In this document: positions 1-64,000 of the stretch, in pieces
How the letters are laid out: each line of letters begins with the position of its first letter
Numbering within the stretch: the stretch's first letter is position 1
Assembly: GCA_965229715.1 (NCBI GenBank)
Contig: CBDDJL010000001.1
Span: 138,725 to 202,724 of the forward strand
Direction of reading: 5' to 3'
DNA length: 64,000 nt
Source: Rhodospirillales bacterium
GTDB taxonomy: Bacteria; Pseudomonadota; Alphaproteobacteria; Rhodospirillales; Casp-alpha2
Made by a program: the position numbers and the translations under genes
Notes under the pieces: model-generated
The model's database searches: none
What the model saw: the letters and a program-made list of their open reading frames with translations, nothing else
What the model was told of the DNA's origin: nothing

Positions 1-99
1 TTGGGACGGCGAAGCACAGTTGCGGTCCACACGCATACTCGCAACGAAAACAATCCTTATACGTAGCGGTCGTCGGGAGAACATGAGACGACGCCAGAG

Positions 100-930
100 C
101 CAATAGGGCTCCCTTCATTCTCCGCGAGCGATGGTGTGTTTCATGCTTCCAAACGGTGGGAGCTTTCATATGGGCGGGTGCTACGACCTGATGGACTTTG
201 AATGGTCGGTGATAGAACCTCTTCTTCCCAACAAGCCGCGTGGCGTTCCGCGTATTGACGACCGGCGGGTGTTGAACGGTATTTTCTGGGTCTTGCGCTC
301 GGGCGCCCCATGGCGCGATCTGCCGGAGAGCTATGGCCCTTACACGACCTGTTACAATCGCTTCAACCGCTGGCGCAAGGCAGGCGTCTGGGGCCGCATC
401 ATGGGCGCGGTTTCCGAAGCTTACGACGGTGACATCCAGATGATCGACAGTTCCGTGGTGCGCGTTCATCAGCATGCCGCCAACGTAAAAAAACGACTAA
501 GTTCACTGTATGGGCCGTAGCCGAGGAGGACTGATCACCAAAGTCCGTGCCCTCACCGATGCCCGTGGCCAGCCCATCAAACTGGCCCTCACCCCCGGCC
601 AGGCTCACGACGCCGACGGCGCAGCAATGCTGTTGACCGATCTCGCCGACGGCGGTGTCGTTCTCTGCGACAAAGCCTACGACGCGGACTGGATCAGGGA
701 GCGGATCGAGTCCCAGGGTACGGCACCGAATGTTCCCGACAAGGCCAATCGCAAGCAGCGCCACTGTTTCTCCAGGGTTCATTATAAAGAGCGCAATCAA
801 ATCGAGCGCTTTTTTGACCGGATTAAACATTTTCGCCATGTCGCCATGCGGTTTGAAAAACTCGCCGCTAATTACCTTGCGATTATAAAGCTGGCATCAA
901 TCCGAGTTTGGCTTCGTATCCCAAAAACCC
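100..930 (+). mobile_element. Degenerate IS5-family (IS427-group-like) insertion sequence remnant; both ends approximate
   Basis: Two consecutive ORFs carry IS5/IS427-type transposase signatures (LLPNKPRGVPRIDDRRVLNGIFWVLRSGAPWRDLP; GRSRGGLITK; DKAYDADWIRE; RNQIERFFDRIKHFRHVAMRFEKLA). I could not identify terminal inverted repeats by eye. Confidence 0.6.
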
Positions 931-1073
931 GGCATGGTTTGCTTCGACCATGGTCTGCTTTCAGGGCAAGAGCAGCCAGGATAGGCTCTGACGCTGAACA
1001 GCCGGGTTTAGCCATTCTCCGAATATCGATAGAAAGCCTGTTTACTGCTACTAGCCAACCGATGCCGATATAG
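131..1073 (+). pseudogene. IS5/IS427-type DDE transposase, disrupted (two frames, internal stop, probable 3' truncation)
   Basis: ORF A (frame of nt 131) stops at 518-520. The ORF B frame is +1 relative to ORF A and is open only from nt 501. The transposase-like reading K-N-D in the ORF B frame at 489-497 is cut by TAA at 498-500. Family-like sequence ends at ...ASIRVWLR (~nt 917), then about 50 unrelated codons follow. Confidence 0.6.
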
Positions 1074-1120
1074 GCAAAGTGCCGAATCCTCTCCCTCTTC
1101 GCATCAACATCAACATAAGC

Positions 1121-2254
1121 ATGAGCTTCTTTCGACACCTCATAAACGCAATCGCGTTTCAACACCTGGAACGGACGCGCCGTCGGGTCATATTCTACTC
1201 CGAGGGCGGGCACGACTGGCCGCACTTGGAAGGCCTGCTCCGTGCCTGCCTTGCAGAAATCACCGGCGCGATTGTCTATTTGTCATCGAGCGACGACGAT
1301 CCCGGACTAACCATGACGGCGCCGAATCTGCATTGTTACGGTATTGGCGGTGGCCGGATTCGCGACTGGCTCTTCGAGCATATCGATGTCGACGTAATGG
1401 TGCTGACAATACCCGATATTGACAACTTTCAGGTTAAGCGCTCGCGTCACGATGTCCACTATGTCTATGTACAACACTCACTGGTCAGTCTTCACATGGT
1501 GTACAGGCTCGGGGCCTTCGATCACTACGACACGGTGTTTTGTGCCGGGCCGCACCATCGAGAAGAGCTCCGTACCATGGAACGCGTATACGCCACTGGC
1601 GCAAAAATCCTGGTCGATCATGGTTACGCGCGGCTGGATCAAATCGTCGCCGATCGTTTGACCCGGCCGAGACTGGTCAATTCCGACCGGCCACTACACG
1701 TTCTGATCGCGCCATCGTGGGGGCAGAATTGCATCATCGAATCAATGGGCGAGGACATTATCGACATTCTTCTAGCGGCGGGGATGCAGGCCACCCTGCG
1801 GCCCCATCCGCAAACGCTCAGGACCTCTCCGGCAACGATCCAAAACATTCGTGATCTTTTTCTTGGCCATCCGCTGTTCAAAATGGATTTCGACGTGGTC
1901 GGCGAGGAGTCGCTGCACCGGTCCGACGTCATGATCAGCGATTGGTCCGGTGTCGCGATCGAGTACGCATTGGGTCTCGAAAAACCGGTTGTCTTCATCG
2001 ATCTGCCTCGCAAGGTGAACAACAAAACGTACCACCGTGTCGGCCTAGAGCCGCTTGAGGTATCGATCCGCGAAAAGGTCGGCATTGTCATACCATCCGA
2101 CGATCTCGCAGGATTGCCGGGCACGATTCAGCGGCTTGTGGCGGAAAGTCCGCAATGCAACGACATTGGAAGCCTGCGTAACGAGCTGGTGTTCAATCTT
2201 GGGTGCCAAGACGACGTCGGTGCCCGATACATCGCTGCCCTGTTGGGAGAATAA
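1121..2254 (+). CDS. TagB/TagF-like CDP-alcohol (glycerol/ribitol-phosphate type) phosphotransferase family protein
   Basis: Motif order resembles the Glyphos_transf fold: HYVYVQHSLVS, LIAPSWG, LRPHPQT, MISDWSGVAIEYALGLEKPVVFID. ATG at 1121 (MSFFRHL); the ORF also opens at GTG 1079. It is convergent with the minus-strand operon. Confidence 0.6.
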   Translation: MSFFRHLINAIAFQHLERTRRRVIFYSEGGHDWPHLEGLLRACLAEITGAIVYLSSSDDDPGLTMTAPNLHCYGIGGGRIRDWLFEHIDVDVMVLTIPDIDNFQVKRSRHDVHYVYVQHSLVSLHMVYRLGAFDHYDTVFCAGPHHREELRTMERVYATGAKILVDHGYARLDQIVADRLTRPRLVNSDRPLHVLIAPSWGQNCIIESMGEDIIDILLAAGMQATLRPHPQTLRTSPATIQNIRDLFLGHPLFKMDFDVVGEESLHRSDVMISDWSGVAIEYALGLEKPVVFIDLPRKVNNKTYHRVGLEPLEVSIREKVGIVIPSDDLAGLPGTIQRLVAESPQCNDIGSLRNELVFNLGCQDDVGARYIAALLGE

Positions 2255-2315
2255 TGGATGCCGTTGCGGACATCCGGATGTCAGCGGCGCTCTTTGCGAT
2301 TTCACTTCTCGAATT

Positions 2316-3101
2316 TCAAGCGGGATCGACCGTGCAAAATGAGGAAAGGTTACCGGATTCTACCATTGCGTGGTAACATTCGAGGTCCTCGACCGTGTCG
2401 ACCTCGAGCCAGCCATTGGAAACGCCAACGGCCTCGACCGGCCAGCCGGCATCGATCAGCAACTGCAGAAAACTGGTCATGTACATACCGTCGAAGGGCT
2501 TGCCGTCAACTTCCAAAGATCGATCAAGGCCGTCGAAAAATGCCGTCATATCTCGAATCCTATCGCCACGAATCTTGATTAGCCCCGTGTACTGGCCCTG
2601 GATCTGATCGTATCTCTCTGGCTTCTTGCCGAGCTCGGTTACATATCCCTCGCGATCGATCAACAGTGTCTCAGCATCCGAAAGCGGGTCGTCCATCCGG
2701 CTTTCCCAGTAGCGGCGCCAGTCGAGATCGATCATCAAGGCAATGTCGGACCCGCAGTTCAAGACCGCCTGAAGATTTTCCGGTTGGTAGATAATATCAC
2801 CGTAGGAGATGACAAGATCGGTTTCGCCAACAAAAAACTGACGCGCGCAGAATAATGTTGCGACCATGTTGGTTGACGCAAACCTCGGATTGACGGTGAC
2901 GTCGACGCCAAGCGCCTCAATCTGTTCGGCTCGGTATCCGGCGGCGACGTGAATCGGTTCAACGCCGCATGCGCGAAGCACATCCATCTGTCTTTCCAAG
3001 AGTGACCGACCCAATAGCTCGACGAGACATTTTGGCCGATTATCCGTGAGGGGTCTCAATCTCTCGCCTTGACCGGCTGCCAAGATCAACGCTCGGGTCA
3101 T
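2316..3101 (-). CDS. LicC/Cj1416-like nucleotidyltransferase (cytidylyltransferase type)
   Basis: N-terminal NTP-transferase signature MTRALILAAGQGERLRPLTDNRPKCLVEL. Size is 261 aa. There is a 4-nt start/stop overlap with the upstream gene. Confidence 0.8.
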   Translation of the reverse strand: MTRALILAAGQGERLRPLTDNRPKCLVELLGRSLLERQMDVLRACGVEPIHVAAGYRAEQIEALGVDVTVNPRFASTNMVATLFCARQFFVGETDLVISYGDIIYQPENLQAVLNCGSDIALMIDLDWRRYWESRMDDPLSDAETLLIDREGYVTELGKKPERYDQIQGQYTGLIKIRGDRIRDMTAFFDGLDRSLEVDGKPFDGMYMTSFLQLLIDAGWPVEAVGVSNGWLEVDTVEDLECYHAMVESGNLSSFCTVDPA

Positions 3102-3730
3102 TTCAGGTACCGCTTCAAAAATGCAAGGTCTCTCTCACGTGGAGGATCTTCACGTTCCGGGTGCCACATGATTCCGGAAATCGCCAGCGAGTCGTGAACA
3201 AAGGCTTCGACATTTCCGACACCGTCGAACGCGACCGGCACAAACCCGTCGGCGACACCGTCTCCGGCAATCGTCCAGTCGTGAAAGCTGTTCACATGCA
3301 CGTCGATCAAGGGCTCGAAGCCACGTGCGACAGAGAGATCGTGTCGGCAACCGGCATGATTCGCAACGGCGACCAATGTGCCACCAAAATATACATTGAC
3401 GACCTGCATGCCGCGGCAAACGCCGATTGCCGGTATCGAACGCCTCACCACCTCGTCGAGCAGGGCAAATTCGAAAGCGTCGCGTTCGGGCGCGGCATCC
3501 GGCGATTTTGCATCGACGGCACTCAAGGAGTTGCCCCCACTGAGGATGACACCCGCAAGATCCATGGAGTCGAGATAATCGCCAACGGCGGATGGGTCGA
3601 TATTGGGAAGCGGCATCAGCGCGAACCCTAGGACTTGGCACATCGTTGACCATCTCTGGTCGAGACTGTCCCGCCGTTCGCCGCGGTCCGAGACGCTTAC
3701 GACGCGCTGCGTAACGCCAAGCCTCTTCAT
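3098..3730 (-). CDS. Class-I glutamine amidotransferase-fold / peptidase C26 gamma-glutamyl hydrolase family protein
   Basis: Nucleophile-elbow motif AIGVCRGMQVVNVYFGGTL and the His/Glu region ISGIMWHPERE. Translationally coupled on both sides by 4-nt overlaps. Confidence 0.8.
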   Translation of the reverse strand: MKRLGVTQRVVSVSDRGERRDSLDQRWSTMCQVLGFALMPLPNIDPSAVGDYLDSMDLAGVILSGGNSLSAVDAKSPDAAPERDAFEFALLDEVVRRSIPAIGVCRGMQVVNVYFGGTLVAVANHAGCRHDLSVARGFEPLIDVHVNSFHDWTIAGDGVADGFVPVAFDGVGNVEAFVHDSLAISGIMWHPEREDPPRERDLAFLKRYLK

Positions 3731-6717
3731 TCGACTTCCCTCAAAACCTGCCCCGCGCAGTCCAGATCGAGACGCCGCATCCGACAGATCCTCTCGTACA
3801 GCACGGTACCGACACCGATGGCTGCCGGCAGTCCGGTCTCAGCGGCGCGAATGGCCATATGCGAGTTCGCGCCGCCATACTTCGTGACCAATCCGGAGAT
3901 GTTCCGGCTCATAAGCCAATCGTAACCGGGATCGGCCTGCTCGATCACCACGATATGCCCGTCAATGTTTGACTTCGGCGACGAACCGTAGACGTGAACA
4001 GGTGCGACAGTTCGAATTTTCGAAACGAAATTTGGTTGCGCCAAGTGACGTTCGAAGCAGTAGAAGTCACCGGTTTCCCGGAGCAGCGGCGGCAGTTCCG
4101 CCAAGGCGCAAATCAGATGCTGCTGCTTACGGTCTTCCATTCGCTCACGCATGCCTTCGAGCGAGAGAGCGTTGAGCCGATATTGCTCCAAGTCGGCGAA
4201 CTCGACAAAGGAGAAGTCGTCGCGCGTGATACCCAGCAACTGGGCCAGTTCGACGAACGAATCCAAGGCATTGCTCAAGCTCCGTGTGAACTCAAGCTTG
4301 ACCCACTCCCTCGCCTCAATCGCCTCCCGAATGAACGAGATAAGGCGGTCCGGCGACCAATCCGACTCCAACTCTGTCAAGGCGCCCGCGATGGCTGACA
4401 GCTCGTCGTGTCGGAATTCAAACGGCGTCACATCCTCTTCTACCGCTTCGCCGCCGCCCGAAAAGTAGAAGTCAGGCGCCTCCCAGTATGCCGGGATGCA
4501 GATCTCGTAGGTTCCCGGGCGAAGATGGCCAAATCTCTCCAGGATGTCGTTGGGCGGTGTGGCGCCATCCCATCCCGTCGACCGGACAGCGCTAAACTCT
4601 TTGGATACAGTTCGGATGCCATGGAGGAACTGCTCGGTACGCTCCGAGCGCAATACACCGCAATTTTCAAATCCTCGAAGCATTTGGGTGGCGACGAACG
4701 CCGCCCTGGCGGCATGGCAGAAGGCCGGCGTTCCCAATGTCTTACAATCCTTTAGTAAGACGAGCGCGCGATCTAAGGGGGAAAGGTCGGATGACAATGT
4801 TTGTTTTCGCCGTCGATCTAGGTGCTGCAATGGCGCCGTGTCACCATATAGACGGCTCAATCCGTTTCGGGTTAGAACTTTGAGAGTCCCCTCAAGCACG
4901 TCGATGTCCTCGCTCGTCATACCACGCGGCAAAAGGCGCTTCTCAGCCACGTCTCGGAAATCGGGGGTCCATGCTGACAAGACGACAGCGAACTCGACCT
5001 TGTCGTGAAGTTCAGGATTTTCTGCGAGTATATTAAGATAAGCGTTGACCAGCCGACGGGCCGTGTTTTCGGGTAGGTCGGCCGGTACGAACGAGTTAAA
5101 ACTCGCGCGCACGTCGACGTAGGGTTGCCCAAGAAATGAACGGATCAATGGGTGCGATCGGACGTCCCGATAACCGTAGTCCGCCCGCTGCGCCGCCCAG
5201 ATGTCATCCGTGATAAGGTGACGATACAGACTGTATGCCAACGGTCGTGGTTGGACACCGATAATTTCGGCCGGATTCCAGTCTGGCATGTTGCCAAAGA
5301 TCGCACGTTCCCCGACCACGGACGGTACTTCATTTTGACACCCCTCGAACTCGTCGGCGCTGGATTCCAACTGGTGACGGAAACAATCGTCCTCAATTTC
5401 GAACGCGCTATGGTCAACGGTTATTGGCCGGACCTGAAAGACGAACACCTCGCCTGTCTTAGAGAGGGCGAACTCCACGTCCAGTTTGTCGTACCCTAAC
5501 AGCTGTTCGAGTTCGCGCACGGCGCAAAGCACCGGCATCAAGTGTGGCGAAACCTGTTCAAGCCGTTCCGATTGGAATCGACTGATCACCACCGCTGGAA
5601 GACCAACGCCAAGACCGCTGGTGACCGAGTCAACGACAGTATTGGCGCAGTCATAGTTGATGCAATAGTACGGCGCCCCGGTTGCCAGGCTCCGCGTCAA
5701 AACGACACCCGCGTAGGCGGCATTCTCTAGGAATTGCTGAATCAGAATTTGATCTGTGTCTGAGGCCGCGCCCCTATAGGAAGATCGGACCGCTTCGATC
5801 GCCTCCACCACATCGCCGCGGCTGAGTCCGTCGACGTTGACGACGCTTTCAAACCGGCCGGCGTTGGAGTTCTTCCAACCGTCTTCAGCAGCAGCGCTGC
5901 TTCGAACGACGAGTCTCGCTCCGTCGAATACCCGCTGAATCTCAGTAAGAACGCTTTCCGAATCGGAGTCCCACTTCCCGAGCGTGAACGCAACCTGACG
6001 ACCGATCGTCGATTTCTGAACGATCGATTCCAGACGAGAGAGAGTCTCCGCTTTGGTGCCAAGGATGAAACGGGCAAGGTCGGGCGGCTCGTTGAATTCG
6101 GCCCAATGACCCTCGACATCAACGATCCGCGGTACGAAACCCTGATCAACTAGGTGGTGAACGAGATCAACCAGGGTCGTGCCGATCTTGTCAGCGGCAA
6201 TGCTGGCGAGGTGTTCGACCACGTCAGGTCGAAAGCATGCGAGTCCGGCGAACTCGACCGTCCCGGTCATATGGTCGGAAAGCTGCGAAAGGTCGACGGT
6301 CTCGGCAATGTCCCGGTCGCTTTGCGGCCTGCCATCGAAACGGCGCTCCCACAGTGAATCGATGGCGATCGAGAAATCACCCCCGTCCCGGGCGAGTTCG
6401 CGGATCACATGGGGACGGAAAACTGTGTCCGAGTAACAAACAACCACCGTATCGCCAGAGAACGGTGCCGATAGAAACGTCTTGAGCACCGACCCGGTTT
6501 CCCAATCGGGAACCACTAGAACACTGAGATCGGGGTATCGGTCGATAACTTCCTCGACGTGATAGCCTCCGAGGAAGCGAATATGCGTCACCTCCTCCAG
6601 GTTCTCGAAACCGTGAAGTTGCCAGTCGATCGCGCGCGTCGTGGCATTGATTAACTTGAGCGCTGCTGGTTTGATGCCGCGCGACGGCCGGCCCGCACCT
6701 AGAAGATAAACATCCAC
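3727..6717 (-). CDS. 996-aa fusion: nucleotidyltransferase-like domain + PPDK/PEP-synthase-type ATP-grasp + swivelling phosphohistidine (PEP-utilizer mobile) domain; candidate amide/small-molecule kinase
   Basis: N-terminus MDVYLLGAGRPSRGIKPAALK. ATP-grasp region LVVRSSAAAEDGWKNSNAGRFESVVNV and IQQFLENAAYAGVVLTRS. C-terminus VTKYGGANSHMAIRAAETGLPAAIGVG. I recognised no PEP/pyruvate TIM-barrel domain. Confidence 0.8.
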   Translation of the reverse strand: MDVYLLGAGRPSRGIKPAALKLINATTRAIDWQLHGFENLEEVTHIRFLGGYHVEEVIDRYPDLSVLVVPDWETGSVLKTFLSAPFSGDTVVVCYSDTVFRPHVIRELARDGGDFSIAIDSLWERRFDGRPQSDRDIAETVDLSQLSDHMTGTVEFAGLACFRPDVVEHLASIAADKIGTTLVDLVHHLVDQGFVPRIVDVEGHWAEFNEPPDLARFILGTKAETLSRLESIVQKSTIGRQVAFTLGKWDSDSESVLTEIQRVFDGARLVVRSSAAAEDGWKNSNAGRFESVVNVDGLSRGDVVEAIEAVRSSYRGAASDTDQILIQQFLENAAYAGVVLTRSLATGAPYYCINYDCANTVVDSVTSGLGVGLPAVVISRFQSERLEQVSPHLMPVLCAVRELEQLLGYDKLDVEFALSKTGEVFVFQVRPITVDHSAFEIEDDCFRHQLESSADEFEGCQNEVPSVVGERAIFGNMPDWNPAEIIGVQPRPLAYSLYRHLITDDIWAAQRADYGYRDVRSHPLIRSFLGQPYVDVRASFNSFVPADLPENTARRLVNAYLNILAENPELHDKVEFAVVLSAWTPDFRDVAEKRLLPRGMTSEDIDVLEGTLKVLTRNGLSRLYGDTAPLQHLDRRRKQTLSSDLSPLDRALVLLKDCKTLGTPAFCHAARAAFVATQMLRGFENCGVLRSERTEQFLHGIRTVSKEFSAVRSTGWDGATPPNDILERFGHLRPGTYEICIPAYWEAPDFYFSGGGEAVEEDVTPFEFRHDELSAIAGALTELESDWSPDRLISFIREAIEAREWVKLEFTRSLSNALDSFVELAQLLGITRDDFSFVEFADLEQYRLNALSLEGMRERMEDRKQQHLICALAELPPLLRETGDFYCFERHLAQPNFVSKIRTVAPVHVYGSSPKSNIDGHIVVIEQADPGYDWLMSRNISGLVTKYGGANSHMAIRAAETGLPAAIGVGTVLYERICRMRRLDLDCAGQVLREVE

Positions 6718-6744
6718 GACAGAACAGGTTCCGAATATCGTGCC

Positions 6745-6963
6745 TCAGCGACCGTCAGTTTCTTCTTTATTGGACCCGCGCGAGAACAATGATTTGATTT
6801 TGTACCAGAAGGTCTTGAAGAAAAGCCCGACGGCAACGATCGTGCCGATGAGGGCTGACATGATGGCGCTGCCGGAGCCGGGATCAATATAGGCAGCCGC
6901 TTCGTCGGGCCCGATCACCCAACAGAACACGGCACCGAGCATTAAGATTGCGAGCCTTGTCAT
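6745..6963 (-). CDS. Small (72 aa) membrane/secreted peptide with a YIDPGSGS motif followed by a TM helix
   Basis: ATG at 6963 gives MTRLAILMLGAVFCWVIGPDEAAA (signal-like), then YIDPGSGSAIMSALIGTIVAVGLFF (TM), then a basic tail. The longest ORF opens at TTG 7023. Coding status rests on operon position and hydrophobicity pattern only. Confidence 0.45.
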   Translation of the reverse strand: MTRLAILMLGAVFCWVIGPDEAAAYIDPGSGSAIMSALIGTIVAVGLFFKTFWYKIKSLFSRGSNKEETDGR

Positions 6964-7029
6964 GGTCGTGTATTCGTCCCTCGTTGCGTCATGTGATTGA
7001 TAAGGTGGTACATCACCAAACAAACCGTA

Positions 7030-8433
7030 TCAAACAATCCTGAACCCCAATGCGGCCAAAACCTCGCTTTTTAACGCGTCGTGCATGAAATGGTAGGTTG
7101 CGCCTTCCTCGGCGTTTTGCGGCTGTCCCTCAAGGTTGCGAAGGCCTAGATTTGCTCGAATCGTTCGACGAAGCATGTCCGCGCGTAGCCACGGATCGAC
7201 AAAACTGTACAGCGTTCTGTACAGCGTTGGGATGTCGAACGGTTGTTCAATGTTACCGAAATCAAGCGTTGGCATCCAACGTCTGGCCAACACCACGCCC
7301 GTATCGATTCCGGCGCTCATGATGAACGCGCTAGCGGAGGGACGTCCATGGATCAACACTGACCACAACAACCCATCAGCACCGCGTACGTCGGGAAGGT
7401 GACCGGGGTGTATGTGCACCATCGGCTTTTCCGGATGGTCCAAAAGTGAAGAGGGAACGATCCCACCGCCCGTGTAGAGGAGCGTCGTACTTGGAAGCAT
7501 TGACAAATAGTCGCGCAACGTCGGATCGGAAAGGCCGTCAATGAAGAGTTTGTCGACACGATCGGTGTATGTTCCGACATCATCCAACCGGCCGGATCCG
7601 ATGATGAGATTGGCGGGCAACGCGAAACGGGCCGACAAGAGCTCGACAACATCTTCGACCAATTTCGGGTGCTTGCCAGCGAGACGCTGTGGCCAGTAGT
7701 GGATGCGGTTGCGTTGAACGCTGGCCGCGTAGTTCCGACGAAGCGAATTCGGCAGCCACCGACCCAATATTTTCCCATCCGTCACGTCCCGTTTCGCGGT
7801 GAGGATGGCAACTCGCTCCGGTCGGACTCCCATGAACCGCAGGACATCGAGATAGGCCCGCGCGATCGGGCCCTCATGAAACAACACCGTGATCGGGAGT
7901 ACGCTGCCCTGGTCGCCCGGTCCAGTCGCCTCAAGATCACTGACGTCGTCCTTTGCGGGCTCGTCGGACGGTAGCCGAGCGGACATGGTAGACAAACTCT
8001 GCCGCAGACTTTCGGTCAATCGGTGCACCGACTTGGCGGCACATCCATTTGCCAGATCGGCGGCCTTGAGCGCGGTATTGAGGCGGCTCATGGTGACAGG
8101 CGTCGCGCCGTTCACCGAAGCGGTGGCGTAGAATTTGACGAGGACAGCGAACGCAAGCGCCGACAATCGCAAATCAATCGTCCCAAGTTCGCGCAACGGC
8201 TTGCCGTCCTCACCATAGGCCACAAACAGTTCGCCATCGATATTGATTTGTTTTGAGAGGTGAGCCAACCGGCGAGTTTCCGTCGGACCCCAGTCCTGGT
8301 GCTCAGCCAGTCCGAGCAGAACGTCGGCCGTGTCGATTGGTACGTTGGTTTCCACTGGCCTAGATACGTCACCAGCCAATCCGTTAATCGCGGCGTCGAT
8401 TTCCGCCTGATCCATCAAGTCTCGACAATCCAT
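7030..8433 (-). CDS. Two-domain protein: unknown ~190-aa N-terminal region + formyltransferase-fold (Fmt/PurN/ArnA N-domain-like) C-terminal region
   Basis: TLLYTGGGIVPSSLLDHPEKPMVHIHPGHLPDVRGADGLLWSVLIHGRPSASAFIMSAGIDTGVVL parallels the formyltransferase core (xNxHPSLLPxxRGxxPxxWAxxxG...D.G). Confidence 0.55.
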   Translation of the reverse strand: MDCRDLMDQAEIDAAINGLAGDVSRPVETNVPIDTADVLLGLAEHQDWGPTETRRLAHLSKQINIDGELFVAYGEDGKPLRELGTIDLRLSALAFAVLVKFYATASVNGATPVTMSRLNTALKAADLANGCAAKSVHRLTESLRQSLSTMSARLPSDEPAKDDVSDLEATGPGDQGSVLPITVLFHEGPIARAYLDVLRFMGVRPERVAILTAKRDVTDGKILGRWLPNSLRRNYAASVQRNRIHYWPQRLAGKHPKLVEDVVELLSARFALPANLIIGSGRLDDVGTYTDRVDKLFIDGLSDPTLRDYLSMLPSTTLLYTGGGIVPSSLLDHPEKPMVHIHPGHLPDVRGADGLLWSVLIHGRPSASAFIMSAGIDTGVVLARRWMPTLDFGNIEQPFDIPTLYRTLYSFVDPWLRADMLRRTIRANLGLRNLEGQPQNAEEGATYHFMHDALKSEVLAALGFRIV

Positions 8434-8468
8434 TTAACAACCACGACGCCTACCCGCGCCAATAGACA

Positions 8469-9794
8469 CTAGACCCGCACAAGCTGCTGCTGAATCGTCT
8501 GCAGGATGTTGGCTATCATCCAGTAATAAACCATCGCGGCGGGGAACGGATAGAATAAGATCAAAAACCCTAGAGCCATCAGATATAGGTTTCGCTTCTG
8601 GCGACGAACTTCGATCTCAGGCGCATGAACATCCCGATAGGTGACGGTCGACGCTACGGTAACGAGAAACATGACCAGCGGCAAAAGGTTCAATGTCTCT
8701 CCTAAACCGGGGATACCGAAAGGCAACGCCGCAATGGCATCCGGGCGGGAAAAAGCCTCAATCCAAAGAAATCCGTCTTCGGCTAACCTTGGCATTTCGC
8801 CCAATGCCGCAAACACGGCAACGAGCACGGGAACCTGAACAAGGGACCCGAGCATCGGTCGCAACGTGTGGAACGGCGATATACCGAGCTCTTTGTGCGT
8901 GGCCATGACGCATTCATGGGCCTTCTGCCCGTCCAATGTTGCTTTGATTTCCTCTATTCTCGGCGCCAGGCGCGCCAGGTTCATACTGACCCGCCGTTGG
9001 GCGCGGGCGGTGAACAGACAGGCGGGCAACAACAAGAGCTTGAGCAATATGGCGAAGGTGAGGATCGACCAACCCCAACCAAGACCCAGCGCCGACTCGA
9101 TCCGCTCAAGAGACCACTCGACCATTTTCGCGAGTGCCGCCATCCAACTCCAGAGATTTGCGTACCGAAGGTCGGCAAGGTCGGCGTCCAATAGGGCCGC
9201 TTCTCGTTTACCCACCAGCCGCACGTCTATGCCGGGAGCATCGGAATGTCCCGCTTGGAGCACGATGCGCCCGTCCTCGAAGCGCGCGGTATCACCGGCT
9301 TGGAGTGCGAGGACAACGTAACGACCGACAATGACGAACCATGTTCGCTGGCCCAGTTCGACGGGATCGCCGGCTTCCCACTGGTGGATGTTCCCGTCTT
9401 GCGCAATTACCGCTGTGGGTTGGTTGTAGAAGGATGCCAACCCTTTGAACTCGGTGGAGCCGAGTTTCGGCAGTTTCCCAGGGTCGACAACCAGCTCCAC
9501 GTCGCGTAATGGATTTCGAGGCCCGGCAAACACGGCCTTTTGTCGGCATAATTCTCCGACGTCCGGCGCCTTGAGTGGCGCCAGCACGGCGTTCGCGACT
9601 TCGCCAATGTCAGAGACGCAAACTTCCGGGCTTACCTCAGCGGTAGCACCCCTGCCAATGGAGACAATCAACAGCGTTGCGACCAGGGTTACGACACCAA
9701 AGTCGATACGCCCAATCACCGCTTCATGACCCGAACTTGGCGGAATGGAACCCAAACGAGTCCGCATTCTGCTCCTCACTCGCATCGACCACAA
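8469..9794 (-). CDS. YidC/Oxa1-family membrane insertase paralogue (accessory copy)
   Basis: YidC core motifs are present: GWGWSILTFAILLKLLLLPACLFTARAQRRV, THKELGISPF, GSLVQVPVLVAVFAAL, LNLLPLVMFL, AAMVYYWMIANILQTIQQQ. An alternative GTG start at 9719 would avoid the 71-nt overlap with the upstream gene. Confidence 0.75.
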   Translation of the reverse strand: MWSMRVRSRMRTRLGSIPPSSGHEAVIGRIDFGVVTLVATLLIVSIGRGATAEVSPEVCVSDIGEVANAVLAPLKAPDVGELCRQKAVFAGPRNPLRDVELVVDPGKLPKLGSTEFKGLASFYNQPTAVIAQDGNIHQWEAGDPVELGQRTWFVIVGRYVVLALQAGDTARFEDGRIVLQAGHSDAPGIDVRLVGKREAALLDADLADLRYANLWSWMAALAKMVEWSLERIESALGLGWGWSILTFAILLKLLLLPACLFTARAQRRVSMNLARLAPRIEEIKATLDGQKAHECVMATHKELGISPFHTLRPMLGSLVQVPVLVAVFAALGEMPRLAEDGFLWIEAFSRPDAIAALPFGIPGLGETLNLLPLVMFLVTVASTVTYRDVHAPEIEVRRQKRNLYLMALGFLILFYPFPAAMVYYWMIANILQTIQQQLVRV

Positions 9795-11922
9795 TTCGGA
9801 TCATGTGTGATTGGGAAACGATGCTCCGGGGGACGTCGATCTCAATCACACCTTCGCGAACTGGCACGGTCATCGCCCACGCGGGCTCGTCGCTCTCCAC
9901 GACGTGAGCGTTGGCGCTAACATAGACGCGGGCCTCCACTTCGAACCTCGGATCGCTGTCCGAGGTAATCGCGACCTGTAGTCGCCCGTCGCAACCCACG
10001 CTGGCTAGTTGGACATGAAAGCCGCTTTCCGTAAACCACGAAGCCCACCGGTTGTAGTCGGAAAACCCATTGTTGAAACCGCTCGGATTGTCTGCCTCGT
10101 AAGACGCCCGACACTCTTCCACCACCGACAGCGCCTCCGCGGTGAGCGCTGCGTGAAGATTGTTCAAGAAATCGGGGCGTCGAAGCAGCACCAAGGGTTC
10201 GTGGGATCCGAACGAAAAATTTGATTTCTCGCTCTCGACCACGAAGTAGAAGGCTTCTGACTCGGGCGGTACTTCCAGATCGGGCGCCAAGAGATCGAAC
10301 CCCGGGTAAACCGAACAGTCGCCACCAACGCCGGAGTGCAAACAGAGGGTTCTTGCCAGATCGTCCGTCATCACAGGTTGGTCGTTGAAACCGATCGCTT
10401 CCTGAGTCTGCCGCGCACCCTTGACCATCAACAACGGCGTGTAACGACCGTAACCCCAGTCTTTGTGCCCCCGGATACGGAAGGATACAAGCCTGGCGGG
10501 ATCGTAATACCTTGCGGGACGACCGTGGTCACTTTTTAATATGATAATGGACTGGTCGTAGATCCCGAGTGACTTCAGTTTCTCTACGAACAGACTCATT
10601 TGGGTTAGCATGCAGAAAGATTCTTTCTGCATGCCAACGTCATTCTGGTGATTGCTAAACCAGTCCGTTCCGACATCGTACAGATTGCAGTCTTCGTCGA
10701 TGTTGATCGGATAGTGCGTTTGGTAGAAATGCAGGAAGTGCGCCACCTTCCGATCGCTGCCGACCTCTAGACCACTGACATACTGGTTGTAATCCGACAC
10801 CGAGGAATATTTCAACTGCGCGTTCCAAAGGCGGTTCTCGAAGTTCCAACCTGCGAGCGCAAACATCTCGTTCGGCAGCTCGAACTGATCGAGGACCAAA
10901 CGAACCAAAGTATCGAAATCGATAATCATCCCGACCTTGCGTAGTGCTCGGACAGTGTAATTGGTACCGATTCTCAAGGTGACGTATCGGTATGTATTGA
11001 TGACGGCAAAAGTCTTTTGGTGAAGTCCTTCCGCGCTCAGATCGCCGATCGCGAACCGACGTTCGGGGTGACGAAATCCCCTCCCGTAGTCGAAGTAGGT
11101 GGAAACGCGATAACCGTTATCGTTCAGATAGTTCGTCATCAAGCGGTCGGGTGCGATGTCTCGCATCTCGAAATCGGTCTCGGCCTTGAGCTTGAAGTTC
11201 TGGTTACCGTAGAGTTCGCCGGAGAGCGACGCGACGGTGGCCGGTGAACTGGTCGAAACGTCGTCGAACACGACGAAGTCCTTTAGGGATGGGAACTGGC
11301 CCCCATGCTTGCGAAGCGTGTTCACGTATACGTCGCGTGACAACCCGTCGAAGCTTATCGTGAAGATGTTCATTTCGTCGGAGACGCGTAACAATTCCGA
11401 AACCGCGTCATCATTCGAGATGGTCTTGGGCTTCCACGCTGCGTAGAGTTCGTGGAATGCAAGCGCCGAAACCGCGGCATTGACCAACAGGACAGTCGCG
11501 ATCCCTGCAAGTATAATACGCCGGACTCGGCTCTGCAGTAGTAACGTCCCAATGCCGGCCACCGCCAAAGCCGTCGCCAGTCCGGTCCGGTCAACCGGAT
11601 CGGATATAGGATCGATTAACATGCCACCGCCCTGCGTCACCGGCGAAAACAAACCCGCGATGAGAATGAACACGAAACCGGCATCGATCAGGATCGACCA
11701 AGCGGTCAGCATGCCGACGCGGCGCGCAACGTGATCGGCGAGCAGTAGAATCAAGAATACGGCGCTGACTGCGACGACCATGCACACGAACGCCACACCG
11801 ACGTCGAGATGCTGATAGTCGGACGGGTTCCGACTGACCAGAAAACCCGGGACGACGAAAAATAGCAGAAATGGGATGCTGGCCAGCTGAAGGTGACGCT
11901 CAATAGAATTACTGTTTCTCAT
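9724..11922 (-). CDS. Polytopic membrane protein with alkaline-phosphatase-superfamily (sulfatase/LtaS/EptA/OpgB-type) periplasmic domain; phospho-substituent transferase candidate
   Basis: The N-terminal ~170 aa form several hydrophobic helices. The soluble domain has NIFTISFDGLSRD and the family-typical IIILKSDHGRP motif. First gene of the minus-strand operon. Confidence 0.7.
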   Translation of the reverse strand: MRNSNSIERHLQLASIPFLLFFVVPGFLVSRNPSDYQHLDVGVAFVCMVVAVSAVFLILLLADHVARRVGMLTAWSILIDAGFVFILIAGLFSPVTQGGGMLIDPISDPVDRTGLATALAVAGIGTLLLQSRVRRIILAGIATVLLVNAAVSALAFHELYAAWKPKTISNDDAVSELLRVSDEMNIFTISFDGLSRDVYVNTLRKHGGQFPSLKDFVVFDDVSTSSPATVASLSGELYGNQNFKLKAETDFEMRDIAPDRLMTNYLNDNGYRVSTYFDYGRGFRHPERRFAIGDLSAEGLHQKTFAVINTYRYVTLRIGTNYTVRALRKVGMIIDFDTLVRLVLDQFELPNEMFALAGWNFENRLWNAQLKYSSVSDYNQYVSGLEVGSDRKVAHFLHFYQTHYPINIDEDCNLYDVGTDWFSNHQNDVGMQKESFCMLTQMSLFVEKLKSLGIYDQSIIILKSDHGRPARYYDPARLVSFRIRGHKDWGYGRYTPLLMVKGARQTQEAIGFNDQPVMTDDLARTLCLHSGVGGDCSVYPGFDLLAPDLEVPPESEAFYFVVESEKSNFSFGSHEPLVLLRRPDFLNNLHAALTAEALSVVEECRASYEADNPSGFNNGFSDYNRWASWFTESGFHVQLASVGCDGRLQVAITSDSDPRFEVEARVYVSANAHVVESDEPAWAMTVPVREGVIEIDVPRSIVSQSHMIRIVVDASEEQNADSFGFHSAKFGS

Positions 11923-12370
11923 GTCTTGGCACGAAACATACTCAAATTCGAAATTTTTCGCTTTCAGCTACCGTGACAAGAGTAATCTTCGGGAGTCAAA
12001 ACGCACATAAATGGCACCAGCATGTCACTAACATTATGTCTCTTGAAATTGCAATGTATTCAAGAACAGACAATCCCTAGAGGAGCCGCAATTTCAGCTA
12101 AGGGTTATACCCGGACTTAACCAGCCTCGGTAAATTCCGTCTGCTTCTGGAGCATCAGCGGATTGCCTTCGTGCATTGCCCGTTTATGAATCCATGACCT
12201 AGTTGACCCTCGCTGGGTTTTCGACCGGTCAGATTGTCTTGATGATGCTGGCTGCCATCAGGAGACATACTCTCTTTTAGCACATTTTGCATGTTACACA
12301 TAATGAACAACAACATATTGTGTTAAAAAACGGGGGATCGAACGTTAAGCTCTATGATAACTCTACACAG

Positions 12371-12405
12371 AACGTCACACGTCTTGTCACACAAAACGTC
12401 ACACG
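12371..12405. repeat. Three GTCACAC repeats with exact 12-bp phasing (AACGTCACACG x2 flanking a central GTCACAC)
   Basis: GTCACAC occurs at 12374-12380, 12386-12392 and 12398-12404. The repeats lie in the AT-rich 0.8-kb spacer between the glycan operon start and the integrase 3' end. Confidence 0.7.
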
Positions 12406-12500
12406 AACATTTTGCAATTCTTTTAAATTCATATAGTTAGTGTGTATCAGGAAGACTGGCTGTGCACGCAGTCTCGAGCTAACGCGTCTCTAGCGGCCAC

Positions 12501-12652
12501 TTTCCCTGTTAAGCAGGGAAAGAACAGGGAAAAACCGAGAATTGGCCGAATTGTGTCACAAATGGGTCACCTACAATCCGCATCAATTGTGGAGTTCACG
12601 TTGTATTTCCCTATTAACCAGAACAGGGAAATTTCGAGGCGTTACAGGGAAA
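12501..12652. promoter_or_regulatory. Cluster of CAGGGAAA / TTTCCCTG motifs (candidate protein-binding sites), including a perfect 8-bp-arm palindrome
   Basis: Perfect palindrome TTTCCCTG-TTAAG-CAGGGAAA at 12501-12521. Further CAGGGAAA copies at 12525-12532, 12624-12631 and 12645-12652. One inverted partial copy, TTTCCCT, at 12606-12612. Confidence 0.55.
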
Positions 12653-12731
12653 CAAAGCAATACATCTGGGAACACAGATCAAATTGCAGCTCGTGAAAAT
12701 GGGCAGGACGCTAACGCCCTGCCCTCGCTCG

Positions 12732-13355
12732 CTAGATGTCGACCCGCTCCGCAATCTCGATCGCATCGTCAACTTCAATGCCGAGATACTTCACTGTGCT
12801 CTCGATCTTAGTGTGGCCAAGGAGAAGTTGAACCGCTCTAAGATTCCCGGTCTTTCTGTAAATCAATGATGCCTTCGTGCGCCGAAGTGAATGGGTCCCA
12901 TAGTGGAGCGGATCCAATCCGATGCTGCGGAGCCAAGTCGATACGCGACGGGCGTACTGTCGTGTCGAGATCGGGTGGTCCGGCTGGCCACGCCCCGGAA
13001 ACAGGTAGGCGCTGCGGCATTGCACCCGCCCGGATAGATAGTCGTCAACTGCGGCGCGTGTCTGATCCGTGATTTCGAACGTAACCGGTCGTCCCGTCTT
13101 GCGTTGTCGAACTGTCGCCCGATCTGCTGCTCGACCGTGCGGCGAAATGTCTTCGACCGTCAGTCGGACGAGGTCGCAGCCGCGTAGCTTGCTGTCGATC
13201 GCCAAGTTGAACATCGCCAGGTCGCGGGTCCGACCATCCATCTGCAATCTTGTCCGAATGGCCCAGACATGCTTGGGCTTCAAAGGTGGCTTCTGCCCAA
13301 TGATCTTACCCTTGTTCCAGGGCACATGAGGCAGCTTGGCGTTGGTGAAGAACAT
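12732..13355 (-). CDS. Short tyrosine recombinase / phage-integrase-family protein (catalytic domain only, 207 aa)
   Basis: C-terminal catalytic signature HSLRRTKASLIYRKTGNLRAVQLLLGHTKIESTVKYLG (H-x-x-R ... H ... Y), with an upstream Arg in SKLRGCDLVRL. Confidence 0.85.
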   Translation of the reverse strand: MFFTNAKLPHVPWNKGKIIGQKPPLKPKHVWAIRTRLQMDGRTRDLAMFNLAIDSKLRGCDLVRLTVEDISPHGRAADRATVRQRKTGRPVTFEITDQTRAAVDDYLSGRVQCRSAYLFPGRGQPDHPISTRQYARRVSTWLRSIGLDPLHYGTHSLRRTKASLIYRKTGNLRAVQLLLGHTKIESTVKYLGIEVDDAIEIAERVDI

Positions 13356-13461
13356 GGTCTTTCTCCTCTCTGGTTGGAAAGACCATGAAGCCTAGGCGAT
13401 TACCCAATCGGCCCGTCAGGTTAGGGCTGGAAAACCGAAACATCTGGAAACCTAAGGTTTG

Positions 13462-15166
13462 GTCTGCAAATGACCCTGGCTGTGTAAAAACGATTTGCTT
13501 TCGTGATGTCTGCTAGAATCTCGCTGACGAACTCAGTGAGGTTTTGATGAAGCGGTTTGTTGAAGGTGTGTCGCGTGATCAGGCGAGCTTTCTGCCGGAA
13601 TGCCTGGACGACTTCGTCGGCGAGGACAATCCGGTCCGGGTTGTCGATATCTTTGTCGATGAGCTTGATCTTCGGAGTCTGGGGTTCGAGCGGGTCGATC
13701 CGCGCTCGACGGGGCGGCCTGGCTATCATCCGTCGGGACTGTTGAAGCTCTACATCTACGGTTACCTGAACCGGGTGCAGTCGAGCCGCCGGCTGGAGCG
13801 CGAGGCGGGCCGCAACGTGGAGGTCATGTGGCTGACGGGCCGGCTGGCTCCCGATCACAAGACGATCGCCGACTTCCGCCGGGACAACGGTCCGGCGATC
13901 CGCAAGGTCTGCGCCCGGTTCGTGGAACTGTGCCGCACGGTCGGGCTGCTGGCCTCGGCGAGCGTCGCCATCGACGGCTCGAAGTTCAAGGCGGTCAACA
14001 ACCGCGACCGCAACTACACGCGGGCCAAGATGCAGCGGCGCATGGCGCAGATAGAAGAAAGCGTAGCCAGGTATCTGCACCAGTTGGACAGCGCCGACCG
14101 CCAGGAACCGTCGGAGGCGATGGAGGGTAAGGTTGCCCGCCTGACGGAAAAGATCGCCAGGCTGAAGAGCGAGATGCAGCGCCTGCGGGGCCTTGAGGAA
14201 CGCATGTTTGCCGCGCCGGACAAGCAGATCTCGCTGACCGATCCGGATGCGCGCTCCATGGCGACCAGTGGCCGGGGCTCAGGTGTGGTCGGCTACAACG
14301 TCCAAGCCTCGGTCGATACCGAGCATCACCTGATCGTCGATCATGATGTGACGACTGCGGGCTCCGACCGGGCACAACTGGCGCGTATGGCGGCGCGGAC
14401 GAAAGCCGCCCTTGGGGCCGACACATTAGATGTGGTTGCCGACCGGGGTTACTTCTCCAGCGAGGAGATATTGGCCTGCCACGAGGCGGGTATCACCGTG
14501 ACTCTGCCCAAGCCGATGACATCGGGCAGCCGTTCCAAGGGACGCTTCGTGAAACAGGACTTCCGCTACGTCTCTGATGACGATGTCTATGTCTGTCCCG
14601 CCGGCGAGCGCCTCACCTATCGCTACACCAACGAGGAGAAGGGGCTCACGCTGAGGCGTTACTGGTCGAACGCCTGCTTGAGTTGCGCCATCAAGCAGCG
14701 TTGCACCACGGGCCGCGAGCGCCGCATCACGCGCTGGCAGCACGAACACCTGGTCGATGCCGTTCAGCACCGGCTCGACCGAGACCCGGACGCGATGCGA
14801 AGACGGCGCGAGACCGTCGAGCATCCCTTCGGCACCATCAAGGCCCGCATGGGCGCAACCCACTTCCTGATGAAACGGCTCAAGAACGTGCGCACCGAAA
14901 TGGCGCTCCACGTGCTCGCCTACAATCTGACCCGGGTCATCAACATCCTCGGCACCGGCCCACTGATCCGGGCCATGAGGGCCTGATAGGCCCCACTGCG
15001 CCTGCCCAAGGCCGAAAAACCACCGCTCAGACCGTTAACGGACCAAATATTCAGCCCGCTCGCGCCGATATCGCATTATCCCAATCAATCAGCCGTCGAT
15101 CACGGTCCGCCAGACAACTCACCGCCCAGCCAAAACGTTTTCACACGACCAAGACCCAAAGCGGAA
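13462..15166 (+). mobile_element. IS1182-family insertion sequence, copy 1 (1,705 bp if the right end is placed by IR alignment)
   Basis: The left boundary is defined by where copies 1 and 2 start to be identical (GTCTGCAAATGACCCTGG...). Identity with the other copies runs to ...GACCAAGACCC (15157). The last 9 nt differ between copies. Confidence 0.85.
13544..14986 (+). CDS. IS1182-family DDE transposase (480 aa)
   Basis: N-terminus DNPVRVVDIFVDELDL...GRPGYHPSGLLKLYIYGYLNRVQSSRRLEREAGRNVEVMWLTGRLAPDHKTIADFRR, then a central coiled-coil-like stretch, then VVADRGYFSSEEI. The translation is identical in copy 2. Confidence 0.9.
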   Translation: MMKRFVEGVSRDQASFLPECLDDFVGEDNPVRVVDIFVDELDLRSLGFERVDPRSTGRPGYHPSGLLKLYIYGYLNRVQSSRRLEREAGRNVEVMWLTGRLAPDHKTIADFRRDNGPAIRKVCARFVELCRTVGLLASASVAIDGSKFKAVNNRDRNYTRAKMQRRMAQIEESVARYLHQLDSADRQEPSEAMEGKVARLTEKIARLKSEMQRLRGLEERMFAAPDKQISLTDPDARSMATSGRGSGVVGYNVQASVDTEHHLIVDHDVTTAGSDRAQLARMAARTKAALGADTLDVVADRGYFSSEEILACHEAGITVTLPKPMTSGSRSKGRFVKQDFRYVSDDDVYVCPAGERLTYRYTNEEKGLTLRRYWSNACLSCAIKQRCTTGRERRITRWQHEHLVDAVQHRLDRDPDAMRRRRETVEHPFGTIKARMGATHFLMKRLKNVRTEMALHVLAYNLTRVINILGTGPLIRAMRA

Positions 15167-15212
15167 GCTCATATTACCGTTCACTTTGAAGGAACGTGGA
15201 GCCTCGATGGAA

Positions 15213-15986
15213 CTATCCGCGCGTCCCGGCAATCGTGATACCGCCGTCGACGACGATTGTCTGCCCCGTGATGAACGCACCCGCACGCGAAGCAAGGAAG
15301 ACGGCGACGCCGGCAACATCGTCCGGTTCGCCAATTCTTCCGATGGGATACTGAGCCTCCGCAGCCTGGAGTTTCTCAGGATCGCTCCACAGCGCTTTTG
15401 CGAAGTCCGTCCTGACAAGACCTGGTGCGATGCAGTTGACGCGAATGTTGTGCTTCCCCCATCCAACGGCAAGGCTGCGCGCCATCGATTCCTCAGCAGC
15501 CTTAGACATGCCGTAGACGCCGATATCGTCCGTACCCTTTATCCCGGCGATACTGGTAACGAAGATTACGGCACCGTCCCGCTTCTTTGCCATGTCCGGC
15601 AGAACCGCCTTCGCCAGCCAAAGATTCGCCTTGAGATTGGTGGTGATGATTTTGTCGAACGCGGCTTCATCGACGTCGGTCGTCGGTCCATGATGCGGAT
15701 TTGCTGCGGCGTTGCCGACAAAAATATCGACCCCGCCAAAAGCCGATTTCGCCTCGTTCATCAGATCGCCGAGACTGGCAATGTCAGATACGTTGCACGG
15801 CGCCGCGATTGCGCGACCGCCACAGGCTTCGATCTCCGCGACGACGTCCTGGCAGGCGTCTCTCTTTCGACTGGTGACAATGACATTGGCGCCGGATTCG
15901 GCCATTCGATTGGCAATGGAGCGCCCAATTCCGCGTGACCCGCCCGTAACCAGCGCAGTCTTACCATCAAGCCGAAATAGATCCAT
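15213..15986 (-). CDS. Short-chain dehydrogenase/reductase (FabG-like)
   Basis: TALVTGGSRGIGRSIA, NAAANP and YGMSKAA (Y-x3-K). Confidence 0.85.
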   Translation of the reverse strand: MDLFRLDGKTALVTGGSRGIGRSIANRMAESGANVIVTSRKRDACQDVVAEIEACGGRAIAAPCNVSDIASLGDLMNEAKSAFGGVDIFVGNAAANPHHGPTTDVDEAAFDKIITTNLKANLWLAKAVLPDMAKKRDGAVIFVTSIAGIKGTDDIGVYGMSKAAEESMARSLAVGWGKHNIRVNCIAPGLVRTDFAKALWSDPEKLQAAEAQYPIGRIGEPDDVAGVAVFLASRAGAFITGQTIVVDGGITIAGTRG

Positions 15987-16042
15987 CGTGCGCTCGCTTC
16001 TCGTCTAGGGGCGGTTGTTACCCCAGAAGGTAGCAATATGGG

Positions 16043-16063
16043 AATATTCCTCAAGAGAAAATA
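16043..16063. promoter_or_regulatory. Island operator-like palindrome, site E (AATATTCC-TCAAG-AGAAAATA; weakest copy)
   Basis: Lies in the divergent region between the SDR gene (-) and the flavoenzyme gene (+). Matches the AATTTTCT-N5-AGAAAATT pattern seen at four other divergent promoters. Confidence 0.45.
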
Positions 16064-16152
16064 TGTTTGTGTGAAAAGAGAATTCTGACATATTCATTTT
16101 CTGTGGGCGGAGGGCGAAAGATCGATTGGCGCCTCAATCGCATGGAGATCGA

Positions 16153-18114
16153 ATGCCTCAATCATTTCCAACGCTTTTTTCTCCAATTGATGTCGGCAAC
16201 ATGACCGTCAAGAACCGTGTGTTCCTTCCTGGACACGCGACGCGTCTTGCCGAAGCAGACGGTACTGTCGGTGATCGAATCCTCGCCTACCACAAGGCAA
16301 GAGCGGAAGCCGAAGTCGGAATGATCGTCACCGAGGTGAACTGCGTTCACCCGTCATATCTGCCGCCAAATCGTCTCAGCGTTACCTCGGATGATTGCAT
16401 TCCGGGATTGGCCAGGCTCGCCAACCTGGGGAAGCCCTACGATTGCCGGATCGTGGGGCAACTATTCCATCCCGGACGCGTCGCGGGGTTTTCTGCCGAC
16501 GGGTCGGTGATGGCGACGTTTGCGCCATCGGAAGTCGCGGACGAATTCTACAAGAACATTCCCAATCCACTCACGAACGGCCAGGTCTGGGAGATCATCG
16601 AGGCATTCGGGGATGGCGCACGTCGGATGGCCGAGGCAGGACTTGATGGCGTCGAGCTGCTGTCGAGCATGGGCTACCTGATCTCGCAGTTCCTCAATCC
16701 GCGCCTAAACCTTCGAGCCGACGAGTTCGGCGGCAATCCCGAGAACCGGCTGCGCTTCCTGCGAGAGATTATAGCGAACGTGAGGCAGAAGGCAGGCAAC
16801 GAGATCGTCCTAGGCATCCGCATCTCGGTCGATGAGATGGACGATACGGGGCTCCATCCGGACGAGGCCCTCGAGGCGCTGAAGCTGATCGATCAGGACG
16901 GCAAGATCGACTATGTCAACGTCATCGCGGCGACGACCGCCAGCTATGACGGGTGGATGCACATCGTGCCCCATATGGTGATGCCGAGTGCCTATATTGT
17001 GCCGCAAGCCGCCGCCGTGAAATCTGTCGTTTCGGTTCCTGTCCTCGTGGCGGGCCGCATCAACCAGCCGCAGGATGCCGAGAAGGTCCTGGCGAGCGGC
17101 GAAGCTGACATGACCGGCCTGGTGCGCGCACATATTTGCGACCCGGCCTTCACTAAGAAGGCGAAAGAGGGTCGCACCGACGATATCCGTGCCTGCATCG
17201 CCTGCAACCAGGCCTGTATCGGACACGGGCTGAAGGGATTCTTCACGTCATGTATCCAGCATCCCGAAACCGGCCGCGAGCTTCAGTTCGGACACAAGCA
17301 GAAGACCGAGAATCCGAAGCATGTCCTTGTCATCGGCGGCGGACCGGGCGGCATGAAAGCGGCCGTGACCGCGGCGGAGAGAGGTCATCGGGTAACACTC
17401 TGCGAAAAGGCGAACCGCCTGGGCGGACAAGCACTTCTGGCGCAACTGTTGCCCGACCGCAGCGAGTTCGGGGGCATCATCACCAACCTGGAACACGAGC
17501 TCAAACGCTTCGGCGTCAAGGTGCAGTTGGGCGAGGAGGTGACCTTGGAGAAGGTCACCGAAATGAACCCCGACGCAGTCATCGTTGCAACCGGCGCAGT
17601 TCCGATGCTCCCCGAGGTCGACGGCCTGGATGAACTGCATGTGGTCGACTCCTGGTCCGTCATACGCGGCGAGGCGAACGTCGGATCGTCCGTCGTCATC
17701 TGGGACTGGCGATCGGACTGGGTCGGCCTTGGACTGGCACAGATGCTCGCCCAAAACGGATGCAACGTGCGCCTTGCCGTCAACGGCATCGTTGCCGGGG
17801 AGAGAATCCCAGCAATGGTTCGAGATTACGCCGTCGGCGAACTGCACAAGTTGGGGGTCGAGATCGTTCCGTATGTGCGGCTTTTCGGCGCCGATACCGA
17901 TACCGTCTACTTTCAGCACGTGACAAGCAAACAGCCGGTCATCATGGAGAACGTCGATACGCTGGTGTCTCATCATGCGCCGAGACGAAACGCCGAGCTT
18001 GCGGAGGCGCTGCGCGCTATCGGAATAGAACCAATCGTCATCGGCGACGCTCTCAGTCCGAGAACGGCTGAAGAAGCAGTGCTCGAGGGTCTCAAAGCGG
18101 GTGTTGCAGTATAG
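16153..18114 (+). CDS. OYE-like FMN domain + [4Fe-4S] + FAD/NAD(P) domain oxidoreductase (2,4-dienoyl-CoA reductase / N-methylproline-demethylase-type)
   Basis: MPQSFPTLFSPIDVG...KNRVFLPGH, CIACNQACIGH and VLVIGGGPGGMKAAVTAAERGHRVTLCEKANRLGGQ. ATG 16153 is preceded by GGAG and aligns with the paralogue's start at 37269. Confidence 0.85.
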   Translation: MPQSFPTLFSPIDVGNMTVKNRVFLPGHATRLAEADGTVGDRILAYHKARAEAEVGMIVTEVNCVHPSYLPPNRLSVTSDDCIPGLARLANLGKPYDCRIVGQLFHPGRVAGFSADGSVMATFAPSEVADEFYKNIPNPLTNGQVWEIIEAFGDGARRMAEAGLDGVELLSSMGYLISQFLNPRLNLRADEFGGNPENRLRFLREIIANVRQKAGNEIVLGIRISVDEMDDTGLHPDEALEALKLIDQDGKIDYVNVIAATTASYDGWMHIVPHMVMPSAYIVPQAAAVKSVVSVPVLVAGRINQPQDAEKVLASGEADMTGLVRAHICDPAFTKKAKEGRTDDIRACIACNQACIGHGLKGFFTSCIQHPETGRELQFGHKQKTENPKHVLVIGGGPGGMKAAVTAAERGHRVTLCEKANRLGGQALLAQLLPDRSEFGGIITNLEHELKRFGVKVQLGEEVTLEKVTEMNPDAVIVATGAVPMLPEVDGLDELHVVDSWSVIRGEANVGSSVVIWDWRSDWVGLGLAQMLAQNGCNVRLAVNGIVAGERIPAMVRDYAVGELHKLGVEIVPYVRLFGADTDTVYFQHVTSKQPVIMENVDTLVSHHAPRRNAELAEALRAIGIEPIVIGDALSPRTAEEAVLEGLKAGVAV

Positions 18115-18118
18115 CGGA

Positions 18119-19377
18119 ATGGTTCATCTTTCTGCCACGGACAAGTCCCTTATGGCCGGTGAAAAAGGACCTGCCGCCCAGTTTGCCATGGAGCTATTAT
18201 GCAATTTCGCCGAGGTCGCCGGCGCCAAGTCGTTTGTGGACGTTCGATCCGCCCATATCGGCGCGGCGTGGCTGAGCGGTGAGGCACAGTTCGATTTCGT
18301 CGAACGGATCCGTTCGCTTGGCGGCTGCGTTTCCATCCCGACGATGCTTGCAGCCTCGAAGGTTTGCCTCAGCAGACCCGCGATCAATCAGGATCCCGGA
18401 CTGGCGGCCCGATCCGGCGACGTCGCCAGGATGCTGGTCGAGATAGGATGCCAACCGACCTTTACCTGCACACCCTACTGAATCTGGCGTTCGGAGATTG
18501 TGTCGCACTGACCGAGTCGAGCGCCGTCGTCTATGCGAACTCGGTGCTCGGAGCCCGAAGCAATCAAGGGTACGATTTCCAGGATCTCGCCATCGCGATC
18601 TGTGGCCGGGCACCGTCGATCGGCATGCTCGACGAGGCCAATCGCAAGGCCACCTACGTTCTGGATTTTTCAGGCATACCGAATTCGGTGAAGTCGCAAG
18701 AGCCGTTCTTCCACATCTTTGGACAGTATCTAGGCCGGGAGATCAATGAGGGCGTGCCGGCGCTTGTCGGATTGCCGGCCAACATCACGCCGTTGTCCAT
18801 GCGCGCAATCTGCGCGAGCGCATCAACGGCCGGATCGATCAGGATGTTTCATGTACCCGGCGTAACGCCGGAAGCAAGGACGCTCCGGGACACGTGCGGA
18901 AGCGAAATGCCGCCGAAAGTCGACATTTCCCTCTCCCAGCTCCGGCCCTACCGGAACGCCCTCTCGCCCGTCGGGTCCGATGCAGGCTTGAACGCCGTGT
19001 GTCTGGGCGCACCGCATATCTCGATCGATGAGTTCGCTGTCATGCGTGGTAAAATAGCCGGTCGCAAAGTCCATGCCGGCGTGAAGTGTTCGGTCAGTAC
19101 ATCTCGTACGACCATCAAGGAGCTCCAGACACGTGGCTGGTTTGAGGAAATCGAAAACGCAGGGATCATCGTCGTTCCGGATACATGTACCTATGCGGCG
19201 CTGGTCGATGTCGGTCAGGACGGCGTGGTGATGACGAACTCAGGAAAATGGGCCTACTACGGGCCGATGTGTTACCCTGTGAAAGTGGCGATGGGTACGT
19301 TCGAGGAGTGCATCGAGTCCGCAGTGCAGGGACGTATCACCCGCAATGAGGAGTTCTGGTCCGATGACGGATGGTGA
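18119..19377 (+). pseudogene. Aconitase X (AcnX, DUF521) large subunit, interrupted by a 1-nt frameshift near 18478-18481 (or an assembly error)
   Basis: Frame 1 reads MVHLSATDKSLMAGEKGPAAQFAMELL...GCQPTFTCTPY then TGA at 18479-18481. Family sequence continues without a gap in the next frame (LNLAFGDCVALTESSAVVYANSVLGARSN...). Confidence 0.65.
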
Positions 19378-19789
19378 GCCCAAATCTGGCGCTGCGACAA
19401 CAATCGTTTCGGGGCAGATTGCGCTGTTGACCGAACCCTTGTGCTTTCTCGTCGTCGAACCGAAGACCGGCATCATTGAGGATGTGTTTCATCCGCAGCG
19501 AGGAAGATGCGTTTCGGATACGATCCTGGCGCTTTCTGGGACGAGAGGCGGTGGCGCTACGCCAGGGCAGTTATGTGAACTCCTGAGGCTTGGCGCGGGA
19601 CCACGAGCCATCGTCCTGCCGCACCCTGATCCGGCCGTATCCACGGCCACGTGGGTCGCCAAGAGACTGTACAACATCGAGGTGCCGGTTCTCGTTCTCG
19701 ACAAGGAAGAATATGACAGTCTCGCCGATAGAGAGACCGTATCGCTCGATTGCGTGGAATCACGTCGGATTTCGGTCGCAACCGATTGA
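19364..19789 (+). CDS. Aconitase X small (swivel, DUF126) subunit
   Basis: GQIALLTEPLCFLVVEPKTGIIEDVFHPQRGRCVSDTILALSGTRGGGATPGQLCELLRLGAGPRAIVL. ATG 19364 has GAGGAG 9 nt upstream and overlaps the large-subunit stop. Confidence 0.75.
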   Translation: MTDGEPKSGAATTIVSGQIALLTEPLCFLVVEPKTGIIEDVFHPQRGRCVSDTILALSGTRGGGATPGQLCELLRLGAGPRAIVLPHPDPAVSTATWVAKRLYNIEVPVLVLDKEEYDSLADRETVSLDCVESRRISVATD

Positions 19790-19846
19790 TGCATGGGTCC
19801 GCTCTTCGGTCGAACTTGACCAACCTTCTTCTCTATTACGTTCCGC

Positions 19847-20158
19847 TCAGTCCGTCGCGTCTGAAGGCAGATTGTGGACGGTCAGCTCATATTCCTCCCG
19901 CCGATAGCCAGGTTCGATCAGATGTGACATCCCCGCCATGACTTTCGGCCAACGTTCGCCACTCGCCTCGAATTTTTCTGCATCGGACCAGATCGTTATA
20001 CCGATCGACGATCCGCCCGTGTCATCGAACGCGTCAAGAATGTACATCAGGCCGCTCTCTTCAGGATCATTGGCCAACAGAAAGTTCTTCGCCTCCTGAA
20101 TGAGTTGTTCCTTCGTGCCTGGCTTCAAGGTCAGGTAGTTGATCCGCATATACGCCAT
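19847..20158 (-). CDS. Small hypothetical protein (103 aa), possibly a dimeric alpha/beta-barrel (ABM-like) fold
   Basis: Clean ORF with non-repetitive composition in an otherwise empty slot, positioned divergent from the Rieske genes. The fold assignment is only an impression. Confidence 0.4.
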   Translation of the reverse strand: MAYMRINYLTLKPGTKEQLIQEAKNFLLANDPEESGLMYILDAFDDTGGSSIGITIWSDAEKFEASGERWPKVMAGMSHLIEPGYRREEYELTVHNLPSDATD

Positions 20159-20254
20159 AACATGATTCCTCTGATGACCCGTGCGACCTTCCCACTCAAC
20201 GTGTCGACCACGTCATTCATACAGCGTGGTTTAGCCAGCCTTTAAAAGCAAATT

Positions 20255-20275
20255 AATTTTCTTATAGAGAAAATT
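20255..20275. promoter_or_regulatory. Island operator-like palindrome, site A (AATTTTCT-TATAG-AGAAAATT, perfect 8-bp arms)
   Basis: Lies in the divergent region between 20158(-) and 20356(+). An overlapping second palindrome, TTTCAT-T-ATGAAA, is at 20274-20286. Confidence 0.6.
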
Positions 20276-20355
20276 TCATTATGAAATCTGATGCCGCTGG
20301 ATTACCTTGTCGAAAGGGTAGACGGCATTGAAATCCGGGAATCGAGTGAGCTCAG

Positions 20356-21513
20356 ATGACGAAGAACTACACCGCAGAATTCTTGGGAATCGATATTGAC
20401 GCAGTTGAGCGGCAACTCGCTGAGCACCGCAGCCTTCCAATACACACCTACTACGACCCGTCGGTGTACGAATTCGAACTCGACGCGATATTTCATCGTT
20501 CGTGGCAGTACTTCGATCTCATCGAACGGTTAGCAACACCAGGTGACATCGTCGTTGGAATGGTGGGTCTCATCCCAGTCGCAGTTACGCGAGCAGACGA
20601 TGGTGAACTGCATGGATTCGTCAATATCTGCCGCCATCGGGGTTTCCGCGTCGTAGAGGGAAACAAGCGGAACTGTCGCCTCATGGTCTGCCGCTACCAC
20701 GCTTGGTCGTACAATCTCAAAGGCGAGCTTACTCGCGCACCGGACACTGAATCGGAACCCGGCTTCGATAAATCCGAGTTTGGATTATTGCCGGTTCGCG
20801 TCGACACCTGGGGGCCTGCGGTTTTCGTCAACCCGGATCCTGAGGCGGCGTCGCTTCGCGAGTCTTTCCCACGTATGGACGAATGGACAGAGCGGTTTCA
20901 GTTCATTATGGAACCGGGTCGCTACACTCTGCATCGGGAAATCGTAAAGCCCCAGCAGTCGAACTGGAAGCTTTGGTACGACAACGGAACCGAATGCTAC
21001 CACTGCCCCATCGTCCATGGTGAGAGCTTCGGCGAGGCCTTCAAAGTCAAGGAGGGCGAGTATGAGTTCTTCCTCGATGGGGGCATGACAAGCTATGCGT
21101 TCAAAGCAAGCACAGGTGAGATTGGCAGCAAATCAGGCCACCTCCGGAGTCAAACCTACCGCTCTTTCCAAACCTTTCCGGGGTGCCAGGTCATTCAACA
21201 GGACGATCTAATGATTGTCTCCAAAATGACGCCGACAGGGCCCGATTCTTGCGTCTTCACTTCCCACTATCTGGCTGAAAAAGATGCCGATCCCAAGCGG
21301 GTTGATGAATGGATCGCGATCTGGGATCAGACCTTTACCGAGGACGGCGAGGTCGCCGAGGTTCAACAGATCAACATCCGCTCGGATCGTGCGCCGTTAT
21401 TTCGGTACATCTCTGGACGAGAAGCGCCATCCCAATACATCACAAAGTTGATCTGGGATACCTACAAAGCGGGATTTGATGATCCAGGGCGTGGACGTAC
21501 CGCTGCAGTGTAA
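20356..21513 (+). CDS. Rieske [2Fe-2S] non-haem-iron oxygenase alpha subunit (GbcA/Stc2/CntA-like)
   Basis: Rieske motif CRHRGFRVVEG...CRYHAWSY. Catalytic-domain motif NWKLWYDNGTECYHCPIVHG. Confidence 0.85.
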   Translation: MTKNYTAEFLGIDIDAVERQLAEHRSLPIHTYYDPSVYEFELDAIFHRSWQYFDLIERLATPGDIVVGMVGLIPVAVTRADDGELHGFVNICRHRGFRVVEGNKRNCRLMVCRYHAWSYNLKGELTRAPDTESEPGFDKSEFGLLPVRVDTWGPAVFVNPDPEAASLRESFPRMDEWTERFQFIMEPGRYTLHREIVKPQQSNWKLWYDNGTECYHCPIVHGESFGEAFKVKEGEYEFFLDGGMTSYAFKASTGEIGSKSGHLRSQTYRSFQTFPGCQVIQQDDLMIVSKMTPTGPDSCVFTSHYLAEKDADPKRVDEWIAIWDQTFTEDGEVAEVQQINIRSDRAPLFRYISGREAPSQYITKLIWDTYKAGFDDPGRGRTAAV

Positions 21514-21527
21514 ACGCTGATTTTGGA

Positions 21528-22649
21528 GTGATGCTAACCATGAAGATCGACGCGAAATCGCTTGCCCGGGATATCGACCAATCACTCGGTCTTCCGGCCC
21601 GGTACTATTTCGACCCAGACATTTATCAGTTCGAATTGGAGGCTATCTGGCGAAAGGAATGGCAGTACTTCGCACCGCTCGAAAAGCTAAGAAACCCGGG
21701 TGACGTTGAGGTCGGTCGAGCTGGTGACATCCCCGTGGTCGTTACTCGCACCAGAAACGGTGAGCTTCGCGGCTTCGTCAACGTGTGCAGTCATCGGGGG
21801 TACAGAGTCCAAGAGGCCGGTGGTTCGAATTGTAGGCATCTCGTCTGTCGATACCATGCCTGGACCTATGACTTGGATGGTCGGCTCATTGGCGCTCCGG
21901 GCAGTGAAGACGATCCCTCATTCGACAAGTCGGAACTTGGCCTCCTGCCGATTGCCGTCGAAGAACTGGGGGCAGGCATCTACGTCAATGCCGACCCAGC
22001 AGCGCCGACGCGGCGCGACTCCCTGCCCGGTTGCCTGGAAGCCTACGAAGAGGTCGGCATCGATCTTAATCCGGACCGTTATACCTTGGCCCGCTCGACG
22101 CGGCACGATGTCCCGTCCAACTGGAAGATGTGGTTCGACAATTTCTGTGAGTGCTACCACTGCGACAACATTCACTCGGGCTCATTCTCCGCGGCCTATG
22201 ACTCCAGTATCGACTCCGTCTACACCTCGTTCCGTGACCGCTACATGGTCAATCGCTTTAAGCCGAAGAACTCTCCGAGCGGCACTGATTTGCGTGCCAA
22301 CAATTACCGGTCTTCCGTCAATTTCCCGGGCGGGCTAATCCTGCAACAGGATGATCTGATGATTTTATCGCAGATGCGGCCATTGGGTCCCGAGCGTACC
22401 GAGCAGCAGGTCGACTATTTTGCCGAGGAGGGGGCCGATTCGGCACGGGTCGAGGCGTGGGTCGCGCTCTGGGAACAGACGTTCAGCGAGGACGGAGCGG
22501 CGACTGCAATTCAGCAGGAGGGCTTTCGCACCGGCGCGATTGAACGCAGTCGATTGATGCGCCCGCGCGAGGAAGCCGTGTTTTTCTTCAACAAGACGAC
22601 CTGTCAGGCCTACGAACGACACTTGGCGCAACCGACTGCCGCCGAATAG
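21528..22649 (+). CDS. Rieske [2Fe-2S] non-haem-iron oxygenase alpha subunit, tandem paralogue
   Basis: CSHRGYRVQEAGGSNCRHLVCRYHAWTY and NWKMWFDNFCECYHCDNIHSG. Confidence 0.85.
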   Translation: MMLTMKIDAKSLARDIDQSLGLPARYYFDPDIYQFELEAIWRKEWQYFAPLEKLRNPGDVEVGRAGDIPVVVTRTRNGELRGFVNVCSHRGYRVQEAGGSNCRHLVCRYHAWTYDLDGRLIGAPGSEDDPSFDKSELGLLPIAVEELGAGIYVNADPAAPTRRDSLPGCLEAYEEVGIDLNPDRYTLARSTRHDVPSNWKMWFDNFCECYHCDNIHSGSFSAAYDSSIDSVYTSFRDRYMVNRFKPKNSPSGTDLRANNYRSSVNFPGGLILQQDDLMILSQMRPLGPERTEQQVDYFAEEGADSARVEAWVALWEQTFSEDGAATAIQQEGFRTGAIERSRLMRPREEAVFFFNKTTCQAYERHLAQPTAAE

Positions 22650-22668
22650 CTACCCACAAAAAAATAAC

Positions 22669-22696
22669 GACGGGCCAGAATAGCAGCTGGCCCGTC
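22669..22696. terminator. Hairpin between convergent genes (candidate bidirectional terminator)
   Basis: GACGGGCCAG-aatagcag-CTGGCCCGTC: a perfect 10-bp GC-rich stem with an 8-nt loop, followed by GAGTTTCGATT. Confidence 0.6.
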
Positions 22697-22727
22697 GAGT
22701 TTCGATTCAGGGAGGTGTTGAAGCGGC

Positions 22728-24341
22728 TCAGCCCTTGAGCCACATGGTTTCTGCCGCCCGCATCCCATCAAACGGTGCGTAGCCGGCGAGATGCTCTTCG
22801 TGACCGACCTTGTCGACAGCCGCGTGAACGAAATTCTGGAACAGCGGGACAATGGTCGATCCGTCATTGTGCAAGATGAGCTGCAGTTCGTGATACATCT
22901 CACGACGCTTTGACGTATCGGTCTCGCTCCGTGCTTCGGCGAGAATCTTGTCGAACCGGTCGTTCTTCCAGTTCGTGTCGCCCCAGGCGGCATCGCCGGC
23001 ATATGCCAACGAGAGGATGAGATCCGGGGTCGGCCGTGCGTTCCAATAACTGTAGCAGAACGGAACCTTCGCCCAGACGTTGGACCAGTACCCATCTGTC
23101 GGCTCACGCTGCACCTTCACATTGATGCCGGCTTTCTTCGTGTTTTCCGCATATAGCTGGGCTGCATCGACACTGCCTGCAAACGCCGCATCCGAGGCAT
23201 GTAGTGTGACATCGACCGAGTCGAGGCCAGCCTGCTTCAGGTGATGCTTCGCCTTGTCCGGGTCGAACGCCCGTTGTGGGATATCGCTGTTATGGAAACG
23301 GTCGAACGATGCGATGGGATGATCATTGCCGAGCGACGCATAGCCGCTGAAAATCTTGTCCCGCAATTCAACGCGATCGATCGCATACTTCATCGCCCGA
23401 CGCACATCGACGTTGTCGAATGGCGCCTTATCGGCATGCATCGGCATGGTGATATTCGATCCGCCCGGCACGTCCAGGATCGAGATGCCGCCAGCTGCAA
23501 CAAAGCGGTCGATGGTTCGAAGCTCGACGTTGTCGATAATGTGAACTTCGCCCGTGCGAATGGCATTCATTCGCGCCGCCGTGTCACGGATCGACAGCAG
23601 TTCAGCGGAATCGACATAGGGTTTGTCACCCTTGTAGTAGTTCTCGTAGCGGCGTCCGACCGCGCGGACACCGGGATCGAACTCTTCGAGAACGAAAGGT
23701 CCGGTGCCGACGCCCGACGTCATGTCCGGCACGCCATCTTTGGAGGGTACGATCGCGAAGAAATACTGCGACAGATAGAACGGGAAATCCGCATTTGGCG
23801 ATGAAAGATCGAACACGACCTTGTCCGAGCCATCGGCCTTGATATCCGTAACGCCGTCCATGAGGGACTTGCCCCCCGAACTGCTGTCTTCGCCCCTGTG
23901 GTAATTGATCGAGTCGATGACGTCCTGCTGCGTCATGGACTTGCCGTTATGAAACTCGACGCCTTGACGAAGCGTAAACGTCCACCTTGTACCGCCGTTC
24001 GAGGCCACCCATTCCGTTGCGAGATCCGCTTCGAGATCGCCGTCAGCACCAACATCGACGAGTTGGTTTCTGAGCATGCCCGTTCGGAACGTGTCGACAT
24101 GGGCATTGCCTACGATCGCGGTGTTCAGCGTATCGCTCGTCTCACCGTGCCCGGCTCCGATGATCAGGTGGCCGCCCTTCTTTGGCGCAGCGTCAGCGGT
24201 TTTCGTCCATACGCTAGATGCCGCGGCAACGCCAATGCCCATTGCCGCCGCGCGTTCCATGAACTGCCGGCGCGTGACTCCCGGCTTTCCTGCATAATTG
24301 CCAAGAACTGACTTGATCTGCGATTGAAACTCCGACTTCAT
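22728..24341 (-). CDS. ABC-transporter substrate-binding protein, family 5 (peptide/opine/nickel type), Tat-type signal
   Basis: Twin-arginine leader VTRRQFMERAAAMGIGVAAASSVWT, then a family-5 SBP-like body (~530 aa). ATG at 24341; the longest ORF opens at TTG 24383. Confidence 0.8.
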   Translation of the reverse strand: MKSEFQSQIKSVLGNYAGKPGVTRRQFMERAAAMGIGVAAASSVWTKTADAAPKKGGHLIIGAGHGETSDTLNTAIVGNAHVDTFRTGMLRNQLVDVGADGDLEADLATEWVASNGGTRWTFTLRQGVEFHNGKSMTQQDVIDSINYHRGEDSSSGGKSLMDGVTDIKADGSDKVVFDLSSPNADFPFYLSQYFFAIVPSKDGVPDMTSGVGTGPFVLEEFDPGVRAVGRRYENYYKGDKPYVDSAELLSIRDTAARMNAIRTGEVHIIDNVELRTIDRFVAAGGISILDVPGGSNITMPMHADKAPFDNVDVRRAMKYAIDRVELRDKIFSGYASLGNDHPIASFDRFHNSDIPQRAFDPDKAKHHLKQAGLDSVDVTLHASDAAFAGSVDAAQLYAENTKKAGINVKVQREPTDGYWSNVWAKVPFCYSYWNARPTPDLILSLAYAGDAAWGDTNWKNDRFDKILAEARSETDTSKRREMYHELQLILHNDGSTIVPLFQNFVHAAVDKVGHEEHLAGYAPFDGMRAAETMWLKG

Positions 24342-24440
24342 ACCTCGTATCTCCCAAGTTGTGAGTTTAATCGTTGCTCCCAAGCCCGGGCTCTTGATTG
24401 CCTAATGGTTGCCCAAGCTGATTATCGTCAGATGATATGA

Positions 24441-24485
24441 AATTTTCTTTTTAGGGAAAACACTAATTTTCGTGAGAAGATAAAT
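24441..24485. promoter_or_regulatory. Island operator-like palindromes, site D (AATTTTCT-TTTTA-GGGAAAAC) plus degenerate D2 (AATTTTCG-TGAGA-AGATAAAT)
   Basis: Lie in the divergent region between the SBP gene (-) and the XRE-cupin regulator gene (+). Confidence 0.5.
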
Positions 24486-24573
24486 TTTATTCTTCTCTAT
24501 GTCGGGTGTTCCTATCGCTTGATGCGCTGTCATTCTCGTGCGATTCGAACCCGAGCAGGTGATAGGATCGAAA

Positions 24574-25221
24574 ATGGCCAAGAATCCAAGGGGCAAGAAC
24601 GTGAACGCAAAGGCCGAGGTGCCGCCTCGGAAGGGCGACGGCAACCTCGATGTCGGATCATTCGTCGGACTCCAAATCCGGGAACGGCGTCGGTTTCTGG
24701 GCATGACAATCTCGGAGCTTGCCGCGGCGAGCAGTGTCTCCGTCAGCAATTTGTCAAAGATTGAAACGGGTCAGGTATCACCGTCGCTGCAATCGCTCGA
24801 AGCGATCGCCGCCGCGCTCTCAAGCCCAATTCACACGCTGTTTCGCGGTTTCGATGACGAAGGCACCCTGTTCCAGATTCCAAAGGGCAAGGGCATGATC
24901 ATGGGGCGCCCCGGTAAGAGCGGCGGTCACACGTACGAGCTGCTCGCCAACAATACCGGTCAGGTTTCCGAGTTTCAGCCCTATCTGGTCGCGCTCGAGG
25001 AGCAAAGCAAACAGCGGGCGACGTTCACGCACAATGGCATGGAGTTCCTCTACATGCTGGATGGCGCGATGGTGTATCGCTACGGCACCCGGGATATTGA
25101 CGTCGAAGCAGGCGATACGTTGATCTTCGACGGTCGGACGCCCCACGGGCCCGAGCGTATTGTCCGGTCGCCCGCACGCTACCTTTCATTGCTGACGAAC
25201 AGGAACGAAAGAGATAGCTGA
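24574..25221 (+). CDS. XRE-family HTH + cupin-domain transcriptional regulator
   Basis: HTH region LQIRERRRFLGMTISELAAASSVSVSNLSKIETGQVSPSLQSLEAIAAAL. C-terminal cupin-like region (HNGMEFLYMLDGAMVYRYG...GDTLIFDGRTPHGP). ATG 24574 is preceded by AGGA; the ORF also opens at GTG 24538. Confidence 0.8.
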   Translation: MAKNPRGKNVNAKAEVPPRKGDGNLDVGSFVGLQIRERRRFLGMTISELAAASSVSVSNLSKIETGQVSPSLQSLEAIAAALSSPIHTLFRGFDDEGTLFQIPKGKGMIMGRPGKSGGHTYELLANNTGQVSEFQPYLVALEEQSKQRATFTHNGMEFLYMLDGAMVYRYGTRDIDVEAGDTLIFDGRTPHGPERIVRSPARYLSLLTNRNERDS

Positions 25222-25229
25222 TCGGACGA

Positions 25230-27032
25230 TCAGAGAGCGTCTGGCGCGACGGCTGTCACGGCAGACGGATCGGACGCAGACGTTTGAATCCATGCCTTCG
25301 CGACCGGAATCTCGTACGTGAAGAAGTAGTCGCAGGCTGAAACTTTGCCCTGAAGAAAGCTGGCCGTGTCGGTGTCTGTTTCGGTCTTCAGACGGTGCAC
25401 CGCCGTCATCGATAGGCGCAACAGCAGCCATCCGACGACGACATGTCCGAAACCATCGAGCACCAGGGTCGCCAATGCCAGTGCCTGCTCCGCCTGGCCT
25501 TTCTCCAGCGTCTCTCTGGCTATCGCACAACGTTGCTCCATAGTTTGTAGCAATCCAGACAGCTCTTTGGCGAATGCAGCCAGTTCCGGTTCGCTGCTGC
25601 AGGCGTCCACCGACCGGCTGATTTCCGAGATCAGCACCGCCAGCGCGCGGCCGTCGTTCATGACCGCCTTGCGACCGAGCAGATCCAACCCCTGAATACC
25701 GTTGGTTCCTTCGTGAATCATGTTGAGGCGGTTGTCTCGATACAGCCGCTCGACCGGGAAATCCCTCGTGTAACCGTACCCCCCGAGGATCTGGATCGCG
25801 AGCTTGTTGGCTTCCAGCCCGTACTCCGAGGGCCAAGCCTTGACCATCGGCGTCAACACGTCGAGCAAATCGTTCAGTCTTTCCCGCTCGGCGTCATCGG
25901 TGCAGACCGCAATGCGGTCAACGACGACGCCGGCATAGAGGCACAGCGCAATCGCGCCCTCAGTGTAGGCCTTTTGCTTGAGGAGCATTCGCTTCACATC
26001 CGGATGATCGACGATCACCACCGGCTTGGATGCAGGGTCCTTGTTGTCGAGGTGACGCCCTTGTTTTCTCTCCTTTGCATACTCGAGCGAGAGCCGGTAG
26101 CCGACCGATCCCAGCATGGCGCCACCGATTCCGACGTTGATCCGTGCTTCGTTCATCATGTGAAACATGTACGAGAGCCCGCGATTGGGCTCGCCGACGA
26201 TGGTCCCTTCCGAGATCCCGTCTTCGCCAAAATTCAGCAAACAATTGCTGGTGCCGCGGTAACCCATCTTGTGATTGAGCCCGGCGACCGCGATCCCGTT
26301 CTTATCGCCAAGCGACCCGTCCGGGCCGACCCGGTACTTCGGCACGGCGAACAAGGAGATGCCCTTGACGCCGGCGGGTGCGTCGGGCAGTCGGGCCAGG
26401 ACGAGATGAACGATGTTTTCCGACGCATTGTGGTCGCCGGCGCTGATCCACATCTTGTTGCCGAAAATGGCGTATCGTTCGCCGTCGATCGGCTCGGCGC
26501 GGGTTTGGATATCGCCGACCGAGGAACCGGCATCGGGTTCGGAAAGGCACATGGTGCCGAAGAATCGCCCGTCCAGCATGGGCGCCATGAACAGCCGTTT
26601 CTGTTGCTCAGAACCGTGCGCGCCGAGAAGATTGGCGGCCGCACGCGTCAGAGACATGTAGGCATGGGTCGCGCAATTCGCGCCCTTGAACATTCCATTG
26701 CAGGCGTTGTTCACGGAAACCGGCAACTGCATGCCGCCGTCGTCGTAGTCGGCATGGGCCGAAAAGAACCCGGCTTCGCGCAAGGTCCCGAGGGCGTCGA
26801 TGGCTTCGGGCAGAATTCGAACATCGCCGTCGACTAGTTCCGGTTCCTGCGTGTCGGATTTCACAGCGTGCGGCCACAGGTGATCCTCGGAAATCCGTTG
26901 GGCCAGATCGAGAACGGCGGACAATGACTCGCGATCGTGATCCTCGAAGCGTCCCGCACCGCAGATATCCTCGACACCAAGCACGTCGAACAAGAGAAAG
27001 TCGATGGTTTGTCGGTCGATAATCGTGCTCAC
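25230..27032 (-). CDS. Large (600 aa) acyl-CoA dehydrogenase family protein
   Basis: The length and the ACAD-like N/middle/C domain pattern (e.g. GISLFAVPK, GYRGTSNCLLNFGEDG, IHEGTNGIQGLDLLGRK) fit the family. Confidence 0.8.
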   Translation of the reverse strand: MSTIIDRQTIDFLLFDVLGVEDICGAGRFEDHDRESLSAVLDLAQRISEDHLWPHAVKSDTQEPELVDGDVRILPEAIDALGTLREAGFFSAHADYDDGGMQLPVSVNNACNGMFKGANCATHAYMSLTRAAANLLGAHGSEQQKRLFMAPMLDGRFFGTMCLSEPDAGSSVGDIQTRAEPIDGERYAIFGNKMWISAGDHNASENIVHLVLARLPDAPAGVKGISLFAVPKYRVGPDGSLGDKNGIAVAGLNHKMGYRGTSNCLLNFGEDGISEGTIVGEPNRGLSYMFHMMNEARINVGIGGAMLGSVGYRLSLEYAKERKQGRHLDNKDPASKPVVIVDHPDVKRMLLKQKAYTEGAIALCLYAGVVVDRIAVCTDDAERERLNDLLDVLTPMVKAWPSEYGLEANKLAIQILGGYGYTRDFPVERLYRDNRLNMIHEGTNGIQGLDLLGRKAVMNDGRALAVLISEISRSVDACSSEPELAAFAKELSGLLQTMEQRCAIARETLEKGQAEQALALATLVLDGFGHVVVGWLLLRLSMTAVHRLKTETDTDTASFLQGKVSACDYFFTYEIPVAKAWIQTSASDPSAVTAVAPDAL

Positions 27033-27064
27033 GCTCGTCTCCTGTCAGCGCCGACAACGGGCTT

Positions 27065-28249
27065 CTAGCATACTTCAAACAGTGCAGCAGCGCCCTGTCC
27101 CCCGCCGATGCACATGGTGACAACGACCCGCTTTGCGTTCCGACGCCTACCCTCGATCAAGGCATGTCCGGTCAGGCGCGACCCTGTCATGCCGAACGGA
27201 TGGCCGATCGAGATCGACCCGCCGTCGACGTTGAGCCGTTCGTTGGGAATGCCGAGCTTGTCGCGGCAGTAAACGACTTGAACGGCGAACGCTTCGTTCA
27301 GTTCCCAGAGATCGATGTCGTCGACCTTCAGATTGTGCCGGTCAAGCAGTCGCGGAATGGCGTAGATAGGGCCGATGCCCATCTCGTCGGGCTCCAGCCC
27401 CGCCACGACCATCCCCCGATAGACGCCAAGCACGTCTACCCCCCGCTGTTCGGCCAGCTTCGATTCCACCAGCACACACGCCGACGCACCGTCCGAGAGC
27501 TGGCTTGCATTGCCCGCGGTGATGAACTTGTCCGCTCCCATGACCGGTTCGAGCTTGCCGAGCCCCTCCAGGGTGGTCTCGGGCCGATTGCCCTCGTCCT
27601 TGTCGAGCGTTACCTCCTGCTGCGAGATCTCGCCGGTTTCCCTGTCCTTGACCTCCTTGACGGTGGTCAGCGGGACGATCTCGTCGTCAAGCCGGCCCGC
27701 ATCCTGGGCGGCCGCGGTGCGCTGCTGGCTCTGGAACGCATACTCATCCTGGGCTTCGCGGCTGACGCCGTAGCGCTTGGCCACGATGTCGGCCGTGTCG
27801 ATCATTTGCATGAAGAGATCGGGCTTGTGTTCGGCCATCCACGGTTCATCCGTGTATCCCGGGCGGCGGTTCCGGGTAACCTGCGTCACGTGCTCGATGC
27901 CGCCCGCCAGCATGACGGAGGCGCCTTCCTGAACGATCTGCTGGGCGGCGACGGCGATCGCCTGCAGACCCGACGCGCAGTGGCGTGAAACGACGAGCCC
28001 GCCGGCCCTCACCGGCACGCCGGCGCGGATCGCCGAGGCGCGCGCGATGTTGAAGCCGGTCGGGCCCTCGGTCACGCCGCAACCCATCACCACGTCCTCG
28101 ATCTCGCCCGGGTCGATGCCGGCACGCTCCACGGCGTGCTTGAAGACATGGCCGCCCAGCGTCTGCGGATGCGTGATGTTGTAGGCGCCGCGAAACGCCT
28201 TGGCGATCGGCGTCCTTGCAGTCGAGACGATGACGGCTTCGCGGCTCAT
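27065..28249 (-). CDS. Acetyl-CoA C-acyltransferase (thiolase)
   Basis: Active-site regions [30 protein letters not shown] and CIGGGQGAA. Confidence 0.9.
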
Positions 28250-30360
28250 GACGCATTCTCCTTGTCCCAGTCAGCGAAGGACTTGCCTTCGGCTGCAAGC
28301 CGTTCAAGCAGCGGCGCCGGCGTCCAAAAGTCATGGTCCTCGTCGAACGACCTGATCGTCGAAAGCACCTTCTCAAGGCCCACCGTATCGGCATAGTGCA
28401 TCGGTCCGCCCCGCCAGCGCGGGAAGCCATAGCCATTGATGAACACCAAATCGATATCGCTGGCCCGAAGCGCGATGCCCTCGTCCAGGATCTTCGCGCC
28501 TTCGTTGACAAGCGCGTAGATACAGCGCTCGACGATCTGCTCGTCCGTGACGTTACCTGGCACGATGCCGGCGGCCTTTCCCGTTTCATCGACGATCGCT
28601 TGTACATCCGGGTTCACGGTCTTCTTGCCGTCTTCATAGACATAGAAACCCTTGCCGGTCTTCTGACCGTACCAGCCACGCTCACAGATCTCGTCACAGA
28701 CGGTCGAATAGCGTACCTCGGGTTTGCGGAGGTGCGCCGTCGACTTGCGCATCGCCCAGCCGATATCGAGACCTGCGAGATCGCGTACCGAGAACGAGCC
28801 CATGGCCATGCCGAAGTCGTAGAGCGCCTTGTCCACCTGATCGACGGTGGCGCCTTCCTGCAACAGGAAATCCGCCTCACGGTTGTACTGGGAGAACATG
28901 CGATTGCCGATGAAGCCATGGCAGACGCCGGAGACGATCGCCGTCTTGCCCAACCGCTGTCCGAGCTTCAGCCCAGTCACCAGCACGTCGTCGGCTGTCT
29001 TCGCGGCCCTAACCACTTCGAGCAACTTCATGATGTTGGCCGGGCTGAAGAAGTGGAGGCCCAGCACGTCCGTCTCGCGACCGGCAGCGGCGGCGGCGAT
29101 CGCGTCCACATTGAGGTATGACGTATTGGTCGCCAGCACCGCGCCTGGCTTAGCTATCTTCGCCAGATCGGCAAACACGGACTTCTTGACGTCCATGTCC
29201 TCGAAGACGGCCTCGACGATGACATCGGCGTCGCCGGCCGCCTCGAGGTTCAACTCGCCGGATACGAGAGCCGTATGGGCGGCGGCCGTCGCCTCATCCA
29301 TGCGGCCCTTGCTGGCCTGGCCCACATAGGTCGCCGCAACTCGATCGAGGCCGCGCTGCAGCGCCTCGGCGTCGCGTTCGATCATGGTGACGGGGATGCC
29401 CGCGTTCGCAAAGCACATCGCGATCCCCGACCCCATGGTGCCGGCTCCCAGAACCGCTGCCTTGTCCACTGGGCGATCTACGATGTCCGTCGCAATTCCG
29501 GGAACTTTCCTGGCTTGGCGTTCGGCAAAGAAGACGTGGCGAAGCGCAACGGCCTCATCGGCAGTGACGCATTCGAGGAACCTCTTGCGTTCGTAGGCGA
29601 AGCCCTCGTCGAATTCCGTCTTCGTCGCCATCTCCACGCAATCGATGCAGGCAACCGGCGCAGTTTGGCCGCGAAACCGCTTTGCGACACGCGCGCGCTC
29701 AGTATCGAAGACCCGCGGGCCATCCACGGCAACACCACGCTCGCGCGTCCGTTGGTGAATCTGGCCGGAGGCGACCTCCCGGGAAAGATACCTGGCGGCC
29801 TCGGCGATCGGATCGTCCGCGGACACGAGGCCGTCGATCAACCCGATCGAATACCCCTCCTCCACCGAGATCGGCTCGCCCGACAGAATCATTTCGAGTG
29901 CCTTTTCGGCGCCAACCAGGCGAGGCAACCGCTGGGTGCCTCCGGCGCCGGGCGGGATGCCGAGTTTGACCTCGGGCTGACCGACCATCGTCCCCGCCTG
30001 GGCAACGCGGTAGCGGCAGCTCATGGCGATCTCAAGTCCACCGCCGACGGCCGTCTTGCGCAGCAAGATACCGATCGGCTTGTCGTTTGAATCGAGCCTA
30101 TCGATCAGATCGATCAGGTTAGGCTCACCTTCGGGCCACTTTTTACCCTGAACCTTAATGTCGGCGCCCCCCAGCACGCCCGTCCCGCCGGCGGCAATCA
30201 GGATACCCTTTACCGAGTCATTGTCGTTCAACCGGTCGACCGCTTCGATGATGCCGCCGGGCACGCCAATGCTCATGACGTTTACCGGCGGATTCTCGAC
30301 GAGAACCACCGCGACATCGGGGGCGCTATCGGGCTGAAAAACGTTGATTCGAGGGTCCAT
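28246..30360 (-). CDS. Bifunctional enoyl-CoA hydratase / 3-hydroxyacyl-CoA dehydrogenase (FadB/FadJ-like)
   Basis: N-terminal crotonase-like domain, then the NAD-binding motif [28 protein letters not shown]. 704 aa. 4-nt overlap with the thiolase gene. Confidence 0.85.
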
Positions 30361-30429
30361 GTTCCCACCTCTTGGAAGTCGTCGTATCCTTTTTCAGGAC
30401 TCTTTGAAGTGACAGCGGTACGGTAGGGT

Positions 30430-30450
30430 ATTTTTCTTGTAAAGAAAATT
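30430..30450. promoter_or_regulatory. Island operator-like palindrome, site C (ATTTTTCT-TGTAA-AGAAAATT)
   Basis: Lies in the divergent region between the fadB-like gene (-) and the acyl-CoA ligase gene (+). A degenerate second copy follows at ~30451-30471. Confidence 0.55.
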
Positions 30451-30471
30451 ATTTTTCAATAGAAACGAATC

Positions 30472-32163
30472 GTGATGAACCGCTCGACTGCCCCAAATCC
30501 ACGCCCATCGCTGATGATGGATCGGCCCTTGCTTCTGTCGTCGATCCTGACGCACGGTCAGACGGCATTTCCCTATCAGGAGATCGCAGCACGTCGGATG
30601 GACGGGACGGTTGAAAGGACGACATTCGCCGAGTTCGGGCAACGATGCAGACAGGTCGCGGGTGCCCTGAGCCAACAGCTTCGAATTCAACCGGGCGAGT
30701 GTGTCGCCACCTTGGCGTGGAATACGATGGCGCACCTCGAGCTCTACTTCGCGATACCTGGCATCGCGGCGGTCTGCCACACGCTAAATATTCGCTACTC
30801 CGATGAACATCTGGTCTTCATTATCAACAAGGCACGAAATCGCGTCGCCTTTGTCGAGACTGATCAGCTCGATCGACTACTCGGCCTGATCGGCCGGTGC
30901 CCCACCCTGGAGGCGATCGTTGTCCTGAGCGGCGAGGCCCCTGACATGAGCGGTCGGCCTGACATTCTCGGTTACGAGGAATTGGTCGCTGACGCGACGC
31001 CGCTCGATGAATGGCCCGATTTCGACGAACGGTCCGCGTCTTCACTGTGCTACTCGTCCGGATCGACGGGCGATCCGAAGGGAGCATTGTACTCTCACCG
31101 CTCGACAGTCCTCTACACGCTAGCCAGTCTCGCCTCGGGCCAGATGGGAATCGGCGCGGAGGATTGCATTTTGCCTGCCGTTCCGATGTTCCATGTGAAT
31201 GGCTGGTGCAAGGCGCATCAGATCATGGTTGCGGGCGCGAAACTGGTGCTTCCGGGATCACGCATGGCCGGCGAGGATCTGGCGTCGCTGATCGATGATG
31301 AAGCCGTTACCACGGCATTCGGCGTACCGACAATCTGGCTGGCATATTTCGAGTATCTGAAGCGCACAGGCACCCGGCCGAGGACATTGCGGACAATCGG
31401 TTTCGGTGGCGGCACGCCGACGACGGGGCTGCTGCGGAGACTGCGCGACGATTTCGGTATCGACCACCGCTGCGGATTTGGCATGACGGAGACGACAACC
31501 GGCCTGGGCGCCGGATATTTCGGCCCCGACTACGCCGACGCGGATCGTGATCAGCAACTCGGGATTTCGCAGTCGCTGCGTCCCTTCTTCGGTATCGACA
31601 TTCGTATCCGGCAAGACGACGGACATCTCGTCGACAGGGCCAGTGGCAGCCCGGGCGAGATGGAGTGCCGAGGGCATTTTGTCATTCAGGCGTATTTCGA
31701 AGACGACACCGCGACCCAGGGCGCTGTTACCGAAGATGGATGGTTCAAGTCGGGCGATGTTATCTCGTTCGATGAGATGGGCCGGTTCCGGGTCGTCGAC
31801 CGCCTGAAGGACATGATCAAATCCGGTGGCGAATGGATCAGTTCTCAGGCGCTCGAGTCCGCCGCGTCGAACCACACCGATGTGATCGAGGCCGTCGTCA
31901 TCGGCCTGCCTCACCCGAAGTGGCAGGAACGCCCGTTTCTGATCGTTCGGCTGCAGTCCGGCGTGACGTTCGACCAGGCGGGCATTCGCGAGCACATGGC
32001 CACCCGTCTTCCAAAATGGTGGCTGCCGGATGCGATCGAAGTAGTCGATGAACTGCCGCGGGCGTCGACCGGAAAAGTCGATAAGCGCACGCTCAGAAAG
32101 ATGTTTCAGGACTACGCGTTCACGGGGGACGGCACATTGGACCGCCCCCACGCTCCGGAGTGA
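30472..32163 (+). CDS. AMP-dependent acyl-CoA synthetase/ligase
   Basis: AMP-binding motif LCYSSGSTGDPKG, plus C-terminal GEWISS and PRASTGKVDKR. The start is uncertain: GTG 30472, ATG 30475 or ATG 30514 (MMDRPLLLSS). Confidence 0.85.
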   Translation: MMNRSTAPNPRPSLMMDRPLLLSSILTHGQTAFPYQEIAARRMDGTVERTTFAEFGQRCRQVAGALSQQLRIQPGECVATLAWNTMAHLELYFAIPGIAAVCHTLNIRYSDEHLVFIINKARNRVAFVETDQLDRLLGLIGRCPTLEAIVVLSGEAPDMSGRPDILGYEELVADATPLDEWPDFDERSASSLCYSSGSTGDPKGALYSHRSTVLYTLASLASGQMGIGAEDCILPAVPMFHVNGWCKAHQIMVAGAKLVLPGSRMAGEDLASLIDDEAVTTAFGVPTIWLAYFEYLKRTGTRPRTLRTIGFGGGTPTTGLLRRLRDDFGIDHRCGFGMTETTTGLGAGYFGPDYADADRDQQLGISQSLRPFFGIDIRIRQDDGHLVDRASGSPGEMECRGHFVIQAYFEDDTATQGAVTEDGWFKSGDVISFDEMGRFRVVDRLKDMIKSGGEWISSQALESAASNHTDVIEAVVIGLPHPKWQERPFLIVRLQSGVTFDQAGIREHMATRLPKWWLPDAIEVVDELPRASTGKVDKRTLRKMFQDYAFTGDGTLDRPHAPE

Positions 32164-32174
32164 ACGCAGACCGG

Positions 32175-33629
32175 TTACGTACCGGCAATTGCCTTAATTT
32201 CAACGTACTCCTCGAGGCCGATCAGGCCACCCTCGCGACCGTTTCCGGACTGCTTGTAGCCGCCAAACGGCGCATCGATGCCCTGGCCGGTGCCGTTGAT
32301 GCCAACCATGCCCGCATCGATCGACATAGCGATCCGTTCGGCTCGTGCCTTGTCGCCCGAGAAGACGTGAGCGGCTAACCCGAACGGCGTGTCGTTCGCA
32401 ATGCTGATGGCGTCTCCTTCATCATCGAAAGGTATGATCGCCAGCACGGGACCGAATATCTCCTCCCGCGCGATCGTCATGTCGTTCGTCACATCGGCGA
32501 AGACCGTGGGCCTGACATAGTACCCCTTGTTGGTTCCCTCCGGACGACCAAGGCCACCCGATACCAGCCGCGCGCCCTCATCAATCCCAATCTGAATGTA
32601 GCCCTGGACGGACTCGAACTGCTGGGCGCTGACAACGGGGCCAATATGGTTGCCGGGTTTGGAGGGGTCGCCGATCTGGATGCTGTCGGCGACCTTCTTC
32701 GCCTTCTCCACCACGGTGTCGTAAACCGAACTCTCGACCAGCATCCGCGTCGGGGCCGTACACGTTTGGCCGGTATTCGACATCACCCGGTTGACGCCCC
32801 AGGTCACCGCGCTGTCCAGATCCGCGTCGGCAAAGATCATGTTCGGCGATTTGCCGCCCAGCTCGAGCGCCACGCGCTTGACGGTGTCCCCGGCCGCACG
32901 CGCCACGTTGGCACCTGCCGCGAGGGAACCGGTCAGCGACACCATGCTCACATCGGGATGGCTTGACAGGTATGCGCCGATCTCACGACCGGGGCCCTGC
33001 ACCAGATTGAAGACGCCGGCCGGATATCCGGCCTTGTTCAGACATTCCGTCAGAATGACCGCATCCAGCGGCGACTCTACGCTCGGTTTCAGAACCATCG
33101 TGCAGCCGACGGCCAGCGCCGGGAACACCTTCTGGGCGATTTGATTGATCGGGTAGTTCCAGGGCGTGATCATCGCGCAGACGCCGATCGGCTGACGCAC
33201 GATTTTCGCCGACTTCTTGCGCGAGTAAGACTCGTCCTCGAACTCCTTAAGCGCCTCGATCGTTTCCTTGATACGCTCCGTGCCGACGTACTTCGTCTGA
33301 ACAGACACCGCGAAATCGATCGGTGAGCCCATCTCCATCGAGATCGCCTCGGCGATTTCGGCTTCGCGCTTTTCAAACTCGCTCAGGAAAGCCTGCAGCA
33401 GTTCGATCCGTTCCTTCTTTGACGTATGGCGGAACGTCTGGAAGGCCCTCTTGGCAGCCTGCACAGCCTTCTCGGCATCCGCAACGGACCCGTTGGCAAC
33501 CGTCGCGCAGCGCTCTTCGGTCGCCGGATTGATCACGTCGAAGGTTGCCGGCGTTTCCGGCGCAACCCATTGGCCATCGATGTATAGCTTGTCGTATTTC
33601 ACTTGAGCTTTCCTCTCAGAGTTCGTCAA
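32175..33629 (-). CDS. NAD(P)+-dependent aldehyde dehydrogenase
   Basis: VALELGGKSP, catalytic Cys region NTGQTCTAPTR, and EEIFGPV. Confidence 0.9.
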   Translation of the reverse strand: MTNSERKAQVKYDKLYIDGQWVAPETPATFDVINPATEERCATVANGSVADAEKAVQAAKRAFQTFRHTSKKERIELLQAFLSEFEKREAEIAEAISMEMGSPIDFAVSVQTKYVGTERIKETIEALKEFEDESYSRKKSAKIVRQPIGVCAMITPWNYPINQIAQKVFPALAVGCTMVLKPSVESPLDAVILTECLNKAGYPAGVFNLVQGPGREIGAYLSSHPDVSMVSLTGSLAAGANVARAAGDTVKRVALELGGKSPNMIFADADLDSAVTWGVNRVMSNTGQTCTAPTRMLVESSVYDTVVEKAKKVADSIQIGDPSKPGNHIGPVVSAQQFESVQGYIQIGIDEGARLVSGGLGRPEGTNKGYYVRPTVFADVTNDMTIAREEIFGPVLAIIPFDDEGDAISIANDTPFGLAAHVFSGDKARAERIAMSIDAGMVGINGTGQGIDAPFGGYKQSGNGREGGLIGLEEYVEIKAIAGT

Positions 33630-33689
33630 GGCGCGGTGCCATCGTCTTGCAGTAGATCGACTTTGAAACCACCTTACCGTTGTCGAACT

Positions 33690-34004
33690 TCAGCACGTCG
33701 AGCCGCGTATCTTCACGCGCTTTCCCTCGACATCCATTTCGAGGCTCCAACTGGTGGCGACCCGATCGCTCGACGTGTCGGCCAGGAAATCATCGTCCTC
33801 GAAGCGAATCTTGCCGCGGTCGCCGTTGACCAGCGGCGAGAACACCGCCCGTATCGCATCGTGGCCCGAATGTAGGGCGCCGGTGTGATCCTGGAATGTC
33901 GCGTCGGGCGCGAAGCTTTCAACGACGGCGTCGAGATCTTGTCTGTTGAACGCATCGAAGAACTTCCGCGTCAGTTCCCGAAGGTCGGTTTCCCTATCAC
34001 TCAT
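33690..34004 (-). CDS. SnoaL-like / NTF2-fold small protein
   Basis: MSDRETDLRELTRKFFDAFNRQDLDAVVESFAPDATFQD is typical of SnoaL-like proteins. ATG 34004 overlaps the upstream stop by 8 nt. The longer ORF to 34157 lies inside the upstream gene. Confidence 0.65.
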   Translation of the reverse strand: MSDRETDLRELTRKFFDAFNRQDLDAVVESFAPDATFQDHTGALHSGHDAIRAVFSPLVNGDRGKIRFEDDDFLADTSSDRVATSWSLEMDVEGKRVKIRGSTC

Positions 34005-36018
34005 CCTCGCCTCCAAACTCCATTGCCCACCGATGGCCGTCGTGAACCGCCATGGCGATGGGTCCCGGCGCGACGCAGTCACCAATCTTCGAGACCGTGT
34101 CGATGCCTGCGTCGGCAAGTTCCGTCCGCCGGTCCTGCAGTGCGTCGTGAATGCCACTGACCGGGTCCTTCATCGTCACCATGACAACACTCGCGCCTTC
34201 AATGACGCGCGGCGCACCCGTCCAGAGATGGCTGATGTGAACCCCGTCGTCGTCCACGCGCTTCAGGTTGTGCGAGACGACGATTTCGATGCCGAGTTCC
34301 ACCATTCGCCCCATCACATGAGAGAACTCCAGAGTGAACTTGCTGTAGGTGCCGAGATCCGCCGCCGGCGTCACCAGCGTTACATCGCATCCGTCGATCG
34401 CCAGTTTCTCGGCGATCACGCTTCCCATGTAGTAGTGGTCGTCATCGAACACGACAACGGGGCCATCGATCCTTGCGCCATCCATGACATCATCGGCGGT
34501 GTAGACGTTCGAGCGATCCCAGCCCTCCACCGGTTGGTGATATTGGCGCCCCATTCCGTTTCGCCGCCACGTCCCTCCGGTGGCGACAACCACGTTCGGA
34601 ATGCCGAAATCGAGAACCTGATCGGCGTCGAGCTTGCTTTCGAGATAGACGTTCACATTGGCCATCTGGCTGAGTTGATAGGACCGGAAATCACTGACCC
34701 GCCCCCAGTCGGAAAGCCCAGGCAGGGCCGCCTCGCGGGTTACCCGGCCGCCAAGCGCATCCGTGGCCTCCGCGAGCGTCACTTCATACCCGCGCTTGCC
34801 AAGCGTCAGCGCGCACTCCATGCCTGCGGGGCCACCGCCGATGATCAATACGCTGCCGTCGGCGTGGCTTGCAGGCACGGTTTCTGGATGCCAGCCATCC
34901 ACCTCCTTGCCAATCGTCGGGTTTTGCGTGCAACGAATGGGTACGGATAACAGAACGTTCGTCGTGCACATGTTGCAACCGATGCACTCGCGGATGTCCT
35001 CGATCCGGCCCTCTTCGATCTTTCTGGGCAGGAAAGGGTCGGCAATCGACGGGCGCGCCGCGCCGATGAAGTCCAGCCGGCCCTTCTTTATTGCCGAGAC
35101 CATGCGGTCAGGACTGGTGTATCGGCCGACGCCGACCACCGGTTTAGTGGTGACCGATTTCACGAAATCGGTGTATTCGCGCTGGTAGTCTTCCTCGAAG
35201 AACCGCGACAACCCAGAGTCGTTCGACCAGTCGCTGACATTGACGTCCCAGAGGTCCGGCAGTTCGGCCAGCATCTCGACGACCTCACGGCCCTCGCATT
35301 GCCACTCAAGCCCGTTCTTGCCCATCATCTCGTCGACGGCGAAGCGGACCGCGACCGCACACTTGTGGCCGACGGCATCCTTGGTTACCTCTATCATCTC
35401 GCGAAACAAGCGAACCCGGTTTTCGAGCGAACCCCCGTATTCGTCGGTGCGCCGATTGTAGCGCGGCATCAGGAACTGCATCGGCAGCGACAGATCGTGT
35501 GCGCAATAGACATAGACGATATCGACACCCGCCTGCATGGCGCGCCTGGCTGCGTCGGCCTGCCATTTGATGACGTTCCGGATGTCCTCGCGGTCGGCCG
35601 CCTTGGCGACATAGGGACCGTAGCTCCAGTAGTGGGTTTGCGACGGAGCAATGGGGTAGGTCCGGGTCAGCTTGTTCGCCGCGGACTTGCCGGCGTGCGC
35701 CAGTTCAACGCCGAACAAGGCGCCGTGTTCATGGCAGGCGTCAGCGGCCCTGGCGACCAGCGGAATGTCGCCGTCCGTGAAGAGGCGCATGTGAGGTGAG
35801 GACGAATGGTCGGAGGTCTCGTGAATCATACACTCTTCGGTACAGACAACGCTCCAACCGCCCTCGGCCTTCATGGCGCGGTACGCGACCATGTGATCAG
35901 GATAGGTAAACCCCATCCCGGAAGCGTGAGGTGCCTGGTAGAACCGGTTCTTCGCCGTGACCGGTCCGATCTTCACCGGTTCGAAGAGGATCGCATAGGA
36001 ATTGGCGTCATTTGGCAT
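33997..36018 (-). CDS. OYE-like FMN + [4Fe-4S] + FAD/ADP-domain flavoprotein, trimethylamine/histamine-dehydrogenase-like subtype
   Basis: FEPVKIGPVTAKNRFYQAPH, RECIGCNMC and VLIIGGGPAGMECALTLGKRGYEVTLAEATDALGGR. Confidence 0.8.
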   Translation of the reverse strand: MPNDANSYAILFEPVKIGPVTAKNRFYQAPHASGMGFTYPDHMVAYRAMKAEGGWSVVCTEECMIHETSDHSSSPHMRLFTDGDIPLVARAADACHEHGALFGVELAHAGKSAANKLTRTYPIAPSQTHYWSYGPYVAKAADREDIRNVIKWQADAARRAMQAGVDIVYVYCAHDLSLPMQFLMPRYNRRTDEYGGSLENRVRLFREMIEVTKDAVGHKCAVAVRFAVDEMMGKNGLEWQCEGREVVEMLAELPDLWDVNVSDWSNDSGLSRFFEEDYQREYTDFVKSVTTKPVVGVGRYTSPDRMVSAIKKGRLDFIGAARPSIADPFLPRKIEEGRIEDIRECIGCNMCTTNVLLSVPIRCTQNPTIGKEVDGWHPETVPASHADGSVLIIGGGPAGMECALTLGKRGYEVTLAEATDALGGRVTREAALPGLSDWGRVSDFRSYQLSQMANVNVYLESKLDADQVLDFGIPNVVVATGGTWRRNGMGRQYHQPVEGWDRSNVYTADDVMDGARIDGPVVVFDDDHYYMGSVIAEKLAIDGCDVTLVTPAADLGTYSKFTLEFSHVMGRMVELGIEIVVSHNLKRVDDDGVHISHLWTGAPRVIEGASVVMVTMKDPVSGIHDALQDRRTELADAGIDTVSKIGDCVAPGPIAMAVHDGHRWAMEFGGEDE

Positions 36019-36087
36019 GGGAACGACCTGCGTGGAAAATGCTCTTCGTTGCTTCTATCGGTCTATCTCGCGCCAGTTCGAAATGCA

Positions 36088-37158
36088 TCAGTTGCCCCCG
36101 TGCCCATCGGCAAGATCGGGCTTTACGACGACTTGCTGGAACGCGGATAGCCTGCCGGCTGCCGCTGCCAGTGCGGCCTCGATCTCGGCCAGCGCGTAGA
36201 CCTTGCTCTCGATACGATCGACAGGCAGTTGCCCGGATTCAATCAATCTCACAAGCAGCGACGGTGTCGACCGTGGAAACCAGAAAGAGCCGTGAACAGC
36301 GAGATTCTTCGTTACGAGTCCGGCGGCACGGGGCGCCGGGTCCAGGCTCGCGAGAATAACGACGGATCCCCGCGGCCGAAGGCTCGGAATACAGCTCTCG
36401 ACGAGCTCCGGGCCGCCTGCTGCCGCGCAACTCATGACCAGATCGACCGAGGACGCCGGTGGCGGATCGGTCGAAACGACCACACGCGGGTCGACGGCTG
36501 CGAGCGGGGCCAGCTTGGAGGTGCTTCGGCCAAGCGCGAATACTTGGGAAGCGCCCATTGCCAGGGCGAGGAGAACGGCGCCGGAACCCAGCACGCCATT
36601 TGCTCCGGTGACCGCAACCGCCCCGCCAGCTTGAAAGCCGGAACACGTGAAAGCGGAATGGGCTGTCCCAAACCAGCCCAACCGGCAAAGCGTCTCCATC
36701 GACGTCTTCTCAAGCGCCGGCTCGATACTCGTGACGCATTCCGCGGGAAGCCTGACATGAGTGGCCAGGGTTCCATCGGCGTAGCGTGAGAAAATACGCT
36801 GACCTGCTCCGGAAACAGCAAAACACCCGACGAAGGCACTATCGAACCTCTCGCCATTGGCCATGGTGCTAACGTAGGAATCACAGTATACGCGGGTGCC
36901 TACCGACACATTGTGCACGTTCTCGCCAACAGCCTCGACCGTTCCCGTGGCCTCACTGCCTGGGGTGAACGGCCTTGGGGGTGTCTCGAAGCCGCCGGAC
37001 CCGTCGATCAGGGATGAGAGATATGACGTCACCATCGTCGCCTCGACACGAACCAGCAGATCGTCGCTTCCCAGCGTGGGAGGGTCGCAGTCCTCGACGC
37101 TGGGCGAGGCTTGCCCGGGATTGAGACGCATGGCTCTCATCGATGTCATCCTACTCAC
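36088..37158 (-). CDS. Medium-chain (zinc-type/quinone oxidoreductase-like) dehydrogenase/reductase
   Basis: GSEATGTVEAVGENVHNVSVGTRVY and the Rossmann motif VAVTGANGVLGSGAVLLALAMG. Several candidate Met starts lie in the first 10 codons. Confidence 0.75.
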   Translation of the reverse strand: MSRMTSMRAMRLNPGQASPSVEDCDPPTLGSDDLLVRVEATMVTSYLSSLIDGSGGFETPPRPFTPGSEATGTVEAVGENVHNVSVGTRVYCDSYVSTMANGERFDSAFVGCFAVSGAGQRIFSRYADGTLATHVRLPAECVTSIEPALEKTSMETLCRLGWFGTAHSAFTCSGFQAGGAVAVTGANGVLGSGAVLLALAMGASQVFALGRSTSKLAPLAAVDPRVVVSTDPPPASSVDLVMSCAAAGGPELVESCIPSLRPRGSVVILASLDPAPRAAGLVTKNLAVHGSFWFPRSTPSLLVRLIESGQLPVDRIESKVYALAEIEAALAAAAGRLSAFQQVVVKPDLADGHGGN

Positions 37159-37171
37159 GATCCGACAGCAA

Positions 37172-37192
37172 GATTTTCTTCTAGAGAAAAAT
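37172..37192. promoter_or_regulatory. Island operator-like palindrome, site B (GATTTTCT-TCTAG-AGAAAAAT)
   Basis: Lies in the divergent region between the MDR gene (-) and the flavoenzyme gene (+). Confidence 0.55.
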
Positions 37193-37268
37193 TATTTGCA
37201 CACGAGGAAGACGTCAAATACTTTTGAATCGCATTGTGCATCGACCGGGGTGATCGAAAGACAAGCTC

Positions 37269-39227
37269 ATGAGCAAGCAGTTCCCGTCAGTGTTCGAACC
37301 GCTTGAAATTAGGGGGAAGCCTTTCAAGAACCGCTTCTTCATGGCCGCGCACGGCACGGGATACGCTGAAGAGGGTGGCGTTGGCCCGGCGCAGCTCGCC
37401 TACTTTGAAGAGCGTCTCAAGAACGATATCGCCCTCTTGATCAGTGAGGCATCCCCGGTAACGCCGCTGCCGGGCATGAAGTATCGACTGCTGAATGCGT
37501 CGTCGGACGATTGCATTCCCGGCTACGAGAAAGTCGCCGAGATGTGTCACCGCTACGGTGCGCGGTACTTCGTTCAGTTGTTCGAGTATGGCCGCGCCAT
37601 GGGCCACTCACTGGATGGCAGCAAGCAGATCGTGCTCGGGCCGTCGGCTGAACCCGACGAACGCTACCACACCACGCCTCGAATGCTCTCGATCACGGAG
37701 ATCGAAACACTGGTTACCCGTTTCGGGGAAGCAGCGAGCCGCGCCTATCGCGCCGGTGCCGACGGGGTCGAGATTCTGGTGGGGATGGGGTACCTGCATT
37801 CCCAGTTCCTGAGCCCTCGCGTCAATACGCGAACGGATCGTTACGGAGGAAGTCCTGAGGCACGTGTCCGGTTTCTCGATGAAACCCTGCAGTCGATGCG
37901 GGCATCCACCGACGATGACTTCATCATCGGTATTCGGATCGCCGGCGAAGAGGGCGACCCCGACGGTTTGCGGATCGGAGATACCCTGGAGGCCTGCAAG
38001 GCCCTCGACCGTGACGGTCGTGTCGACTTCGTCAATATCTGTGTTGGCGGCACCCATACCCTGACGGGAACGGCCATGATCGTCCCGCCGATGTTCGAGC
38101 AAACGGCACTGTCGCTGCCCCACGCAAGTATGGTCCGGGAAGCGGTATCGGTGCCCGTCCTAACGGCCGGCCGGATCAATCAGCCGCAGGATGCTGAACG
38201 CGCAGTGCGCGATGGCAGCGCCGACATGATCGGGCTGGTCCGGGCGTTGATTGCAGACCCAAAGTTCGTATCGAAAGCTGCTGCTGACGAACCTGATGAG
38301 ATTCGCGCCTGCATCGCCTGCAATCAGGCGTGTATTGGTCATCGCCCTGCGGGATTTGGTGTTTCGTGCATTCAATACCCGGAAACAGGGCGCGAGGCGC
38401 AATACGCGCAGAAGAAGACCGTCGAGACACCGCGCAAAATCATGGTTGTAGGTGGTGGACCAGGGGGCATGAAAGCGGCCGTCGTCGCAGCGGAACGTGG
38501 GCACGACGTTACCCTGTTTGAGAAATCCACAAAGCTTGGCGGTCAGGCACTGCTTGCTCAGGCATTGCCGGGCCGCGCTGAGTTCGGTGGGCTGGTTACA
38601 AACCTGATGACCGAGATTCGACGCTTCGGCGTCTCAGTGAAACTGAACACCGAGGTTTTGCGCGAGTTCATTGAGCAACAAAGCCCAGACGCCGTGATTG
38701 TGGCAACTGGGTCACGGCCTAGGATACCTGTCGGAGAGTTTGAGGGCGCACACATGGTGACATCACAGGACGTCATCGAGGGGCGCGTTAATGTTGGCAA
38801 AAGCGTAGTCATTGCCGATTGGGCCTGCGACTGGGCGGGTCTCGGACTCGCTGAGATGCTCGCGAGTGACGGATGTTCGGTTAAGCTCTGCGTCAATGGC
38901 GAGATGGCGGGGCAATCAATTCAGTCGTACGTCAGAACCATTTGGGCGGGCCGCTTGCATCGTCTAGGTGTCCAAATCCTCCCGCTCGTCCGATTGTTTG
39001 GCGCGGACGCCGATACGGTCTACTTCCAGCACGTCATGTCGGGAGAACCCGTGATCTGCGAGTCTGTTGATACGTTGGTTCTCTCGTATGGAAATGTCAG
39101 CGAGAACAAGCTCTACGATGAACTCGTCGGTGGACCAATTGATGTTCACGGCATCGGCGATTGCATGAGTCCGCGAACCGCCGAAGAGGCAGTTCTTGAA
39201 GGCCTCAAGGCCGGCGCTTCGGTCTGA
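37269..39227 (+). CDS. OYE-like FMN + [4Fe-4S] + FAD/NAD(P) oxidoreductase, paralogue of 16153-18114
   Basis: MSKQFPSVFEPLEIRGKPFKNRFFMAAH, CIACNQACIGH and IMVVGGGPGGMKAAVVAAERGHDVTLFEKSTKLGGQ. Collinear with the 16.1-kb paralogue along its whole length. Confidence 0.85.
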   Translation: MSKQFPSVFEPLEIRGKPFKNRFFMAAHGTGYAEEGGVGPAQLAYFEERLKNDIALLISEASPVTPLPGMKYRLLNASSDDCIPGYEKVAEMCHRYGARYFVQLFEYGRAMGHSLDGSKQIVLGPSAEPDERYHTTPRMLSITEIETLVTRFGEAASRAYRAGADGVEILVGMGYLHSQFLSPRVNTRTDRYGGSPEARVRFLDETLQSMRASTDDDFIIGIRIAGEEGDPDGLRIGDTLEACKALDRDGRVDFVNICVGGTHTLTGTAMIVPPMFEQTALSLPHASMVREAVSVPVLTAGRINQPQDAERAVRDGSADMIGLVRALIADPKFVSKAAADEPDEIRACIACNQACIGHRPAGFGVSCIQYPETGREAQYAQKKTVETPRKIMVVGGGPGGMKAAVVAAERGHDVTLFEKSTKLGGQALLAQALPGRAEFGGLVTNLMTEIRRFGVSVKLNTEVLREFIEQQSPDAVIVATGSRPRIPVGEFEGAHMVTSQDVIEGRVNVGKSVVIADWACDWAGLGLAEMLASDGCSVKLCVNGEMAGQSIQSYVRTIWAGRLHRLGVQILPLVRLFGADADTVYFQHVMSGEPVICESVDTLVLSYGNVSENKLYDELVGGPIDVHGIGDCMSPRTAEEAVLEGLKAGASV

Positions 39228-39639
39228 TCGGGTGTGCATTTGATCGCCTGTCCGTCCAGCTGTTCGATCATGCCCCTCGTGAGAGCTGGGCGGGGACCAG
39301 AGGGAAAAGAAGGACTCGGCATCCGATGAGGTCTGGCGCCACGCTTGATTCCTGTCCTCATTGCCAGTCGGCTGTAGACCAGGACGGATTTTTTGTTTGT
39401 TCGTCGTGCGGGAGGGTCTGTTGCGATGCTTGTGCCATCCATCTTCGCCATGGATCGCCGCATCTCTGCGACCTCCCGATGCTCGCCTGCCCGACATGCG
39501 ACCGCGCCACCCTCGAACCCGTCACGAAACCCGAGACGAACGTCTCACCTGGCTGACAGGGACGACGCAGCATGCCGCCAACACCCCATCCGAAGATTCG
39601 TCCTCCGAGAGATAAGAACTACGTCTGACATGTTGGCAT

Positions 39640-39709
39640 GTCCGCTAGTGGCTACTAGCGGACAATTTCTGAGGAGGCGCTGAACGTCCGCTAATAGCCA
39701 CGAGCAGAC
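39640..39709. repeat. REP-like intergenic repeat unit with a perfect 10-bp-stem hairpin
   Basis: Hairpin GTCCGCTAGT-ggct-ACTAGCGGAC at 39640-39663. Positions 39649-39699 recur as an exact inverted copy at 57850-57900. TAGCCACGAGCAGAC (39695-39709) recurs directly at 40905-40919. Confidence 0.8.
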
Positions 39710-39711
39710 GT

Positions 39712-40638
39712 CTATTGTTTAACGGACGCGGGTAAACTTGATGGCGATGCCCGGTTAAGAGCAACTTCCATCATACCCGCAATAACAATCAGCGAGGCGC
39801 CGACTGCCTGTGGCCAACCGAATGTTTCGTCCGTCAGCAATGCCGCGCTGATGACTCCGACAACAAGCTCCGACAAGATCAGAATGCCGAACACGCCAGT
39901 CCCTATCTTCGAAGGAGACCAGAATATCAGCGCAGTTGTGGGCAGCACGAAAAACAATGAGATGCCGAGCAGGAATGGAAGGCTGGAAACAGTTTGGTCC
40001 AGCGTGGGGATGTTTCCGATCGAGCCAGACAGTATTGGGTACTGATATATGGTCGCAATCAACCCGAAGACGATGACCATAAAGAGCAACGGAAACACGC
40101 CTTCCGGTTGCTCGACTTCGGTACGCGCGGCTCCCGCAGCGACCAAGAATCCAGCCAATAAACCGAACCAGTCACCAAGGTAGATAGGAAACGGGACGCC
40201 CGCCTCTGTTCCAACCGCAATCCACACACCCGCAAGCGCAATGCTGACCGTCGCGATCCGTGACCATCCCAGTCGTCTTTTGAGACAGACAACTTCGATC
40301 AGCGTGGCCCAAAACGGGGTCAGATAGAAAAACACAAGGGCCCGGATAACTTCCGTCACCAGAACGGAGTTTGCATAGAAGATCGCCCCGCTGCCCAACA
40401 ACAGTCCGCAAACCCAGTGCCGCAATCCGATTTCCCGGCCTTTCCAGAGCCGCCACGCCGCGACTGGCAGAAGAACGGCGAGGGAGATGATGTATTGCGC
40501 GACTGTTCCCCATCCGCCCGTCATTCCGGCATCGAGCAACCAGCGTTGCGGCAACCAGTACAACCCCCAGGCTCCGGCAGACACAAAGAGGAAAAAGCAA
40601 ATTGTTAGGTAGCGAGGATGACGCATGCGCGATTCCAA
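39712..40638 (-). CDS. DMT-superfamily (EamA-like) transporter, ~10 TM
   Basis: The 308-aa sequence is hydrophobic throughout, with two internally similar halves typical of EamA repeats. Confidence 0.7.
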   Translation of the reverse strand: MESRMRHPRYLTICFFLFVSAGAWGLYWLPQRWLLDAGMTGGWGTVAQYIISLAVLLPVAAWRLWKGREIGLRHWVCGLLLGSGAIFYANSVLVTEVIRALVFFYLTPFWATLIEVVCLKRRLGWSRIATVSIALAGVWIAVGTEAGVPFPIYLGDWFGLLAGFLVAAGAARTEVEQPEGVFPLLFMVIVFGLIATIYQYPILSGSIGNIPTLDQTVSSLPFLLGISLFFVLPTTALIFWSPSKIGTGVFGILILSELVVGVISAALLTDETFGWPQAVGASLIVIAGMMEVALNRASPSSLPASVKQ

Positions 40639-40904
40639 TAGGGCGCCATGCGCCCCAATCGACTGGTGACGTAGGGGCTCTGTAGCATGTGGATTTCGTC
40701 AACGTAAGCTCAGATGACGCATTCAAATCGACGGTCAAGTCGTCCCCCACGGGTCATCCTACGACATTCAGTGCCATCCCGGCACTGGTCTGCTGCTGGC
40801 AGGTGAACGGTCGCTGAACTCCGGAAATCCGTGCGGCCGTGCAATCAGGTCGGCTTAGGCTCCTATACCGGACGCAATGTGACAACGGCGAAGTGGTCGC
40901 GGTT

Positions 40905-40919
40905 TAGCCACGAGCAGAC
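40905..40919. repeat. Partial copy of the REP-like repeat (TAGCCACGAGCAGAC)
   Basis: Exact 15-nt direct repeat of 39695-39709. Together the two copies flank the DMT transporter gene. Confidence 0.6.
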
Positions 40920-40954
40920 ATTTGCTCTGAAGTGCCTAGGGCGACAGAGTGTTG

Positions 40955-42391
40955 CTACGAAGACAAGCCGCTAACTTGTGCTGACTCGGCATCGAAGTTA
41001 TTGGCATTTGTCTTTTCAAGTGCTCTCCCAATTCGCAGCGCCCGTGCGTCCTCGAAGCGGCGGACGGCGATCTGTATTCCGGTAGGCAATCTCGATGCAG
41101 TTCGGCCGATCGGCACGGTGAGAGCGGCGAGGTCCAGGAAATTAACGATGCGGCCGAAATGGTTCGGCGGCTCGTTCTCATCGACATCTCGGAGCGGCGG
41201 CGGATTTCTGTGACTGCCGGGCAGGAGGATCGCGTCCATCCCCCGGATGCTGTCATGAAAAAGCACCTGGGCCTGCCGCCGCTCCTCCAGAACGTTCTCG
41301 TACCGCTCGCCGGAGATGTCCTTACCGCGCAGGATGCGCTCGCGAATGACCGGATCGACAAGATCCAAGTGTTCTTCGACGTAGCGGCCCAGATGCAGAT
41401 ATGCCTCGACACTCATGATGTCGCCGCCACCGGTCAGATAGGATTCGATCGGCAGAGGTAGCCGAATTTCCTCGACATCGCCGCCGAGTTGCACAACTTC
41501 GTTCACGGCATTGTCGAACGCAGCTCTTACCTCAGCGTTCATTCCACTCATGTCACCTTCACCAAGAACACCGAACCGGAAACCCTCGATGCCATCTTCG
41601 ATTCCGTTGATGAAGTCCACACTCGGACTTTCCGACGTCTCAGGATCGTGATCGTCCGGACCGGCAATAGTCTCCATCATCAATGCAGCGTCCCGGACAG
41701 AACGAGCCATCGGGCCGACCGTGTCATGGGTTGGGCAGAGCGGTACCACGCCGCCCCGGCCGACCAGGCCGCGTGAGGTCTTCAGGCCGACGATGCCGCA
41801 CCAGGCAGCAGGCGTCCGGATCGAGCCGCCGGTATCCGTGCCAAGCGCGGCCGGAACCAGGCCGGCGGCGATCGCGACGGCCGACCCGCTGCTCGACCCG
41901 CCAGGCACGATGCGATCGTCCACGCCCCAGGGATTGACCGGTGTTCCTTTGACGGGATTGGTACCCCACCCGCCGAACGCGAACTCGACCATGTTCGTTT
42001 TGCCGAGAACGATCATGCCGGCCGCTTCCAAGCGAACAACGGCATTGGCGGAAACCGTCGGGTGCCGGTCCGTCAACGCGTTGGAACCCGCACTCGTGGA
42101 ATGGCCCGCGTAGTCGAAGATGTCCTTGATGGCGACGGGAACGCCATGCAGCTTCCCGAGTGTGTGTCCGGCAGCGCGCATCTCGTCCAACCTCGAGGCT
42201 CTCTCTCTCGCGTCACTCGAAAACACAGAAGCGAAGGCATCCAGTTTTGGGTTGAGTTGCTCAATTCTGGAAAGATACCAGTCGACCAGTTCGACGGATG
42301 AGGTTTCGCCGCGCGAAAGGCGATCGGCGAGGGCTTCCACGGTTTGATCAGTTGGGTTCATCGACATTCGACCAGTGTAGCCACGATCCAT
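40955..42391 (-). CDS. Amidase-signature family amidase (GatA-like)
   Basis: AS signature PGGSSSGSAVAIAAGLVPAALGTDTGGSIRTPAAWCGIVGLKTSRG. Confidence 0.9.
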   Translation of the reverse strand: MDRGYTGRMSMNPTDQTVEALADRLSRGETSSVELVDWYLSRIEQLNPKLDAFASVFSSDARERASRLDEMRAAGHTLGKLHGVPVAIKDIFDYAGHSTSAGSNALTDRHPTVSANAVVRLEAAGMIVLGKTNMVEFAFGGWGTNPVKGTPVNPWGVDDRIVPGGSSSGSAVAIAAGLVPAALGTDTGGSIRTPAAWCGIVGLKTSRGLVGRGGVVPLCPTHDTVGPMARSVRDAALMMETIAGPDDHDPETSESPSVDFINGIEDGIEGFRFGVLGEGDMSGMNAEVRAAFDNAVNEVVQLGGDVEEIRLPLPIESYLTGGGDIMSVEAYLHLGRYVEEHLDLVDPVIRERILRGKDISGERYENVLEERRQAQVLFHDSIRGMDAILLPGSHRNPPPLRDVDENEPPNHFGRIVNFLDLAALTVPIGRTASRLPTGIQIAVRRFEDARALRIGRALEKTNANNFDAESAQVSGLSS

Positions 42392-42442
42392 GCGGTACGC
42401 GCGTCGAATGCAGTTTTGCCGGCTTCCAACATTTTCAACGCC

Positions 42443-42484
42443 AAAAAAGAAGGCGGGCGCCAGGAAACAAACCTGGCACCCGCC
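42443..42484 (-). terminator. Rho-independent terminator downstream of the SBP gene (minus strand)
   Basis: On the minus strand: GGCGGGTGCCAGG-tttgttt-CCTGGCGCCCGCC (13-bp stem, one mismatch), followed by TTCTTTTTTGG. Confidence 0.75.
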
Positions 42485-42500
42485 TCAATCGACAGGGAGA

Positions 42501-44204
42501 TTATGCGAACCACCAGCGTTCGACGGCACGCGCGCCATCGAATTGCCAGTTGGCGGAAAGCCCCGGTCCGTGCTGCACTTTGGTGCTACGCAGATACACA
42601 AGGTTGCGGAACGCGGGAATCACCGCACTGCCTTCATCCTTCAGGATGATCTGCATTTCCCGGTACATTTCGGCTCGGAGATTTTTATCCGTCTCACCGC
42701 GGGCCGCGACGAGCAATTCATTGAACCGCTCGTGACTGAACTTGGAGTCGTTCCACGGCGCACCTTCCGCGTAGGCTGTCGTGAACATGACATCTGCGGT
42801 TGGCCGCCCACCCCAGTTGACGGTGCAAAACGGCTTCACATTCCAGACGTCCGACCAGTAGCCATCGCCAGGTTCCTTGACGACGTTGATGTTGATGCCC
42901 GCCTTCTTGGCGTGCTCTTTATAGAGAATAGCCGTATCTACGTTGCCTGCGCCGCCGGCATCGGAAGTGTGCAACGATACCGATAATTCTTCCATGCCCG
43001 CCTTCTTGAGGTGATGCTTGGCGCGATCAGGATCGTAGGTGCGCTGTTCGAGTTCGGAATAGTATTGAATCACCGGCGAGATCGGATGATCGTTTCCGAC
43101 AGTACCGTAGCCTGTAAGGACCTTGTCGACGATTTCGTCGCGGTCGATTCCGAACTTCATGGCGAGTCGGACGTCCGGATTGTCGAACGGTGCGACGTTC
43201 ATGTGCATGGGCAAACTGGTGTGGGCCCAACTGGTGACATTGTCCACTTCGACCTCGTCGAGTTCAGCCATTCGTCCGACCGTGCGGAGCTCCGGTTGGT
43301 CGATGGCATCGACGTCGCCAGTTCGAAGTGCGGTTTGACGGGCATTAGCATCGGCGAGGAGGAGCAACTCGGCCTCGTCGAAGTGAGCGCGGCCTTCTTT
43401 CCAGTAATTCGGGTTGCGCTCGAGAAGAGAACGGATGCCCGGCTCGAACTCCTTCAGAACATAGGCTCCCGTGCCCACACCGCTTTGCCACTCGACGTTG
43501 CCATCGCCGTCACTTGGCAGGATGTTCACGTGATAGTCGGTGAACAGGTAAGGGAAGTCGGCGTTGGCCGATTCCAACGTTACAGAAAAGTCGTTGTCGC
43601 CATCCTTCTTGATTTCTTTGATCGCTGCCAGCAGCGACTTTGCAGGCGACGAAGAGCTCTCGCCGCGATGCGAGTTGATCGAGTCGACCACATCCGACGC
43701 AGTCATGGTTTTACCGTTATGAAACTCGACGCCCTTGCGGAGCTTGAATCGCCAATGGGTCGCGCCGTCGGACGCTTCCCAGCTTTCCGCCAGTTCAGGC
43801 ACCAACGTGTTGTCCGGAGCAATTTCGCTCAAATAGTTCCGCGTGGAATGGTTCTGAACGATCATGAACATCGAGGATGTGGTTTGCGGATCGAGCGAGT
43901 CGTTCGTCGCGCCGTCATTGATGCCCATTCTAAAGCGGCCACCCTTTTTCGCGGCCATCGCCTGCTTCGGCAGAAGTGTCTGAGCCGCGGTGAGAGAAAC
44001 CCCCATTGAAGCGGCACCCGCGAGGAACCCTCGCCGGTCCAGATTGCCGGTGTGAAAGGCGCCGACCAGGTCGTTTTTCAGATTTGTCATGTCGTCTCGT
44101 GCCATTCTTTCGTCTCCCATCCTGGATACAGTCCGAAATCCTTTTCGGCCGTTTTCAGTCGCTTGCTTCGCGACAGAAACTGTTGTCTCCGGGCGGTACG
44201 GCAT
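42501..44204 (-). CDS. ABC-transporter substrate-binding protein, family 5, Tat-type signal (second copy)
   Basis: LDRRGFLAGAASMGVSLTAAQTLLPKQAMA leader, with a body collinear with the 22.7-kb SBP. Possible starts are ATG 44204, 44120, 44105 or 44090. Confidence 0.8.
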   Translation of the reverse strand: MPYRPETTVSVAKQATENGRKGFRTVSRMGDERMARDDMTNLKNDLVGAFHTGNLDRRGFLAGAASMGVSLTAAQTLLPKQAMAAKKGGRFRMGINDGATNDSLDPQTTSSMFMIVQNHSTRNYLSEIAPDNTLVPELAESWEASDGATHWRFKLRKGVEFHNGKTMTASDVVDSINSHRGESSSSPAKSLLAAIKEIKKDGDNDFSVTLESANADFPYLFTDYHVNILPSDGDGNVEWQSGVGTGAYVLKEFEPGIRSLLERNPNYWKEGRAHFDEAELLLLADANARQTALRTGDVDAIDQPELRTVGRMAELDEVEVDNVTSWAHTSLPMHMNVAPFDNPDVRLAMKFGIDRDEIVDKVLTGYGTVGNDHPISPVIQYYSELEQRTYDPDRAKHHLKKAGMEELSVSLHTSDAGGAGNVDTAILYKEHAKKAGININVVKEPGDGYWSDVWNVKPFCTVNWGGRPTADVMFTTAYAEGAPWNDSKFSHERFNELLVAARGETDKNLRAEMYREMQIILKDEGSAVIPAFRNLVYLRSTKVQHGPGLSANWQFDGARAVERWWFA

Positions 44205-44220
44205 CGGGACGTCACGTCGA

Positions 44221-45360
44221 TCAGCGAACGATGAGTTCGCGCGGATTCGATGGAGTCAATCTTTCGACACCGTCTGACGTCACCAGCATGGTCTCGCTGA
44301 TGCCGAAACCGCTCGCGAGGGCGAGCATGTGGAACACCATTCCTTCCTGGAGTTCCCAATCTTCCTGTTCATTAAAGTCGAGGGCTTCCCATTCGGCCGT
44401 CTTCGGCGGGAAGCCAATTCCGGTCGAATATCCCGTCCGATTGTAGTAGTCCGGCCGAATTGTTCGGATCGGCAACCGCGTCGCGGCGTCGACCTCGCGG
44501 GCGGAAGCGCCCGGCCGCATAAGTGCAAAACCGGCTTCCTGTGCTTTCGTCACGACATCGACGGCAGCACGAACTTCATCCGCAGGTTCGCCAATGGAGA
44601 TCGTGCGCATCTGCGTCGCGTGATAGCGCTCCATGCAGCCGTAAAGTTCAAGGAGCACGAGTTCGCCCCGCTGGATTTCCTTTGGACACCAATTGGCGTG
44701 GCAGACGTCGTACCGGTATCCCGACATGATGTGGTGAGGCAGGCCGGTGTACTCGCAGCCAGCACCGACACCGGCGTTGTATACAGCTGCGGCGACTTCG
44801 GGCTCCATGGTGCCATCTCTCATGACAGCCCAGGCAGCCTGATGCTCAAGTTCCGATAGTTGGCCGGCTCTGCGCAGGTACGCGATTTCCTGTTCGGATT
44901 TGATGACGCGGATCCGATCGACCAGCAGTGTCGCGTCGACGACTGTGGCGCTGTCGGCGTATCCGTCGGTCAGGGCATCGGCGACCCTTGAAGTCAGGAA
45001 CCACGTGCCCTTCTCAAGTCCGATCGTTCGCGGTCTGTCTACCAGCGAGCGGGCGACGTCGAGTGTCCGCTCGACGATGTCGTCGCCCTCTTTCCATGTA
45101 TCCGGATCTTCGAGCCATGAATATTCAGTGATATTGCCGCGTTCAAGGTACCGAAGGAGAATTCGTGGATCACCTTCCTGTGCCAGCAGCACGACCTGAT
45201 AAGCGAAGTAGCCGGATGTCTGGTGTCCGGTAAGATAGTAGATGTTCTCCGGCGAATGTATGAAGAGCAGATCGATCCCGTCTCGTACCATGCAGTCTTG
45301 CACGCGTCCGGCGCGGGTTTTGAACTCTGCCGTCGAGAATGCCTGTCGATTTCCTGTCAT
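44221..45360 (-). CDS. M24-family metallohydrolase (creatinase / Xaa-Pro peptidase / ectoine-hydrolase-like)
   Basis: Creatinase-type N-domain plus a pita-bread domain with metal-ligand regions (HHIMSGY, ELVLLELYGCMERYHA, GYSTGIGFPP, EGMVFHM). Confidence 0.8.
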   Translation of the reverse strand: MTGNRQAFSTAEFKTRAGRVQDCMVRDGIDLLFIHSPENIYYLTGHQTSGYFAYQVVLLAQEGDPRILLRYLERGNITEYSWLEDPDTWKEGDDIVERTLDVARSLVDRPRTIGLEKGTWFLTSRVADALTDGYADSATVVDATLLVDRIRVIKSEQEIAYLRRAGQLSELEHQAAWAVMRDGTMEPEVAAAVYNAGVGAGCEYTGLPHHIMSGYRYDVCHANWCPKEIQRGELVLLELYGCMERYHATQMRTISIGEPADEVRAAVDVVTKAQEAGFALMRPGASAREVDAATRLPIRTIRPDYYNRTGYSTGIGFPPKTAEWEALDFNEQEDWELQEGMVFHMLALASGFGISETMLVTSDGVERLTPSNPRELIVR

Positions 45361-46556
45361 GACTTTCGAGCCTCCTGTTGACTGGCGATACCGGCGCTGG
45401 TCCGAGAGGCCATTGACGAATGGCCCGCTGTTGCCGGTGCCATCAACGAAGTATCTTGAAATCGATCGATGCGAAACGGCTCAATCGGGATCGGCGTGTC
45501 ACCATCCACGCATAACTCGGCGAGAATCGCGCCAACCGCCGGGGCCATCTGAAAGCCGTGACCCGAAAAGCCGAAGGCGTGGAACAGGCCAGGCGTCGTG
45601 ACGCTTTCGCCGATAACCGGTAGGCCGTCGGGCATGACACCCTCGATGCCGCTCCAACTTCTGATCAGGTACGCGTGCCGCAAGGATGGAACGAGTTCTA
45701 TGGCGAGCGCCGCAGCTTGAACGGTGACGCGTGACAGTGGGCGGGCATGGATCGCATCACGGTCGGCGACACCGACGCCGGCCCCGAATATCACGTTCCC
45801 CCGACGGATCTGACGCACGTAGACGTCGCCGCCGCAGATCCCAAGATTGGGACGCATGAAGTATGGCAGGGGTTCCGTTACGCACATGTTCGGTGCCATC
45901 ACGTCCTCTGGAACCGGCTCGTCGAACCAGTCCGAGATCGCGCTGCCCCAGGCACCCGTCGTATTGATCAGGTGACGGCTAAGCAGGATGTTCCCATCGG
46001 CGAGGGCCACTTCGAAATTCGCGCCGTCGAATCGCGCCGAAACGACTTCGGCATGTTCCTTGATGGTGGCCCCCAGGCTCGCTGCGGTTCTCGCGAAAGC
46101 GGGAGCGACGAGACGGGGGTTGGCATGACCGTCTTCGGCACAGAAGGAACCCCCGGCGATATTGGATCCGAGCCAGGGATACCGCTTTCGCAGCGTCTTT
46201 CGGTCGACCAGTTCGACACGCAGGTCATGATTCTTGGCCGCGTTGGCGAACGCGGACAGGTCGTCGATCTCGGCTTCGTTGCGAGCCAGTTTCAGGTGAC
46301 CGGTCGGTTCGAACTCGCAGGTCTCACCGATAAGCGTGCCGAGGTTGTCCCAGATCCGGCGGCTTCGCCTTGCAATGGGTAGTTCTGCCGAATGCCGCCC
46401 CTGTTGGCGCACACCGCCATAGTTCACGCCGCTCGCCTGGCTTCCGCACGTTCGACGCTCGATCAGTGTGACCGACTGGCCCATCTTGCGGAGATGAAGC
46501 GCGGCGGAACAGCCGACGAGTCCGCCTCCGATGACGATCGCATCAACAGGCGTCAC
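45357..46556 (-). CDS. FAD-dependent oxidoreductase (DAO family; HcnC / opine-oxidase subunit B / D-hydroxyproline dehydrogenase beta-like)
   Basis: DAIVIGGGLVGCSAALHLRKMGQSVTLIE. GTG 46556 forms a GTGA overlap with the upstream stop. The longer ORF to 46808 lies inside the upstream gene. Confidence 0.8.
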   Translation of the reverse strand: MTPVDAIVIGGGLVGCSAALHLRKMGQSVTLIERRTCGSQASGVNYGGVRQQGRHSAELPIARRSRRIWDNLGTLIGETCEFEPTGHLKLARNEAEIDDLSAFANAAKNHDLRVELVDRKTLRKRYPWLGSNIAGGSFCAEDGHANPRLVAPAFARTAASLGATIKEHAEVVSARFDGANFEVALADGNILLSRHLINTTGAWGSAISDWFDEPVPEDVMAPNMCVTEPLPYFMRPNLGICGGDVYVRQIRRGNVIFGAGVGVADRDAIHARPLSRVTVQAAALAIELVPSLRHAYLIRSWSGIEGVMPDGLPVIGESVTTPGLFHAFGFSGHGFQMAPAVGAILAELCVDGDTPIPIEPFRIDRFQDTSLMAPATAGHSSMASRTSAGIASQQEARKS

Positions 46557-47935
46557 GTCGTTGCTCCCTTGGCCAACATGGCAAGTGAAACCGGCTTGAT
46601 CGGCGCCTGAGTGCGTAGATACCCGCCCTCGGAAACACACGAGCCAAGCGCGTCGGCGACAATTTCCGCGGCGGCCGCGGCGCAAACCCGTCCCTGACAT
46701 CGACCCATGCCAATGCGAGTGAAGGCCTTCACGCGGTTGATCTCGGACGCGCCTTTCTCCCGCACCGCGCGGCGCAGATCGCCCGCCGTTGCACCTTCGC
46801 ACCGGCAAACGATCTGGTCGTCTTCCGAGCTGGCGGCAATCTCGCCCGGAAACGGAAATGCATGCACAGAGAGTGCTCGGCTGAAACGCTGGTAGCGGGC
46901 GTATTCCCGAGCCAGGATGTTGAGCCGGTTTCTGTCAACGCTGAGTCCCAGATCGATTAAGGCGGCGTGTGCGGCTCGCATGCCGGCGACTTCGGCCGCC
47001 CTCGCGCCCTGAATTTTGGAACCGTCGCCCGCGACGTAGAGACCGGCAACGTCCGTGCGGCCATATCGATCGGTTGCCGGCAGCCATTGCCGCTGTTCGT
47101 CGTCGAACGAGAATGTGGCGCCGCAAAGCTCGGCGAGCTGCGTTTCGGAGCGCAGACCAAATCCGGTTGCCACGCTGTCGCAGGAGACCCGACGATGGCG
47201 GCCGCCCGCATCTCGCCAGCTTACGCCTGCGACGTGGCCGTCGCTGTCCGTTTCTGCCGCCACTCCGGATACACCGGAGGCGAGCGTCACATCGGAGAGA
47301 GCAAGCGTCGCAATGTAACGAAGGCCGTGGAGCAGTTGCTTGCCGCCGTAAACCAGCCTTGCCAAGGACCGCAGTTTGTAACGAAGCGGGCTGGTGTCCA
47401 GAACCGCGAGTGGCCTGATGCCTGCCTTCAAGTACTGGTACGCGACAAGATAGAGGAGAGGACCAGTTCCGATGAAAATAGGTCGATTACCGATCGTGCA
47501 GGCCTGCGCTTTGAGCGCCGTTTGCGCGCCGCCAAGCGTAAACACGCCGGGCGCCGTCCAGTTTTGGAAAGGAATGATTCGATCCGTCGCTCCGGTCGCA
47601 AGAATCAGGGCGTCCCACGCCAGTGTCTCGTTGCTCTCGGAGGAGACCACCGCGATCTCGCCTGCTTTGGCGTCGTATGCAATCGTACCGGGCCGATAAT
47701 CGATGCGGTCATTAACCAATTCGAACGCGTGATGAACACTCGATGCTCTAGGTGCTTCGACGCCGTAGACGTCGCGTGCGGAACGCAGTCGTGAGACTGG
47801 CGACTGTCGGTAGATTTGCCCGCCCGGCAGCTGACCTTCGTCGATGACCAAGGGCCGAATCCCCTCTGCTACCAGGGCCTCGGCCGCGCGGATGCCAGCC
47901 GGTCCAGCACCGACGATGATGGTCCTAGGAGGCAT
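46553..47935 (-). CDS. FAD/NAD(P)-binding oxidoreductase with BFD-like [2Fe-2S] domain (HcnB / opine-oxidase subunit A-like)
   Basis: MPPRTIIVGAGPAGIRAAEALVAEGIRPLVIDEGQLPGGQ. C-terminal region IVCRCEGATAGDLRRAV...FTRIGMGRCQGRVC. Confidence 0.8.
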   Translation of the reverse strand: MPPRTIIVGAGPAGIRAAEALVAEGIRPLVIDEGQLPGGQIYRQSPVSRLRSARDVYGVEAPRASSVHHAFELVNDRIDYRPGTIAYDAKAGEIAVVSSESNETLAWDALILATGATDRIIPFQNWTAPGVFTLGGAQTALKAQACTIGNRPIFIGTGPLLYLVAYQYLKAGIRPLAVLDTSPLRYKLRSLARLVYGGKQLLHGLRYIATLALSDVTLASGVSGVAAETDSDGHVAGVSWRDAGGRHRRVSCDSVATGFGLRSETQLAELCGATFSFDDEQRQWLPATDRYGRTDVAGLYVAGDGSKIQGARAAEVAGMRAAHAALIDLGLSVDRNRLNILAREYARYQRFSRALSVHAFPFPGEIAASSEDDQIVCRCEGATAGDLRRAVREKGASEINRVKAFTRIGMGRCQGRVCAAAAAEIVADALGSCVSEGGYLRTQAPIKPVSLAMLAKGATT

Positions 47936-48278
47936 TCTCTGCCTCCGTCACGATATCCAATCCGGCGACAAGCGGTGTCGTGCAGGCCCGAATGGTTTCC
48001 CCATTGCGAAGCCGTACCCAGCAGTCCTGGCACATCCCGATCCAGCAAAATCCGGCTCGGCGTTCCGGGCCGAATTCCCAGTCACGAACGGATCGGCTGA
48101 CGCCAAGAAGCGCTGTCAAAACCGAGTCGCCCTCGAACCCCTGTCGTGACGCGCCATTGAGGTTGAATGGAACAGGCTGTCGATCCTCAAGCGCGATTCG
48201 TCGAACCTGACCCGCACTGTGCCGGTCGATGGATTCGGAGCGTTTCTCGGTTTGGCGATTACTGGATGACAACGACAC
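47925..48278 (-). CDS. Small [2Fe-2S]-binding subunit (HcnA / sarcosine-oxidase-alpha N-terminal-like)
   Basis: FEGDSVLTALLG...FCWIGMCQDCWVRLRNGETIRACTTPLVAGLDI. 11-nt overlap with the next gene. Confidence 0.75.
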   Translation of the reverse strand: MSLSSSNRQTEKRSESIDRHSAGQVRRIALEDRQPVPFNLNGASRQGFEGDSVLTALLGVSRSVRDWEFGPERRAGFCWIGMCQDCWVRLRNGETIRACTTPLVAGLDIVTEAENAS

Positions 48279-48314
48279 GACAACCTTCCCAATTGATTGT
48301 TTTCATCATATAAC

Positions 48315-48355
48315 CCATATTATGGACAATACAATATAAAAAAACCATAATATGG
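48315..48355. promoter_or_regulatory. Inverted pair CCATATTATGG / CCATAATATGG (candidate operator) in a divergent promoter
   Basis: Two 11-mers at 48315-48325 and 48345-48355 are exact reverse complements separated by 19 AT-rich nt. The second overlaps the ATG of the PrpD-family gene. Confidence 0.5.
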
Positions 48356-49722
48356 ATTTATCAAAAATGACGATTGCGCAGCAGATGGCTGACTTCGTTT
48401 GCGGAACGAGAGTCGTGCCCCATGAGACTCGCTGGATGGCAGTCAACGCCGTGGTCGATCTGACGACCGCATGCGTGGCCGGGTCAGGTACGGATGCCGC
48501 GCGCTCCGCAGCACGGGCGGCACATGCGATCTGGGGGCGAGGATCATGTTCCGTGTGGCTTCGCGGTGCCCAGTTGACCGCAACCGGCGCGGCTTTTGCC
48601 AACTCGATTAGCGCCTCTGCACTCGACCTGGATGATGGTCATCGTGCAGCGGCGGGCCATCCTGGCGCTGCGATCATTCCGGCGGTTCTGGCAGAAGCCG
48701 AGGAGATCGGTTGCGAGACAGATGACATCTTGACCGCCATCGCGATCGGCTACGAAATCGCAATCCGTGTCGCCGCGTCACGCGACCTGGCGGCACTGGA
48801 TACTCTTGTTACGGGACGCTGGTGCGGACAAGGGGTTGCCGCCGCCGTGGGCTGGATGCGCGGGCTTCCCAATGAACAAATTGCGCAAGCCATGGCGCTG
48901 GCTGGTTCCTGCGCGCCGAACCTGAGCGCCGTCGCCTACTCAAGCGTCATGGGGAACCACCTGAAGGAGGGTATCGCATGGGCCACGGCAACAGGTTTGT
49001 CGGCGGTGGAATTGGCGGCACAGGGTTTCACCGGCCCCGTCGATATTTTCGACAACGCCGACTTCTTCGATCCCGATACGTTGCAGTACGGAAACGGCCC
49101 CGGCTGGTATCTCGACGGTATCTACTTCAAACCCTATAGCTGCTGCCGATGGGCGCATGCGCCGATAGATGCCATCCTCACGCTTCTCCACCGCGAAGAC
49201 ATTCGGCCGTCAGACGTCGTATCAATCGACATTCATACGTTTTCGCGCTCCTTGCGGCTGAACAACGAGGTTGCCCCGAGGACGCTAGAGGGCGCTCAGT
49301 ACAGTCTTCCTTTCTGTGTCGCACTGGCAGCGGTCAGAGGGGTCGATGCCCTGGTGCCGATGAAACGCGACTATCTGAATGATGCGGATGTCATCGAACT
49401 CAGCAGACGCGTCGGTATCGTCGTCGACCCTGAGTTCGATGCGATGTTCTCGGCCTCTGTGCCATGCCGGCTTGAGGTGAAGACGACGGACCGCACCCTC
49501 GAGGAGATCGTCATGAACCCGAAGGGCGAGCCGTCCAATCCCATGTCGCGGGACGACCTCATCGAGAAATTTCTCGTGGCGACGATCGATGTATTGGAAA
49601 ACGAAGACCGGGACCGTGGCGTAGCGGCATTCCGCGCCGCCTTCGATGGCGATCTCCGGTATGTCATCAGATTTCTGACGGGTAAATCGGCTCCGGCACC
49701 AGAAAACAGTCGAGCCCCTTAG
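48352..49722 (+). CDS. MmgE/PrpD-family protein (2-methylcitrate-dehydratase fold)
   Basis: SALDLDDGHRAAAGHPGAAIIPAVLAEAEE, and the overall length and pattern of the family. Confidence 0.8.
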   Translation: MDLSKMTIAQQMADFVCGTRVVPHETRWMAVNAVVDLTTACVAGSGTDAARSAARAAHAIWGRGSCSVWLRGAQLTATGAAFANSISASALDLDDGHRAAAGHPGAAIIPAVLAEAEEIGCETDDILTAIAIGYEIAIRVAASRDLAALDTLVTGRWCGQGVAAAVGWMRGLPNEQIAQAMALAGSCAPNLSAVAYSSVMGNHLKEGIAWATATGLSAVELAAQGFTGPVDIFDNADFFDPDTLQYGNGPGWYLDGIYFKPYSCCRWAHAPIDAILTLLHREDIRPSDVVSIDIHTFSRSLRLNNEVAPRTLEGAQYSLPFCVALAAVRGVDALVPMKRDYLNDADVIELSRRVGIVVDPEFDAMFSASVPCRLEVKTTDRTLEEIVMNPKGEPSNPMSRDDLIEKFLVATIDVLENEDRDRGVAAFRAAFDGDLRYVIRFLTGKSAPAPENSRAP

Positions 49723-49768
49723 CGTCCCGAGAAACGGCAGCGTCGATCTGGCAGAGCTGCATGAGCTG

Positions 49769-50644
49769 ATGCGGAAAACCGTGCTCGCTCTCGACGGTTC
49801 ATGCTACCAATGCCGGGCAGCAGGTTTATCGGTTTCGGAGCGAGTGACAGTGGCAAGACAACTGGCCGACAAGGCGACTGGCACGCAGCTTCTGGATCGC
49901 GCGATCGCTATCCTGAACCATCTGGGCGATGCGGGTGTGAACGGGGCGAGGGCTTCCGAGCTTGCGGACTCCGTCGGTTTAAAGCAGTCGACGGCACATC
50001 GAATTATCACGGCGCTCGAACGACATGGCCTGATCGAAAGGGAAGAATCGTCCAAGCGGTATCACCTTGGACTCTCGCTCTTCGTATTGGGCGCGAAGGC
50101 TGCCGACGGCACCGGGTTCAGGAAGATCTGTCACACCTCACTGCTTCGACTGGCTTCAGAAACCGGAGACACCGTGTTTCTCATGGCGCGGAGCGGATTC
50201 AACACCGTCTGTGTCGACCGACAGGAAGGCACGTACATGATCGATAGCCTGACAGGGCAGGTCGGCGGCCAGATTCCATTGGGCGTCGGCCCGGCCAGTC
50301 AGGCTATCCTCGCATTCATGAGGGACACCGAGGTCGACGTGATCCTGAAATCAAACGAGGCGCAGTACAATAGTTTCAACGGGCTCTCGGCGAGCGAGAT
50401 CGCGAAACGGCTTCCTGAGATCCGCGATCAAGGATACGCGTTTGATCACGGTCGCCTCGTTGAGGGGATTTCGGCGGTTGCCATGCCGATACTGCCCCAG
50501 GGCCGGGATGTTGTCGGTGCGATTGCTATTAACATGACCAGTGCCCGATTGCAGCCCGACCGATTACCGAAGCTGGTAAAACTCATGCGCGAGGAAGTCG
50601 ACCGGATCGAAGCGGCAATCAATCCACTCGAGGCGATGGTCTAA
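49769..50644 (+). CDS. IclR-family transcriptional regulator
   Basis: LLDRAIAILNHLGDAGVNGARASELADSVGLKQSTAHRIITALERHGLIE, followed by an IclR effector domain. The true start may lie downstream of 49769. Confidence 0.85.
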   Translation: MRKTVLALDGSCYQCRAAGLSVSERVTVARQLADKATGTQLLDRAIAILNHLGDAGVNGARASELADSVGLKQSTAHRIITALERHGLIEREESSKRYHLGLSLFVLGAKAADGTGFRKICHTSLLRLASETGDTVFLMARSGFNTVCVDRQEGTYMIDSLTGQVGGQIPLGVGPASQAILAFMRDTEVDVILKSNEAQYNSFNGLSASEIAKRLPEIRDQGYAFDHGRLVEGISAVAMPILPQGRDVVGAIAINMTSARLQPDRLPKLVKLMREEVDRIEAAINPLEAMV

Positions 50645-50703
50645 CCCAACTATTGCCCTGCGTGAGCCGCCGTCTTTCCGGAGGATCCCCCGGCTCAGTG
50701 AAT

Positions 50704-52408
50704 GCCTGCATTGGGTCTTGGTCGTGTGAAAACGTTTTGGCTGGGCGGTGAGTTGTCTGGCGGACCGTGATCGACGGCTGATTGATTGGGATAATGCGAT
50801 ATCGGCGCGAGCGGGCTGAATATTTGGTCCGTTAACGGTCTGAGCGGTGGTTTTTCGGCCTTGGGCAGGCGCAGTGGGGCCTATCAGGCCCTCATGGCCC
50901 GGATCAGTGGGCCGGTGCCGAGGATGTTGATGACCCGGGTCAGATTGTAGGCGAGCACGTGGAGCGCCATTTCGGTGCGCACGTTCTTGAGCCGTTTCAT
51001 CAGGAAGTGGGTTGCGCCCATGCGGGCCTTGATGGTGCCGAAGGGATGCTCGACGGTCTCGCGCCGTCTTCGCATCGCGTCCGGGTCTCGGTCGAGCCGG
51101 TGCTGAACGGCATCGACCAGGTGTTCGTGCTGCCAGCGCGTGATGCGGCGCTCGCGGCCCGTGGTGCAACGCTGCTTGATGGCGCAACTCAAGCAGGCGT
51201 TCGACCAGTAACGCCTCAGCGTGAGCCCCTTCTCCTCGTTGGTGTAGCGATAGGTGAGGCGCTCGCCGGCGGGACAGACATAGACATCGTCATCAGAGAC
51301 GTAGCGGAAGTCCTGTTTCACGAAGCGTCCCTTGGAACGGCTGCCCGATGTCATCGGCTTGGGCAGAGTCACGGTGATACCCGCCTCGTGGCAGGCCAAT
51401 ATCTCCTCGCTGGAGAAGTAACCCCGGTCGGCAACCACATCTAATGTGTCGGCCCCAAGGGCGGCTTTCGTCCGCGCCGCCATACGCGCCAGTTGTGCCC
51501 GGTCGGAGCCCGCAGTCGTCACATCATGATCGACGATCAGGTGATGCTCGGTATCGACCGAGGCTTGGACGTTGTAGCCGACCACACCTGAGCCCCGGCC
51601 ACTGGTCGCCATGGAGCGCGCATCCGGATCGGTCAGCGAGATCTGCTTGTCCGGCGCGGCAAACATGCGTTCCTCAAGGCCCCGCAGGCGCTGCATCTCG
51701 CTCTTCAGCCTGGCGATCTTTTCCGTCAGGCGGGCAACCTTACCCTCCATCGCCTCCGACGGTTCCTGGCGGTCGGCGCTGTCCAACTGGTGCAGATACC
51801 TGGCTACGCTTTCTTCTATCTGCGCCATGCGCCGCTGCATCTTGGCCCGCGTGTAGTTGCGGTCGCGGTTGTTGACCGCCTTGAACTTCGAGCCGTCGAT
51901 GGCGACGCTCGCCGAGGCCAGCAGCCCGACCGTGCGGCACAGTTCCACGAACCGGGCGCAGACCTTGCGGATCGCCGGACCGTTGTCCCGGCGGAAGTCG
52001 GCGATCGTCTTGTGATCGGGAGCCAGCCGGCCCGTCAGCCACATGACCTCCACGTTGCGGCCCGCCTCGCGCTCCAGCCGGCGGCTCGACTGCACCCGGT
52101 TCAGGTAACCGTAGATGTAGAGCTTCAACAGTCCCGACGGATGATAGCCAGGCCGCCCCGTCGAGCGCGGATCGACCCGCTCGAACCCCAGACTCCGAAG
52201 ATCAAGCTCATCGACAAAGATATCGACAACCCGGACCGGATTGTCCTCGCCGACGAAGTCGTCCAGGCATTCCGGCAGAAAGCTCGCCTGATCACGCGAC
52301 ACACCTTCAACAAACCGCTTCATCAAAACCTCACTGAGTTCGTCAGCGAGATTCTAGCAGACATCACGAAAGCAAATCGTTTTTACACAGCCAGGGTCAT
52401 TTGCAGAC
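50704..52408 (-). mobile_element. IS1182-family insertion sequence, copy 2 (1,705 bp); the only copy whose two termini mirror each other
   Basis: Identical to copy 1 over 50713-52408. Its termini are GTCTGCAAATGACC... and GCCTGCATTGGGTC... (imperfect IRs, about 15/23 matches). Confidence 0.9.
50884..52326 (-). CDS. IS1182-family DDE transposase (480 aa)
   Basis: The translation is identical to 13544-14986. Confidence 0.9.
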   Translation of the reverse strand: MMKRFVEGVSRDQASFLPECLDDFVGEDNPVRVVDIFVDELDLRSLGFERVDPRSTGRPGYHPSGLLKLYIYGYLNRVQSSRRLEREAGRNVEVMWLTGRLAPDHKTIADFRRDNGPAIRKVCARFVELCRTVGLLASASVAIDGSKFKAVNNRDRNYTRAKMQRRMAQIEESVARYLHQLDSADRQEPSEAMEGKVARLTEKIARLKSEMQRLRGLEERMFAAPDKQISLTDPDARSMATSGRGSGVVGYNVQASVDTEHHLIVDHDVTTAGSDRAQLARMAARTKAALGADTLDVVADRGYFSSEEILACHEAGITVTLPKPMTSGSRSKGRFVKQDFRYVSDDDVYVCPAGERLTYRYTNEEKGLTLRRYWSNACLSCAIKQRCTTGRERRITRWQHEHLVDAVQHRLDRDPDAMRRRRETVEHPFGTIKARMGATHFLMKRLKNVRTEMALHVLAYNLTRVINILGTGPLIRAMRA

Positions 52409-52497
52409 GAGCCAACAGGTATCTAGAAACGTCCCATATCGCCCGAATAGACGACGGGGGCTGTACAGCACTGGATCGATTTCGTGTAGAATGAGCC

Positions 52498-52677
52498 ATG
52501 CGCGATGACGATCCCCACCAGATTGCAGAGTATTTGATCCAGGTTTACGGTAGCAGTGAGGCTGCCCTGGAAGTCGCGATCAAGGGGACGACGGCAGCAC
52601 ACGAATCCGGAGACATGTACTCCGTCAGTGTCTGGCGAGAAGTGAAACACATTCTCTACCAATCTCAAGCGGCGTGA
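52498..52677 (+). CDS. Small hypothetical protein (59 aa), below the ORF-track cutoff
   Basis: My translation from ATG 52498 to TGA 52675-52677 is MRDDDPHQIAEYLIQVYGSSEAALEVAIKGTTAAHESGDMYSVSVWREVKHILYQSQAA. It looks helical and protein-like, but I have no further support. Confidence 0.35.
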   Translation: MRDDDPHQIAEYLIQVYGSSEAALEVAIKGTTAAHESGDMYSVSVWREVKHILYQSQAA

Positions 52678-53035
52678 TCGTCGCCCTATTACCTCGGCAT
52701 CGCCTTGTAGGATTGATCCAATCCTGGACAGTTCTGGCTCTGACTAGCTGCCCTTTACGGGCCGTTCTTCTCACAAGAACGGGCTCTTCCCCGTCCCTCA
52801 AAACGACCTTATCAAGCGTACCTTTCCACTGGACTACTGGTGAAGGCCGAGCGTCACTGTGACTGAGCGGTGACGTTCGAGCCTCTGAGCGCCACAGCCC
52901 TGCCCGTACCAGGATCGATGGACGGGCTCTCCTCGGTGACAGCACCGATTTCAAGGGTGTGACACTGGAGGAGAACCAAATGCCCGCTGTATCCAAGATA
53001 TCCCGCACTCAATCGCCACTGGAGGCGTCGATCAC

Positions 53036-54127
53036 TCAGATCAACGCAATGGACCGATCCGCACCACGGAGACCAAAAACGGTCGCAAGGCAAAACAGAA
53101 TGGCCGCTTTGATAACCATGATGCCGAGGGCCATACCGAGGAAGTCGAGCGGGCTGGCAAACAGCATTCCGAAATCGATGCCGGCACCGACGGTGATGAA
53201 GAACAGGCCAAGCAGCAACCCTTTGAAGGGTTCGATGTCGCTCTCAAGCTCCTGTCGGTACTCACTGTCGGACAGAACAACACCGGCCAGGAATGTGCCA
53301 AGCGCAGGCGAAAGACCGACGTATGTCATGAGTACCGCAATGCCGATCACTAGCATCAAGGCGGCTGCGGTGAAGATTTCACGGAGCTTGCTCTCTGCGA
53401 TGAATCGGAACATCGGCCGAACAAGATAGCGTCCGCCGACAATGATCCCGACGATGGCGAGAAGAGTGACTACCGCGCGGGTCCAATCGGGCAGGTTATC
53501 AAACATCGTCGGTGATCCGTTGCCGCCGGGCGCTGCGGCAACGGCTGAGCCGACAGCCCAATCGAGCGTTGCGACACTCTCAATCGTGTCAAACAGCCCT
53601 TGCATGGCCTGTGTATCACTGACAGCCAGCAGCGGCAGCATTGCCAGCATTGGAATGACGGCAATGTCCTGCGTCAGCAGCACGGAAAACGATGATTTCC
53701 CACCGACGGTGGGCATCCAACCCTTTTCCTTCAAGGTCTGGAGTACAATCGCTGTTGACGACAGCGCCAGCACCATACCAATGGCGAGAGCTGTCGGCCA
53801 TTCGATACCGAAACATATCGCAGCACCGCCAATTGCTAACGTGCTCAGCAATACTTGCAGGCCACCGAGGCCGAGCAACTGTGTGCGCATCCGCCACAGC
53901 ATGGCTGGACGAAGTTCCAGGCCGACGAGAAACAGCATCATGACAACACCAAACTCGGCAAAGTGCTGCAGATCAGCGGTCTCACCACCGACAATACCGA
54001 GTACGGGCCCAATTGCCACACCGGCAATCAGGTAGCCAAGAACAGAACCAACCCCAAGTCGATTGGCGACAGGTACGGCGATAACAGCAGCAACGAGATA
54101 GACGAACGCGGCAGAGAACAGTTCCAT
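53036..54127 (-). CDS. KefB/KefC-type CPA2 K+/H+ antiporter, membrane domain only; apparently 3'-truncated (no KTN/RCK domain)
   Basis: MELFSAAFVYLVAAVIAVPVANRLGVGSVLGYLIAGVAIGP...FAEFGVVMMLFLVGLEL. ATG 54127 overlaps the kefF/G stop (TAATG). The ORF ends after 364 aa at ...VFGLRGADRSIALI, before the usual last helices and the ~220-aa KTN domain. Confidence 0.65.
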   Translation of the reverse strand: MELFSAAFVYLVAAVIAVPVANRLGVGSVLGYLIAGVAIGPVLGIVGGETADLQHFAEFGVVMMLFLVGLELRPAMLWRMRTQLLGLGGLQVLLSTLAIGGAAICFGIEWPTALAIGMVLALSSTAIVLQTLKEKGWMPTVGGKSSFSVLLTQDIAVIPMLAMLPLLAVSDTQAMQGLFDTIESVATLDWAVGSAVAAAPGGNGSPTMFDNLPDWTRAVVTLLAIVGIIVGGRYLVRPMFRFIAESKLREIFTAAALMLVIGIAVLMTYVGLSPALGTFLAGVVLSDSEYRQELESDIEPFKGLLLGLFFITVGAGIDFGMLFASPLDFLGMALGIMVIKAAILFCLATVFGLRGADRSIALI

Positions 54128-54741
54128 TAGCCAATCTCCGATCTGGCAGACTTGATGAGTTCGATCTCGTTGATTGTCTCCAGCGACGCAGCGGAACTCG
54201 GATCGATCAGATCGTCGCGGAAGGCGGTCAGCATCTTCAGGTAGTTCGAGATATGTTCTCGATCCCGCCCTTCTTCTGCTGAACGACCGGCGCCAAACAG
54301 GGCGAACGGGGCGAGATACTGCATGCGACAAAGATCAAATGTTTTCTCAAAAGGGGCGAGGAGGGTTCGGAGGTTCGCACCGTTGGCACCACTGGGGGAG
54401 TAAGCCTCTGCAGGTGCCCCGCAGGTCACAGCATTGAGAGCAATCTTGCCGTCCAGGGCATGGCCGTCATGGCCGTAGGCAAAACCGTGTTCGAGCACAA
54501 GATCCTGCCATTCCTTCAGAATCGCCGGTGATGAATACCAGTACAGGGGGTGCGGCATGATCACGACATCGTGGTCGAGCAGTCGCTGTTGTTCCTGGTC
54601 AATGTCGATATTGAACGTCGGATACTCGGCATAGAGATCGACGCATGTAATTCCCTCGATATCCTGTGCGCCCTGAAACATTCGGCTATTGACCCCGGAT
54701 CGGTCGGGTCTGGGATGGGCGAAGTAGACAATGGGTTTCAT
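54127..54741 (-). CDS. KefF/KefG-type flavodoxin-like NAD(P)H oxidoreductase (antiporter ancillary protein)
   Basis: MKPIVYFAHPRPDRSGVNSRM...DHDVVIMPHPLYWYSSPAILKEWQDLVLEHGFAYG. Confidence 0.8.
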   Translation of the reverse strand: MKPIVYFAHPRPDRSGVNSRMFQGAQDIEGITCVDLYAEYPTFNIDIDQEQQRLLDHDVVIMPHPLYWYSSPAILKEWQDLVLEHGFAYGHDGHALDGKIALNAVTCGAPAEAYSPSGANGANLRTLLAPFEKTFDLCRMQYLAPFALFGAGRSAEEGRDREHISNYLKMLTAFRDDLIDPSSAASLETINEIELIKSARSEIG

Positions 54742-54743
54742 CT

Positions 54744-55469
54744 TTACTCTCGGCCTTTGGCTACATCCGAGGAGAAGCGTGCGGCGTTTTCTTTGAGAAA
54801 CTCGGTCTCATCCGCCTGACCCCAGAATGCCGGTTGTGCCTTCGGAATGGTCAGGGCTTTCTGTACTGCTTCGCGTGAGTCCAGGCGGTCGAACCACGCC
54901 TGAAGATTGTCGAGGCCGTCCACAGAAACCTTTGCCCAGACATAGGCTCGGGCCCATGGATACGTGGCCATGTCAGCAATCGTATACTGATCAGCAGCTA
55001 ACCATTCGTGGTCGTTCAAACGGGCGTCGAGCACCTCGAGCAATCGACGGCTCTCGTCGACATAGCGTTTGATCGCGAAGGGTTCTTCCTGCCCGTTAGG
55101 TGCGGCAATCCGCTGGAAGTACATCGCCTGACCCATCATCGGGCCAATGCCTGCCATCTGGAACATAAGCCATTGCAGAGTTTCGGATTTTTGGTTGGCG
55201 TCATCGGGCAGGAACTGCCCGTATTTTTCCGCCAGATACCAGAGCATGGCACCACTTTCGAAGACGGCGAAGTTGTCGTTTGATCGATCAACGAGTGTCG
55301 GGATTCTGCCATTTGGGTTGAGTTGCAAGTATGCCGGAGCCTTCTGCTCCTTCTTCGCGAAGTCAATAAACGTCAATTCGTAGTCTACACCCGCTTCTTC
55401 GAGGAAGATCACCGGCTTGTACCCATTCATGGTCGCCGCAGTGTAAAGGTGGATATCAGGTTGGCTCAT
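54744..55469 (-). CDS. Glutathione S-transferase (YfcG/Nu-class-like)
   Basis: [82 protein letters not shown] 55469 has AAGGA 8 nt upstream. Confidence 0.85.
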
Positions 55470-55528
55470 GGCTGTTTCCTTCAGGCAAGAGGCCGGGGCT
55501 GCACGATTGAGCGCAGGCCCGGTGGGGG

Positions 55529-56332
55529 TCATATTTCCAGCGACCAGTGCTTCTGCTGGTAATCCAGGACGGCCTGGATCGCCTCTTCCGGGAATACTGT
55601 GCGGAACTTGTGGTGATCGGCGGCGATGACCTCGGCCATCTTTTCGATCATCGGTTGGGGATCCATCTGCAGGTTGTCGCCGGCGAACAGGTCGCGCACC
55701 TTGCGGATCGCTTCCGGCGGCGTGATGCTATTCGCCGGGTCGTACCAATCGTCCATCTTGTCATACATACGGTCGTTGAACCCGGTCCGGTACGCGCCCG
55801 GATTGATGGTTGCGACCTGAACGCCCATTGGTTCCAGCTCTTCCTGCATCAGTTCGGCAATGGCCTCCAGCGCGTGTTTCGACGCGGTATAAGGGGCCAG
55901 ATACGGGAAGGTCAGGAAACCCGCGATCGACGAAACGAACACCACCTTGCCGCGCCTGCGGCGAGCAAAGGATTGCGCATAGGGTTGCACGAATTCGACG
56001 GTCGAGAACACGTTGGTTTCGAACACATTGCGGATGCGGTTCACGTCGACTTCGGCAATCGGACCAGTGTCGCCAATGGCGGCGTTTGCCACCACAACGT
56101 CCACCTCGGCACCAAAGCGGTTGAAGGCAGCCTGACGGTCTTCAGCGCTGGTGATATCCAGCTTGACTGTTTCCAGCATCAGGCCCAGTTCAGCCGCTTC
56201 TGTCTTGAGCGTTTCGGCCCCTTCCAAACCGTGGGTCGTGGCGATCACCCGGTGACCCTGTTTCGCCAGTTCGAACGCCGCGCCCTTGCCAAGTCCACTG
56301 CCGGCGCCCGTGATTAGGATTGTCTTGCTCAT
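55529..56332 (-). CDS. Short-chain dehydrogenase/reductase
   Basis: [38 protein letters not shown] and YTASKHA. Confidence 0.85.
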
Positions 56333-56347
56333 CTGTTGTTCCTCGCC

Positions 56348-56701
56348 TTAACCCTTTGGTTCCACGTCATTGTCCAGACGCTCGAACAACACGGCCTCGA
56401 CCGTGGTGTTTCCGACATTGCTGACCTGATGGGTCCAGGGGCCATTGTGCAGTACCTCGCCATCGGCCACCTCTTTCTCGACGGTCGAACCATCTTCGAG
56501 CCTGATGGACAGCGTCCCGCCCTTGATGAAGTAGACGATTTCCTCAGGATGGCGGTGCGGTTCATCTGTGGCACCGGGGACCATCTTCATGCGCACGAGG
56601 CGCGAGATGCCAGTGTTCACCAGCTCTTCATACATGTCGGGTGATGCTTCGTCGGCCAGCGGGGCGCGCTGACCGACGGCGACTAAAGGAGAGTTGTTCA
56701 T
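56348..56701 (-). CDS. Cupin-domain protein
   Basis: 117 aa with GATDEPHRHPEEIVYFIKGG...VADGEVLHNGPWTHQVSNVGNT, the cupin two-motif pattern. Confidence 0.7.
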   Translation of the reverse strand: MNNSPLVAVGQRAPLADEASPDMYEELVNTGISRLVRMKMVPGATDEPHRHPEEIVYFIKGGTLSIRLEDGSTVEKEVADGEVLHNGPWTHQVSNVGNTTVEAVLFERLDNDVEPKG

Positions 56702-56742
56702 TTCATGTATTTCCTTGATTGAGTGAATTCTGCGGGTGTGGC

Positions 56743-57354
56743 TCAGGCCACTTCCGACACGGGATTAGCGCCGAAAACGCGGGCTAGATGCGCGTCAAAA
56801 CGGGCAAAATCCGCGTCCACATCGGCGTTCTTCATCACGTCGAACGCGCCAAAGGTGGGCAGCGGCACCATGTCGAAGAATTTGGCATTCAGGTGCATCG
56901 GGCGCAGAAGATCGTCCAGCGAAGCGCCGTCAAAGAACGGTTCTGCGGGGTTGTCGAATGCCTCGGCCGGGGCGTTCAGTGTGACCGAGAGCATGTAAGT
57001 GGTGCCGGTCAGGGTGCCGCCCATACCGTAGTTTTTCTTCGGGGCTTCAGCCACGCGGCCATCGCCTTTGGTCAGGCGACCGTCCATGCCGACGGTATAA
57101 ACTTCGTCCATGTATTTCTTGAACGACCACGGCACACCCATCCAATTCACCGGGAACTGCATGATGACGGTGTCGGCCCATTGGTGATTGGCGACTTCCT
57201 GCTCGACGTCGTAGCCGTCAGCCACCTTGGTCACACGTACATCGTGACCGGCGGTCTTCAGAAACGCGGCGGCGCGCTCAACAAAGGCAGCGTTCAACTC
57301 GCCTTTTGCAAATGGGTAAGGTTGGTGGCCATTCAAGATCAGGATATTAGACAT
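56743..57354 (-). CDS. mdaB: NAD(P)H:quinone oxidoreductase MdaB
   Basis: Collinear with my recollection of E. coli MdaB: MSNILILNG...GHDVRVTKVADGYDVEQEVANHQWADTVIMQFPVNWMGVPWSFKKYMDEVYT...YMLSVTLNAP...LPTFGAFDVMKN. Confidence 0.85.
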   Translation of the reverse strand: MSNILILNGHQPYPFAKGELNAAFVERAAAFLKTAGHDVRVTKVADGYDVEQEVANHQWADTVIMQFPVNWMGVPWSFKKYMDEVYTVGMDGRLTKGDGRVAEAPKKNYGMGGTLTGTTYMLSVTLNAPAEAFDNPAEPFFDGASLDDLLRPMHLNAKFFDMVPLPTFGAFDVMKNADVDADFARFDAHLARVFGANPVSEVA

Positions 57355-57459
57355 GTGCACTCTCGCTTGTTTGGGTGGAACCTCTTGACGAGGAACAATG
57401 GTCGCGAGAAAATGCGTAACTAATCGACATAATGCAACTAGTATACTTTTTGTAACCTA

Positions 57460-57858
57460 ATGGATTTGTTAACCATGAAGGCACGTATTGAACAGGATGA
57501 GCGTGGGAGGCGTCAGGCTATCGAAGCCTGTCACGAACCATGCCCAATTGAACGCGGGATGAGGATTATTGGCGGCAAGTGGACAGGTTCGATCCTATGG
57601 CACCTCAAAGATGAACCTGTGCGGTTCAATGATCTGGCCCGAATGGTGGGCGGAGCCAGCAAGAAAATGATCACTGAGAGGCTTCGTCAACTTGAGCAGC
57701 AGGGGCTTGTCCGTCGCGACGTCATCGACACTTCACCTGTTACCGTCCAATATTCGATCACGCCATTTGGGGAGACTGCATTGGGCTTTCTTGATGAGCT
57801 CCGTCAATGGAGCGAGGCGCTCCTAAACGCTCAGGAGACGTCCGCCTCTGGCTATTAG
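57460..57858 (+). CDS. HxlR-family transcriptional regulator
   Basis: CPIERGMRIIGGKWTGSILWHLKDEPVRFNDLARMVGGASKKMITERLRQLEQQGLVRRD. Divergent from mdaB. Confidence 0.85.
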   Translation: MDLLTMKARIEQDERGRRQAIEACHEPCPIERGMRIIGGKWTGSILWHLKDEPVRFNDLARMVGGASKKMITERLRQLEQQGLVRRDVIDTSPVTVQYSITPFGETALGFLDELRQWSEALLNAQETSASGY

Positions 57859-57900
57859 CGGACGTTCAGCGCCTCCTCAGAAATTGTCCGCTAGTAGCCA
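57850..57900. repeat. REP-like repeat, exact inverted copy of 39649-39699
   Basis: 51/51 nt identity in inverted orientation. It overlaps the last codons and stop of the HxlR gene. Confidence 0.8.
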
Positions 57901-57987
57901 GCAGCGGTCCATCAAGAATTGAAGAGTCAAACCATAACAACCCATACGAGATTGCGTTTAACGGAGGTTTCGATTTAAGAATGCCTT

Positions 57988-58247
57988 ATGGGAGATATTT
58001 CCGCCCGGGTTGAATTCCAGTCTGCGCCCCTTCCTCATAACGAGATGGGGCGGCTCGACAAGCTAAAATCCTATGAAATCCTCGATACCGCTCCCGAAGA
58101 AAACTTCGATCGAATAACACGCACCGTAGCCACGTTGCTCGATGTCCCGATTTCACTCGTAAGCCTCGTTGACGAGACCCGCCAGTGGTTCAAGTCACAT
58201 TATGGCCTTGATGTATCCGAGACACCGCGCGAGATGTCGTTCTGTGC
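57988..58247 (+). pseudogene. GAF-sensor histidine kinase, 5' fragment (interrupted by the IS1-family element)
   Basis: The start of the GAF domain (RLDKLKSYEILDTAPEENFDRITRTVATLLDVPISLVSLVDETRQWFKSHYGLDVSETPREMSFCA) stops being family-like exactly at nt 58247. Confidence 0.85.
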
Positions 58248-58287
58248 GGTAGTGGGTCAGTTTGAAAATGGTGGCGGTTGACGGACG

Positions 58288-58539
58288 GTGGCAACCGGGA
58301 CGGCACAATGCCATATTATGAGCATGACCAGTAAGAAGCCAAAACGTCCTCGCGACCCCAATCAACTTGCCAAGAGCATTGTCGATATTGCGACCGGTGA
58401 AGCCGAAGAAGAAGGGGTTGATCGGAAGCGAAGCAAGGCCGGAAAGAAGGGGGCAAAAGCGCGGACTCGTGCGTTGACGCCAGAGCGGCGCTCCGAGATC
58501 GCCAGTATTGCCGCAGAGGCACGGTGGAAGAAGTCTTAA
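58288..58539 (+). CDS. Small Lys/Arg-rich hypothetical protein (83 aa; may start at an internal Met)
   Basis: SKKPKRPRDPNQLAKSIVDIATGE...KGAKARTRALTPERRSEIASIAAEARWKK. Nucleic-acid-binding-like composition, located inside the element. Confidence 0.5.
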   Translation: MATGTAQCHIMSMTSKKPKRPRDPNQLAKSIVDIATGEAEEEGVDRKRSKAGKKGAKARTRALTPERRSEIASIAAEARWKKS

Positions 58540-58913
58540 CTGGACTGTTTCTCTAGATGTTCCAGCGCCTCTAGCGCTTTCCGTTCCTCATAATCTTCCG
58601 TGAAATCCAACTCAAACTGAATGGGTTCTTCGTTGGGGTAGGCGAAGTTCATGTGGTCAACATCCGACTTTGCCCGGTACACATCATTCGCAATGGAGTC
58701 TCGACGTTGTTTGGCGGCTTTCTGGCGAAGCTGTGGTGTGCCGCCTTTGTCCACGTCAAACCAAAGTGTGCGTTGCGCACCCTCTTCAATCAGGGTGACA
58801 CACTGTTTGGCGCGATATGTCGTGCCTTCTTCATCAACCCTCATCGCCTGTCGTAGTACAGACGACAACTGCCGACGATAAATCTTGTGAATGTCCTCTG
58901 GGTGTGGTCGCAA
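58536..58913 (-). CDS. Hypothetical protein; start unresolved (the frame stays open to 59018 without a start codon)
   Basis: The track ORF begins at TTG 58913. The same frame reads a protein-like SWNEWEDLTGEDANNPDDFIDWAVEHGR upstream. A strong AGGAGG-N5-TTG at 59026 lies in another frame. Confidence 0.45.
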   Translation of the reverse strand: MRPHPEDIHKIYRRQLSSVLRQAMRVDEEGTTYRAKQCVTLIEEGAQRTLWFDVDKGGTPQLRQKAAKQRRDSIANDVYRAKSDVDHMNFAYPNEEPIQFELDFTEDYEERKALEALEHLEKQSS

Positions 58914-59035
58914 CCTGCCGTGTTCTACGGCCCAATCAATGAAGTCGTCGGGGTTATTTGCATCCTCTCCTGTAAGGTCTTCCCATTCATTCCAAGAGCG
59001 TAAATCTGTTCTTTGTAGTTAGCCAACTTAACCTC

Positions 59036-60196
59036 CTATAGGCCAACGGGAGCGATGTGACCCCAGCCGTCGCGGTAATCCCAATCCATGAAATGATCGC
59101 GCACGCCAGTCATGTACTTGCGCAACCAGCTATACGCTGATTTGTCCCCCGCCTTGTTTCTTTGAAATTGAATTTGTCCAATAACAATTGCGGGGTGAAT
59201 GTGATGACGCGCAGCGAACTGCAAAACATCACGTTCGGAAATAAACCGTCCCTTTCGCCTCATGAATGAAGCCAGTTTAGTTTGGGGGACAAGAAACTCG
59301 GCCGCAGCGTTGTCAGCTCTGCGTTCCTCATCAGGCAAATTGCTCTCGTCTCGATCAGGCTCAAACACATCAACATGAGCGCTTGACGGTTCCTTTCCGT
59401 CACCCTGTAAGACGTGCTCGATTTCGTGCCTAATCACAAAGCAAAGATTGTCCATCCGATTTAGGCGAGTCGAAATGCCGATGACGGGTTGGTCGTCTAA
59501 CCAAGTGCATACACCGTCAATTTTCGATCCATCGAGTGGCTCAACAACAACGAACCTAACGCCGCAATCCCAAAGAAGGTGGGGTATGCGTGGAAGATCA
59601 TCCTTGTCGTTCATGTGAGCGCGTATATTCGGAAGTGCCTTTTTTAGGGCTGTTGCGGAATAATCCGGGCACTCCATTGTATTCGCAATCATGCGGACAC
59701 GATGAAGCCACACTAGCTGAGTGGGGGAAGGCTCTTCATAGCCGCCCGTCTTTTTCGGTGCGTGCGCAGCGACTTCGCCATTGCCGACAAACGGAACATC
59801 ACTTACGCTGTTTTTTCCAAAGAATCGCATCATCTGCACGTCCAACAAATCGGCTTCCGTATCCTCAATCCAGCCACGGCGGATCATCTGCCGTACAGGG
59901 AATGTTTTGATCCAGTTGGCTCTTGTCTTAACGCCAGGGTCGGGACGCTTCGCTTTGTTCAAATCGTATAGTTTCTGCAAGTTGGCGAAGAACTCGGCTG
60001 GCACATCAAATGCGTCACCAAGAGCGGTAGCCATATCAACAGAAATATCCCGCTTTCCTGTAAGGAGCGGGTTTAGCTGCTGGACGCTAATACCAAGGAT
60101 GTACGCAAGGTCCACCTGATCCCAGCCACGCGCCTCCAATTCCTCACGAATGAAGAAGCCGGGGTGTTCAACCTTCGGTGTTTCAAGGTTTGACAT
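59036..60196 (-). CDS. higA: HigA-like XRE HTH antitoxin fused to an ImmA/IrrE-type zinc metallopeptidase domain
   Basis: N-terminus HPGFFIREELEARGWDQVDLAYILGISVQQLNPLLTGKRDISVDMATALGDAFDVPAEFFANLQKLYDL. HEXXH motif in VIRHEIEHVLQG. The start overlaps the higB stop (TGATG). Confidence 0.8.
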   Translation of the reverse strand: MSNLETPKVEHPGFFIREELEARGWDQVDLAYILGISVQQLNPLLTGKRDISVDMATALGDAFDVPAEFFANLQKLYDLNKAKRPDPGVKTRANWIKTFPVRQMIRRGWIEDTEADLLDVQMMRFFGKNSVSDVPFVGNGEVAAHAPKKTGGYEEPSPTQLVWLHRVRMIANTMECPDYSATALKKALPNIRAHMNDKDDLPRIPHLLWDCGVRFVVVEPLDGSKIDGVCTWLDDQPVIGISTRLNRMDNLCFVIRHEIEHVLQGDGKEPSSAHVDVFEPDRDESNLPDEERRADNAAAEFLVPQTKLASFMRRKGRFISERDVLQFAARHHIHPAIVIGQIQFQRNKAGDKSAYSWLRKYMTGVRDHFMDWDYRDGWGHIAPVGL

Positions 60197-60492
60197 CAGT
60201 GGTAATCCTCAATGGCCAGTATTCTTGCTTTCTGCGGTTCGGTGTCGCTGTCCAACTCAAAAATGAGCCGGTACTTTTTGTTGATTCTGATTGAGCGTTG
60301 GCCTTCGCGGTCTCCTTTCAGCTTTTCGTAATGCAGGCTCTTCCAGTTCCGAAGAGTCCGATCATCTGTGGCCGCCCGGAGAATGGTTAGCTTTCGGCGC
60401 GCGGACTGAATGACCGAAACAGGCAACCGGGTTGCGCCCGCCTTGTCTGTTTCGATGAGGGCCAATGACGGGTCCGCATACTCGATCTCCAT
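60196..60492 (-). CDS. higB: HigB-like (RelE/ParE superfamily) toxin
   Basis: 98 aa. RKLTILRAATDDRTLRNWKSLHYEKLKGDREGQRSIRINKKYRLIFELD...ILAIEDYH matches the HigB 'plasmid killer' pattern. It lies upstream of the antitoxin, as in higBA operons. Confidence 0.8.
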   Translation of the reverse strand: MEIEYADPSLALIETDKAGATRLPVSVIQSARRKLTILRAATDDRTLRNWKSLHYEKLKGDREGQRSIRINKKYRLIFELDSDTEPQKARILAIEDYH

Positions 60493-60598
60493 ACGTTCTT
60501 GTACACGTTAGATAGAATGAGATCAATAGTAATTTAACGCATCGCATTAAACTGACCGGAATGCTTGACAAAAGCCTCGGAATGGTCAGAATGAACAC

Positions 60599-61483
60599 AT
60601 GAGAAAGCTCGACCCCAAACAGCGCGGCCAAATTCTTCACCTGCTTTGTGAAGGCAACTCGATCCGTTCAATTGAGCGCATCACGGGTTGCAGTAAGAAC
60701 ACCATATCCAAGCTTCTCGTTGATGCTGGTAAGGCGTGCGCCGCCTATTACGATGAGTATGTGCGTGACGTTCCGGCAACGCGGGTCCAGTGCGATGAAA
60801 TCTGGTCCTTCTGCTACGCCAAGCAGCGCAACGTGGCGACGGCGAAGGCGGCTCCTGCCGAGGCCGGCGACGTGTGGACATGGACCGCATTGGACTCCGA
60901 TAGCAAGCTGATCGTGTCTTATCTAGTCGGCGGTCGCGATGCGGGTTACGCCCACGAGTTCATGCAGGACGTAGCGTCACGTCTCGCCAATCGCGTTCAG
61001 CTTACGACCGATGGTCACAAGCCCTATCTTGAAGCCGTTGAGGGGGCGTTTGGCGCTGGCGTCGATTACGCCCAACTCGTGAAGATGTATGGTGCCGCGC
61101 CAGAAGCGCACAAGGGCCGCTACAGCCCCGCCGAATGCACCGGCGCGAAGAAGCGCCGCGTTGAAGGCAATCCGAATCCGAAAGACGTAAGCACGTCGCA
61201 CGTCGAGCGAAACAACCTCACGATGCGGATGCACATGCGCCGGTTCACTCGACTGACCAATGCCTTCTCAAAGAAGATCGAAAACCACGCTCACGCCGTG
61301 GCGTTGCACATGACCTATTACAACTTCGCTCGCCAGCATAAGAGCCTCGACGGTCTTGCTCCGGCGATGGCGGCTGGCGTCTCGGATCGGCTCTGGGGAA
61401 TTGAGGATATTGTGGCACTTGTCGAGGCTGCGGACCCGAAACCGACGAAGCGTGGTCCCTACAAGAAAAAGAATTCAAACTGA
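60599..61483 (+). CDS. IS1-family (single-ORF subgroup) DDE transposase
   Basis: N-terminal HTH (GNSIRSIERITGCSKNTISKLL). Also VQCDEIWSFCYAKQRN, WTWTALDSDSKLIVSYLVGGRD, QLTTDGHKPY and SHVERNNLTMRMHMRRFTRLTNAFSKKIENH. The stop codon lies inside the right IR. Confidence 0.8.
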   Translation: MRKLDPKQRGQILHLLCEGNSIRSIERITGCSKNTISKLLVDAGKACAAYYDEYVRDVPATRVQCDEIWSFCYAKQRNVATAKAAPAEAGDVWTWTALDSDSKLIVSYLVGGRDAGYAHEFMQDVASRLANRVQLTTDGHKPYLEAVEGAFGAGVDYAQLVKMYGAAPEAHKGRYSPAECTGAKKRRVEGNPNPKDVSTSHVERNNLTMRMHMRRFTRLTNAFSKKIENHAHAVALHMTYYNFARQHKSLDGLAPAMAAGVSDRLWGIEDIVALVEAADPKPTKRGPYKKKNSN

Positions 61484-61492
61484 CCCACTACC

Positions 61493-62515
61493 TTCTGTGC
61501 CCATGCATTGTCAGGGGATGATGTTTTCTTTATTCGCGATGCGACTCAAGATGATCGGTTTCGACAAAATCCGCTGGTAACGCACGATCCGTCGATCCGT
61601 CTTTATGCGGGAGCCCCCCTCAAGACTTCCGACGGATACAGGCTGGGCACTTTATGTGCCATCGATAGCAAACCTCGCGACCTTTCGTCTGAACAAAGGC
61701 AAGTGCTGACAGACATGGCCGCGATGGTTGTTAATGAACTGGAGCTTCATAGGCTTAATCTATCGCTAGAGCATCAGATCGCTGAGCGAACAAGGGAGCT
61801 CACTCAGGCAAGAGATGATGCCGATAGAGCAAATTTCGCTAAGTCTGCCTTTCTTGCCAGCATGAGCCACGAAATTCGGACTCCGTTGAACGCCGTCATC
61901 GGATTTGCGGAGGCGTTGGAGGTAGGCGTCAATGCCGATGAACCGGATAAACGCCGTGAGACACTGCAGATCATCTCTTCGGCTGGACGTCAGCTCAACA
62001 ACCTGATTGGAGACATTCTCGATTTTGCCAAAATCGATGCGGGAAAATTCGAAGTCAGGCTTGAAGAGACCCTTGTTAGCGAGGTCTTTCTAGAAAATCT
62101 TCCGATAATTCAACACATGCTTGATGAGAAAGGTGTGACTCTCAAGAGGATCAAGAACGCCGACAAAAGAGTGCTGGTCGATCGTTACAGACTGACCCAG
62201 ATACTCCTCAATTTCGTGTCGAACGCCGCGAAGTACAACTGTAAAGGAGGGAAGGTCGAGCTTGGGTGCTTCGAAGTGCCTAAAAATGAAATCAGAATTT
62301 ACGTCAAGGATACGGGTATCGGTATTCCAGAACTAATGAAGAACAGAATCTTCATGCCGTTTGAACGGGTTAGAAATTATGATCGTGACATTGCTGGCGC
62401 GGGCTTGGGTTTATCAATCTGCAAGCGACTGACGGAGGAAATGCGCGGGAAGATCGGGTTTGAGTCTAACCAAGATCAGGGTTCTACGTTCTGGGTTCAG
62501 TTTCCAGTCGTATAG
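61493..62515 (+). pseudogene. GAF-sensor histidine kinase, 3' fragment (rest of GAF + HisKA + HATPase_c)
   Basis: The frame reads F-C-A-H-A-L-S-G-D-D-VFFIRDATQDDRFRQNPLV...IRLYAGAPL...LGTLCAIDSKPR, then FLASMSHEIRTPLNAV (H-box) and an ATPase domain (GLGLSICKRL). It resumes exactly at the duplicated TTCTGTGC. Confidence 0.85.
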
Positions 62516-62537
62516 TTTGGAAAAATCATTCAGGTGT

Positions 62538-64000
62538 AACCGCTTCGGGTCTTGGTCGTGTGAAAACGTTTTGGCTGGGCGGTGAGTTGTCTGGCGGACC
62601 GTGATCGACGGCTGATTGATTGGGATAATGCGATATCGGCGCGAGCGGGCTGAATATTTGGTCCGTTAACGGTCTGAGCGGTGGTTTTTCGGCCTTGGGC
62701 AGGCGCAGTGGGGCCTATCAGGCCCTCATGGCCCGGATCAGTGGGCCGGTGCCGAGGATGTTGATGACCCGGGTCAGATTGTAGGCGAGCACGTGGAGCG
62801 CCATTTCGGTGCGCACGTTCTTGAGCCGTTTCATCAGGAAGTGGGTTGCGCCCATGCGGGCCTTGATGGTGCCGAAGGGATGCTCGACGGTCTCGCGCCG
62901 TCTTCGCATCGCGTCCGGGTCTCGGTCGAGCCGGTGCTGAACGGCATCGACCAGGTGTTCGTGCTGCCAGCGCGTGATGCGGCGCTCGCGGCCCGTGGTG
63001 CAACGCTGCTTGATGGCGCAACTCAAGCAGGCGTTCGACCAGTAACGCCTCAGCGTGAGCCCCTTCTCCTCGTTGGTGTAGCGATAGGTGAGGCGCTCGC
63101 CGGCGGGACAGACATAGACATCGTCATCAGAGACGTAGCGGAAGTCCTGTTTCACGAAGCGTCCCTTGGAACGGCTGCCCGATGTCATCGGCTTGGGCAG
63201 AGTCACGGTGATACCCGCCTCGTGGCAGGCCAATATCTCCTCGCTGGAGAAGTAACCCCGGTCGGCAACCACATCTAATGTGTCGGCCCCAAGGGCGGCT
63301 TTCGTCCGCGCCGCCATACGCGCCAGTTGTGCCCGGTCGGAGCCCGCAGTCGTCACATCATGATCGACGATCAGGTGATGCTCGGTATCGACCGAGGCTT
63401 GGACGTTGTAGCCGACCACACCTGAGCCCCGGCCACTGGTCGCCATGGAGCGCGCATCCGGATCGGTCAGCGAGATCTGCTTGTCCGGCGCGGCAAACAT
63501 GCGTTCCTCAAGGCCCCGCAGGCGCTGCATCTCGCTCTTCAGCCTGGCGATCTTTTCCGTCAGGCGGGCAACCTTACCCTCCATCGCCTCCGACGGTTCC
63601 TGGCGGTCGGCGCTGTCCAACTGGTGCAGATACCTGGCTACGCTTTCTTCTATCTGCGCCATGCGCCGCTGCATCTTGGCCCGCGTGTAGTTGCGGTCGC
63701 GGTTGTTGACCGCCTTGAACTTCGAGCCGTCGATGGCGACGCTCGCCGAGGCCAGCAGCCCGACCGTGCGGCACAGTTCCACGAACCGGGCGCAGACCTT
63801 GCGGATCGCCGGACCGTTGTCCCGGCGGAAGTCGGCGATCGTCTTGTGATCGGGAGCCAGCCGGCCCGTCAGCCACATGACCTCCACGTTGCGGCCCGCC
63901 TCGCGCTCCAGCCGGCGGCTCGACTGCACCCGGTTCAGGTAACCGTAGATGTAGAGCTTCAACAGTCCCGACGGATGATAGCCAGGCCGCCCCGTCGAGC
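62538..64000 (-). mobile_element. IS1182-family insertion sequence, copy 3 (partial; runs off the window)
   Basis: Identical to copies 1 and 2 from 62547 to the window end. It lies 22 nt downstream of the kinase stop. Confidence 0.9.
62718..64000 (-). CDS. IS1182-family DDE transposase (5' end outside the window)
   Basis: The translation is identical to the C-terminal ~427 aa of the other two copies. Confidence 0.9.
   Translation of the reverse strand, partial: STGRPGYHPSGLLKLYIYGYLNRVQSSRRLEREAGRNVEVMWLTGRLAPDHKTIADFRRDNGPAIRKVCARFVELCRTVGLLASASVAIDGSKFKAVNNRDRNYTRAKMQRRMAQIEESVARYLHQLDSADRQEPSEAMEGKVARLTEKIARLKSEMQRLRGLEERMFAAPDKQISLTDPDARSMATSGRGSGVVGYNVQASVDTEHHLIVDHDVTTAGSDRAQLARMAARTKAALGADTLDVVADRGYFSSEEILACHEAGITVTLPKPMTSGSRSKGRFVKQDFRYVSDDDVYVCPAGERLTYRYTNEEKGLTLRRYWSNACLSCAIKQRCTTGRERRITRWQHEHLVDAVQHRLDRDPDAMRRRRETVEHPFGTIKARMGATHFLMKRLKNVRTEMALHVLAYNLTRVINILGTGPLIRAMRA

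Follow-up and report, generated by a model that had tools for sequence, protein, structure and literature searches.

A variant relative of the Campylobacter phosphorus-nitrogen sugar-decoration pathway in a Rhodospirillales bacterium

A gene cluster in a Rhodospirillales bacterium is genuinely related to the Campylobacter pathway for a rare phosphorus-nitrogen sugar decoration, but has a variant form with an extra fused domain, another transferase, and no second kinase. It lies in a 64,000-nucleotide stretch of DNA, referred to here as the window, as part of an 8-gene mobile island (1121-11922) bracketed by IS elements. Sequence comparison identifies the genes at 3727-6717, 3098-3730, and 2316-3101 as orthologues of Cj1418, Cj1417, and Cj1416, respectively, and we infer the phosphorus-nitrogen chemistry from this homology. 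The most likely function, favored here with modest confidence, is that the island makes cytidine diphosphoramidate and moves an unmethylated phosphoramidate onto an envelope glycan.

The three coupled enzymes

The three minus-strand genes were found exactly where the preliminary description had placed them, encoding proteins of 996 aa (3727-6717), 210 aa (3098-3730), and 261 aa (2316-3101), and both of the 4-nt overlaps that join the middle gene to its neighbors are ATGA. The Campylobacter-type locus used for comparison has 28% GC and NF058596 MeOPN transferases as neighbors. Its proteins align end-to-end with those of the window at 36% (kinase), 32% (GATase), and 43% (cytidylyltransferase) identity, which bears out the proposed likeness to the Cj1416/Cj1417/Cj1418 triad. 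As in the Campylobacter jejuni MeOPN pathway (Cj1415-Cj1422), the kinase domain, GATase, and cytidylyltransferase genes stand in the same order, and the catalytic histidine of the kinase, the Cys-His-Glu triad of the GATase, and the NTP-transferase signature are retained.

Residues 213-996 of the largest protein (3727-6081, minus strand) form a glutamine-kinase-like domain composed of an ATP-grasp, a helical middle domain, and a swivelling phosphohistidine domain with the motif GGANSH953MA. Pfam matches to PPDK_N (residues 267-314, E 3.9e-10) and PEP-utilizers (residues 919-984, E 4.2e-13), with none to a PEP/pyruvate-binding domain, confirm the PPDK/PEP-synthase-type ATP-grasp and C-terminal phosphohistidine domain described earlier. 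The domain belongs to family NF004508/PRK05849 (903 bits, cut-off 501), on which the Campylobacter-type Cj1418 orthologue scores 1113 bits, and the alignment of the two proteins covers 805 aa (E 1e-157). His953 does not vary among 37 homologues, and the Campylobacter-type protein has the same GGxNSHMA motif.

It is quite unlikely, in our judgment, that L-glutamine is not the substrate and that the kinase instead phosphorylates, for example, an antibiotic, a different amide, or, in the manner of a PEP synthase, pyruvate, in which case the pathway would yield a different CDP-activated group. The closest fold match of the AlphaFold model of the whole 996-aa chain, and its top solved structural match, is the three-domain rifampin phosphotransferase (RPH); because PDB searches gave no glutamine-kinase structure, this match reflects only the common three-domain fold. 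The kinase shares the ATP-grasp and phosphohistidine domains of the RPH/PEP synthase superfamily, but the models for RPH, PEP synthase, and PigC each score below 50 bits, the PEP/pyruvate TIM-barrel domain is missing, and the partner genes are wholly different. The identity to the Campylobacter enzyme of only 36%, the extra domain, which shows that the kinase family has diversified, and the lone kinases of Cupriavidus and Microvirga, which have no GATase or nucleotidyltransferase partners, would suit another substrate, whereas the constant partners, a gamma-glutamyl-type hydrolase and a Cj1416 orthologue, favor glutamine.

Fused to the kinase is a Cj1416-like nucleotidyltransferase-fold domain (residues 1-212; 6082-6717, minus strand), a paralogue that has diverged and whose signature loop is shortened. 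It has no Pfam match. It aligns with the stand-alone 261-aa protein (BLASTP E 7e-10), and in the AlphaFold model it resembles the sugar-phosphate nucleotidyltransferases ST0452, RmlA, MurU, and KdsB (Foldseek), in agreement with the nucleotidyltransferase-like domain first proposed. The domain is strongly conserved, with invariant G7, G9, P11, D97, W205, E207, and N209, and carries a 5-residue deletion in the GxGxR...PK loop, where the 'PK' lysine is substituted. Because the loop is shortened and the usual lysine is gone, the domain may be inactive or act in an unforeseeable way. The Cj1416 orthologue is the stand-alone protein (43% identity) and not this domain, which is 23% identical (E 1e-5) to the Campylobacter-type protein.

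The 210-aa protein (3098-3730, minus strand) is a class-I glutamine amidotransferase of the Peptidase_C26/GATase fold by Pfam, as had been read from its sequence, and is probably a gamma-glutamyl-CDP-amidate hydrolase orthologous to Cj1417. Its top family is NF045546 (gamma-glutamyl-CDP-amidate hydrolase) at 110 bits, about 70 bits ahead of the runner-up (42 bits) and below the equivalog cut-off of 250, which the Campylobacter-type GATase exceeds at 316 bits. Loci from Azospirillum and Smac51 have the Campylobacter-type extras, a Cj1419/20-type methyltransferase as well as an APS-kinase, and their GATases, at 75-107 bits, rank no higher on this model than that of the window. The alignment with the Campylobacter-type GATase spans 210 aa, and the Cys (VCRG) and the His and Glu (WHPE) are conserved.

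The 261-aa protein (2316-3101, minus strand) is a LicC-like cytidylyltransferase, as proposed: it matches NTP_transf_3 in Pfam, its nearest solved relative is LicC (1JYK), and it carries the canonical AAGxGxRLxPLTxxxPK motif. Its alignment with the Campylobacter-type Cj1416 orthologue (249 aa, E 2e-74) identifies it as the probable CTP:phosphoglutamine cytidylyltransferase.

Distribution of the module and the TagF-like gene

A scan confirmed relatives in 360 stretches from bacteria and haloarchaea, from which 80 genome loci were kept. The fusion had been thought new. It is instead the majority architecture in the databases: of the 150 nearest representative clusters, 119 have the N-terminal Cj1416-like domain, as do all 80 of the retained loci. 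Among 83 loci surveyed across many phyla, the order kinase-GATase-cytidylyltransferase was kept in every sufficiently complete one. All of the computational checks that had been named as able to overturn the reading thus turned out in its favor. The module is found within Wzx/Wzy loci of Shewanella and V. parahaemolyticus and within the ihfB-wzz O-antigen locus of Pseudomonas, and it adjoins LPS-core genes in Marinobacter; like the Campylobacter system, it resides in, or moves between, surface-glycan loci. In A. vitis, the gene after an unfused triad encodes a CDP-alcohol phosphatidyltransferase, and enzymes of this type, too, make direct use of CDP-X donors.

Convergent with the triad is a plus-strand gene (open reading frame 1079/1121-2254, 391/377 aa; the public gene call starts at 1121) for a TagF-family (PF04464, GT-B fold) phosphotransferase, our candidate phosphoramidate transferase (1121-2254). 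Its Pfam score is marginal (22.6 bits against a cut-off of 22.1), although PF04464 is found in nearly all close homologues. The AlphaFold model (pLDDT 92) has TagF 3L7K as its top PDB match (E 7.6e-11) at 14% identity, and the TagF-family-type motifs LRPHP and SDWSG and several invariant histidines are kept. The earlier suggestion that this gene encodes the transferase gains support from its fold and from co-occurrence: a TagF-like gene is found with the fused triad at 55 of 85 loci and with the unfused kinase at none of 5. In fused loci it lies directly downstream of the cytidylyltransferase gene, usually overlapping it, in phyla from Proteobacteria to Actinobacteria and Cyanobacteria, and one subfamily, about 50% identical between hosts, travels with the module.

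Alternatively, the TagF-like protein could have nothing to do with the triad and be one of the glycerol- or ribitol-phosphate transferases usual in polysaccharide loci; the triad's product would then pass to another transferase or be a soluble metabolite or natural product. Capsule and O-antigen loci often hold PF04464 enzymes, unfused triads occur in seemingly small-molecule settings such as an A. vitis plasmid, and the window's gene lies on the opposite strand beside an IS element. About one third of fused loci, including most of those in Marinobacter, have no TagF-like gene within 10 kb, which means that TagF is not the sole possible transferase. We nonetheless regard this alternative as improbable, given the recurrent position directly after the cytidylyltransferase gene across phyla, the specific subfamily that accompanies the module, and the lack of any CDP-glycerol or CDP-ribitol synthesis gene in the 11-kb island. 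The reaction proposed for the candidate phosphoramidate transferase has the same chemistry as that of the TagF/TarF CDP-glycerol glycerophosphotransferases of teichoic acid and capsule synthesis, in that a hydroxyl would attack the beta-phosphate of CDP-X and release CMP. It would differ in having NH2 in place of glycerol on the donor, and there is no sign of polymerase activity. The protein has no similarity to the DUF2972 MeOPN transferases of Campylobacter, and since the known Campylobacter transferases are of another family, a TagF-type phosphoramidate transferase is without precedent.

The island and its additional genes

The four genes were originally taken as the whole unit; four further close-packed genes on the triad's strand lie upstream (6745-11922). 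The first (6745-7023, probable start 6963, minus strand) encodes a small membrane protein in which a signal peptide precedes YIDPGSGS at the mature N-terminus, followed by a single TM helix and a basic tail. Members of its family occur at 23 loci, all with the motif Y[IL]DPG[ST]GS, mostly right upstream of the kinase gene or after the TagF-like gene. Next is a formyltransferase-like protein (7030-8433, minus strand) in which the C-terminal ~290 aa are the conserved domain and the N-terminal ~175 aa are variable; it has a weak Formyl_trans_N match and PDB sequence matches to the FDH N-domain, PseJ, and PurN, and its HIH336PGHLPxxRGAD motif and D371 are invariant among 35 homologues. It is found in 28 of 83 fused loci and is fused to a SAM methyltransferase in loci L072, L073, L080, and L082. 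A YidC/Oxa1-like membrane protein, a paralogue (8469-9794, minus strand; 60KD_IMP E 7e-27, TIGR03592 107 bits), has its gene next to the module at 20 of the 83 fused loci. The last gene (9724-11922, minus strand), present in 27 of 83, encodes a polytopic membrane protein with four predicted N-terminal TM segments and an extracytoplasmic alkaline-phosphatase-superfamily (LtaS/EptA-like) domain; the Sulfatase Pfam match is weak, and D192, T229 (in P-A-T-x-A-S), H398, H403, and D465-H466 are invariant in seven close homologues.

These proteins, additions relative to C. jejuni, recall periplasmic envelope-modification systems: the formyltransferase-like enzyme may be compared with the ArnA N-domain of the ArnA-T aminoarabinose pathway, and the polytopic enzyme with its invariant Thr with EptA and LtaS among the EptA/LtaS/OpgB phospho-group transferases, alongside small or insertase-like membrane proteins. 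Unlike the members of those systems, they have no detectable family membership beyond the superfamily level, and no lipid-carrier transferase was recognised; the analogy is an idea rather than a finding.

Could the island be a recent acquisition, disrupted in part, that this genome carries as a passenger without expressing it as a functioning system? An IS5 element, an integrase fragment, and another IS flank it, and it sits among catabolic genes. The TagF-like gene, co-directional with the triad in nearly all other loci examined, is here inverted directly behind the IS5 transposase, which makes its co-expression with the operon uncertain, and no sigma-70-like promoter was found near it. All eight open reading frames are nevertheless intact and full length relative to homologues, translational coupling is kept, and the GC content of the island (0.564) differs little from the 0.584 of the remaining window; we consider such decay highly unlikely.

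A possible route to a phosphoramidate-bearing glycan

By orthology with characterised enzymes (PMC6429109 and the Borg preprint summarise the biochemistry in Campylobacter), the kinase would phosphorylate L-glutamine, the 261-aa cytidylyltransferase would join L-glutamine phosphate and CTP into CDP-L-glutamine, and the C26 hydrolase would split glutamate from this, giving cytidine diphosphoramidate. The association of the genes and the chemistry of TagF suggest that the TagF-family enzyme, in place of a DUF2972/NF058596 MeOPN transferase, would then bring a sugar or other hydroxyl onto the beta-phosphorus of this donor with release of CMP, so that an envelope glycan would carry an unmethylated phosphoramidate ('phosphoramide'). 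There is chemical documentation of such groups in LPS of Shewanella MR-4 and LOS of X. campestris (PMC3210612, PMC8042644). Against this route, the island has no genes nearby that would build an acceptor. Unlike the C. jejuni pathway, the window has no Cj1415-type (PRK05541) cytidine diphosphoramidate kinase, nor has any fused locus, so that a 3'-phosphorylated donor would not be needed. The absence of an APS-kinase-like protein and of Cj1419/Cj1420-type methyltransferases, both noted previously, held in a phmmer search of every ORF of 70 aa or more across the 64-kb window; the wider statement that no methyltransferase is present is partly checked, the Pfam scan having covered about 38 window ORFs.

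The donor could instead be CDP-glutamine. In that case the TagF-like enzyme would place phospho-glutamine on the glycan, with the GATase acting later on the glycan-bound group or in donor salvage, and the end group would be N-phospho-glutamine or phosphoramidate. The phospho-alcohol that TagF enzymes normally move bears a sizeable substituent, the genes and their associations fit equally, and the order of hydrolase and transferase is not fixed by sequence. We find this order of events unlikely, as the Campylobacter hydrolase works on the nucleotide (PMC6429109; Borg preprint), and the window's GATase lacks both a signal peptide and a TM segment and is translationally coupled between kinase and cytidylyltransferase, as in Campylobacter.

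More speculatively, on the favored route through cytidine diphosphoramidate, the fused Cj1416-like domain may bind nucleotide or serve for docking and so link kinase and cytidylyltransferase, the formyltransferase-like protein may tailor the same group, and the YidC-like, LtaS/EptA-like, and small proteins may handle a periplasmic-side step. The fused variant, so far unstudied, is a form of the Campylobacter pathway that is common in environmental bacteria and some archaea.

A three-gene core related to the Campylobacter phosphoramidate genes

Three genes on the minus strand of the window encode a 996-aa kinase (3727-6717), a 210-aa Peptidase_C26/GATase protein (3098-3730) and a 261-aa nucleotidyltransferase with an NTP_transf_3 domain (2316-3101), while a convergent plus-strand gene (1121-2254) encodes a 377-aa TagF-like protein with a marginal PF04464 match. 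The ORF map returned the same coordinates for all four as the preliminary description, whose domain assignments for these proteins are backed by Pfam and NCBIfam. Both 4-nt overlaps reported within the triad are real ATGA start/stop junctions (...cgaATGAag... and ...tgaaATGAcc...). [quoted passage not shown]

PDB sequence searches returned no Cj1416, Cj1417 or Cj1418 structure, and a scan of species-representative genomes gave fused relatives only, none of them from Campylobacter. The Campylobacter-type references used here come from two 28%-GC metagenome contigs retrieved via a published cj1420 PCR primer (PMC3907429). One contig carries, in Campylobacter order, two methyltransferases, a 781-aa kinase, a 202-aa GATase and a 253-aa nucleotidyltransferase; the other encodes two proteins of 612 and 625 aa that are O-methyl phosphoramidate transferases (NF058596, NCBIfam). 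The reference GATase passes the equivalog cut-off for gamma-glutamyl-CDP-amidate hydrolase (316 bits against 250), and the reference kinase scores 1113 bits on NF004508/PRK05849. The Campylobacter biochemistry is cited second-hand, from reviews. On a Campylobacter-type contig (L091), the Cj1416-like gene is followed by phosphonate synthesis genes, a cytidylyltransferase-PEP mutase fusion and a phosphonopyruvate decarboxylase (5729-8256), where a Cj1415-like kinase had been expected.

The 996-aa protein combines a PPDK_N ATP-grasp domain with a PEP-utilizers swivelling domain in Pfam, and no PEP/pyruvate-binding domain was found in it with Pfam or NCBIfam. Its residues 213-995 align to positions 5-788 of the 789 in NF004508/PRK05849 with 903 bits (cut-off 501), whereas the NCBIfam models for PEP synthase, rifampin phosphotransferase and PigC score below 50 bits each; the protein groups with the L-glutamine kinase family and not with PEP synthase or rifampin phosphotransferase. 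The kinase domain aligns end to end with the Campylobacter-type Cj1418 orthologue (36% over 805 aa, E 1e-157). The motif holding the phospho-accepting histidine of the swivelling domain, GGANSH953MA, is invariant across 37 homologues, and the Campylobacter-type kinase has the identical GGANSHMA.

The single-module length of the Campylobacter enzyme (about 770-790 aa) is exceeded in the window protein by an extra 212-aa N-terminal domain of nucleotidyltransferase fold. Pfam detected no domain in these first 212 residues. They align to the stand-alone 261-aa nucleotidyltransferase as a diverged copy (BLASTP E 7e-10), and in the AlphaFold model (pLDDT 84) the region resembles sugar-phosphate nucleotidyltransferases. 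Identity to the Campylobacter-type Cj1416 orthologue is only 23%, and part of the NTP-transferase signature is missing: the signature loop lacks 5 residues relative to Cj1416-type enzymes, and another residue stands in place of the usual 'PK' lysine. The stand-alone protein aligns with the same orthologue end to end (43% over 249 aa, E 2e-74), has the GxGxRLxPLT...PK signature, and finds its closest solved relative in LicC (PDB sequence search). On these alignments the 261-aa enzyme is clearly orthologous to Cj1416, the CTP:phosphoglutamine cytidylyltransferase, and the fused domain is an extra paralogue, whose many invariant residues indicate strong constraint. The fused domain may serve in docking or channelling, sense nucleotides, or catalyse a second step.

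The window GATase also aligns with its Campylobacter-type counterpart end to end (32% over 210 aa, E 3e-32), with the Cys-His-Glu triad kept. On NF045546 (gamma-glutamyl-CDP-amidate hydrolase) it scores 110 bits, below the equivalog cut-off of 250, and this is its best family by about 70 bits. The cut-off is lineage-specific rather than a functional boundary, because GATases also fall below it (75-107 bits) in non-Campylobacter loci where a Cj1415-like APS-kinase accompanies a Cj1419/20-type methyltransferase. The grouping of the kinase, the best family of the GATase and its conserved gene order with the kinase in the surveyed loci are the computational comparisons by which the preliminary description proposed to judge the triad, and the idea survives them. 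By orthology, the three enzymes would quite probably convert Gln to N5-phospho-Gln, with ATP yielding AMP and Pi in this kinase step, then to CDP-Gln and finally to cytidine diphosphoramidate.

Distribution of the fused kinase and its TagF-like partner

The domain fusion, presented as new in the preliminary description, is in fact the majority architecture. An exhaustive HMMER search with the kinase domain alone gave 1,506 representative clusters (50% identity) at E <1e-30, and among the best 150 of these an N-terminal extension of at least 160 aa is present in 119, while 30 begin directly with the kinase. More than 2,284 proteins match the full 996-aa protein; among the best 120 matches, 117 span 984-1,024 aa and cover 99-100% of the query, and the remaining three measure 929-966 aa. 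The scan of 185,579 species-representative genomes (one per species) confirmed relatives in 360 stretches, and in the best 80 of them, contig-truncated cases excepted, the match starts at residues 1-17 or the extension is present. Hosts among these 80 include Alpha-, Beta-, Gamma- and Deltaproteobacteria, Flavobacteriales, Nitrospinaceae, Dadabacteria, Chloroflexota, Acidobacteriota, Actinomycetes, Bifidobacteriaceae, Cyanobacteria, Spirochaetales, Pelagibacteraceae and haloarchaea; the nearest relatives are in Rhodospirillales/Magnetovibrio MAGs. Many such proteins are labelled 'glutamine kinase' in IMG by KO transfer, so the homology itself is already known to databases. In the literature searched, no account turned up of the fused kinase, its TagF partner or the island of eight genes, and only a Borg preprint mentions homologues outside Campylobacter.

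The TagF-like protein scores 22.6 bits on PF04464, against a gathering score of 22.1, and the domain is recorded for nearly all of the best 120 of its 2,511 family matches. Its AlphaFold model (33 homologues, pLDDT 92) has a GT-B fold whose top PDB match is teichoic acid polymerase TagF (3L7K, E 7.6e-11); generic GT-B enzymes and capsule polymerases of TagF-like type come next. Conserved motifs characteristic of this family include LRPHP, SDWSG and several invariant histidines (H119, H125, H145, H146, H167, H229). The catalytic histidine of TagF is His444, and in the TagF reaction a hydroxyl attacks the beta-phosphorus of CDP-glycerol and CMP leaves. By analogy, this chemistry is exactly what transfer of P(O)(O-)NH2 from cytidine diphosphoramidate would need.

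ORFs were called in 83 fused-kinase loci and searched with the window proteins. The kinase-GATase-nucleotidyltransferase order holds wherever the contig is long enough. With an iterated TagF-family profile, a TagF-like gene was detected in 55 of 85 loci with a fused kinase, usually directly downstream, co-directional and often overlapping the nucleotidyltransferase gene; the 85 are made up of 82 surveyed loci (the 83rd, a truncated one, gave no ORF), two plasmid loci and the window. The same profile found it in none of five plasmid loci with an unfused kinase. This co-occurrence and the TagF fold back the earlier proposal of the TagF-like protein as candidate transferase. Association and chemistry together lead us to favour, by a little, a TagF-type enzyme that would move unmethylated phosphoramidate directly from a non-3'-phosphorylated CDP donor onto a glycan hydroxyl.

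Such a variant differs from the Campylobacter MeOPN pathway in both donor processing and transferase, since neither of the corresponding Campylobacter components turned up. No Cj1415-type cytidine diphosphoramidate kinase was found in the 64-kb window, as the preliminary description had noted of APS-kinase-like genes there, nor within 10 kb of the kinase in the fused loci searched (phmmer, two PRK05541-type queries). The MeOPN transferases of Campylobacter are DUF2972 proteins, and two Campylobacter-type transferase queries found no DUF2972/NF058596 relative in the window ORFs or in the comparison loci L001-L089. The Campylobacter 'CGPTase', which a paper title had suggested as the MeOPN transferase, is a different gene.

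Unfused loci of Campylobacter type on two plasmids, Azospirillum lipoferum 4B p6 and that of Deltaproteobacteria bacterium Smac51, do have an APS-kinase-like gene and Cj1419/20-type methyltransferases. In the p6 locus (L084, 5641-15107) an APS-kinase domain sits at the C-terminus of an 846-aa protein, and a Cj1419/20-type methyltransferase, an unfused kinase, a GATase and a nucleotidyltransferase complete the set. Sulfotransferase-domain proteins adjoin this set, a hint that 3'-phospho-CDP-amidate may serve sulfotransferase-fold enzymes there. In the Smac51 locus (L087), which has APS-kinase and methyltransferase as well, the unfused triad is flanked by two paralogous 413-aa proteins (7739-8980 and 12935-14176) that have no Pfam or NCBIfam match and are candidates for yet another transferase family. 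CDP-alcohol phosphatidyltransferases are another class of enzymes using CDP-X donors directly, and one of them, together with LysE, follows the unfused kinase-GATase-cytidylyltransferase set on Agrobacterium vitis plasmid pRvVAT039a (L086, 4107-14015). That triad adjoins aa-tRNA-ligase-related, TauD and asparaginase genes, and its product may be a small-molecule or lipid P-N compound rather than a glycan decoration.

The eight-gene island and its accessory proteins

The four genes of the preliminary description are real, but its account of them as a unit was incomplete: the triad is the distal part of a tightly spaced seven-gene minus-strand operon (ORF map), whose upstream genes had been missed and which forms, with the TagF-like gene, an eight-gene island (1121-11922). 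At its upstream end lies a gene (9724-11922) for an LtaS/EptA-like polytopic membrane protein. Four TM segments are predicted in this protein, its D192, T229 and D465-H466 are invariant, and a sequence search of solved structures gave only a non-significant match to LtaP. A YidC-like protein, identified by domain matches, follows (8469-9794). Its ORF, which opens with TTG at 9794, shares 71 nt (9724-9794) with the end of the LtaS/EptA-like gene, and the true start is probably further downstream. In three Colwelliaceae/Alteromonadaceae loci (L076:6564-8954, L013:15726-18140, L049:15766-18183), a protein of 796-805 aa adjoining the TagF-like gene joins an N-terminal YidC-like domain to an uncharacterised C-terminal part of roughly 590 aa.

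The next gene (7030-8433) encodes a formyltransferase-like protein with invariant H336 and D371, whose nearest solved relatives are FDH, PseJ and PurN; such a partner is present in 28 of the 83 fused loci. In an Actinomycetes MAG (L072:15891-17909), a Bifidobacteriaceae MAG (L073:8025-10061) and two Acidimicrobiia MAGs (L080:15964-17766, L082:9470-11188) the formyltransferase-like protein carries a class-I SAM methyltransferase as a C-terminal fusion. Such Rosetta-stone fusions link this enzyme with the tailoring of the group that Campylobacter methylates. Nine loci have an unrelated methyltransferase between the GATase and nucleotidyltransferase genes. Adjacent to the kinase gene is that of a small secreted or anchored protein (6745-7023, probable start 6963), with a signal peptide ending in A-x-A, an invariant mature N-terminus Y[IL]DPG[ST]GS, one TM helix and a basic tail. 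A single-pass search found its family beside the module in 23 loci; a count of 44 loci from an iterated HMM was dropped, as that HMM had picked up TagF ORFs, probably via a fused or overlapping ORF. The small protein could be a subunit or even an acceptor.

All eight genes, including the TagF-like one, occur as a block in seven other loci, from Pseudomonas spp., V. hepatarius and Polarisedimenticolaceae and Thioalkalispiraceae MAGs, and near-complete sets are found in a Magnetovibrio MAG and another Vibrio. In the window the island is bracketed by an IS5-family transposase in two frames (DUF4096 and DDE; 131-1073, plus strand) and, on the other side, by a 207-aa phage-integrase fragment (12732-13355, minus strand) and a DDE transposase of another IS (13544-14986, plus strand). 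Directly behind the IS5 transposase comes the TagF-like gene, in inverted orientation, its start 48 nt past the end of the transposase ORF. The block is thus a mobile island that has undergone a local rearrangement. No convincing inverted or direct repeats explaining the inversion were found, and promoter and terminator scans were uninformative, the one hairpin (2256-2275) being not above chance.

Outside the island the window is catabolic, with three paralogous Oxidored_FMN + Pyr_redox_2 genes of 2,4-dienoyl-CoA-reductase type (16126-18114, 33997-36018, 37269-39227) and, with 20356-22649 and 25230-30360 among the stretches concerned, the alpha subunits of two Rieske oxygenases, a beta-oxidation set and SBP_bac_5 transporters. 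No glycan genes turned up in this part.

It is a speculative suggestion, and an unlikely one, that the accessory proteins carry out N-tailoring of the phosphoramidate and a periplasmic step. A fuller reading, to which we would likewise give only a small chance, is that the island is a self-contained, horizontally mobile envelope-modification system of an undescribed kind. Cytidine diphosphoramidate would be made in the cytoplasm, the formyltransferase-like enzyme would tailor the phosphoramidate nitrogen, with methylation added by the fused methyltransferase in other hosts, and the TagF-like enzyme would load the group onto a membrane carrier or acceptor. The LtaS/EptA-like enzyme would then perform the last step at the periplasmic face, aided by the YidC-like and small YIDPGSGS proteins. 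If this were so, bacteria and haloarchaea would widely decorate LPS and other envelope molecules with phosphoramidate or N-acyl-phosphoramidate, and the orphan 'phosphoramide' groups of Shewanella and Xanthomonas LPS would be explained.

Candidate envelope targets and wider meaning

In P. marginalis and Pseudomonas sp. BR20 the block lies in the ihfB-wzz O-antigen region, adjoining CDP-dideoxyhexose genes, and in S. pealeana and V. parahaemolyticus a four-gene version lies inside Wzx/Wzy loci. These contexts point to envelope glycans as the targets. Unmethylated phosphoramide groups have been detected chemically in the LPS of Shewanella MR-4 and the LOS of X. campestris (PMC3210612, PMC8042644). 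Such groups are the kind of product that the variant would make.

The literature searched treats P-N glycan decoration as essentially a Campylobacter speciality (PMC6429109). The present survey shows that its biosynthetic core is far more widespread, and that most of the relatives are configured differently from Campylobacter: the kinase has the extra domain fused to it, the transferase is of TagF type, a 3'-phosphorylating kinase is absent, and a formyltransferase-like partner is often present. If the proposed function holds, genes of these loci would become candidates for the source of the unexplained phosphoramide groups in the LPS of Shewanella and Xanthomonas, and P-N groups would be predicted on the O-antigens or capsules of Pseudomonas, Vibrio parahaemolyticus, Shewanella, Marinobacter and haloarchaea. 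MeOPN matters in phage and serum recognition of Campylobacter, and the predicted groups could matter likewise in these organisms. The pairing of CDP-amidate with a TagF-like enzyme would also offer a simpler donor and transferase for enzymology and glyco-engineering. The interest of the module thus lies in the widespread P-N glycan decoration that it would imply, and in an enzyme set that is directly testable.

What the first reader, a model, noticed from the sequence alone, without database searches (positions are those of the whole stretch)
6745..11922. Accessory YidC-family insertase inside a glycan-modification operon, next to an LtaS/EptA-type transferase and a 72-aa YIDPGSGS membrane peptide
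Seen in sequence: the first genes of the same operon encode three membrane-associated products. One is a 732-aa polytopic protein with a sulfatase/alkaline-phosphatase-superfamily domain (ILKSDHGRP). One is a 441-aa protein with a complete YidC core (GWGWSILTFAILLKLLLLP...; MVYYWMIANILQTIQQQ). One is a tiny signal-plus-TM peptide carrying YIDPGSGS. Established knowledge: housekeeping yidC normally sits in the rnpA-yidD-yidC context, and LtaS/EptA/OpgB-type enzymes add phospho-substituents on the periplasmic face. Inference: a dedicated insertase paralogue co-transcribed with a periplasmic phospho-transferase and a cytoplasmic CDP-donor pathway suggests a self-contained export/assembly module. 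I do not recognise this arrangement as a described system. The YidC paralogue could insert the transferase or act as a scaffold or flippase-like component.
Basis: partly seen in the sequence, partly recalled or inferred. Interest (0 to 1): 0.62.

Follow-up and report, generated by a model that had tools for sequence, protein, structure and literature searches.

The report
YidC paralogue, microprotein, phosphotransferase envelope module
The window carries a mobile eight-gene cassette in which a second, divergent copy of the membrane insertase YidC is linked to a near-invariant 48-residue membrane peptide, a TagF-like phosphotransferase and a periplasmic EptA/LtaS-like enzyme; this gene set recurs in more than 60 bacterial species, has not been described, and probably moves phosphoramidate-type groups onto the cell surface.

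Summary
The minus strand from 11922 to 2316 encodes seven genes. They are a 732-aa polytopic alkaline-phosphatase-superfamily protein ("Sulf"), a 432-aa YidC-family protein, a formyltransferase-like protein and a 72-aa signal-peptide-plus-TM peptide ("pep", YIDPGSGS). The last three are homologues of the Campylobacter Cj1418, Cj1417 and Cj1416 cytidine-diphosphoramidate enzymes. IS elements flank the cassette, and the window holds no other glycan genes.

The YidC gene has the YidC fold but is only 26% identical to E. coli YidC. It fails every housekeeping-YidC equivalog model, has a shortened periplasmic domain and is not in an rnpA-yidD context.

Across about 65 related loci from several phyla, the constant partners are the TagF-like gene (34/38) and pep (33/38). 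Sulf is frequent (29/38) but very diverse. The donor module is interchangeable: phosphoramidate, CMP-hydroxyethylphosphonate or a methyltransferase.

My best reading is a carrier-mediated export route for CMP-activated phosphoryl substituents. The TagF-like enzyme loads them, the YidC paralogue and pep take them across the membrane, and Sulf delivers them to a surface glycan. The mechanism is inferred, not shown. I could not check for a canonical yidC in this genome.

The parts
9724..11922 (-). Sulf: a 732-aa inner-membrane protein. It has 4-5 N-terminal TM helices, a periplasmic alkaline-phosphatase/sulfatase-superfamily domain and a roughly 200-aa beta-rich C-terminal domain. The architecture is that of EptA, LtaS and YejM.
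   Evidence: PF00884 E 8e-5, 22.6 bits. TM helices at 11-29, 43-61, 77-95, 133-151, plus a weaker one. D192, H403, D465-H466 and K501 are invariant, and T229 and H398 near-invariant, across 45 neighbours that all hit PF00884. Foldseek on a low-confidence model gives YejM/PbgA, sulfatases and LtaP.
8469..9767 (-). YidC-family paralogue, 432 aa from the ATG at 9767 (the ORF runs up to a TTG at 9794). It has a TM1 anchor, a shortened beta-rich periplasmic domain (about 36-195) with invariant FYGLASYYN, the EH1 helix and a complete 5-TM core. Lys243 replaces the groove Arg, and there is no basic C-terminal tail.
   Evidence: PF02096 94.8 bits and TIGR03592 107.7 bits; all YidC equivalogs are far below cut-off. 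AF2 pLDDT 80, pTM 0.78. Foldseek top hits are E. coli YidC 6al2 (E 1e-12) and B. halodurans YidC (TMt about 0.7). BLASTP gives 26% identity to E. coli YidC, with K243 aligned to R366. The RBS GAGGAG precedes 9767.
7030..8433 (-). FT: a 467-aa cytoplasmic protein. Its C-terminal half is a formyltransferase-type catalytic core (HxHPGxLPxxRGAD ... D377). The N-terminal half has no recognised domain. It is found only together with the phosphoramidate donor genes.
   Evidence: Formyl_trans_N weak hit. PDB sequence hits to 10-formyl-THF dehydrogenase, PseJ and PurN. Family profile against PurN E 3e-6 and PseJ E 4e-6. Co-occurrence.
6745..6963 (-). pep: a 72-aa precursor of a membrane microprotein. 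It has a 24-aa signal peptide ending AAA. The mature peptide starts at an invariant Tyr: YIDPGSGS, then a TM helix, then KTFWYKIKSLF and a variable acidic tail.
   Evidence: Translation. 46 neighbour copies all show an AxA-type site directly before Y. 19 columns are invariant in 37 database homologues. No Pfam or NCBIfam family. Family size.
3727..6717 (-). GlnK: a 996-aa protein. An N-terminal nucleotidyltransferase-like domain (about 1-212) is fused to a Cj1418-type L-glutamine kinase (PPDK_N ATP-grasp plus the PEP-utilizers mobile domain).
   Evidence: NF004508 at 903 bits (cut-off 501) over residues 213-995. PF01326 and PF00391. The N-terminal part clusters with the NTP-transferase family by BLAST.
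3098..3730 (-). GAT: a 210-aa class-I glutamine amidotransferase/Peptidase_C26 protein. It is the Cj1417-like gamma-glutamyl-CDP-amidate hydrolase candidate. Its start overlaps the GlnK stop by 4 nt.
   Evidence: PF07722 E 2e-23. The best NCBIfam hit is NF045546, gamma-glutamyl-CDP-amidate hydrolase, at 110 bits against a cut-off of 250.
2316..3101 (-). NTP: a 261-aa MobA/GlmU-type nucleotidyltransferase. It is the Cj1416-like CTP:phosphoglutamine cytidylyltransferase candidate. Its start overlaps the GAT stop by 4 nt.
   Evidence: PF12804 and PF00483. It holds a conserved position after GAT in all type-B loci.
1079..2254 (+). TagF-like (CDP-alcohol phosphotransferase type, GT-B) cytoplasmic enzyme, about 377 aa. 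The likely start is M15, near 1121. Here it is convergent with the operon and abuts the IS. In other genomes it lies directly upstream of the YidC paralogue.
   Evidence: PF04464 at 22.5 bits (cut-off 22.1). 34-54% identity to 38 neighbour copies, with invariant APSW, RPHP and SDWSG motifs. The family profile's only PDB sequence hit is TarL 8va1 (E 0.13) over those motifs. Homologues in L002 and L190 carry PF04464.
2256..2275 (.). Terminator-like hairpin in the 61-nt gap between the two convergent stop codons.
   Evidence: This is a consensus scan only.
131..1073 (+). IS4/IS5-family transposase in two overlapping ORFs. This is the left border of the cassette.
   Evidence: DUF4096 and DDE_Tnp_1.
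12732..13355 (-). Truncated tyrosine recombinase (207 aa, catalytic domain only) upstream of the operon.
   Evidence: PF00589 E 2e-21; matches only the C-terminal part of the Xer models.
13443..15162 (.). 1.72-kb IS (transposase 13544-14986, +) forming the right border of the cassette. Two further copies lie in the window.
   Evidence: DDE_Tnp_1_6 and DUF772. 99-100% identical inverted copies at 50708-52427 and 62540-64000.

Best explanation
The cassette is a self-contained module that decorates the cell envelope with a small phosphoryl-type substituent, here a phosphoramidate.

Step 1 (strong homology for the kinase, weaker for the other two). In the cytoplasm, GlnK, NTP and GAT (Cj1418/1416/1417-like) make cytidine diphosphoramidate, that is CMP-P-NH2. 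The formyltransferase-like protein may tailor it.

Step 2 (inferred). The TagF-like enzyme transfers the P-X group from the CMP-activated donor to a hydroxyl of a constant membrane carrier. I propose the carrier is pep itself. Its translocated segment, Y-I-D-P-G-S-G-S, carries three invariant hydroxyls.

Step 3 (inferred from what YidC does with M13 procoat and Pf3 coat). The YidC paralogue is often translationally coupled to the TagF-like gene. It inserts the procoat-like hairpin and moves the short acidic, loaded segment to the periplasmic face. Signal peptidase then cuts exactly before the Tyr.

Step 4 (inferred). The periplasmic Thr-nucleophile alkaline-phosphatase-superfamily enzyme (Sulf) takes P-X from the carrier and puts it on the final, species-specific acceptor, most likely an O-antigen, capsule or LPS sugar. 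EptA, LtaS and OpgB do the same with lipid-linked donors.

In other genomes the core (pep, TagF-like, YidC paralogue) stays the same while the donor genes are swapped for a CMP-2-hydroxyethylphosphonate pathway or a methyltransferase.
For: - Identities of the parts.
- Conserved module: of 38 YidC-paralogue loci with enough flank, 34 have the TagF-like gene, 33 have pep and 29 have a Sulfatase-family membrane protein.
- Coupling: the TagF-like stop overlaps the YidC start by 4 or 1 nt in at least 11 loci, or a Sulf gene sits between them.
- Reverse test: a pep DNA pattern hits 42 places in 185,579 species genomes. Thirty-four are on the YidC-paralogue contigs. The other 8 have YidC, TagF-like, GlnK or Sulf genes adjacent.
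- Divergent peps: two sit in pep-TagF-YidC (L190) and NTP-pep-TagF-Sulf (L189).
- Interchangeable donor modules: phosphoramidate (type B), a PntC-Ppm fusion + Ppd + Fe-ADH giving CMP-HEP (type C), and a SAM methyltransferase (type A) (PMC6697681, PMC8942020).
- Conservation gradient. The mature part of pep is near-invariant. TagF-like proteins are about 50% identical whatever the donor type, and YidC paralogues about 38%. Sulf proteins are about 15% identical, in at least 11 subfamilies that correlate partly with donor type. This fits a constant carrier step followed by a variable final-acceptor step.
- pep architecture. A signal peptide with an AxA site before an invariant Tyr in 46/46 copies is followed by a short acidic segment, a TM helix and a basic cytoplasmic stretch. 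This matches M13 procoat and Pf3 coat, the classic YidC-only substrates (established knowledge).
- Precedent for a membrane microprotein shuttling a substituent on an invariant extracytoplasmic Tyr: DltX (PMC12148441).
- The groove Arg of YidC is replaced by a near-invariant Lys, so the positive charge that attracts acidic translocated segments is kept.
Against: - No experiment or complex prediction links any two components.
- The acceptor of the TagF-like enzyme is unknown.
- If pep is loaded before insertion it would be a single-use carrier, which is costly. No reloading route is evident.
- Nine of 38 loci show no Sulf gene within the fetched flanks, so step 4 may not be obligatory.
- A Halieaceae clade keeps the YidC paralogue without pep or the TagF-like gene nearby (L001, L008, L016, L062).
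- The Cj1415-type kinase of the Campylobacter pathway is absent. GAT scores below its equivalog cut-off, so the donor may not be exactly cytidine diphosphoramidate.
- The TagF-like assignment rests on a borderline Pfam score plus motifs.
- The Sulf model is of low confidence.
- In the window the TagF-like gene is inverted next to an IS, so this particular copy of the system may be disturbed.
- No RNA data show expression.
Confidence: 0.35

Rival explanations
1. Lipid-carrier version. The TagF-like enzyme puts P-X on a universal membrane lipid (diacylglycerol, phosphatidylglycerol or undecaprenyl phosphate) at the inner leaflet, making an unusual head-group lipid. The YidC paralogue acts as a dedicated scramblase or flippase for it, with pep as a subunit. 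Sulf then uses that lipid as donor in the periplasm, exactly as EptA uses phosphatidylethanolamine.
For: EptA, LtaS and OpgB all use lipid donors (established knowledge). Insertases including YidC scramble lipids (PMC11047089). A constant lipid acceptor would also explain the donor-independent conservation of the TagF-like enzyme. Phosphonolipid clusters with several sulfatases have been noted (PMC8942020). All Sulf neighbours keep a Thr-type active site.
Against: It gives no role to the most conserved component, pep, whose invariant residues sit exactly in the translocated segment. Lipid scrambling is a general property of the housekeeping insertases, so a dedicated paralogue seems unnecessary. 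No lipid-synthesis gene is in the core.
Confidence: 0.2
2. Plain biogenesis or scaffold role. All chemistry on the glycan happens without any carrier. The TagF-like enzyme modifies the nascent lipid-linked glycan in the cytoplasm, as LicD does. The YidC paralogue is only a dedicated insertase or chaperone for pep and/or the polytopic Sulf protein. pep is a structural anchor that tethers the TagF-like enzyme to the membrane.
For: Sulf and YidC genes overlap or abut in the window and in L003 and L004. pep has the features of a YidC substrate. pep's conserved cytoplasmic amphipathic KTYWYKLKSLF stretch could dock a peripheral enzyme. The paralogue keeps a complete insertase core.
Against: A glycan-specific TagF-like enzyme should diverge with the very different glycan loci, yet it stays about 50% identical. 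Sulf is absent from 9/38 loci and is split into many subfamilies, while the paralogue stays one family. Housekeeping YidC/Sec normally inserts such proteins. The strict conservation of the periplasmic YIDPGSGS motif and of the exact cleavage site goes unexplained.
Confidence: 0.25
3. It is simply the housekeeping yidC of this organism and lies next to unrelated genes by chance.
For: No second yidC could be looked for in this genome. The core is intact and well folded.
Against: It scores 90.7 bits or less against equivalog cut-offs of 276 or more. It is 26% identical to E. coli YidC, with a P1 domain about half the size. No rpmH, rnpA, yidD or mnmE is in the window, whereas E. coli shows that context. 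The gene sits on an IS-flanked island. Relatives at 31-53% identity occur in Vibrio, Legionella, Flavobacteriales, SAR324 and Acidobacteria, always with the same partners. That distribution contradicts vertical inheritance of an essential gene.
Confidence: 0.03

Closest known systems
Campylobacter jejuni O-methyl phosphoramidate (MeOPN) pathway, Cj1415-Cj1418 plus the transferases Cj1421/Cj1422
   Same: The same three-enzyme logic applies: a glutamine kinase (NF004508, 903 bits), a cytidylyltransferase, and a glutamine-amidotransferase-type hydrolase whose best NCBIfam hit is gamma-glutamyl-CDP-amidate hydrolase. The product is a CMP-activated phosphoramidate used to decorate a surface polysaccharide (pathway from my own knowledge of the Raushel-laboratory work; context in PMC3907429).
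   Different: There is no Cj1415-type kinase and no methyltransferase in this cassette. The kinase carries an extra N-terminal nucleotidyltransferase domain. A formyltransferase-like protein is added. The transfer step is associated with a TagF-like enzyme, a YidC paralogue, a microprotein and a periplasmic AP-superfamily enzyme, none of which is part of the Campylobacter system.
Nucleotide-activated phospho- or phosphono-decoration systems: Lic (CDP-choline/LicD) and Pnt (CMP-2-aminoethylphosphonate, PntC)
   Same: A cytidylyltransferase makes a CMP-linked P-X donor that a transferase puts on envelope glycans. Type-C relatives of this module carry a PntC-Ppm fusion, Ppd and a PhpC-like Fe-ADH (PMC6697681, PMC8942020).
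   Different: Those systems use LicD-type or glycosyl-type transferases acting in the cytoplasm. No YidC paralogue or conserved microprotein has been reported with them.
EptA/MCR-1, LtaS, OpgB, YejM/PbgA and Shigella O-antigen pEtN transferase: polytopic inner-membrane alkaline-phosphatase-superfamily proteins
   Same: An N-terminal bundle of about five TM helices is followed by a periplasmic sulfatase-fold domain. The metal-binding Asp and His residues, the Asp-His pair and a Thr at the nucleophile position are conserved. Structural neighbours are YejM/PbgA and LtaP.
   Different: No equivalog model is reached (LtaS 16 bits against a 970-bit cut-off). Sequence identity to any solved member is negligible. 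There is an extra roughly 200-aa C-terminal beta domain. The subfamily is rare, with 5 database relatives. The donor is unknown.
Second YidC copies of Gram-positive bacteria (SpoIIIJ/YqjG, YidC1/YidC2)
   Same: A YidC-family paralogue exists beside a general one and has a complete 5-TM core.
   Different: Those are short lipoprotein-type YidCs with overlapping general substrates, and they are not tied to a biosynthetic operon. This one is a Gram-negative-type YidC (TM1 plus a periplasmic domain) with a reduced P1 domain, Lys in place of the groove Arg and no C-terminal tail. It is embedded in a horizontally mobile biosynthetic module.
M13 procoat and Pf3 coat proteins (YidC-only substrates)
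   Same: pep has a cleavable signal peptide, a short acidic translocated segment, one TM helix and a basic cytoplasmic end, in about 70 residues in all.
   Different: There is no sequence homology and no phage context. The translocated segment is only 8 residues and is invariant across phyla.
DltX of the Dlt D-alanylation system
   Same: A membrane microprotein in an envelope-modification operon has an invariant Tyr at its extracytoplasmic end. In Dlt that Tyr carries the substituent between a membrane enzyme and an extracytoplasmic Ser-nucleophile transferase (PMC12148441).
   Different: There is no homology. DltX's motif is C-terminal (FXYXXF) and the chemistry is acyl transfer through an MBOAT. 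Here the motif is N-terminal and created by signal-peptide cleavage, and the chemistry would be phosphoryl-type transfer. This is an analogy only.

Membership tests
YidC/Oxa1 insertase superfamily | Conserved 5-TM core domain (Pfam 60KD_IMP / TIGR03592) above the curated cut-off | tested here: met
   PF02096 at 94.8 bits (cut-off 35); TIGR03592 at 107.7 bits (cut-off 84.3).
YidC/Oxa1 insertase superfamily | YidC fold: a helical bundle with a cytoplasmic coiled-coil hairpin between core TM1 and TM2 | tested here: met
   AF2 pLDDT 80, with the core above 90. Foldseek E 1e-12 to E. coli YidC 6al2; TMt 0.69-0.74 to B. halodurans YidC.
YidC/Oxa1 insertase superfamily | Positively charged residue in the hydrophilic groove (E. 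coli R366) | tested here: met
   Lys243 aligns with R366 and is at least 90% conserved in 29 paralogues. The residue is Lys, not Arg.
Housekeeping Gram-negative YidC (NCBIfam equivalogs, PRK01318 type) | Score above an equivalog cut-off; P1 domain of about 320 aa | tested here: not met
   The best equivalog is NF002356 at 90.7 bits against a 460-bit cut-off, and all 17 are below cut-off. The periplasmic region is about 200 aa, with no alignable similarity to E. coli P1.
Housekeeping Gram-negative YidC (NCBIfam equivalogs, PRK01318 type) | rpmH-rnpA-yidD-yidC-mnmE gene context | tested here: not met
   The context is present in E. coli K-12. None of these genes is in the 64-kb window. The neighbours here are biosynthetic genes and IS elements.
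Housekeeping Gram-negative YidC (NCBIfam equivalogs, PRK01318 type) | Being the only YidC-family gene of the genome | not testable with these tools
   The source genome is not in genome contigs, and the protein is not in the contig index. The window covers only 64 kb of a 219-kb contig.
EptA/LtaS/OpgB-type membrane phosphotransferases (alkaline-phosphatase superfamily) | Sulfatase-fold catalytic domain | tested here: inconclusive
   For the window protein PF00884 scores 22.6 bits, below the 25-bit cut-off. However, all 45 family neighbours hit PF00884 at E<=1e-3, the best at 6e-20. Foldseek gives 208 AP-superfamily matches, but the model has pLDDT 54.
EptA/LtaS/OpgB-type membrane phosphotransferases (alkaline-phosphatase superfamily) | Metal ligands and a Thr nucleophile rather than the Cys/Ser-x-Pro-x-Arg formylglycine motif of sulfatases | tested here: met
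   D192, H403 and D465-H466 are invariant, and T229 and H398 at least 90% conserved, in 45 sequences. The motif is S-P-A-T with no CxPxR. Residue roles are assigned by alignment only.
EptA/LtaS/OpgB-type membrane phosphotransferases (alkaline-phosphatase superfamily) | N-terminal polytopic (about 5 TM) domain placing the catalytic domain in the periplasm | tested here: met
   Hydropathy finds four clear helices and one weaker one before residue 152. A relative (L189) carries the YejM-type DUF3413 membrane domain. The topology itself is inferred.
EptA/LtaS/OpgB-type membrane phosphotransferases (alkaline-phosphatase superfamily) | Membership of a named equivalog (LtaS, OpgB) | tested here: not met
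   LtaS NF053595 scores 16 bits against a 970-bit cut-off. OpgB NF003000 scores 17.5 bits against 574 for the L002 homologue.
Cytidine diphosphoramidate (MeOPN) donor pathway, Cj1415-Cj1418 | Cj1418-type L-glutamine kinase | tested here: met
   NF004508 at 903 bits (cut-off 501), covering residues 213-995. That this NCBIfam model corresponds to Cj1418 is from my own knowledge; the model's own name is 'hypothetical protein'.
Cytidine diphosphoramidate (MeOPN) donor pathway, Cj1415-Cj1418 | Cj1417-type gamma-glutamyl-CDP-amidate hydrolase | tested here: inconclusive
   NF045546 is the best hit (E 1e-31, 110 bits) but is below its 250-bit cut-off.
Cytidine diphosphoramidate (MeOPN) donor pathway, Cj1415-Cj1418 | Cj1415-type (APS-kinase-like) 3'-kinase and O-methyltransferases | tested here: not met
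   No such gene is in the cassette or in any of about 20 type-B loci.
TagF/TagB/TarL CDP-alcohol phosphotransferases (Pfam Glyphos_transf) | PF04464 above the cut-off, and the AP(T/S)(F/W), HP and (S/T)D(Y/W)S(S/G) motifs | tested here: met
   22.5 bits against a 22.1-bit cut-off, so marginal. Homologues in L002 and L190 carry PF04464. APSW, RPHP and SDWSG are invariant and align with TarL 8va1 at E 0.13. No structure prediction was run.
YidC-only substrates of the procoat/Pf3 type | Small size, short acidic translocated segment, one TM helix, basic cytoplasmic end, with or without a cleavable signal peptide | tested here: met
   These are sequence features only.
YidC-only substrates of the procoat/Pf3 type | Insertion depends on YidC and not on SecYEG | not testable with these tools
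   This needs depletion or reconstitution experiments.

The most novel reading that the evidence does not exclude
A YidC-family protein has been recruited from general membrane-protein biogenesis into a small-molecule transfer pathway. Together with a dedicated microprotein, it carries covalently bound phosphoryl-type groups (phosphoramidate, phosphonate) across the inner membrane. The microprotein's signal-peptidase-generated N-terminus (Y-I-D-P-G-S-G-S) would be loaded by a TagF-like enzyme. A periplasmic EptA/LtaS-like transferase would then receive the group. This would be a protein-carrier counterpart of lipid-linked export, and a phosphoryl analogue of the DltB-DltX-DltD relay.
Probability: 0.3. 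Interest if true: 0.88.

Novelty: new variant of a known kind. Interest (0 to 1): 0.68.

Why it matters
YidC is treated as a general, essential insertase. A horizontally mobile paralogue tied to one enzyme and one microprotein in more than 60 species from several phyla would be the first case I know of in which a Gram-negative YidC is dedicated to a biosynthetic pathway.

The module would also address an open question. Cytoplasmically activated phosphoramidate and phosphonate groups reach periplasmic EptA/LtaS-type transferases by an unknown route.

It gives function-level hypotheses for three unannotated families: pep, this TagF-like clade and this Sulf clade. The pep family alone has thousands of representatives and no Pfam or NCBIfam model.

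It extends the Campylobacter phosphoramidate chemistry to marine and soil bacteria. Such surface decorations typically change phage and immune recognition.

If the YidC paralogue turns out to be an ordinary helper insertase, the finding is still a useful annotation of a conserved cassette.

Tried and rejected
**Steps that led nowhere**
- I looked for the source genome so as to find a canonical yidC. An exact 53-mer scan found nothing in genome contigs. The protein is not in the contig index. A core FadB-like protein finds only 65-68% identical alphaproteobacterial MAGs. Runs X1-X3 hold the region, but the organism label is coded and no close reference for yidC was available to lay contigs on. 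The question stays open.
- I looked for plasmid copies, which would have proved accessory status. There are none: the only hit is an ordinary yidC on a Bacteroides replicon.
- I looked for expression. RNA runs with the same label hold none of the region. This is uninformative, because the label may be a metagenome or another strain.
- The Sulf structure prediction had only 5 homologues available and gave pLDDT 54. I used it only to confirm the superfamily.
- Single-sequence PDB searches for the TagF-like protein and for Sulf were empty or nearly so.
- Rfam, PADLOC and promoter scans gave nothing of use.

**Ideas considered and dropped**
- I first suspected that Campylobacter's MeOPN transferase is itself a TagF-type enzyme. 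In the paper I read, the two are different genes, so I dropped the idea.
- I recalled a YIDPGTG-type N-terminal anchor fused to alkaline-phosphatase-family enzymes. No fused form occurs in any fetched locus, and the 150 best profile hits are all small proteins. This remains an untested recollection.
- pep as a PEP-CTERM-like sorting signal, a bacteriocin or a phage coat protein: rejected because it carries no cargo, sits in a biosynthetic context and has no phage genes nearby.
- A polymerase or export role for TagF plus YidC (a teichoic-acid-like polymer threaded through YidC): judged unlikely because the phosphoramidate donor cannot polymerise.

Full report
**1. What is in the sequence**

The minus strand between 11922 and 2316 carries seven tightly packed genes.

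- A 732-aa protein (9724-11922), called Sulf below.
- A YidC-family protein. The ORF runs 8469-9794. The probable start is the ATG at 9767, behind a GAGGAG ribosome-binding site, giving 432 aa. This matches the database entry P0001.
- A 467-aa protein (7030-8433), called FT below.
- A 72-aa peptide (6745-6963), called pep below.
- A 996-aa protein (3727-6717), called GlnK below.
- A 210-aa protein (3098-3730), called GAT below.
- A 261-aa protein (2316-3101), called NTP below.

The last three genes overlap by 4 nt each.

**2. Identities of the products**

- The 432-aa protein passes the YidC domain models: PF02096 at 94.8 bits and TIGR03592 at 107.7 bits. It fails all 17 NCBIfam housekeeping-YidC equivalogs, the best scoring 90.7 bits against a 460-bit cut-off.
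- An AlphaFold model built on 29 homologues has pLDDT 80 and pTM 0.78. Its best structural matches are E. coli and Bacillus halodurans YidC.
- Against E. coli YidC it is 26% identical over the core only. Lys243 takes the place of the groove arginine R366. The periplasmic domain is about 200 residues rather than about 320, and the basic C-terminal tail is missing.
- Sulf has four to five N-terminal TM helices and a sulfatase-fold domain. Its own Pfam score is just under the cut-off. However, the 45 sulfatase-family proteins found next to YidC paralogues all hit PF00884. They share invariant D192, H403, D465-H466 and K501, and near-invariant T229 and H398.
- That residue pattern points to a metal site with a Thr nucleophile, as in EptA and LtaS, not to the CxPxR formylglycine motif of true sulfatases. 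This is my inference from the alignment.
- The Sulf structure model is poor (pLDDT 54). Its nearest folds are YejM/PbgA, sulfatases and LtaP.
- GlnK matches NF004508 at 903 bits over residues 213-995. It also has an extra N-terminal nucleotidyltransferase-like domain.
- GAT has gamma-glutamyl-CDP-amidate hydrolase as its best NCBIfam hit (110 bits, below the cut-off).
- NTP is a MobA/GlmU-type nucleotidyltransferase.
- Together these three correspond to Cj1418, Cj1417 and Cj1416 of the Campylobacter jejuni O-methyl phosphoramidate pathway, which makes cytidine diphosphoramidate. The pathway assignment is from my own knowledge of that literature. The Cj1415-type kinase is absent.
- FT has a formyltransferase catalytic core: a family profile scores E 3e-6 against PurN and 4e-6 against PseJ, with the motif HxHPGxLPxxRGAD and D377.
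- pep has no Pfam or NCBIfam family.

**3. Surroundings**

- Left of the operon, a convergent gene (1079-2254, + strand) encodes a TagF-like phosphotransferase. It scores PF04464 at 22.5 bits against a 22.1-bit cut-off and has invariant APSW, RPHP and SDWSG motifs. These align weakly with TarL.
- It abuts an IS4/IS5-type transposase (131-1073).
- Right of the operon lie a truncated tyrosine recombinase (12732-13355) and a 1.72-kb IS that occurs three times in the window.
- The remaining 49 kb encode fatty-acid, aromatic and peptide catabolism. There is no glycosyltransferase or sugar-nucleotide gene.
- The cassette is thus an IS-bounded island, not part of a larger glycan locus in this genome.
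- No canonical yidC context (rpmH, rnpA, yidD, mnmE) is in the window. E. coli K-12 shows that context.

**4. Comparative evidence**

- The YidC paralogue has at least 144 relatives of 280-475 aa.
- A scan of one genome for each of 185,579 species found 62 loci. They lie in Gamma-, Alpha- and Betaproteobacteria, Flavobacteriales, SAR324, Bdellovibrionales and Acidobacteria. They include the isolates Vibrio sp. 10N.261.46.E11, Vibrio hepatarius, Legionella tunisiensis and Marinicella litoralis.
- I called ORFs in all loci and searched them with the window proteins. Among 38 loci with enough flank:

| Partner | Loci (of 38) |
|---|---|
| TagF-like gene | 34 |
| pep | 33 |
| Sulfatase-family membrane protein | 29 |
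| GlnK | 15 |
| FT | 12 |
| A ~220-aa SAM-methyltransferase-like gene | 16 |

- The four loci without any partner are all Halieaceae. There the paralogue sits in a different, conserved context.
- The TagF-like stop overlaps the YidC start by 4 or 1 nt in at least 11 loci. Otherwise a Sulf gene lies between them.
- The reverse test used a degenerate DNA pattern for YIDPGSGSAIM. It hits only 42 places in the whole collection. Thirty-four are on the same contigs. The other eight have YidC, TagF-like, GlnK or Sulf genes adjacent, including a 220-aa mini-YidC in a Hyphomonadaceae MAG.
- Two divergent peps taken from a profile search lie in pep-TagF-YidC and NTP-pep-TagF-Sulf arrangements.
- The invariant core is therefore pep, the TagF-like enzyme and the YidC paralogue. 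Sulf is a frequent fourth member.

**5. Interchangeable donor modules**

There are three kinds of gene set between pep and the TagF-like gene.

- Type B, as in the window: GlnK-GAT-NTP, with FT after YidC.
- Type A: only the methyltransferase-like gene.
- Type C: a cytidylyltransferase-PEP-mutase fusion, a TPP-dependent decarboxylase and an Fe-alcohol dehydrogenase. That is the PntC-Ppm, Ppd, PhpC logic for CMP-activated 2-hydroxyethylphosphonate (PMC6697681, PMC8942020).

The module thus handles different small CMP-activated phosphorus substituents.

**6. The peptide**

- In all 46 neighbour copies and in 37 database homologues, a variable signal peptide ends in an AxA-type site directly before an invariant Tyr.
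- The mature peptide reads Y-I/L-D-P-G-S/T-G-S, then a TM helix rich in small residues, then K-T-Y/F-W-Y-K-I/L-K-S, then a variable acidic tail.
- A profile search finds 6576 representatives at E<=1e-3. The best 150 are all 53-144 aa.
- The architecture is a cleavable signal peptide, a short acidic translocated segment, one TM helix and a basic cytoplasmic end. This is the architecture of M13 procoat and Pf3 coat, the textbook YidC-only substrates (established knowledge).

**7. Conservation gradient**

- The mature part of pep is almost invariant.
- TagF-like proteins are about 50% identical, both within and between donor types (0.45-0.54).
- YidC paralogues are about 38% identical.
- Sulf proteins are about 15% identical and fall into at least 11 subfamilies. 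The window's subfamily occurs 7 times out of 8 with the phosphoramidate genes.
- A transferase that recognised the variable surface glycans of these unrelated bacteria should diverge as Sulf does.
- The TagF-like enzyme does not diverge in this way. That argues that it acts on a constant acceptor.

**8. Mechanism proposed**

Only the gene identities and their linkage are shown. Everything below is inferred.

- CMP-P-X is made in the cytoplasm.
- The TagF-like enzyme transfers P-X to a constant carrier.
- The YidC paralogue takes the loaded carrier segment across the membrane.
- Sulf passes P-X to the final acceptor in the periplasm.

I favour pep as the carrier (confidence about 0.35) for three reasons. 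It is the only constant candidate with invariant hydroxyls in a segment that YidC-type proteins are known to translocate. The model gives each core component a role. It also has a precedent in DltX, a microprotein that shuttles D-alanine on an invariant extracytoplasmic Tyr between DltB and DltD (PMC12148441).

The rivals are as follows.

- A lipid carrier flipped by the paralogue acting as scramblase (0.2). Insertases do scramble lipids (PMC11047089).
- A plain helper-insertase or scaffold role (0.25).
- The housekeeping-gene reading (0.03).

Weak points: there is no experimental link between the components. A pre-insertion loading step would make pep a single-use carrier. Sulf is missing from a quarter of loci. 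The TagF-like gene is inverted next to an IS in this window. There is no expression evidence.

**9. Comparison with the known, and novelty**

- Every domain belongs to a known superfamily. The donor pathway is a relative of the Campylobacter MeOPN pathway.
- The association of a YidC paralogue and this microprotein with a TagF-like enzyme and an EptA/LtaS-like enzyme appears in none of the papers found.
- It also appears in no Pfam, NCBIfam or PADLOC model.
- I therefore rate it a new variant of a known kind, namely nucleotide-activated phospho-decoration systems.
- There is a substantial chance (about 0.3) that it is a new kind of transmembrane transfer mechanism.

**10.

'Accessory paralogue in a self-contained, conserved export/assembly module' holds.
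- 'Insertase for the sulfatase-domain transferase' is the less likely of the roles offered.

Noticed in passing
window 13443-15162, 50708-52427, 62540-64000: There are three 99-100% identical copies of a 1.72-kb IS (transposase with DUF772 and DDE_Tnp_1_6). The first is inverted relative to the other two. The window is IS-rich and probably rearranges easily.
   Followed up: partly
window 131-1073: An IS4/IS5-family transposase is split into two overlapping ORFs (129 and 187 aa). This is either a programmed frameshift or a broken copy. It directly abuts the start of the TagF-like gene, which is inverted relative to its usual position.
   Followed up: no
window 12732-13355: A 207-aa tyrosine recombinase has only the catalytic C-terminal domain and looks truncated. 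It lies between the operon's upstream region and the IS.
   Followed up: no
window 16126-18114, 33997-36018, 37269-39227; 20356-22649: There are three paralogous OYE-type FMN/FAD reductases (2,4-dienoyl-CoA-reductase-like) and two adjacent Rieske oxygenase alpha subunits. They sit among beta-oxidation, amidase, PrpD and peptide-binding-protein genes, forming a catabolic region unrelated to the cassette.
   Followed up: no
L025:655-4289, L029:153-3607, L023:11353-14953: In some relatives the phosphoramidate genes are replaced by a cytidylyltransferase-PEP-mutase fusion, a phosphonopyruvate-decarboxylase-like TPP enzyme and an Fe-alcohol dehydrogenase. This predicts a CMP-2-hydroxyethylphosphonate donor feeding the same pep/TagF-like/YidC core.
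   Followed up: partly
L001, L016, L020, L064 (Halieaceae): A clade of the YidC paralogue stands alone in a conserved context: a class-V aminotransferase on one side, and a full-length PEP-synthase-like gene plus luciferase-like oxidoreductases on the other. There is no pep or TagF-like gene nearby. It may be a secondarily domesticated copy.
   Followed up: partly
L172:5684-8000 (Hyphomonadaceae MAG): Here pep is followed by a 220-aa 'mini-YidC' that has the core only (PF02096 E 1e-13). A convergent Sulfatase-family gene follows, and no TagF-like gene lies within the 8 kb fetched.
   Followed up: partly
proteins P0331, P0365, P0388; L189: A GC-rich variant of pep reads AYLDPSTGSMILSAIIG...KTYWYRLK. 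The pep family has 6576 representatives at E<=1e-3, far more than the word-index search showed. Only the best 150 could be inspected, so fused or longer members may exist.
   Followed up: partly
window 6700-11900; runs X1-X9: Three runs from one 2024 sample hold the region completely. Six RNA-type runs with the same organism label hold none of it. The cassette is either strain-specific or the label covers a mixed community.
   Followed up: partly
window 3727-6717, residues 1-212 of the product: The glutamine-kinase homologue carries an extra N-terminal nucleotidyltransferase-like domain. That domain is homologous to the separate NTP gene of the same operon, so the cassette encodes two such domains. 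Pfam does not detect the N-terminal one.
   Followed up: partly

Follow-up and report, generated by a model that had tools for sequence, protein, structure and literature searches.

We found that one palindrome, TTTTCT-N5-AGAAAA, recurs in five divergent intergenic gaps of an IS-flanked catabolic island in the window (i.e., the whole 64-kb stretch of DNA subjected to our analysis), and these palindromes are probably the operators of the island's own XRE-cupin factor, which would act as a local, effector-released repressor of a single regulon. The first-pass annotation of this DNA had already proposed that genes of seemingly mixed function belong to a single regulon with a dimeric regulator, and that the XRE-cupin protein is the best candidate for it. 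Both proposals gained support from our analysis, since the motif is conserved at orthologous promoters and absent from 1 Mb of regulator-free control DNA, and since it co-occurs with orthologs of the regulator in 8 other loci, and a related motif with its paralogs. The XRE-cupin gene family is thus seen together with a conserved dyad whose half-sites are spaced by one helical turn.

The island is bracketed, in the manner of a composite transposon, by two copies of a ~1.7-kb IS encoding a 480-aa DDE transposase. The left copy lies on the plus strand (13443-15162) and the right copy is inverted (50708-52427, minus strand); the two are 99% identical. Their outermost ~20 bp differ, and no flanking direct repeat is evident. 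A megablast search of the PLSDB plasmids with the 19.8-25.3 kb segment returned no match.

All six palindrome sequences quoted in the first-pass annotation are present at their positions. Three of them match the TTTTCT-N5-AGAAAA core perfectly (20257, 30432, and 37174) and three are degenerate copies. Allowing up to 2 mismatches, the 64-kb window contains 7 matches to the core, against 1.30 expected, and none of 100 dinucleotide shuffles reached 7; six of these matches are the annotated sites, and the seventh (42432) was rejected as noise, with a position weight matrix (PWM) score of 5.0 bits. Leave-one-out PWM scores for the five divergent gaps were 20.7, 30.5, 22.3, 28.9, and 27.0 bits, and for each gap none of 500 composition-preserving shuffles attained the observed score. 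In the rest of the window, all 20 intergenic gaps scored 8.5 bits or less, including an AT-richer one (11923-12731) and a divergent one (47936-48351), such that within the 64-kb window the motif is confined to the five divergent gaps between 16 and 37 kb. Since the AT-richer gap stays at or below 8.5 bits and the shuffles never match the observed scores, AT-richness does not account for the motif. The palindrome had been assigned to all five divergent promoter regions of the island, which is correct for 15-39 kb, but the IS-bounded island has a sixth divergent gap (48.3 kb) that lacks it.

The most informative positions of the motif are TTTC (4-7) and GAAA (15-18). Over 8 bp, perfect arms were confirmed for the site at 20255, but this is the sole perfect one, with 5, 8, 4, 5, 7, and 6 of 8 positions complementary in the six dyads. 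The TnTAG-like core that had been seen in the spacers is better read as an inward extension of the dyad (T at position 9, A at 13, and A/T at the center).

The first operator, O1 (16043-16063; AATATTCCTCAAGAGAAAATA; 20.7 bits leave-one-out), occupies the gap between its two predicted targets, i.e., an SDR dehydrogenase gene (15213-15986, minus strand) and a plus-strand unit encoding OYE/FadH-type Fe-S flavoenzyme 1, the AcnX large subunit (two ORFs), and the AcnX small subunit (16153-19789). The SDR start is 67 bp away from its center, and the OYE1 ATG (16153) 100 bp. O2 (20255-20275; AATTTTCTTATAGAGAAAATT, with perfect 8-bp arms; 30.5 bits) is centered 91 bp from the ATG of the first of two genes for GbcA-like Rieske oxygenase alpha subunits (20356-22649, plus strand), its predicted target; GbcA is the best NCBIfam match of this pair, at a score far under the model's cutoff. 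On its other side lies a possible target, the conserved hypothetical gene orf103 (19847-20158, minus strand), which has no Pfam match and a 46% identical called homolog in locus L009. The sites had all been described as lying between divergently transcribed genes, and for the 20.2-kb gap this applies only if orf103 is counted as a gene.

O3 (24441-24485) consists of two adjacent dyads (24441-24461 and 24465-24485; 25.8 and 21.4 bits) whose centers are 24 bp apart, located between the XRE-cupin gene and its predicted target, the gene for a family-5 periplasmic solute-binding protein (SBP; 22728-24341, minus strand). O4 (30430-30471; 28.9 bits) comprises the dyad ATTTTTCTTGTAAAGAAAATT (30430-30450) and a third half-site, ATTTTTC (30451-30457), that is part of a weaker second dyad. 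It separates a predicted target operon for beta-oxidation, encoding FadB, thiolase, and a 600-aa acyl-CoA dehydrogenase (ACAD) (25230-30360, minus strand), from a predicted target gene for an AMP-forming, DmdB/medium-chain-like acyl-CoA ligase (30472-32163, plus strand), with the conserved Met-Met at 30514 as its probable true start. O5 (37172-37192; GATTTTCTTCTAGAGAAAAAT; 27.0 bits) begins 14 bp ahead of the start of the MDR ORF (37158), and its center is 87 bp from the OYE3 ATG; the predicted targets are the genes for an MDR alcohol dehydrogenase and OYE-type flavoenzyme 2 (33997-37158, minus strand) and for OYE-type flavoenzyme 3 (37269-39227, plus strand). The ALDH gene (32175-33629) downstream of MDR/OYE2 may be co-transcribed with them, across a 367-bp gap that contains no site. 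NCBIfam provided no equivalog-level name for any island enzyme.

Operators lie 14-24 bp from the start codon of MDR (in the window and in locus L001) and of FadB (in locus L008), and the conserved Met-Met of the ligase is found at a fairly constant 70-93 bp downstream of the operator center in 7 loci. Scans of the five gaps for the sigma-70 consensus gave 0-1 matches each and were uninformative, and a sequencing-run search for the locus returned DNA-type runs only, with no RNA run.

In addition, at many operators a third half-site or a weaker second dyad follows ~21-24 bp along, and the half-site centers within a dyad are ~11 bp apart. The third half-site was detected in 13 of 22 operators (0.93 expected), a number reached by none of 2,000 shuffles, and at ligase-type operators it extends towards the ligase gene. 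This sequence pattern suggests two cooperating dimers at such operators.

The proposed cognate regulator is a 215-aa XRE-cupin transcription factor (24574-25221, plus strand). Both domains expected of the XRE-cupin family occur in the same polypeptide, i.e., an HTH (Pfam HTH_3, 6.6e-11, residues 47-97 of the 227-aa ORF) and a C-terminal cupin (Cupin_2, 4.7e-10); NCBIfam has no model for this protein at 1e-10. Its AF2 model (pLDDT 79) shows five helices (H27-89) and an all-beta C-terminal half (pLDDT ~90), and the best fold match in the PDB is the two-domain 1Y9Q, a crystal structure of a Vibrio cholerae HTH_3-family protein. Both domains are matched (Foldseek E 1.4e-10, 200 aligned columns), but the global TM-score is only 0.33-0.39, as the domain orientation either differs or is poorly predicted. 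The HTH also aligns to those of DdrO and SinR at E about 1e-7, although these proteins have no cupin domain and are controlled by other mechanisms. The gene position fits local action in silico, with O3 directly upstream and all predicted sites at most 13 kb away, and it and the ACAD gene stand tail-to-tail, with 8 bp between them. Across the ortholog group (54-85% identity), the recognition helix SxSNLSKIE is invariant.

A search of genome contigs with the regulator yielded L001 and L002 as the only two relatives of use; the distant XRE proteins L003-L007 served as negative controls. Besides the window, nine ortholog loci were available (regulator identity 55-77%), and since these were retrieved via the regulator, its presence in them is by construction. 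The palindrome occurs at orthologous promoters in 8 of the 9. A PWM built from the window only placed a site in the FadB-operon/ligase gap of all 8 loci that have this gap (14.8-32.0 bits); TTTCTTGTAAAGAAA, which is near-identical to O4, lies in the same gap in L008, L009, L010, L012, L013, and L015, with a variant in L001. The weak sites are those of L009 (14.8 bits) and L097 (11.3 bits), and L014, whose regulator is 60% identical, has no site within the DNA available for it.

Other promoters of the island are likewise represented. Sites lie upstream of SDR orthologs in L010 (20308) and L012 (17156), of SBP orthologs in L001 (20016, 30.9 bits), L011 (12867), and L015 (9888), and of an MDR-like gene in L012 (20096), and there are double sites upstream of the OYE3 ortholog of L011 and at the Rieske-pair ortholog of L001 (3548/3569). 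The MDR ortholog of L001 also has one (2878), roughly as far from the start as in the window. Indeed, L001 has sites ahead of its MDR, Rieske-pair, SBP, and ligase orthologs, such that the association is kept despite a changed gene order. In 8 of the 10 ortholog loci (window included), the beta-oxidation operon is syntenic with the regulator gene and arranged tail-to-tail with it, and the TTTC and GAAA positions are retained across genomes of 53-68% GC. The first-pass annotation had asked for a genome-wide PWM scan; ours covered the window and about 1.2 Mb of other DNA. Regulator-bearing loci (~191 kb) contain 8 sites of at least 20 bits, and 1,002 kb of control metagenomic DNA lacking a regulator homolog, including loci of 38-40% GC, contains none (maximum 19.7 bits). 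This control DNA came from a metagenome scan with a ligase alignment that was meant to avoid selection via the regulator, and which, its patterns being too generic, recovered only paralogs of at most 42% identity.

The closest paralogs of the regulator are 43-46% identical to it and adjoin N-methylglutamate-pathway genes; they are P0034 (Rhizobium sp. DKSPLA3), P0117 (a Rhodoferax MAG), and the L002 gene (Primorskyibacter flagellatus). Two residues of their recognition helix are changed (GM in place of SN), and these changes match the related, non-identical motifs found in their loci. In L002, a site of 28.2 bits occurs in a locus of 68% GC, against 0.05 expected, and both L002 and L096 (Rhizobium) have a dyad plus third half-site next to the regulator gene. 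Such arrangements (e.g., AATTTTCTTTTCAGGAATATT with TTTTTCC and GTTCTTCTTTAAGAGAAACAA with ATTTTCT) are the same as at the island operators, whereas the neighboring genes are mgsABC/gmaS-like rather than beta-oxidation, Rieske, and OYE genes. Because a related motif stands beside paralogs in an unrelated gene context, the motif tracks the regulator and not its targets, which suggests that regulators beside N-methylglutamate-pathway genes share the same DNA grammar. Our literature search for XRE-cupin regulators in connection with the N-methylglutamate pathway, Roseobacter, or the gene set of the island found nothing relevant.

Given these observations, we infer a model for binding, sign of regulation, cooperativity, and effector. 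An XRE-cupin dimer would place the recognition helices of its HTH_3 domains (SxSNLSKIE) on the half-sites TTTC(T) and (A)GAAA, one helical turn apart, and a second dimer would bind cooperatively at the third half-site or second dyad, two helical turns on and on the same DNA face. An operator in a short divergent gap could control transcription both ways, and the five operators would thereby join as many as nine or ten transcription units in a single regulon, i.e., SDR, OYE1 with AcnX, orf103, the Rieske pair, SBP, possibly the regulator itself, FadB-thiolase-ACAD, the CoA ligase, MDR with OYE2, and OYE3. Judging from characterized XRE-cupin factors, repression would most likely occur by promoter occlusion, and where the operator lies 14-24 bp from a start codon, the bound protein may block initiation or early elongation. 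Release would follow when the pathway substrate or an intermediate binds the cupin domain; a repressor that senses the pathway substrate is predicted here from family precedent (PMC7901475).

The regulator had also been taken to be autoregulated. A site is indeed present upstream of its gene in the window and, weakly, in L015, and in both cases the regulator shares the divergent gap with the SBP gene; however, the site is not conserved in the eight other ortholog loci, where the 350 bp upstream of the regulator hold nothing of 9 bits or more (the best, in L001, is 8.5 bits, and seven have nothing of at least 6 bits). Because of this lack of conservation, the two sites at 24.4 kb look primarily like an SBP operator, and autoregulation is only weakly suggested.

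It is unlikely that the XRE-cupin factor binds these sites as an activator or dual regulator from upstream of the -35 box at ligase-type promoters. The fairly constant distance between operator center and ligase start would suit such a role, as with a short 5' UTR this position could be upstream of the core promoter, but the third half-site reaches towards the ligase gene and into the likely core promoter, operators 14-24 bp from a start codon are ill-suited to activating that gene, and all characterized XRE-cupin transcription factors in the Pseudomonas study are inhibitors (PMC7901475). We consider it improbable that the sites are bound by another factor, be it the IclR protein (49769-50644), the HTH_3-M78 protein (59036-60196), or one encoded outside the window, with the XRE-cupin factor controlling something else. 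The comparative loci were chosen via the XRE-cupin gene, and L014 combines a regulator ortholog with no detectable site, both of which would fit an unrelated binder. Nevertheless, IclR has no homolog in any of 12 related motif-bearing loci and its gene adjoins a gap in which another repeat is found, the HTH_3-M78 gene is not part of the IS-bounded island, and the recurrence of the motif family beside distant XRE-cupin paralogs, in an unrelated pathway, is hard to square with an unlinked factor. A second XRE-cupin protein of L011 and L012 was also considered as the true binder and rejected; it has only the HTH in common with the regulator, belongs to another subfamily, has another recognition helix, and does not occur in the window.

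The palindromes are AT-rich and lie in promoter regions, and one sigma-70-like match overlaps O4, as might be expected of generic promoter features (UP elements, -10-like boxes, or nucleoid-protein sites). That they are such features, RNA or DNA hairpins, or products of chance is nonetheless very improbable in view of the low scores of the other gaps in the window, the composition-matched shuffles, and the persistence of TTTC/GAAA across GC contents. As for hairpins, those predicted for single dyads are weak (-2.7 to -4.9 kcal/mol), with 4 of 5 no better than shuffles, and a gathering-threshold Rfam scan of the window gave no matches. The O3 double site can fold into a -14.8 kcal/mol hairpin, but this is the automatic outcome of two adjacent palindromes, and the sites are in divergent promoters and not at gene ends.

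The predicted operators of an XRE-cupin repressor have parallels in Pseudomonas, where such factors are local repressors that bind as dimers to palindromes in intergenic regions adjoining their own genes, most having one or two targets, with the exception of PauR, which has 12 locations (PMC7901475). The island regulator resembles them in its N-terminal XRE HTH and C-terminal cupin, its (here predicted) palindromic operators, a site in the intergenic region next to its gene, and targets that are neighboring genes for small-molecule uptake and catabolism, forming a transferable "local functional unit" (PMC7901475). PsdR likewise controls a family-5 SBP gene, dppA3. The island differs in the low sequence similarity of its regulator to these proteins, in the size of its predicted regulon, which is large by the standards of the family (~17 genes and five operator regions), and in its host, which is probably a marine alphaproteobacterium and not Pseudomonas.

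A further parallel is PuuR of E. coli, a putrescine-responsive HTH-cupin repressor of the puu genes that is released by its effector and whose own gene is in the cluster. A divergent catabolic promoter region contains several palindromic sites for PuuR, as predicted for the island, although its operator sequence and effector differ from those of the island regulator. PuuR was not matched in any search of this analysis.

Our model invokes no new principle, as Pseudomonas already offers established cases of local XRE-cupin repressors that have palindromic operators; as yet undescribed are the subfamily to which this regulator belongs, the DNA motif, and the pathway under it, and the operator TTTC(T)-N5..7-(A)GAAA with a third half-site did not appear in the XRE-cupin literature searched. 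We tentatively speculate that a widespread XRE-cupin subfamily of marine and soil Proteobacteria shares one grammar, i.e., this dyad plus a third half-site two turns away, bound by a dimer of dimers. One branch might control the N-methylglutamate (methylamine) pathway, and the island branch a mobile, IS-flanked module of ~17 genes (GbcA-like Rieske, three FadH/OYE-type Fe-S flavoenzymes, AcnX dehydratase, CoA ligase, and beta-oxidation) that degrades a carboxylate, possibly N-methylated, abundant enough in the sea to keep the module in many Rhodobacterales-like genomes. If so, the operator would be a genomic marker with which to delimit the pathway and find its inducer. The motif defines at the sequence level which genes of this mixed island act together, a first step to the substrate of an uncharacterized catabolic pathway that recurs in marine metagenomes, and a concrete operator with a candidate regulator, from a subfamily without a characterized member, may provide an inducible promoter/biosensor pair. 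Finally, the divergent gap at 48.3 kb had been said to carry a different palindrome, and two copies of CCATAWTATGG are indeed found there.

All six sequences quoted in the first-pass annotation were found at their coordinates, and they make up five predicted operators, O1 to O5 (16043-16063, 20255-20275, 24441-24485, 30430-30471, and 37172-37192), with the core TTTTCT-N5-AGAAAA. In the 64-kb window (57% GC), this core is matched perfectly 3 times. If up to 2 mismatches are allowed, 7 matches occur vs. 1.3 expected, a number reached by none of 100 dinucleotide-preserving shuffles, and 6 of the 7 are the annotated sites. Using gene models derived from ORFs and Pfam, we scored all intergenic gaps of at least 40 bp with a symmetrised 21-bp PWM, from which any training site in the gap under analysis was left out. 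The five divergent gaps scored 20.7, 30.5, 22.3, 28.9, and 27.0 bits; each of the other 20 gaps in the window scored at most 8.5 bits, among them an 809-bp gap that is richer in AT and the sixth divergent gap (48.3 kb). In addition, composition-preserving shuffles of each of the five gaps never matched the observed score (0 of 500). Therefore, the motif is real and restricted to five promoters, and AT-richness does not account for it. Among 25 sites pooled from the window and related loci, information peaks at TTTC (positions 4-7) and GAAA (positions 15-18), positions 9 and 13 are T and A, respectively, and the center is A/T; what had been described as a TnTAG spacer is actually the dyad extending inward. 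We are highly confident that these sites are operators defining one regulon.

The earlier gene calls in this island were upheld. From left to right, they are SDR (15213-15986, -); OYE1, a FadH/OYE-type Fe-S flavoenzyme (16153-18114, +); the large and small AcnX subunits (18101-19789, +); orf103, a 103-aa ORF (19847-20158, -); two Rieske alpha subunits (20356-22649, +); a family-5 SBP (22728-24341, -); the XRE-cupin regulator (24574-25221, +); ACAD, thiolase, and FadB (25230-30360, -); an AMP-forming CoA ligase (30472-32163, +); ALDH (32175-33629, -); OYE2 and MDR (33997-37158, -); and OYE3 (37269-39227, +). None of the island enzymes reached an NCBIfam equivalog cutoff, and the nearest names, all below that cutoff, are GbcA for the Rieske proteins, DmdB-type for the ligase, and FadH/BaiCD-type for the flavoenzymes. 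The AcnX large-subunit gene is broken into two overlapping ORFs (18101-18481 and 18364-19377, both +) that cover Pfam AcnX positions 2-122 and 129-400, which suggests a frameshift around 18.4 kb in this predicted regulon member, i.e., a pseudogene or a sequencing error. The orf103 product has no Pfam match; a called homolog (46% identical) lies beside an SDR ortholog in locus L009 (1259-1582), and orf103 is a conserved hypothetical gene belonging to the island.

Orthologs of the regulator form a distinct group with 54-85% identity, after which identity falls to 45% or less. Genomic context was obtained for nine of them (L001 and L008-L015). In 7 of the 9 loci, the regulator gene stands tail-to-tail with an ACAD-(OYE)-thiolase-FadB operon, which is itself divergent from a CoA-ligase gene; the window has this arrangement too. 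A PWM trained on the window sites alone found a site in the FadB-operon/ligase gap of all 8 loci that have this gap, i.e., the window (32.0 bits), L008 (28.7), L015 (27.6), L013 (24.9), L010 (22.7), L012 (20.9), L001 (17.1), and L009 (14.8), and in most cases the sequence is the near-identical TTTCTTGTAAAGAAA. The remaining operators are kept gene by gene despite rearranged gene order. Indeed, L001 has sites upstream of its MDR, Rieske-pair, SBP, and ligase orthologs, with the MDR site ~14 bp from the start as in the window; sites upstream of SDR occur again in L010 and L012, and those of MDR-like, OYE, and SBP genes in L012 and L011. The exception to this pattern is L014, which has a regulator ortholog and no site in the DNA scanned. 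Sites of at least 20 bits numbered 8 in ~191 kb of regulator-bearing loci (window excluded) and zero in the control DNA of 80 ligase-paralog loci (1,002 kb, some of it 38-40% GC, with no regulator homolog), where the maximum was 19.7 bits; these control data support the specificity of the motif. The single-regulon proposal stands, with sites confined to five island gaps and recurring at orthologous promoters.

Because these loci were picked via the regulator, its presence in them is by construction, and it is more informative to ask whether the motif accompanies the regulator into another gene context. Paralogs with 43-46% identity were found in Primorskyibacter flagellatus (L002), Rhizobium (L096), and a Rhodoferax MAG (L097), and all three adjoin genes of the N-methylglutamate-pathway type, encoding GATase (GATase_6/7), GXGXG, Glu_synthase, and GS-like (Gln-synt_C) proteins. 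In L002 (10652-10690), AATTTTCTTTTCAGGAATATT adjoins the regulator gene; its score is 28.2 bits, against an expectation of 0.05 matches for this 68% GC locus. In L096, GTTCTTCTTTAAGAGAAACAA followed by ATTTTCT precedes the regulator gene, and another site precedes the first pathway gene (5664-5700 and 6580-6610); L097 has only a weak site (5969-6009, 11.3 bits). The motif of the paralog loci, TTTCT-N5-AGAAA, is related to that of the island. The recognition helix SxSNLSKIE is invariant among orthologs, and the paralogs differ from it at two positions (GM for SN), which fits motifs that are related and non-identical. The motif does follow the regulator into a different gene context, and the three paralogs point to a putative, previously undescribed regulator of methylamine utilisation. 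Pfam (HTH_3 and Cupin_2) confirmed the XRE-cupin architecture of the regulator, and so did an AF2 model (pLDDT 79), for which 1Y9Q, a two-domain regulator, was the top match in the PDB.

These observations bear out the choice of the XRE-cupin protein as the regulator. The IclR protein does not fit as the binder: none of the 12 related motif-bearing loci has an IclR homolog, and the IclR gene adjoins a gap with a different repeat. A second, unrelated XRE-cupin gene in L011 (18720-19343, -) and L012 (19444-20070, +) was rejected, as it belongs to another subfamily and does not occur in the window. It is possible that the palindrome is bound by an unlinked transcription factor, and it is also possible that the XRE-cupin protein has an activator role. 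Readings in which the palindromes are not protein-specific operators are less likely. As hairpins, the single dyads fold weakly (-2.7 to -4.9 kcal/mol), and 4 of the 5 fold no better than shuffles; O3 folds at -14.8 kcal/mol, an automatic outcome of two adjacent palindromes. No known RNA family was found in the window. Terminators are ruled out by the location of the sites in divergent promoters, and generic promoter features by the intergenic-gap control.

The half-site centers lie ~11 bp apart, a spacing that would let an HTH dimer contact a single face of the DNA. Within 10 nt past one dyad edge, TTTT[C/A] occurs in 13 of 22 independent operators vs. 0.93 expected (0 of 2000 shuffles reach 13), placing a third half-site ~21 bp from the first; O3 has a full second dyad, its center 24 bp from that of the first. 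This arrangement suggests that two dimers may bind the operators cooperatively. In the ligase gap, the operator center lies 70-93 bp from the conserved Met-Met start of the ligase (seven loci) and 20-268 bp from the opposite gene, the values for L001 and L010 having been worked out by hand. Several operators lie 14-24 bp from a start codon, namely those of MDR (window and L001) and FadB (L008). The XRE-cupin factors of Pseudomonas are all local inhibitors that bind as dimers to palindromes adjoining their own genes (PMC7901475). Because of this precedent, we judge that the regulator most likely occludes the promoter and that an effector in the cupin domain would relieve the block. The full statement, in which the XRE-cupin protein is a repressor released by an effector, we regard as probable.

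The proposed autoregulation was overstated: a site lies upstream of the regulator only in the window and, weakly, in L015, and in the remaining eight ortholog loci no site of at least 9 bits occurs within 350 bp upstream of the regulator. Since this site is not conserved, and since the regulator and SBP genes share one gap in the window and L015, O3 looks primarily like an SBP operator. In L011 and L012, the second XRE-cupin gene is divergent from a Rieske oxygenase gene whose promoter lacks the motif, and control of that Rieske module may have passed to this different regulator.

XRE-cupin regulators that act locally through palindromic operators are a kind already known, and no new principle is revealed by these operators or their regulon. 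Our literature search found no description of the regulator subfamily, the motif, the unusually large predicted regulon, or the pathway. The prediction is solid, can be put to the test, and could help to identify an undescribed marine catabolic pathway.

The second half of the island (40955-47935) is devoid of the motif and encodes an amidase, a second family-5 SBP, an M24 creatinase/prolidase-like peptidase, a DAO-type FAD oxidase, and a Pyr_redox_2/sarcosine-oxidase-A3 protein; it looks like a separate, differently controlled amine or amide catabolic module. The 48.3-kb gap next to the IclR gene does carry a different repeat, as had been noted: the 11-bp near-palindrome CCATAWTATGG occurs twice in this Pyr_redox/PrpD divergent gap (48312-48325 and 48345-48358, 33 bp apart), and its second copy overlaps the PrpD start codon (48352). 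Two genes downstream lies the IclR gene (49769-50644), for which these repeats are a candidate operator.

Two copies of a ~1.7-kb IS in opposite orientation, 99% identical to each other (13443-15162, +, and 50708-52427, -), enclose the whole island (15.2-50.7 kb; 35.5 kb); the 480-aa DDE transposase that they encode is IS1182/IS5-like (DDE_Tnp_1_6 and DUF772). The two copies bracket the catabolic island in a composite-transposon-like manner; their outermost ~20 bp differ, and no target-site duplication is evident at the island. The only regulators within these bounds are the XRE-cupin gene and the IclR gene (49.8 kb). Outside them lie an HTH_3-Peptidase_M78 (ImmA/IrrE-like) gene (59036-60196, -) and a histidine kinase gene (61508-62515, +) cut off by a third IS copy (62540-64000, -). 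Mobile-element debris is abundant in the flanks, including these two genes, an IS1-like transposase fragment (60599-61483, +), a 207-aa integrase fragment (12732-13355, -), and a further DDE transposase fragment (510-1073, +). In addition, the arms of a 72-nt inverted repeat (92% complementary) lie 18 kb apart (39642-39713 and 57836-57907), one of them at the end of an EamA transporter gene, and the repeat may be the remnant of another mobile element.
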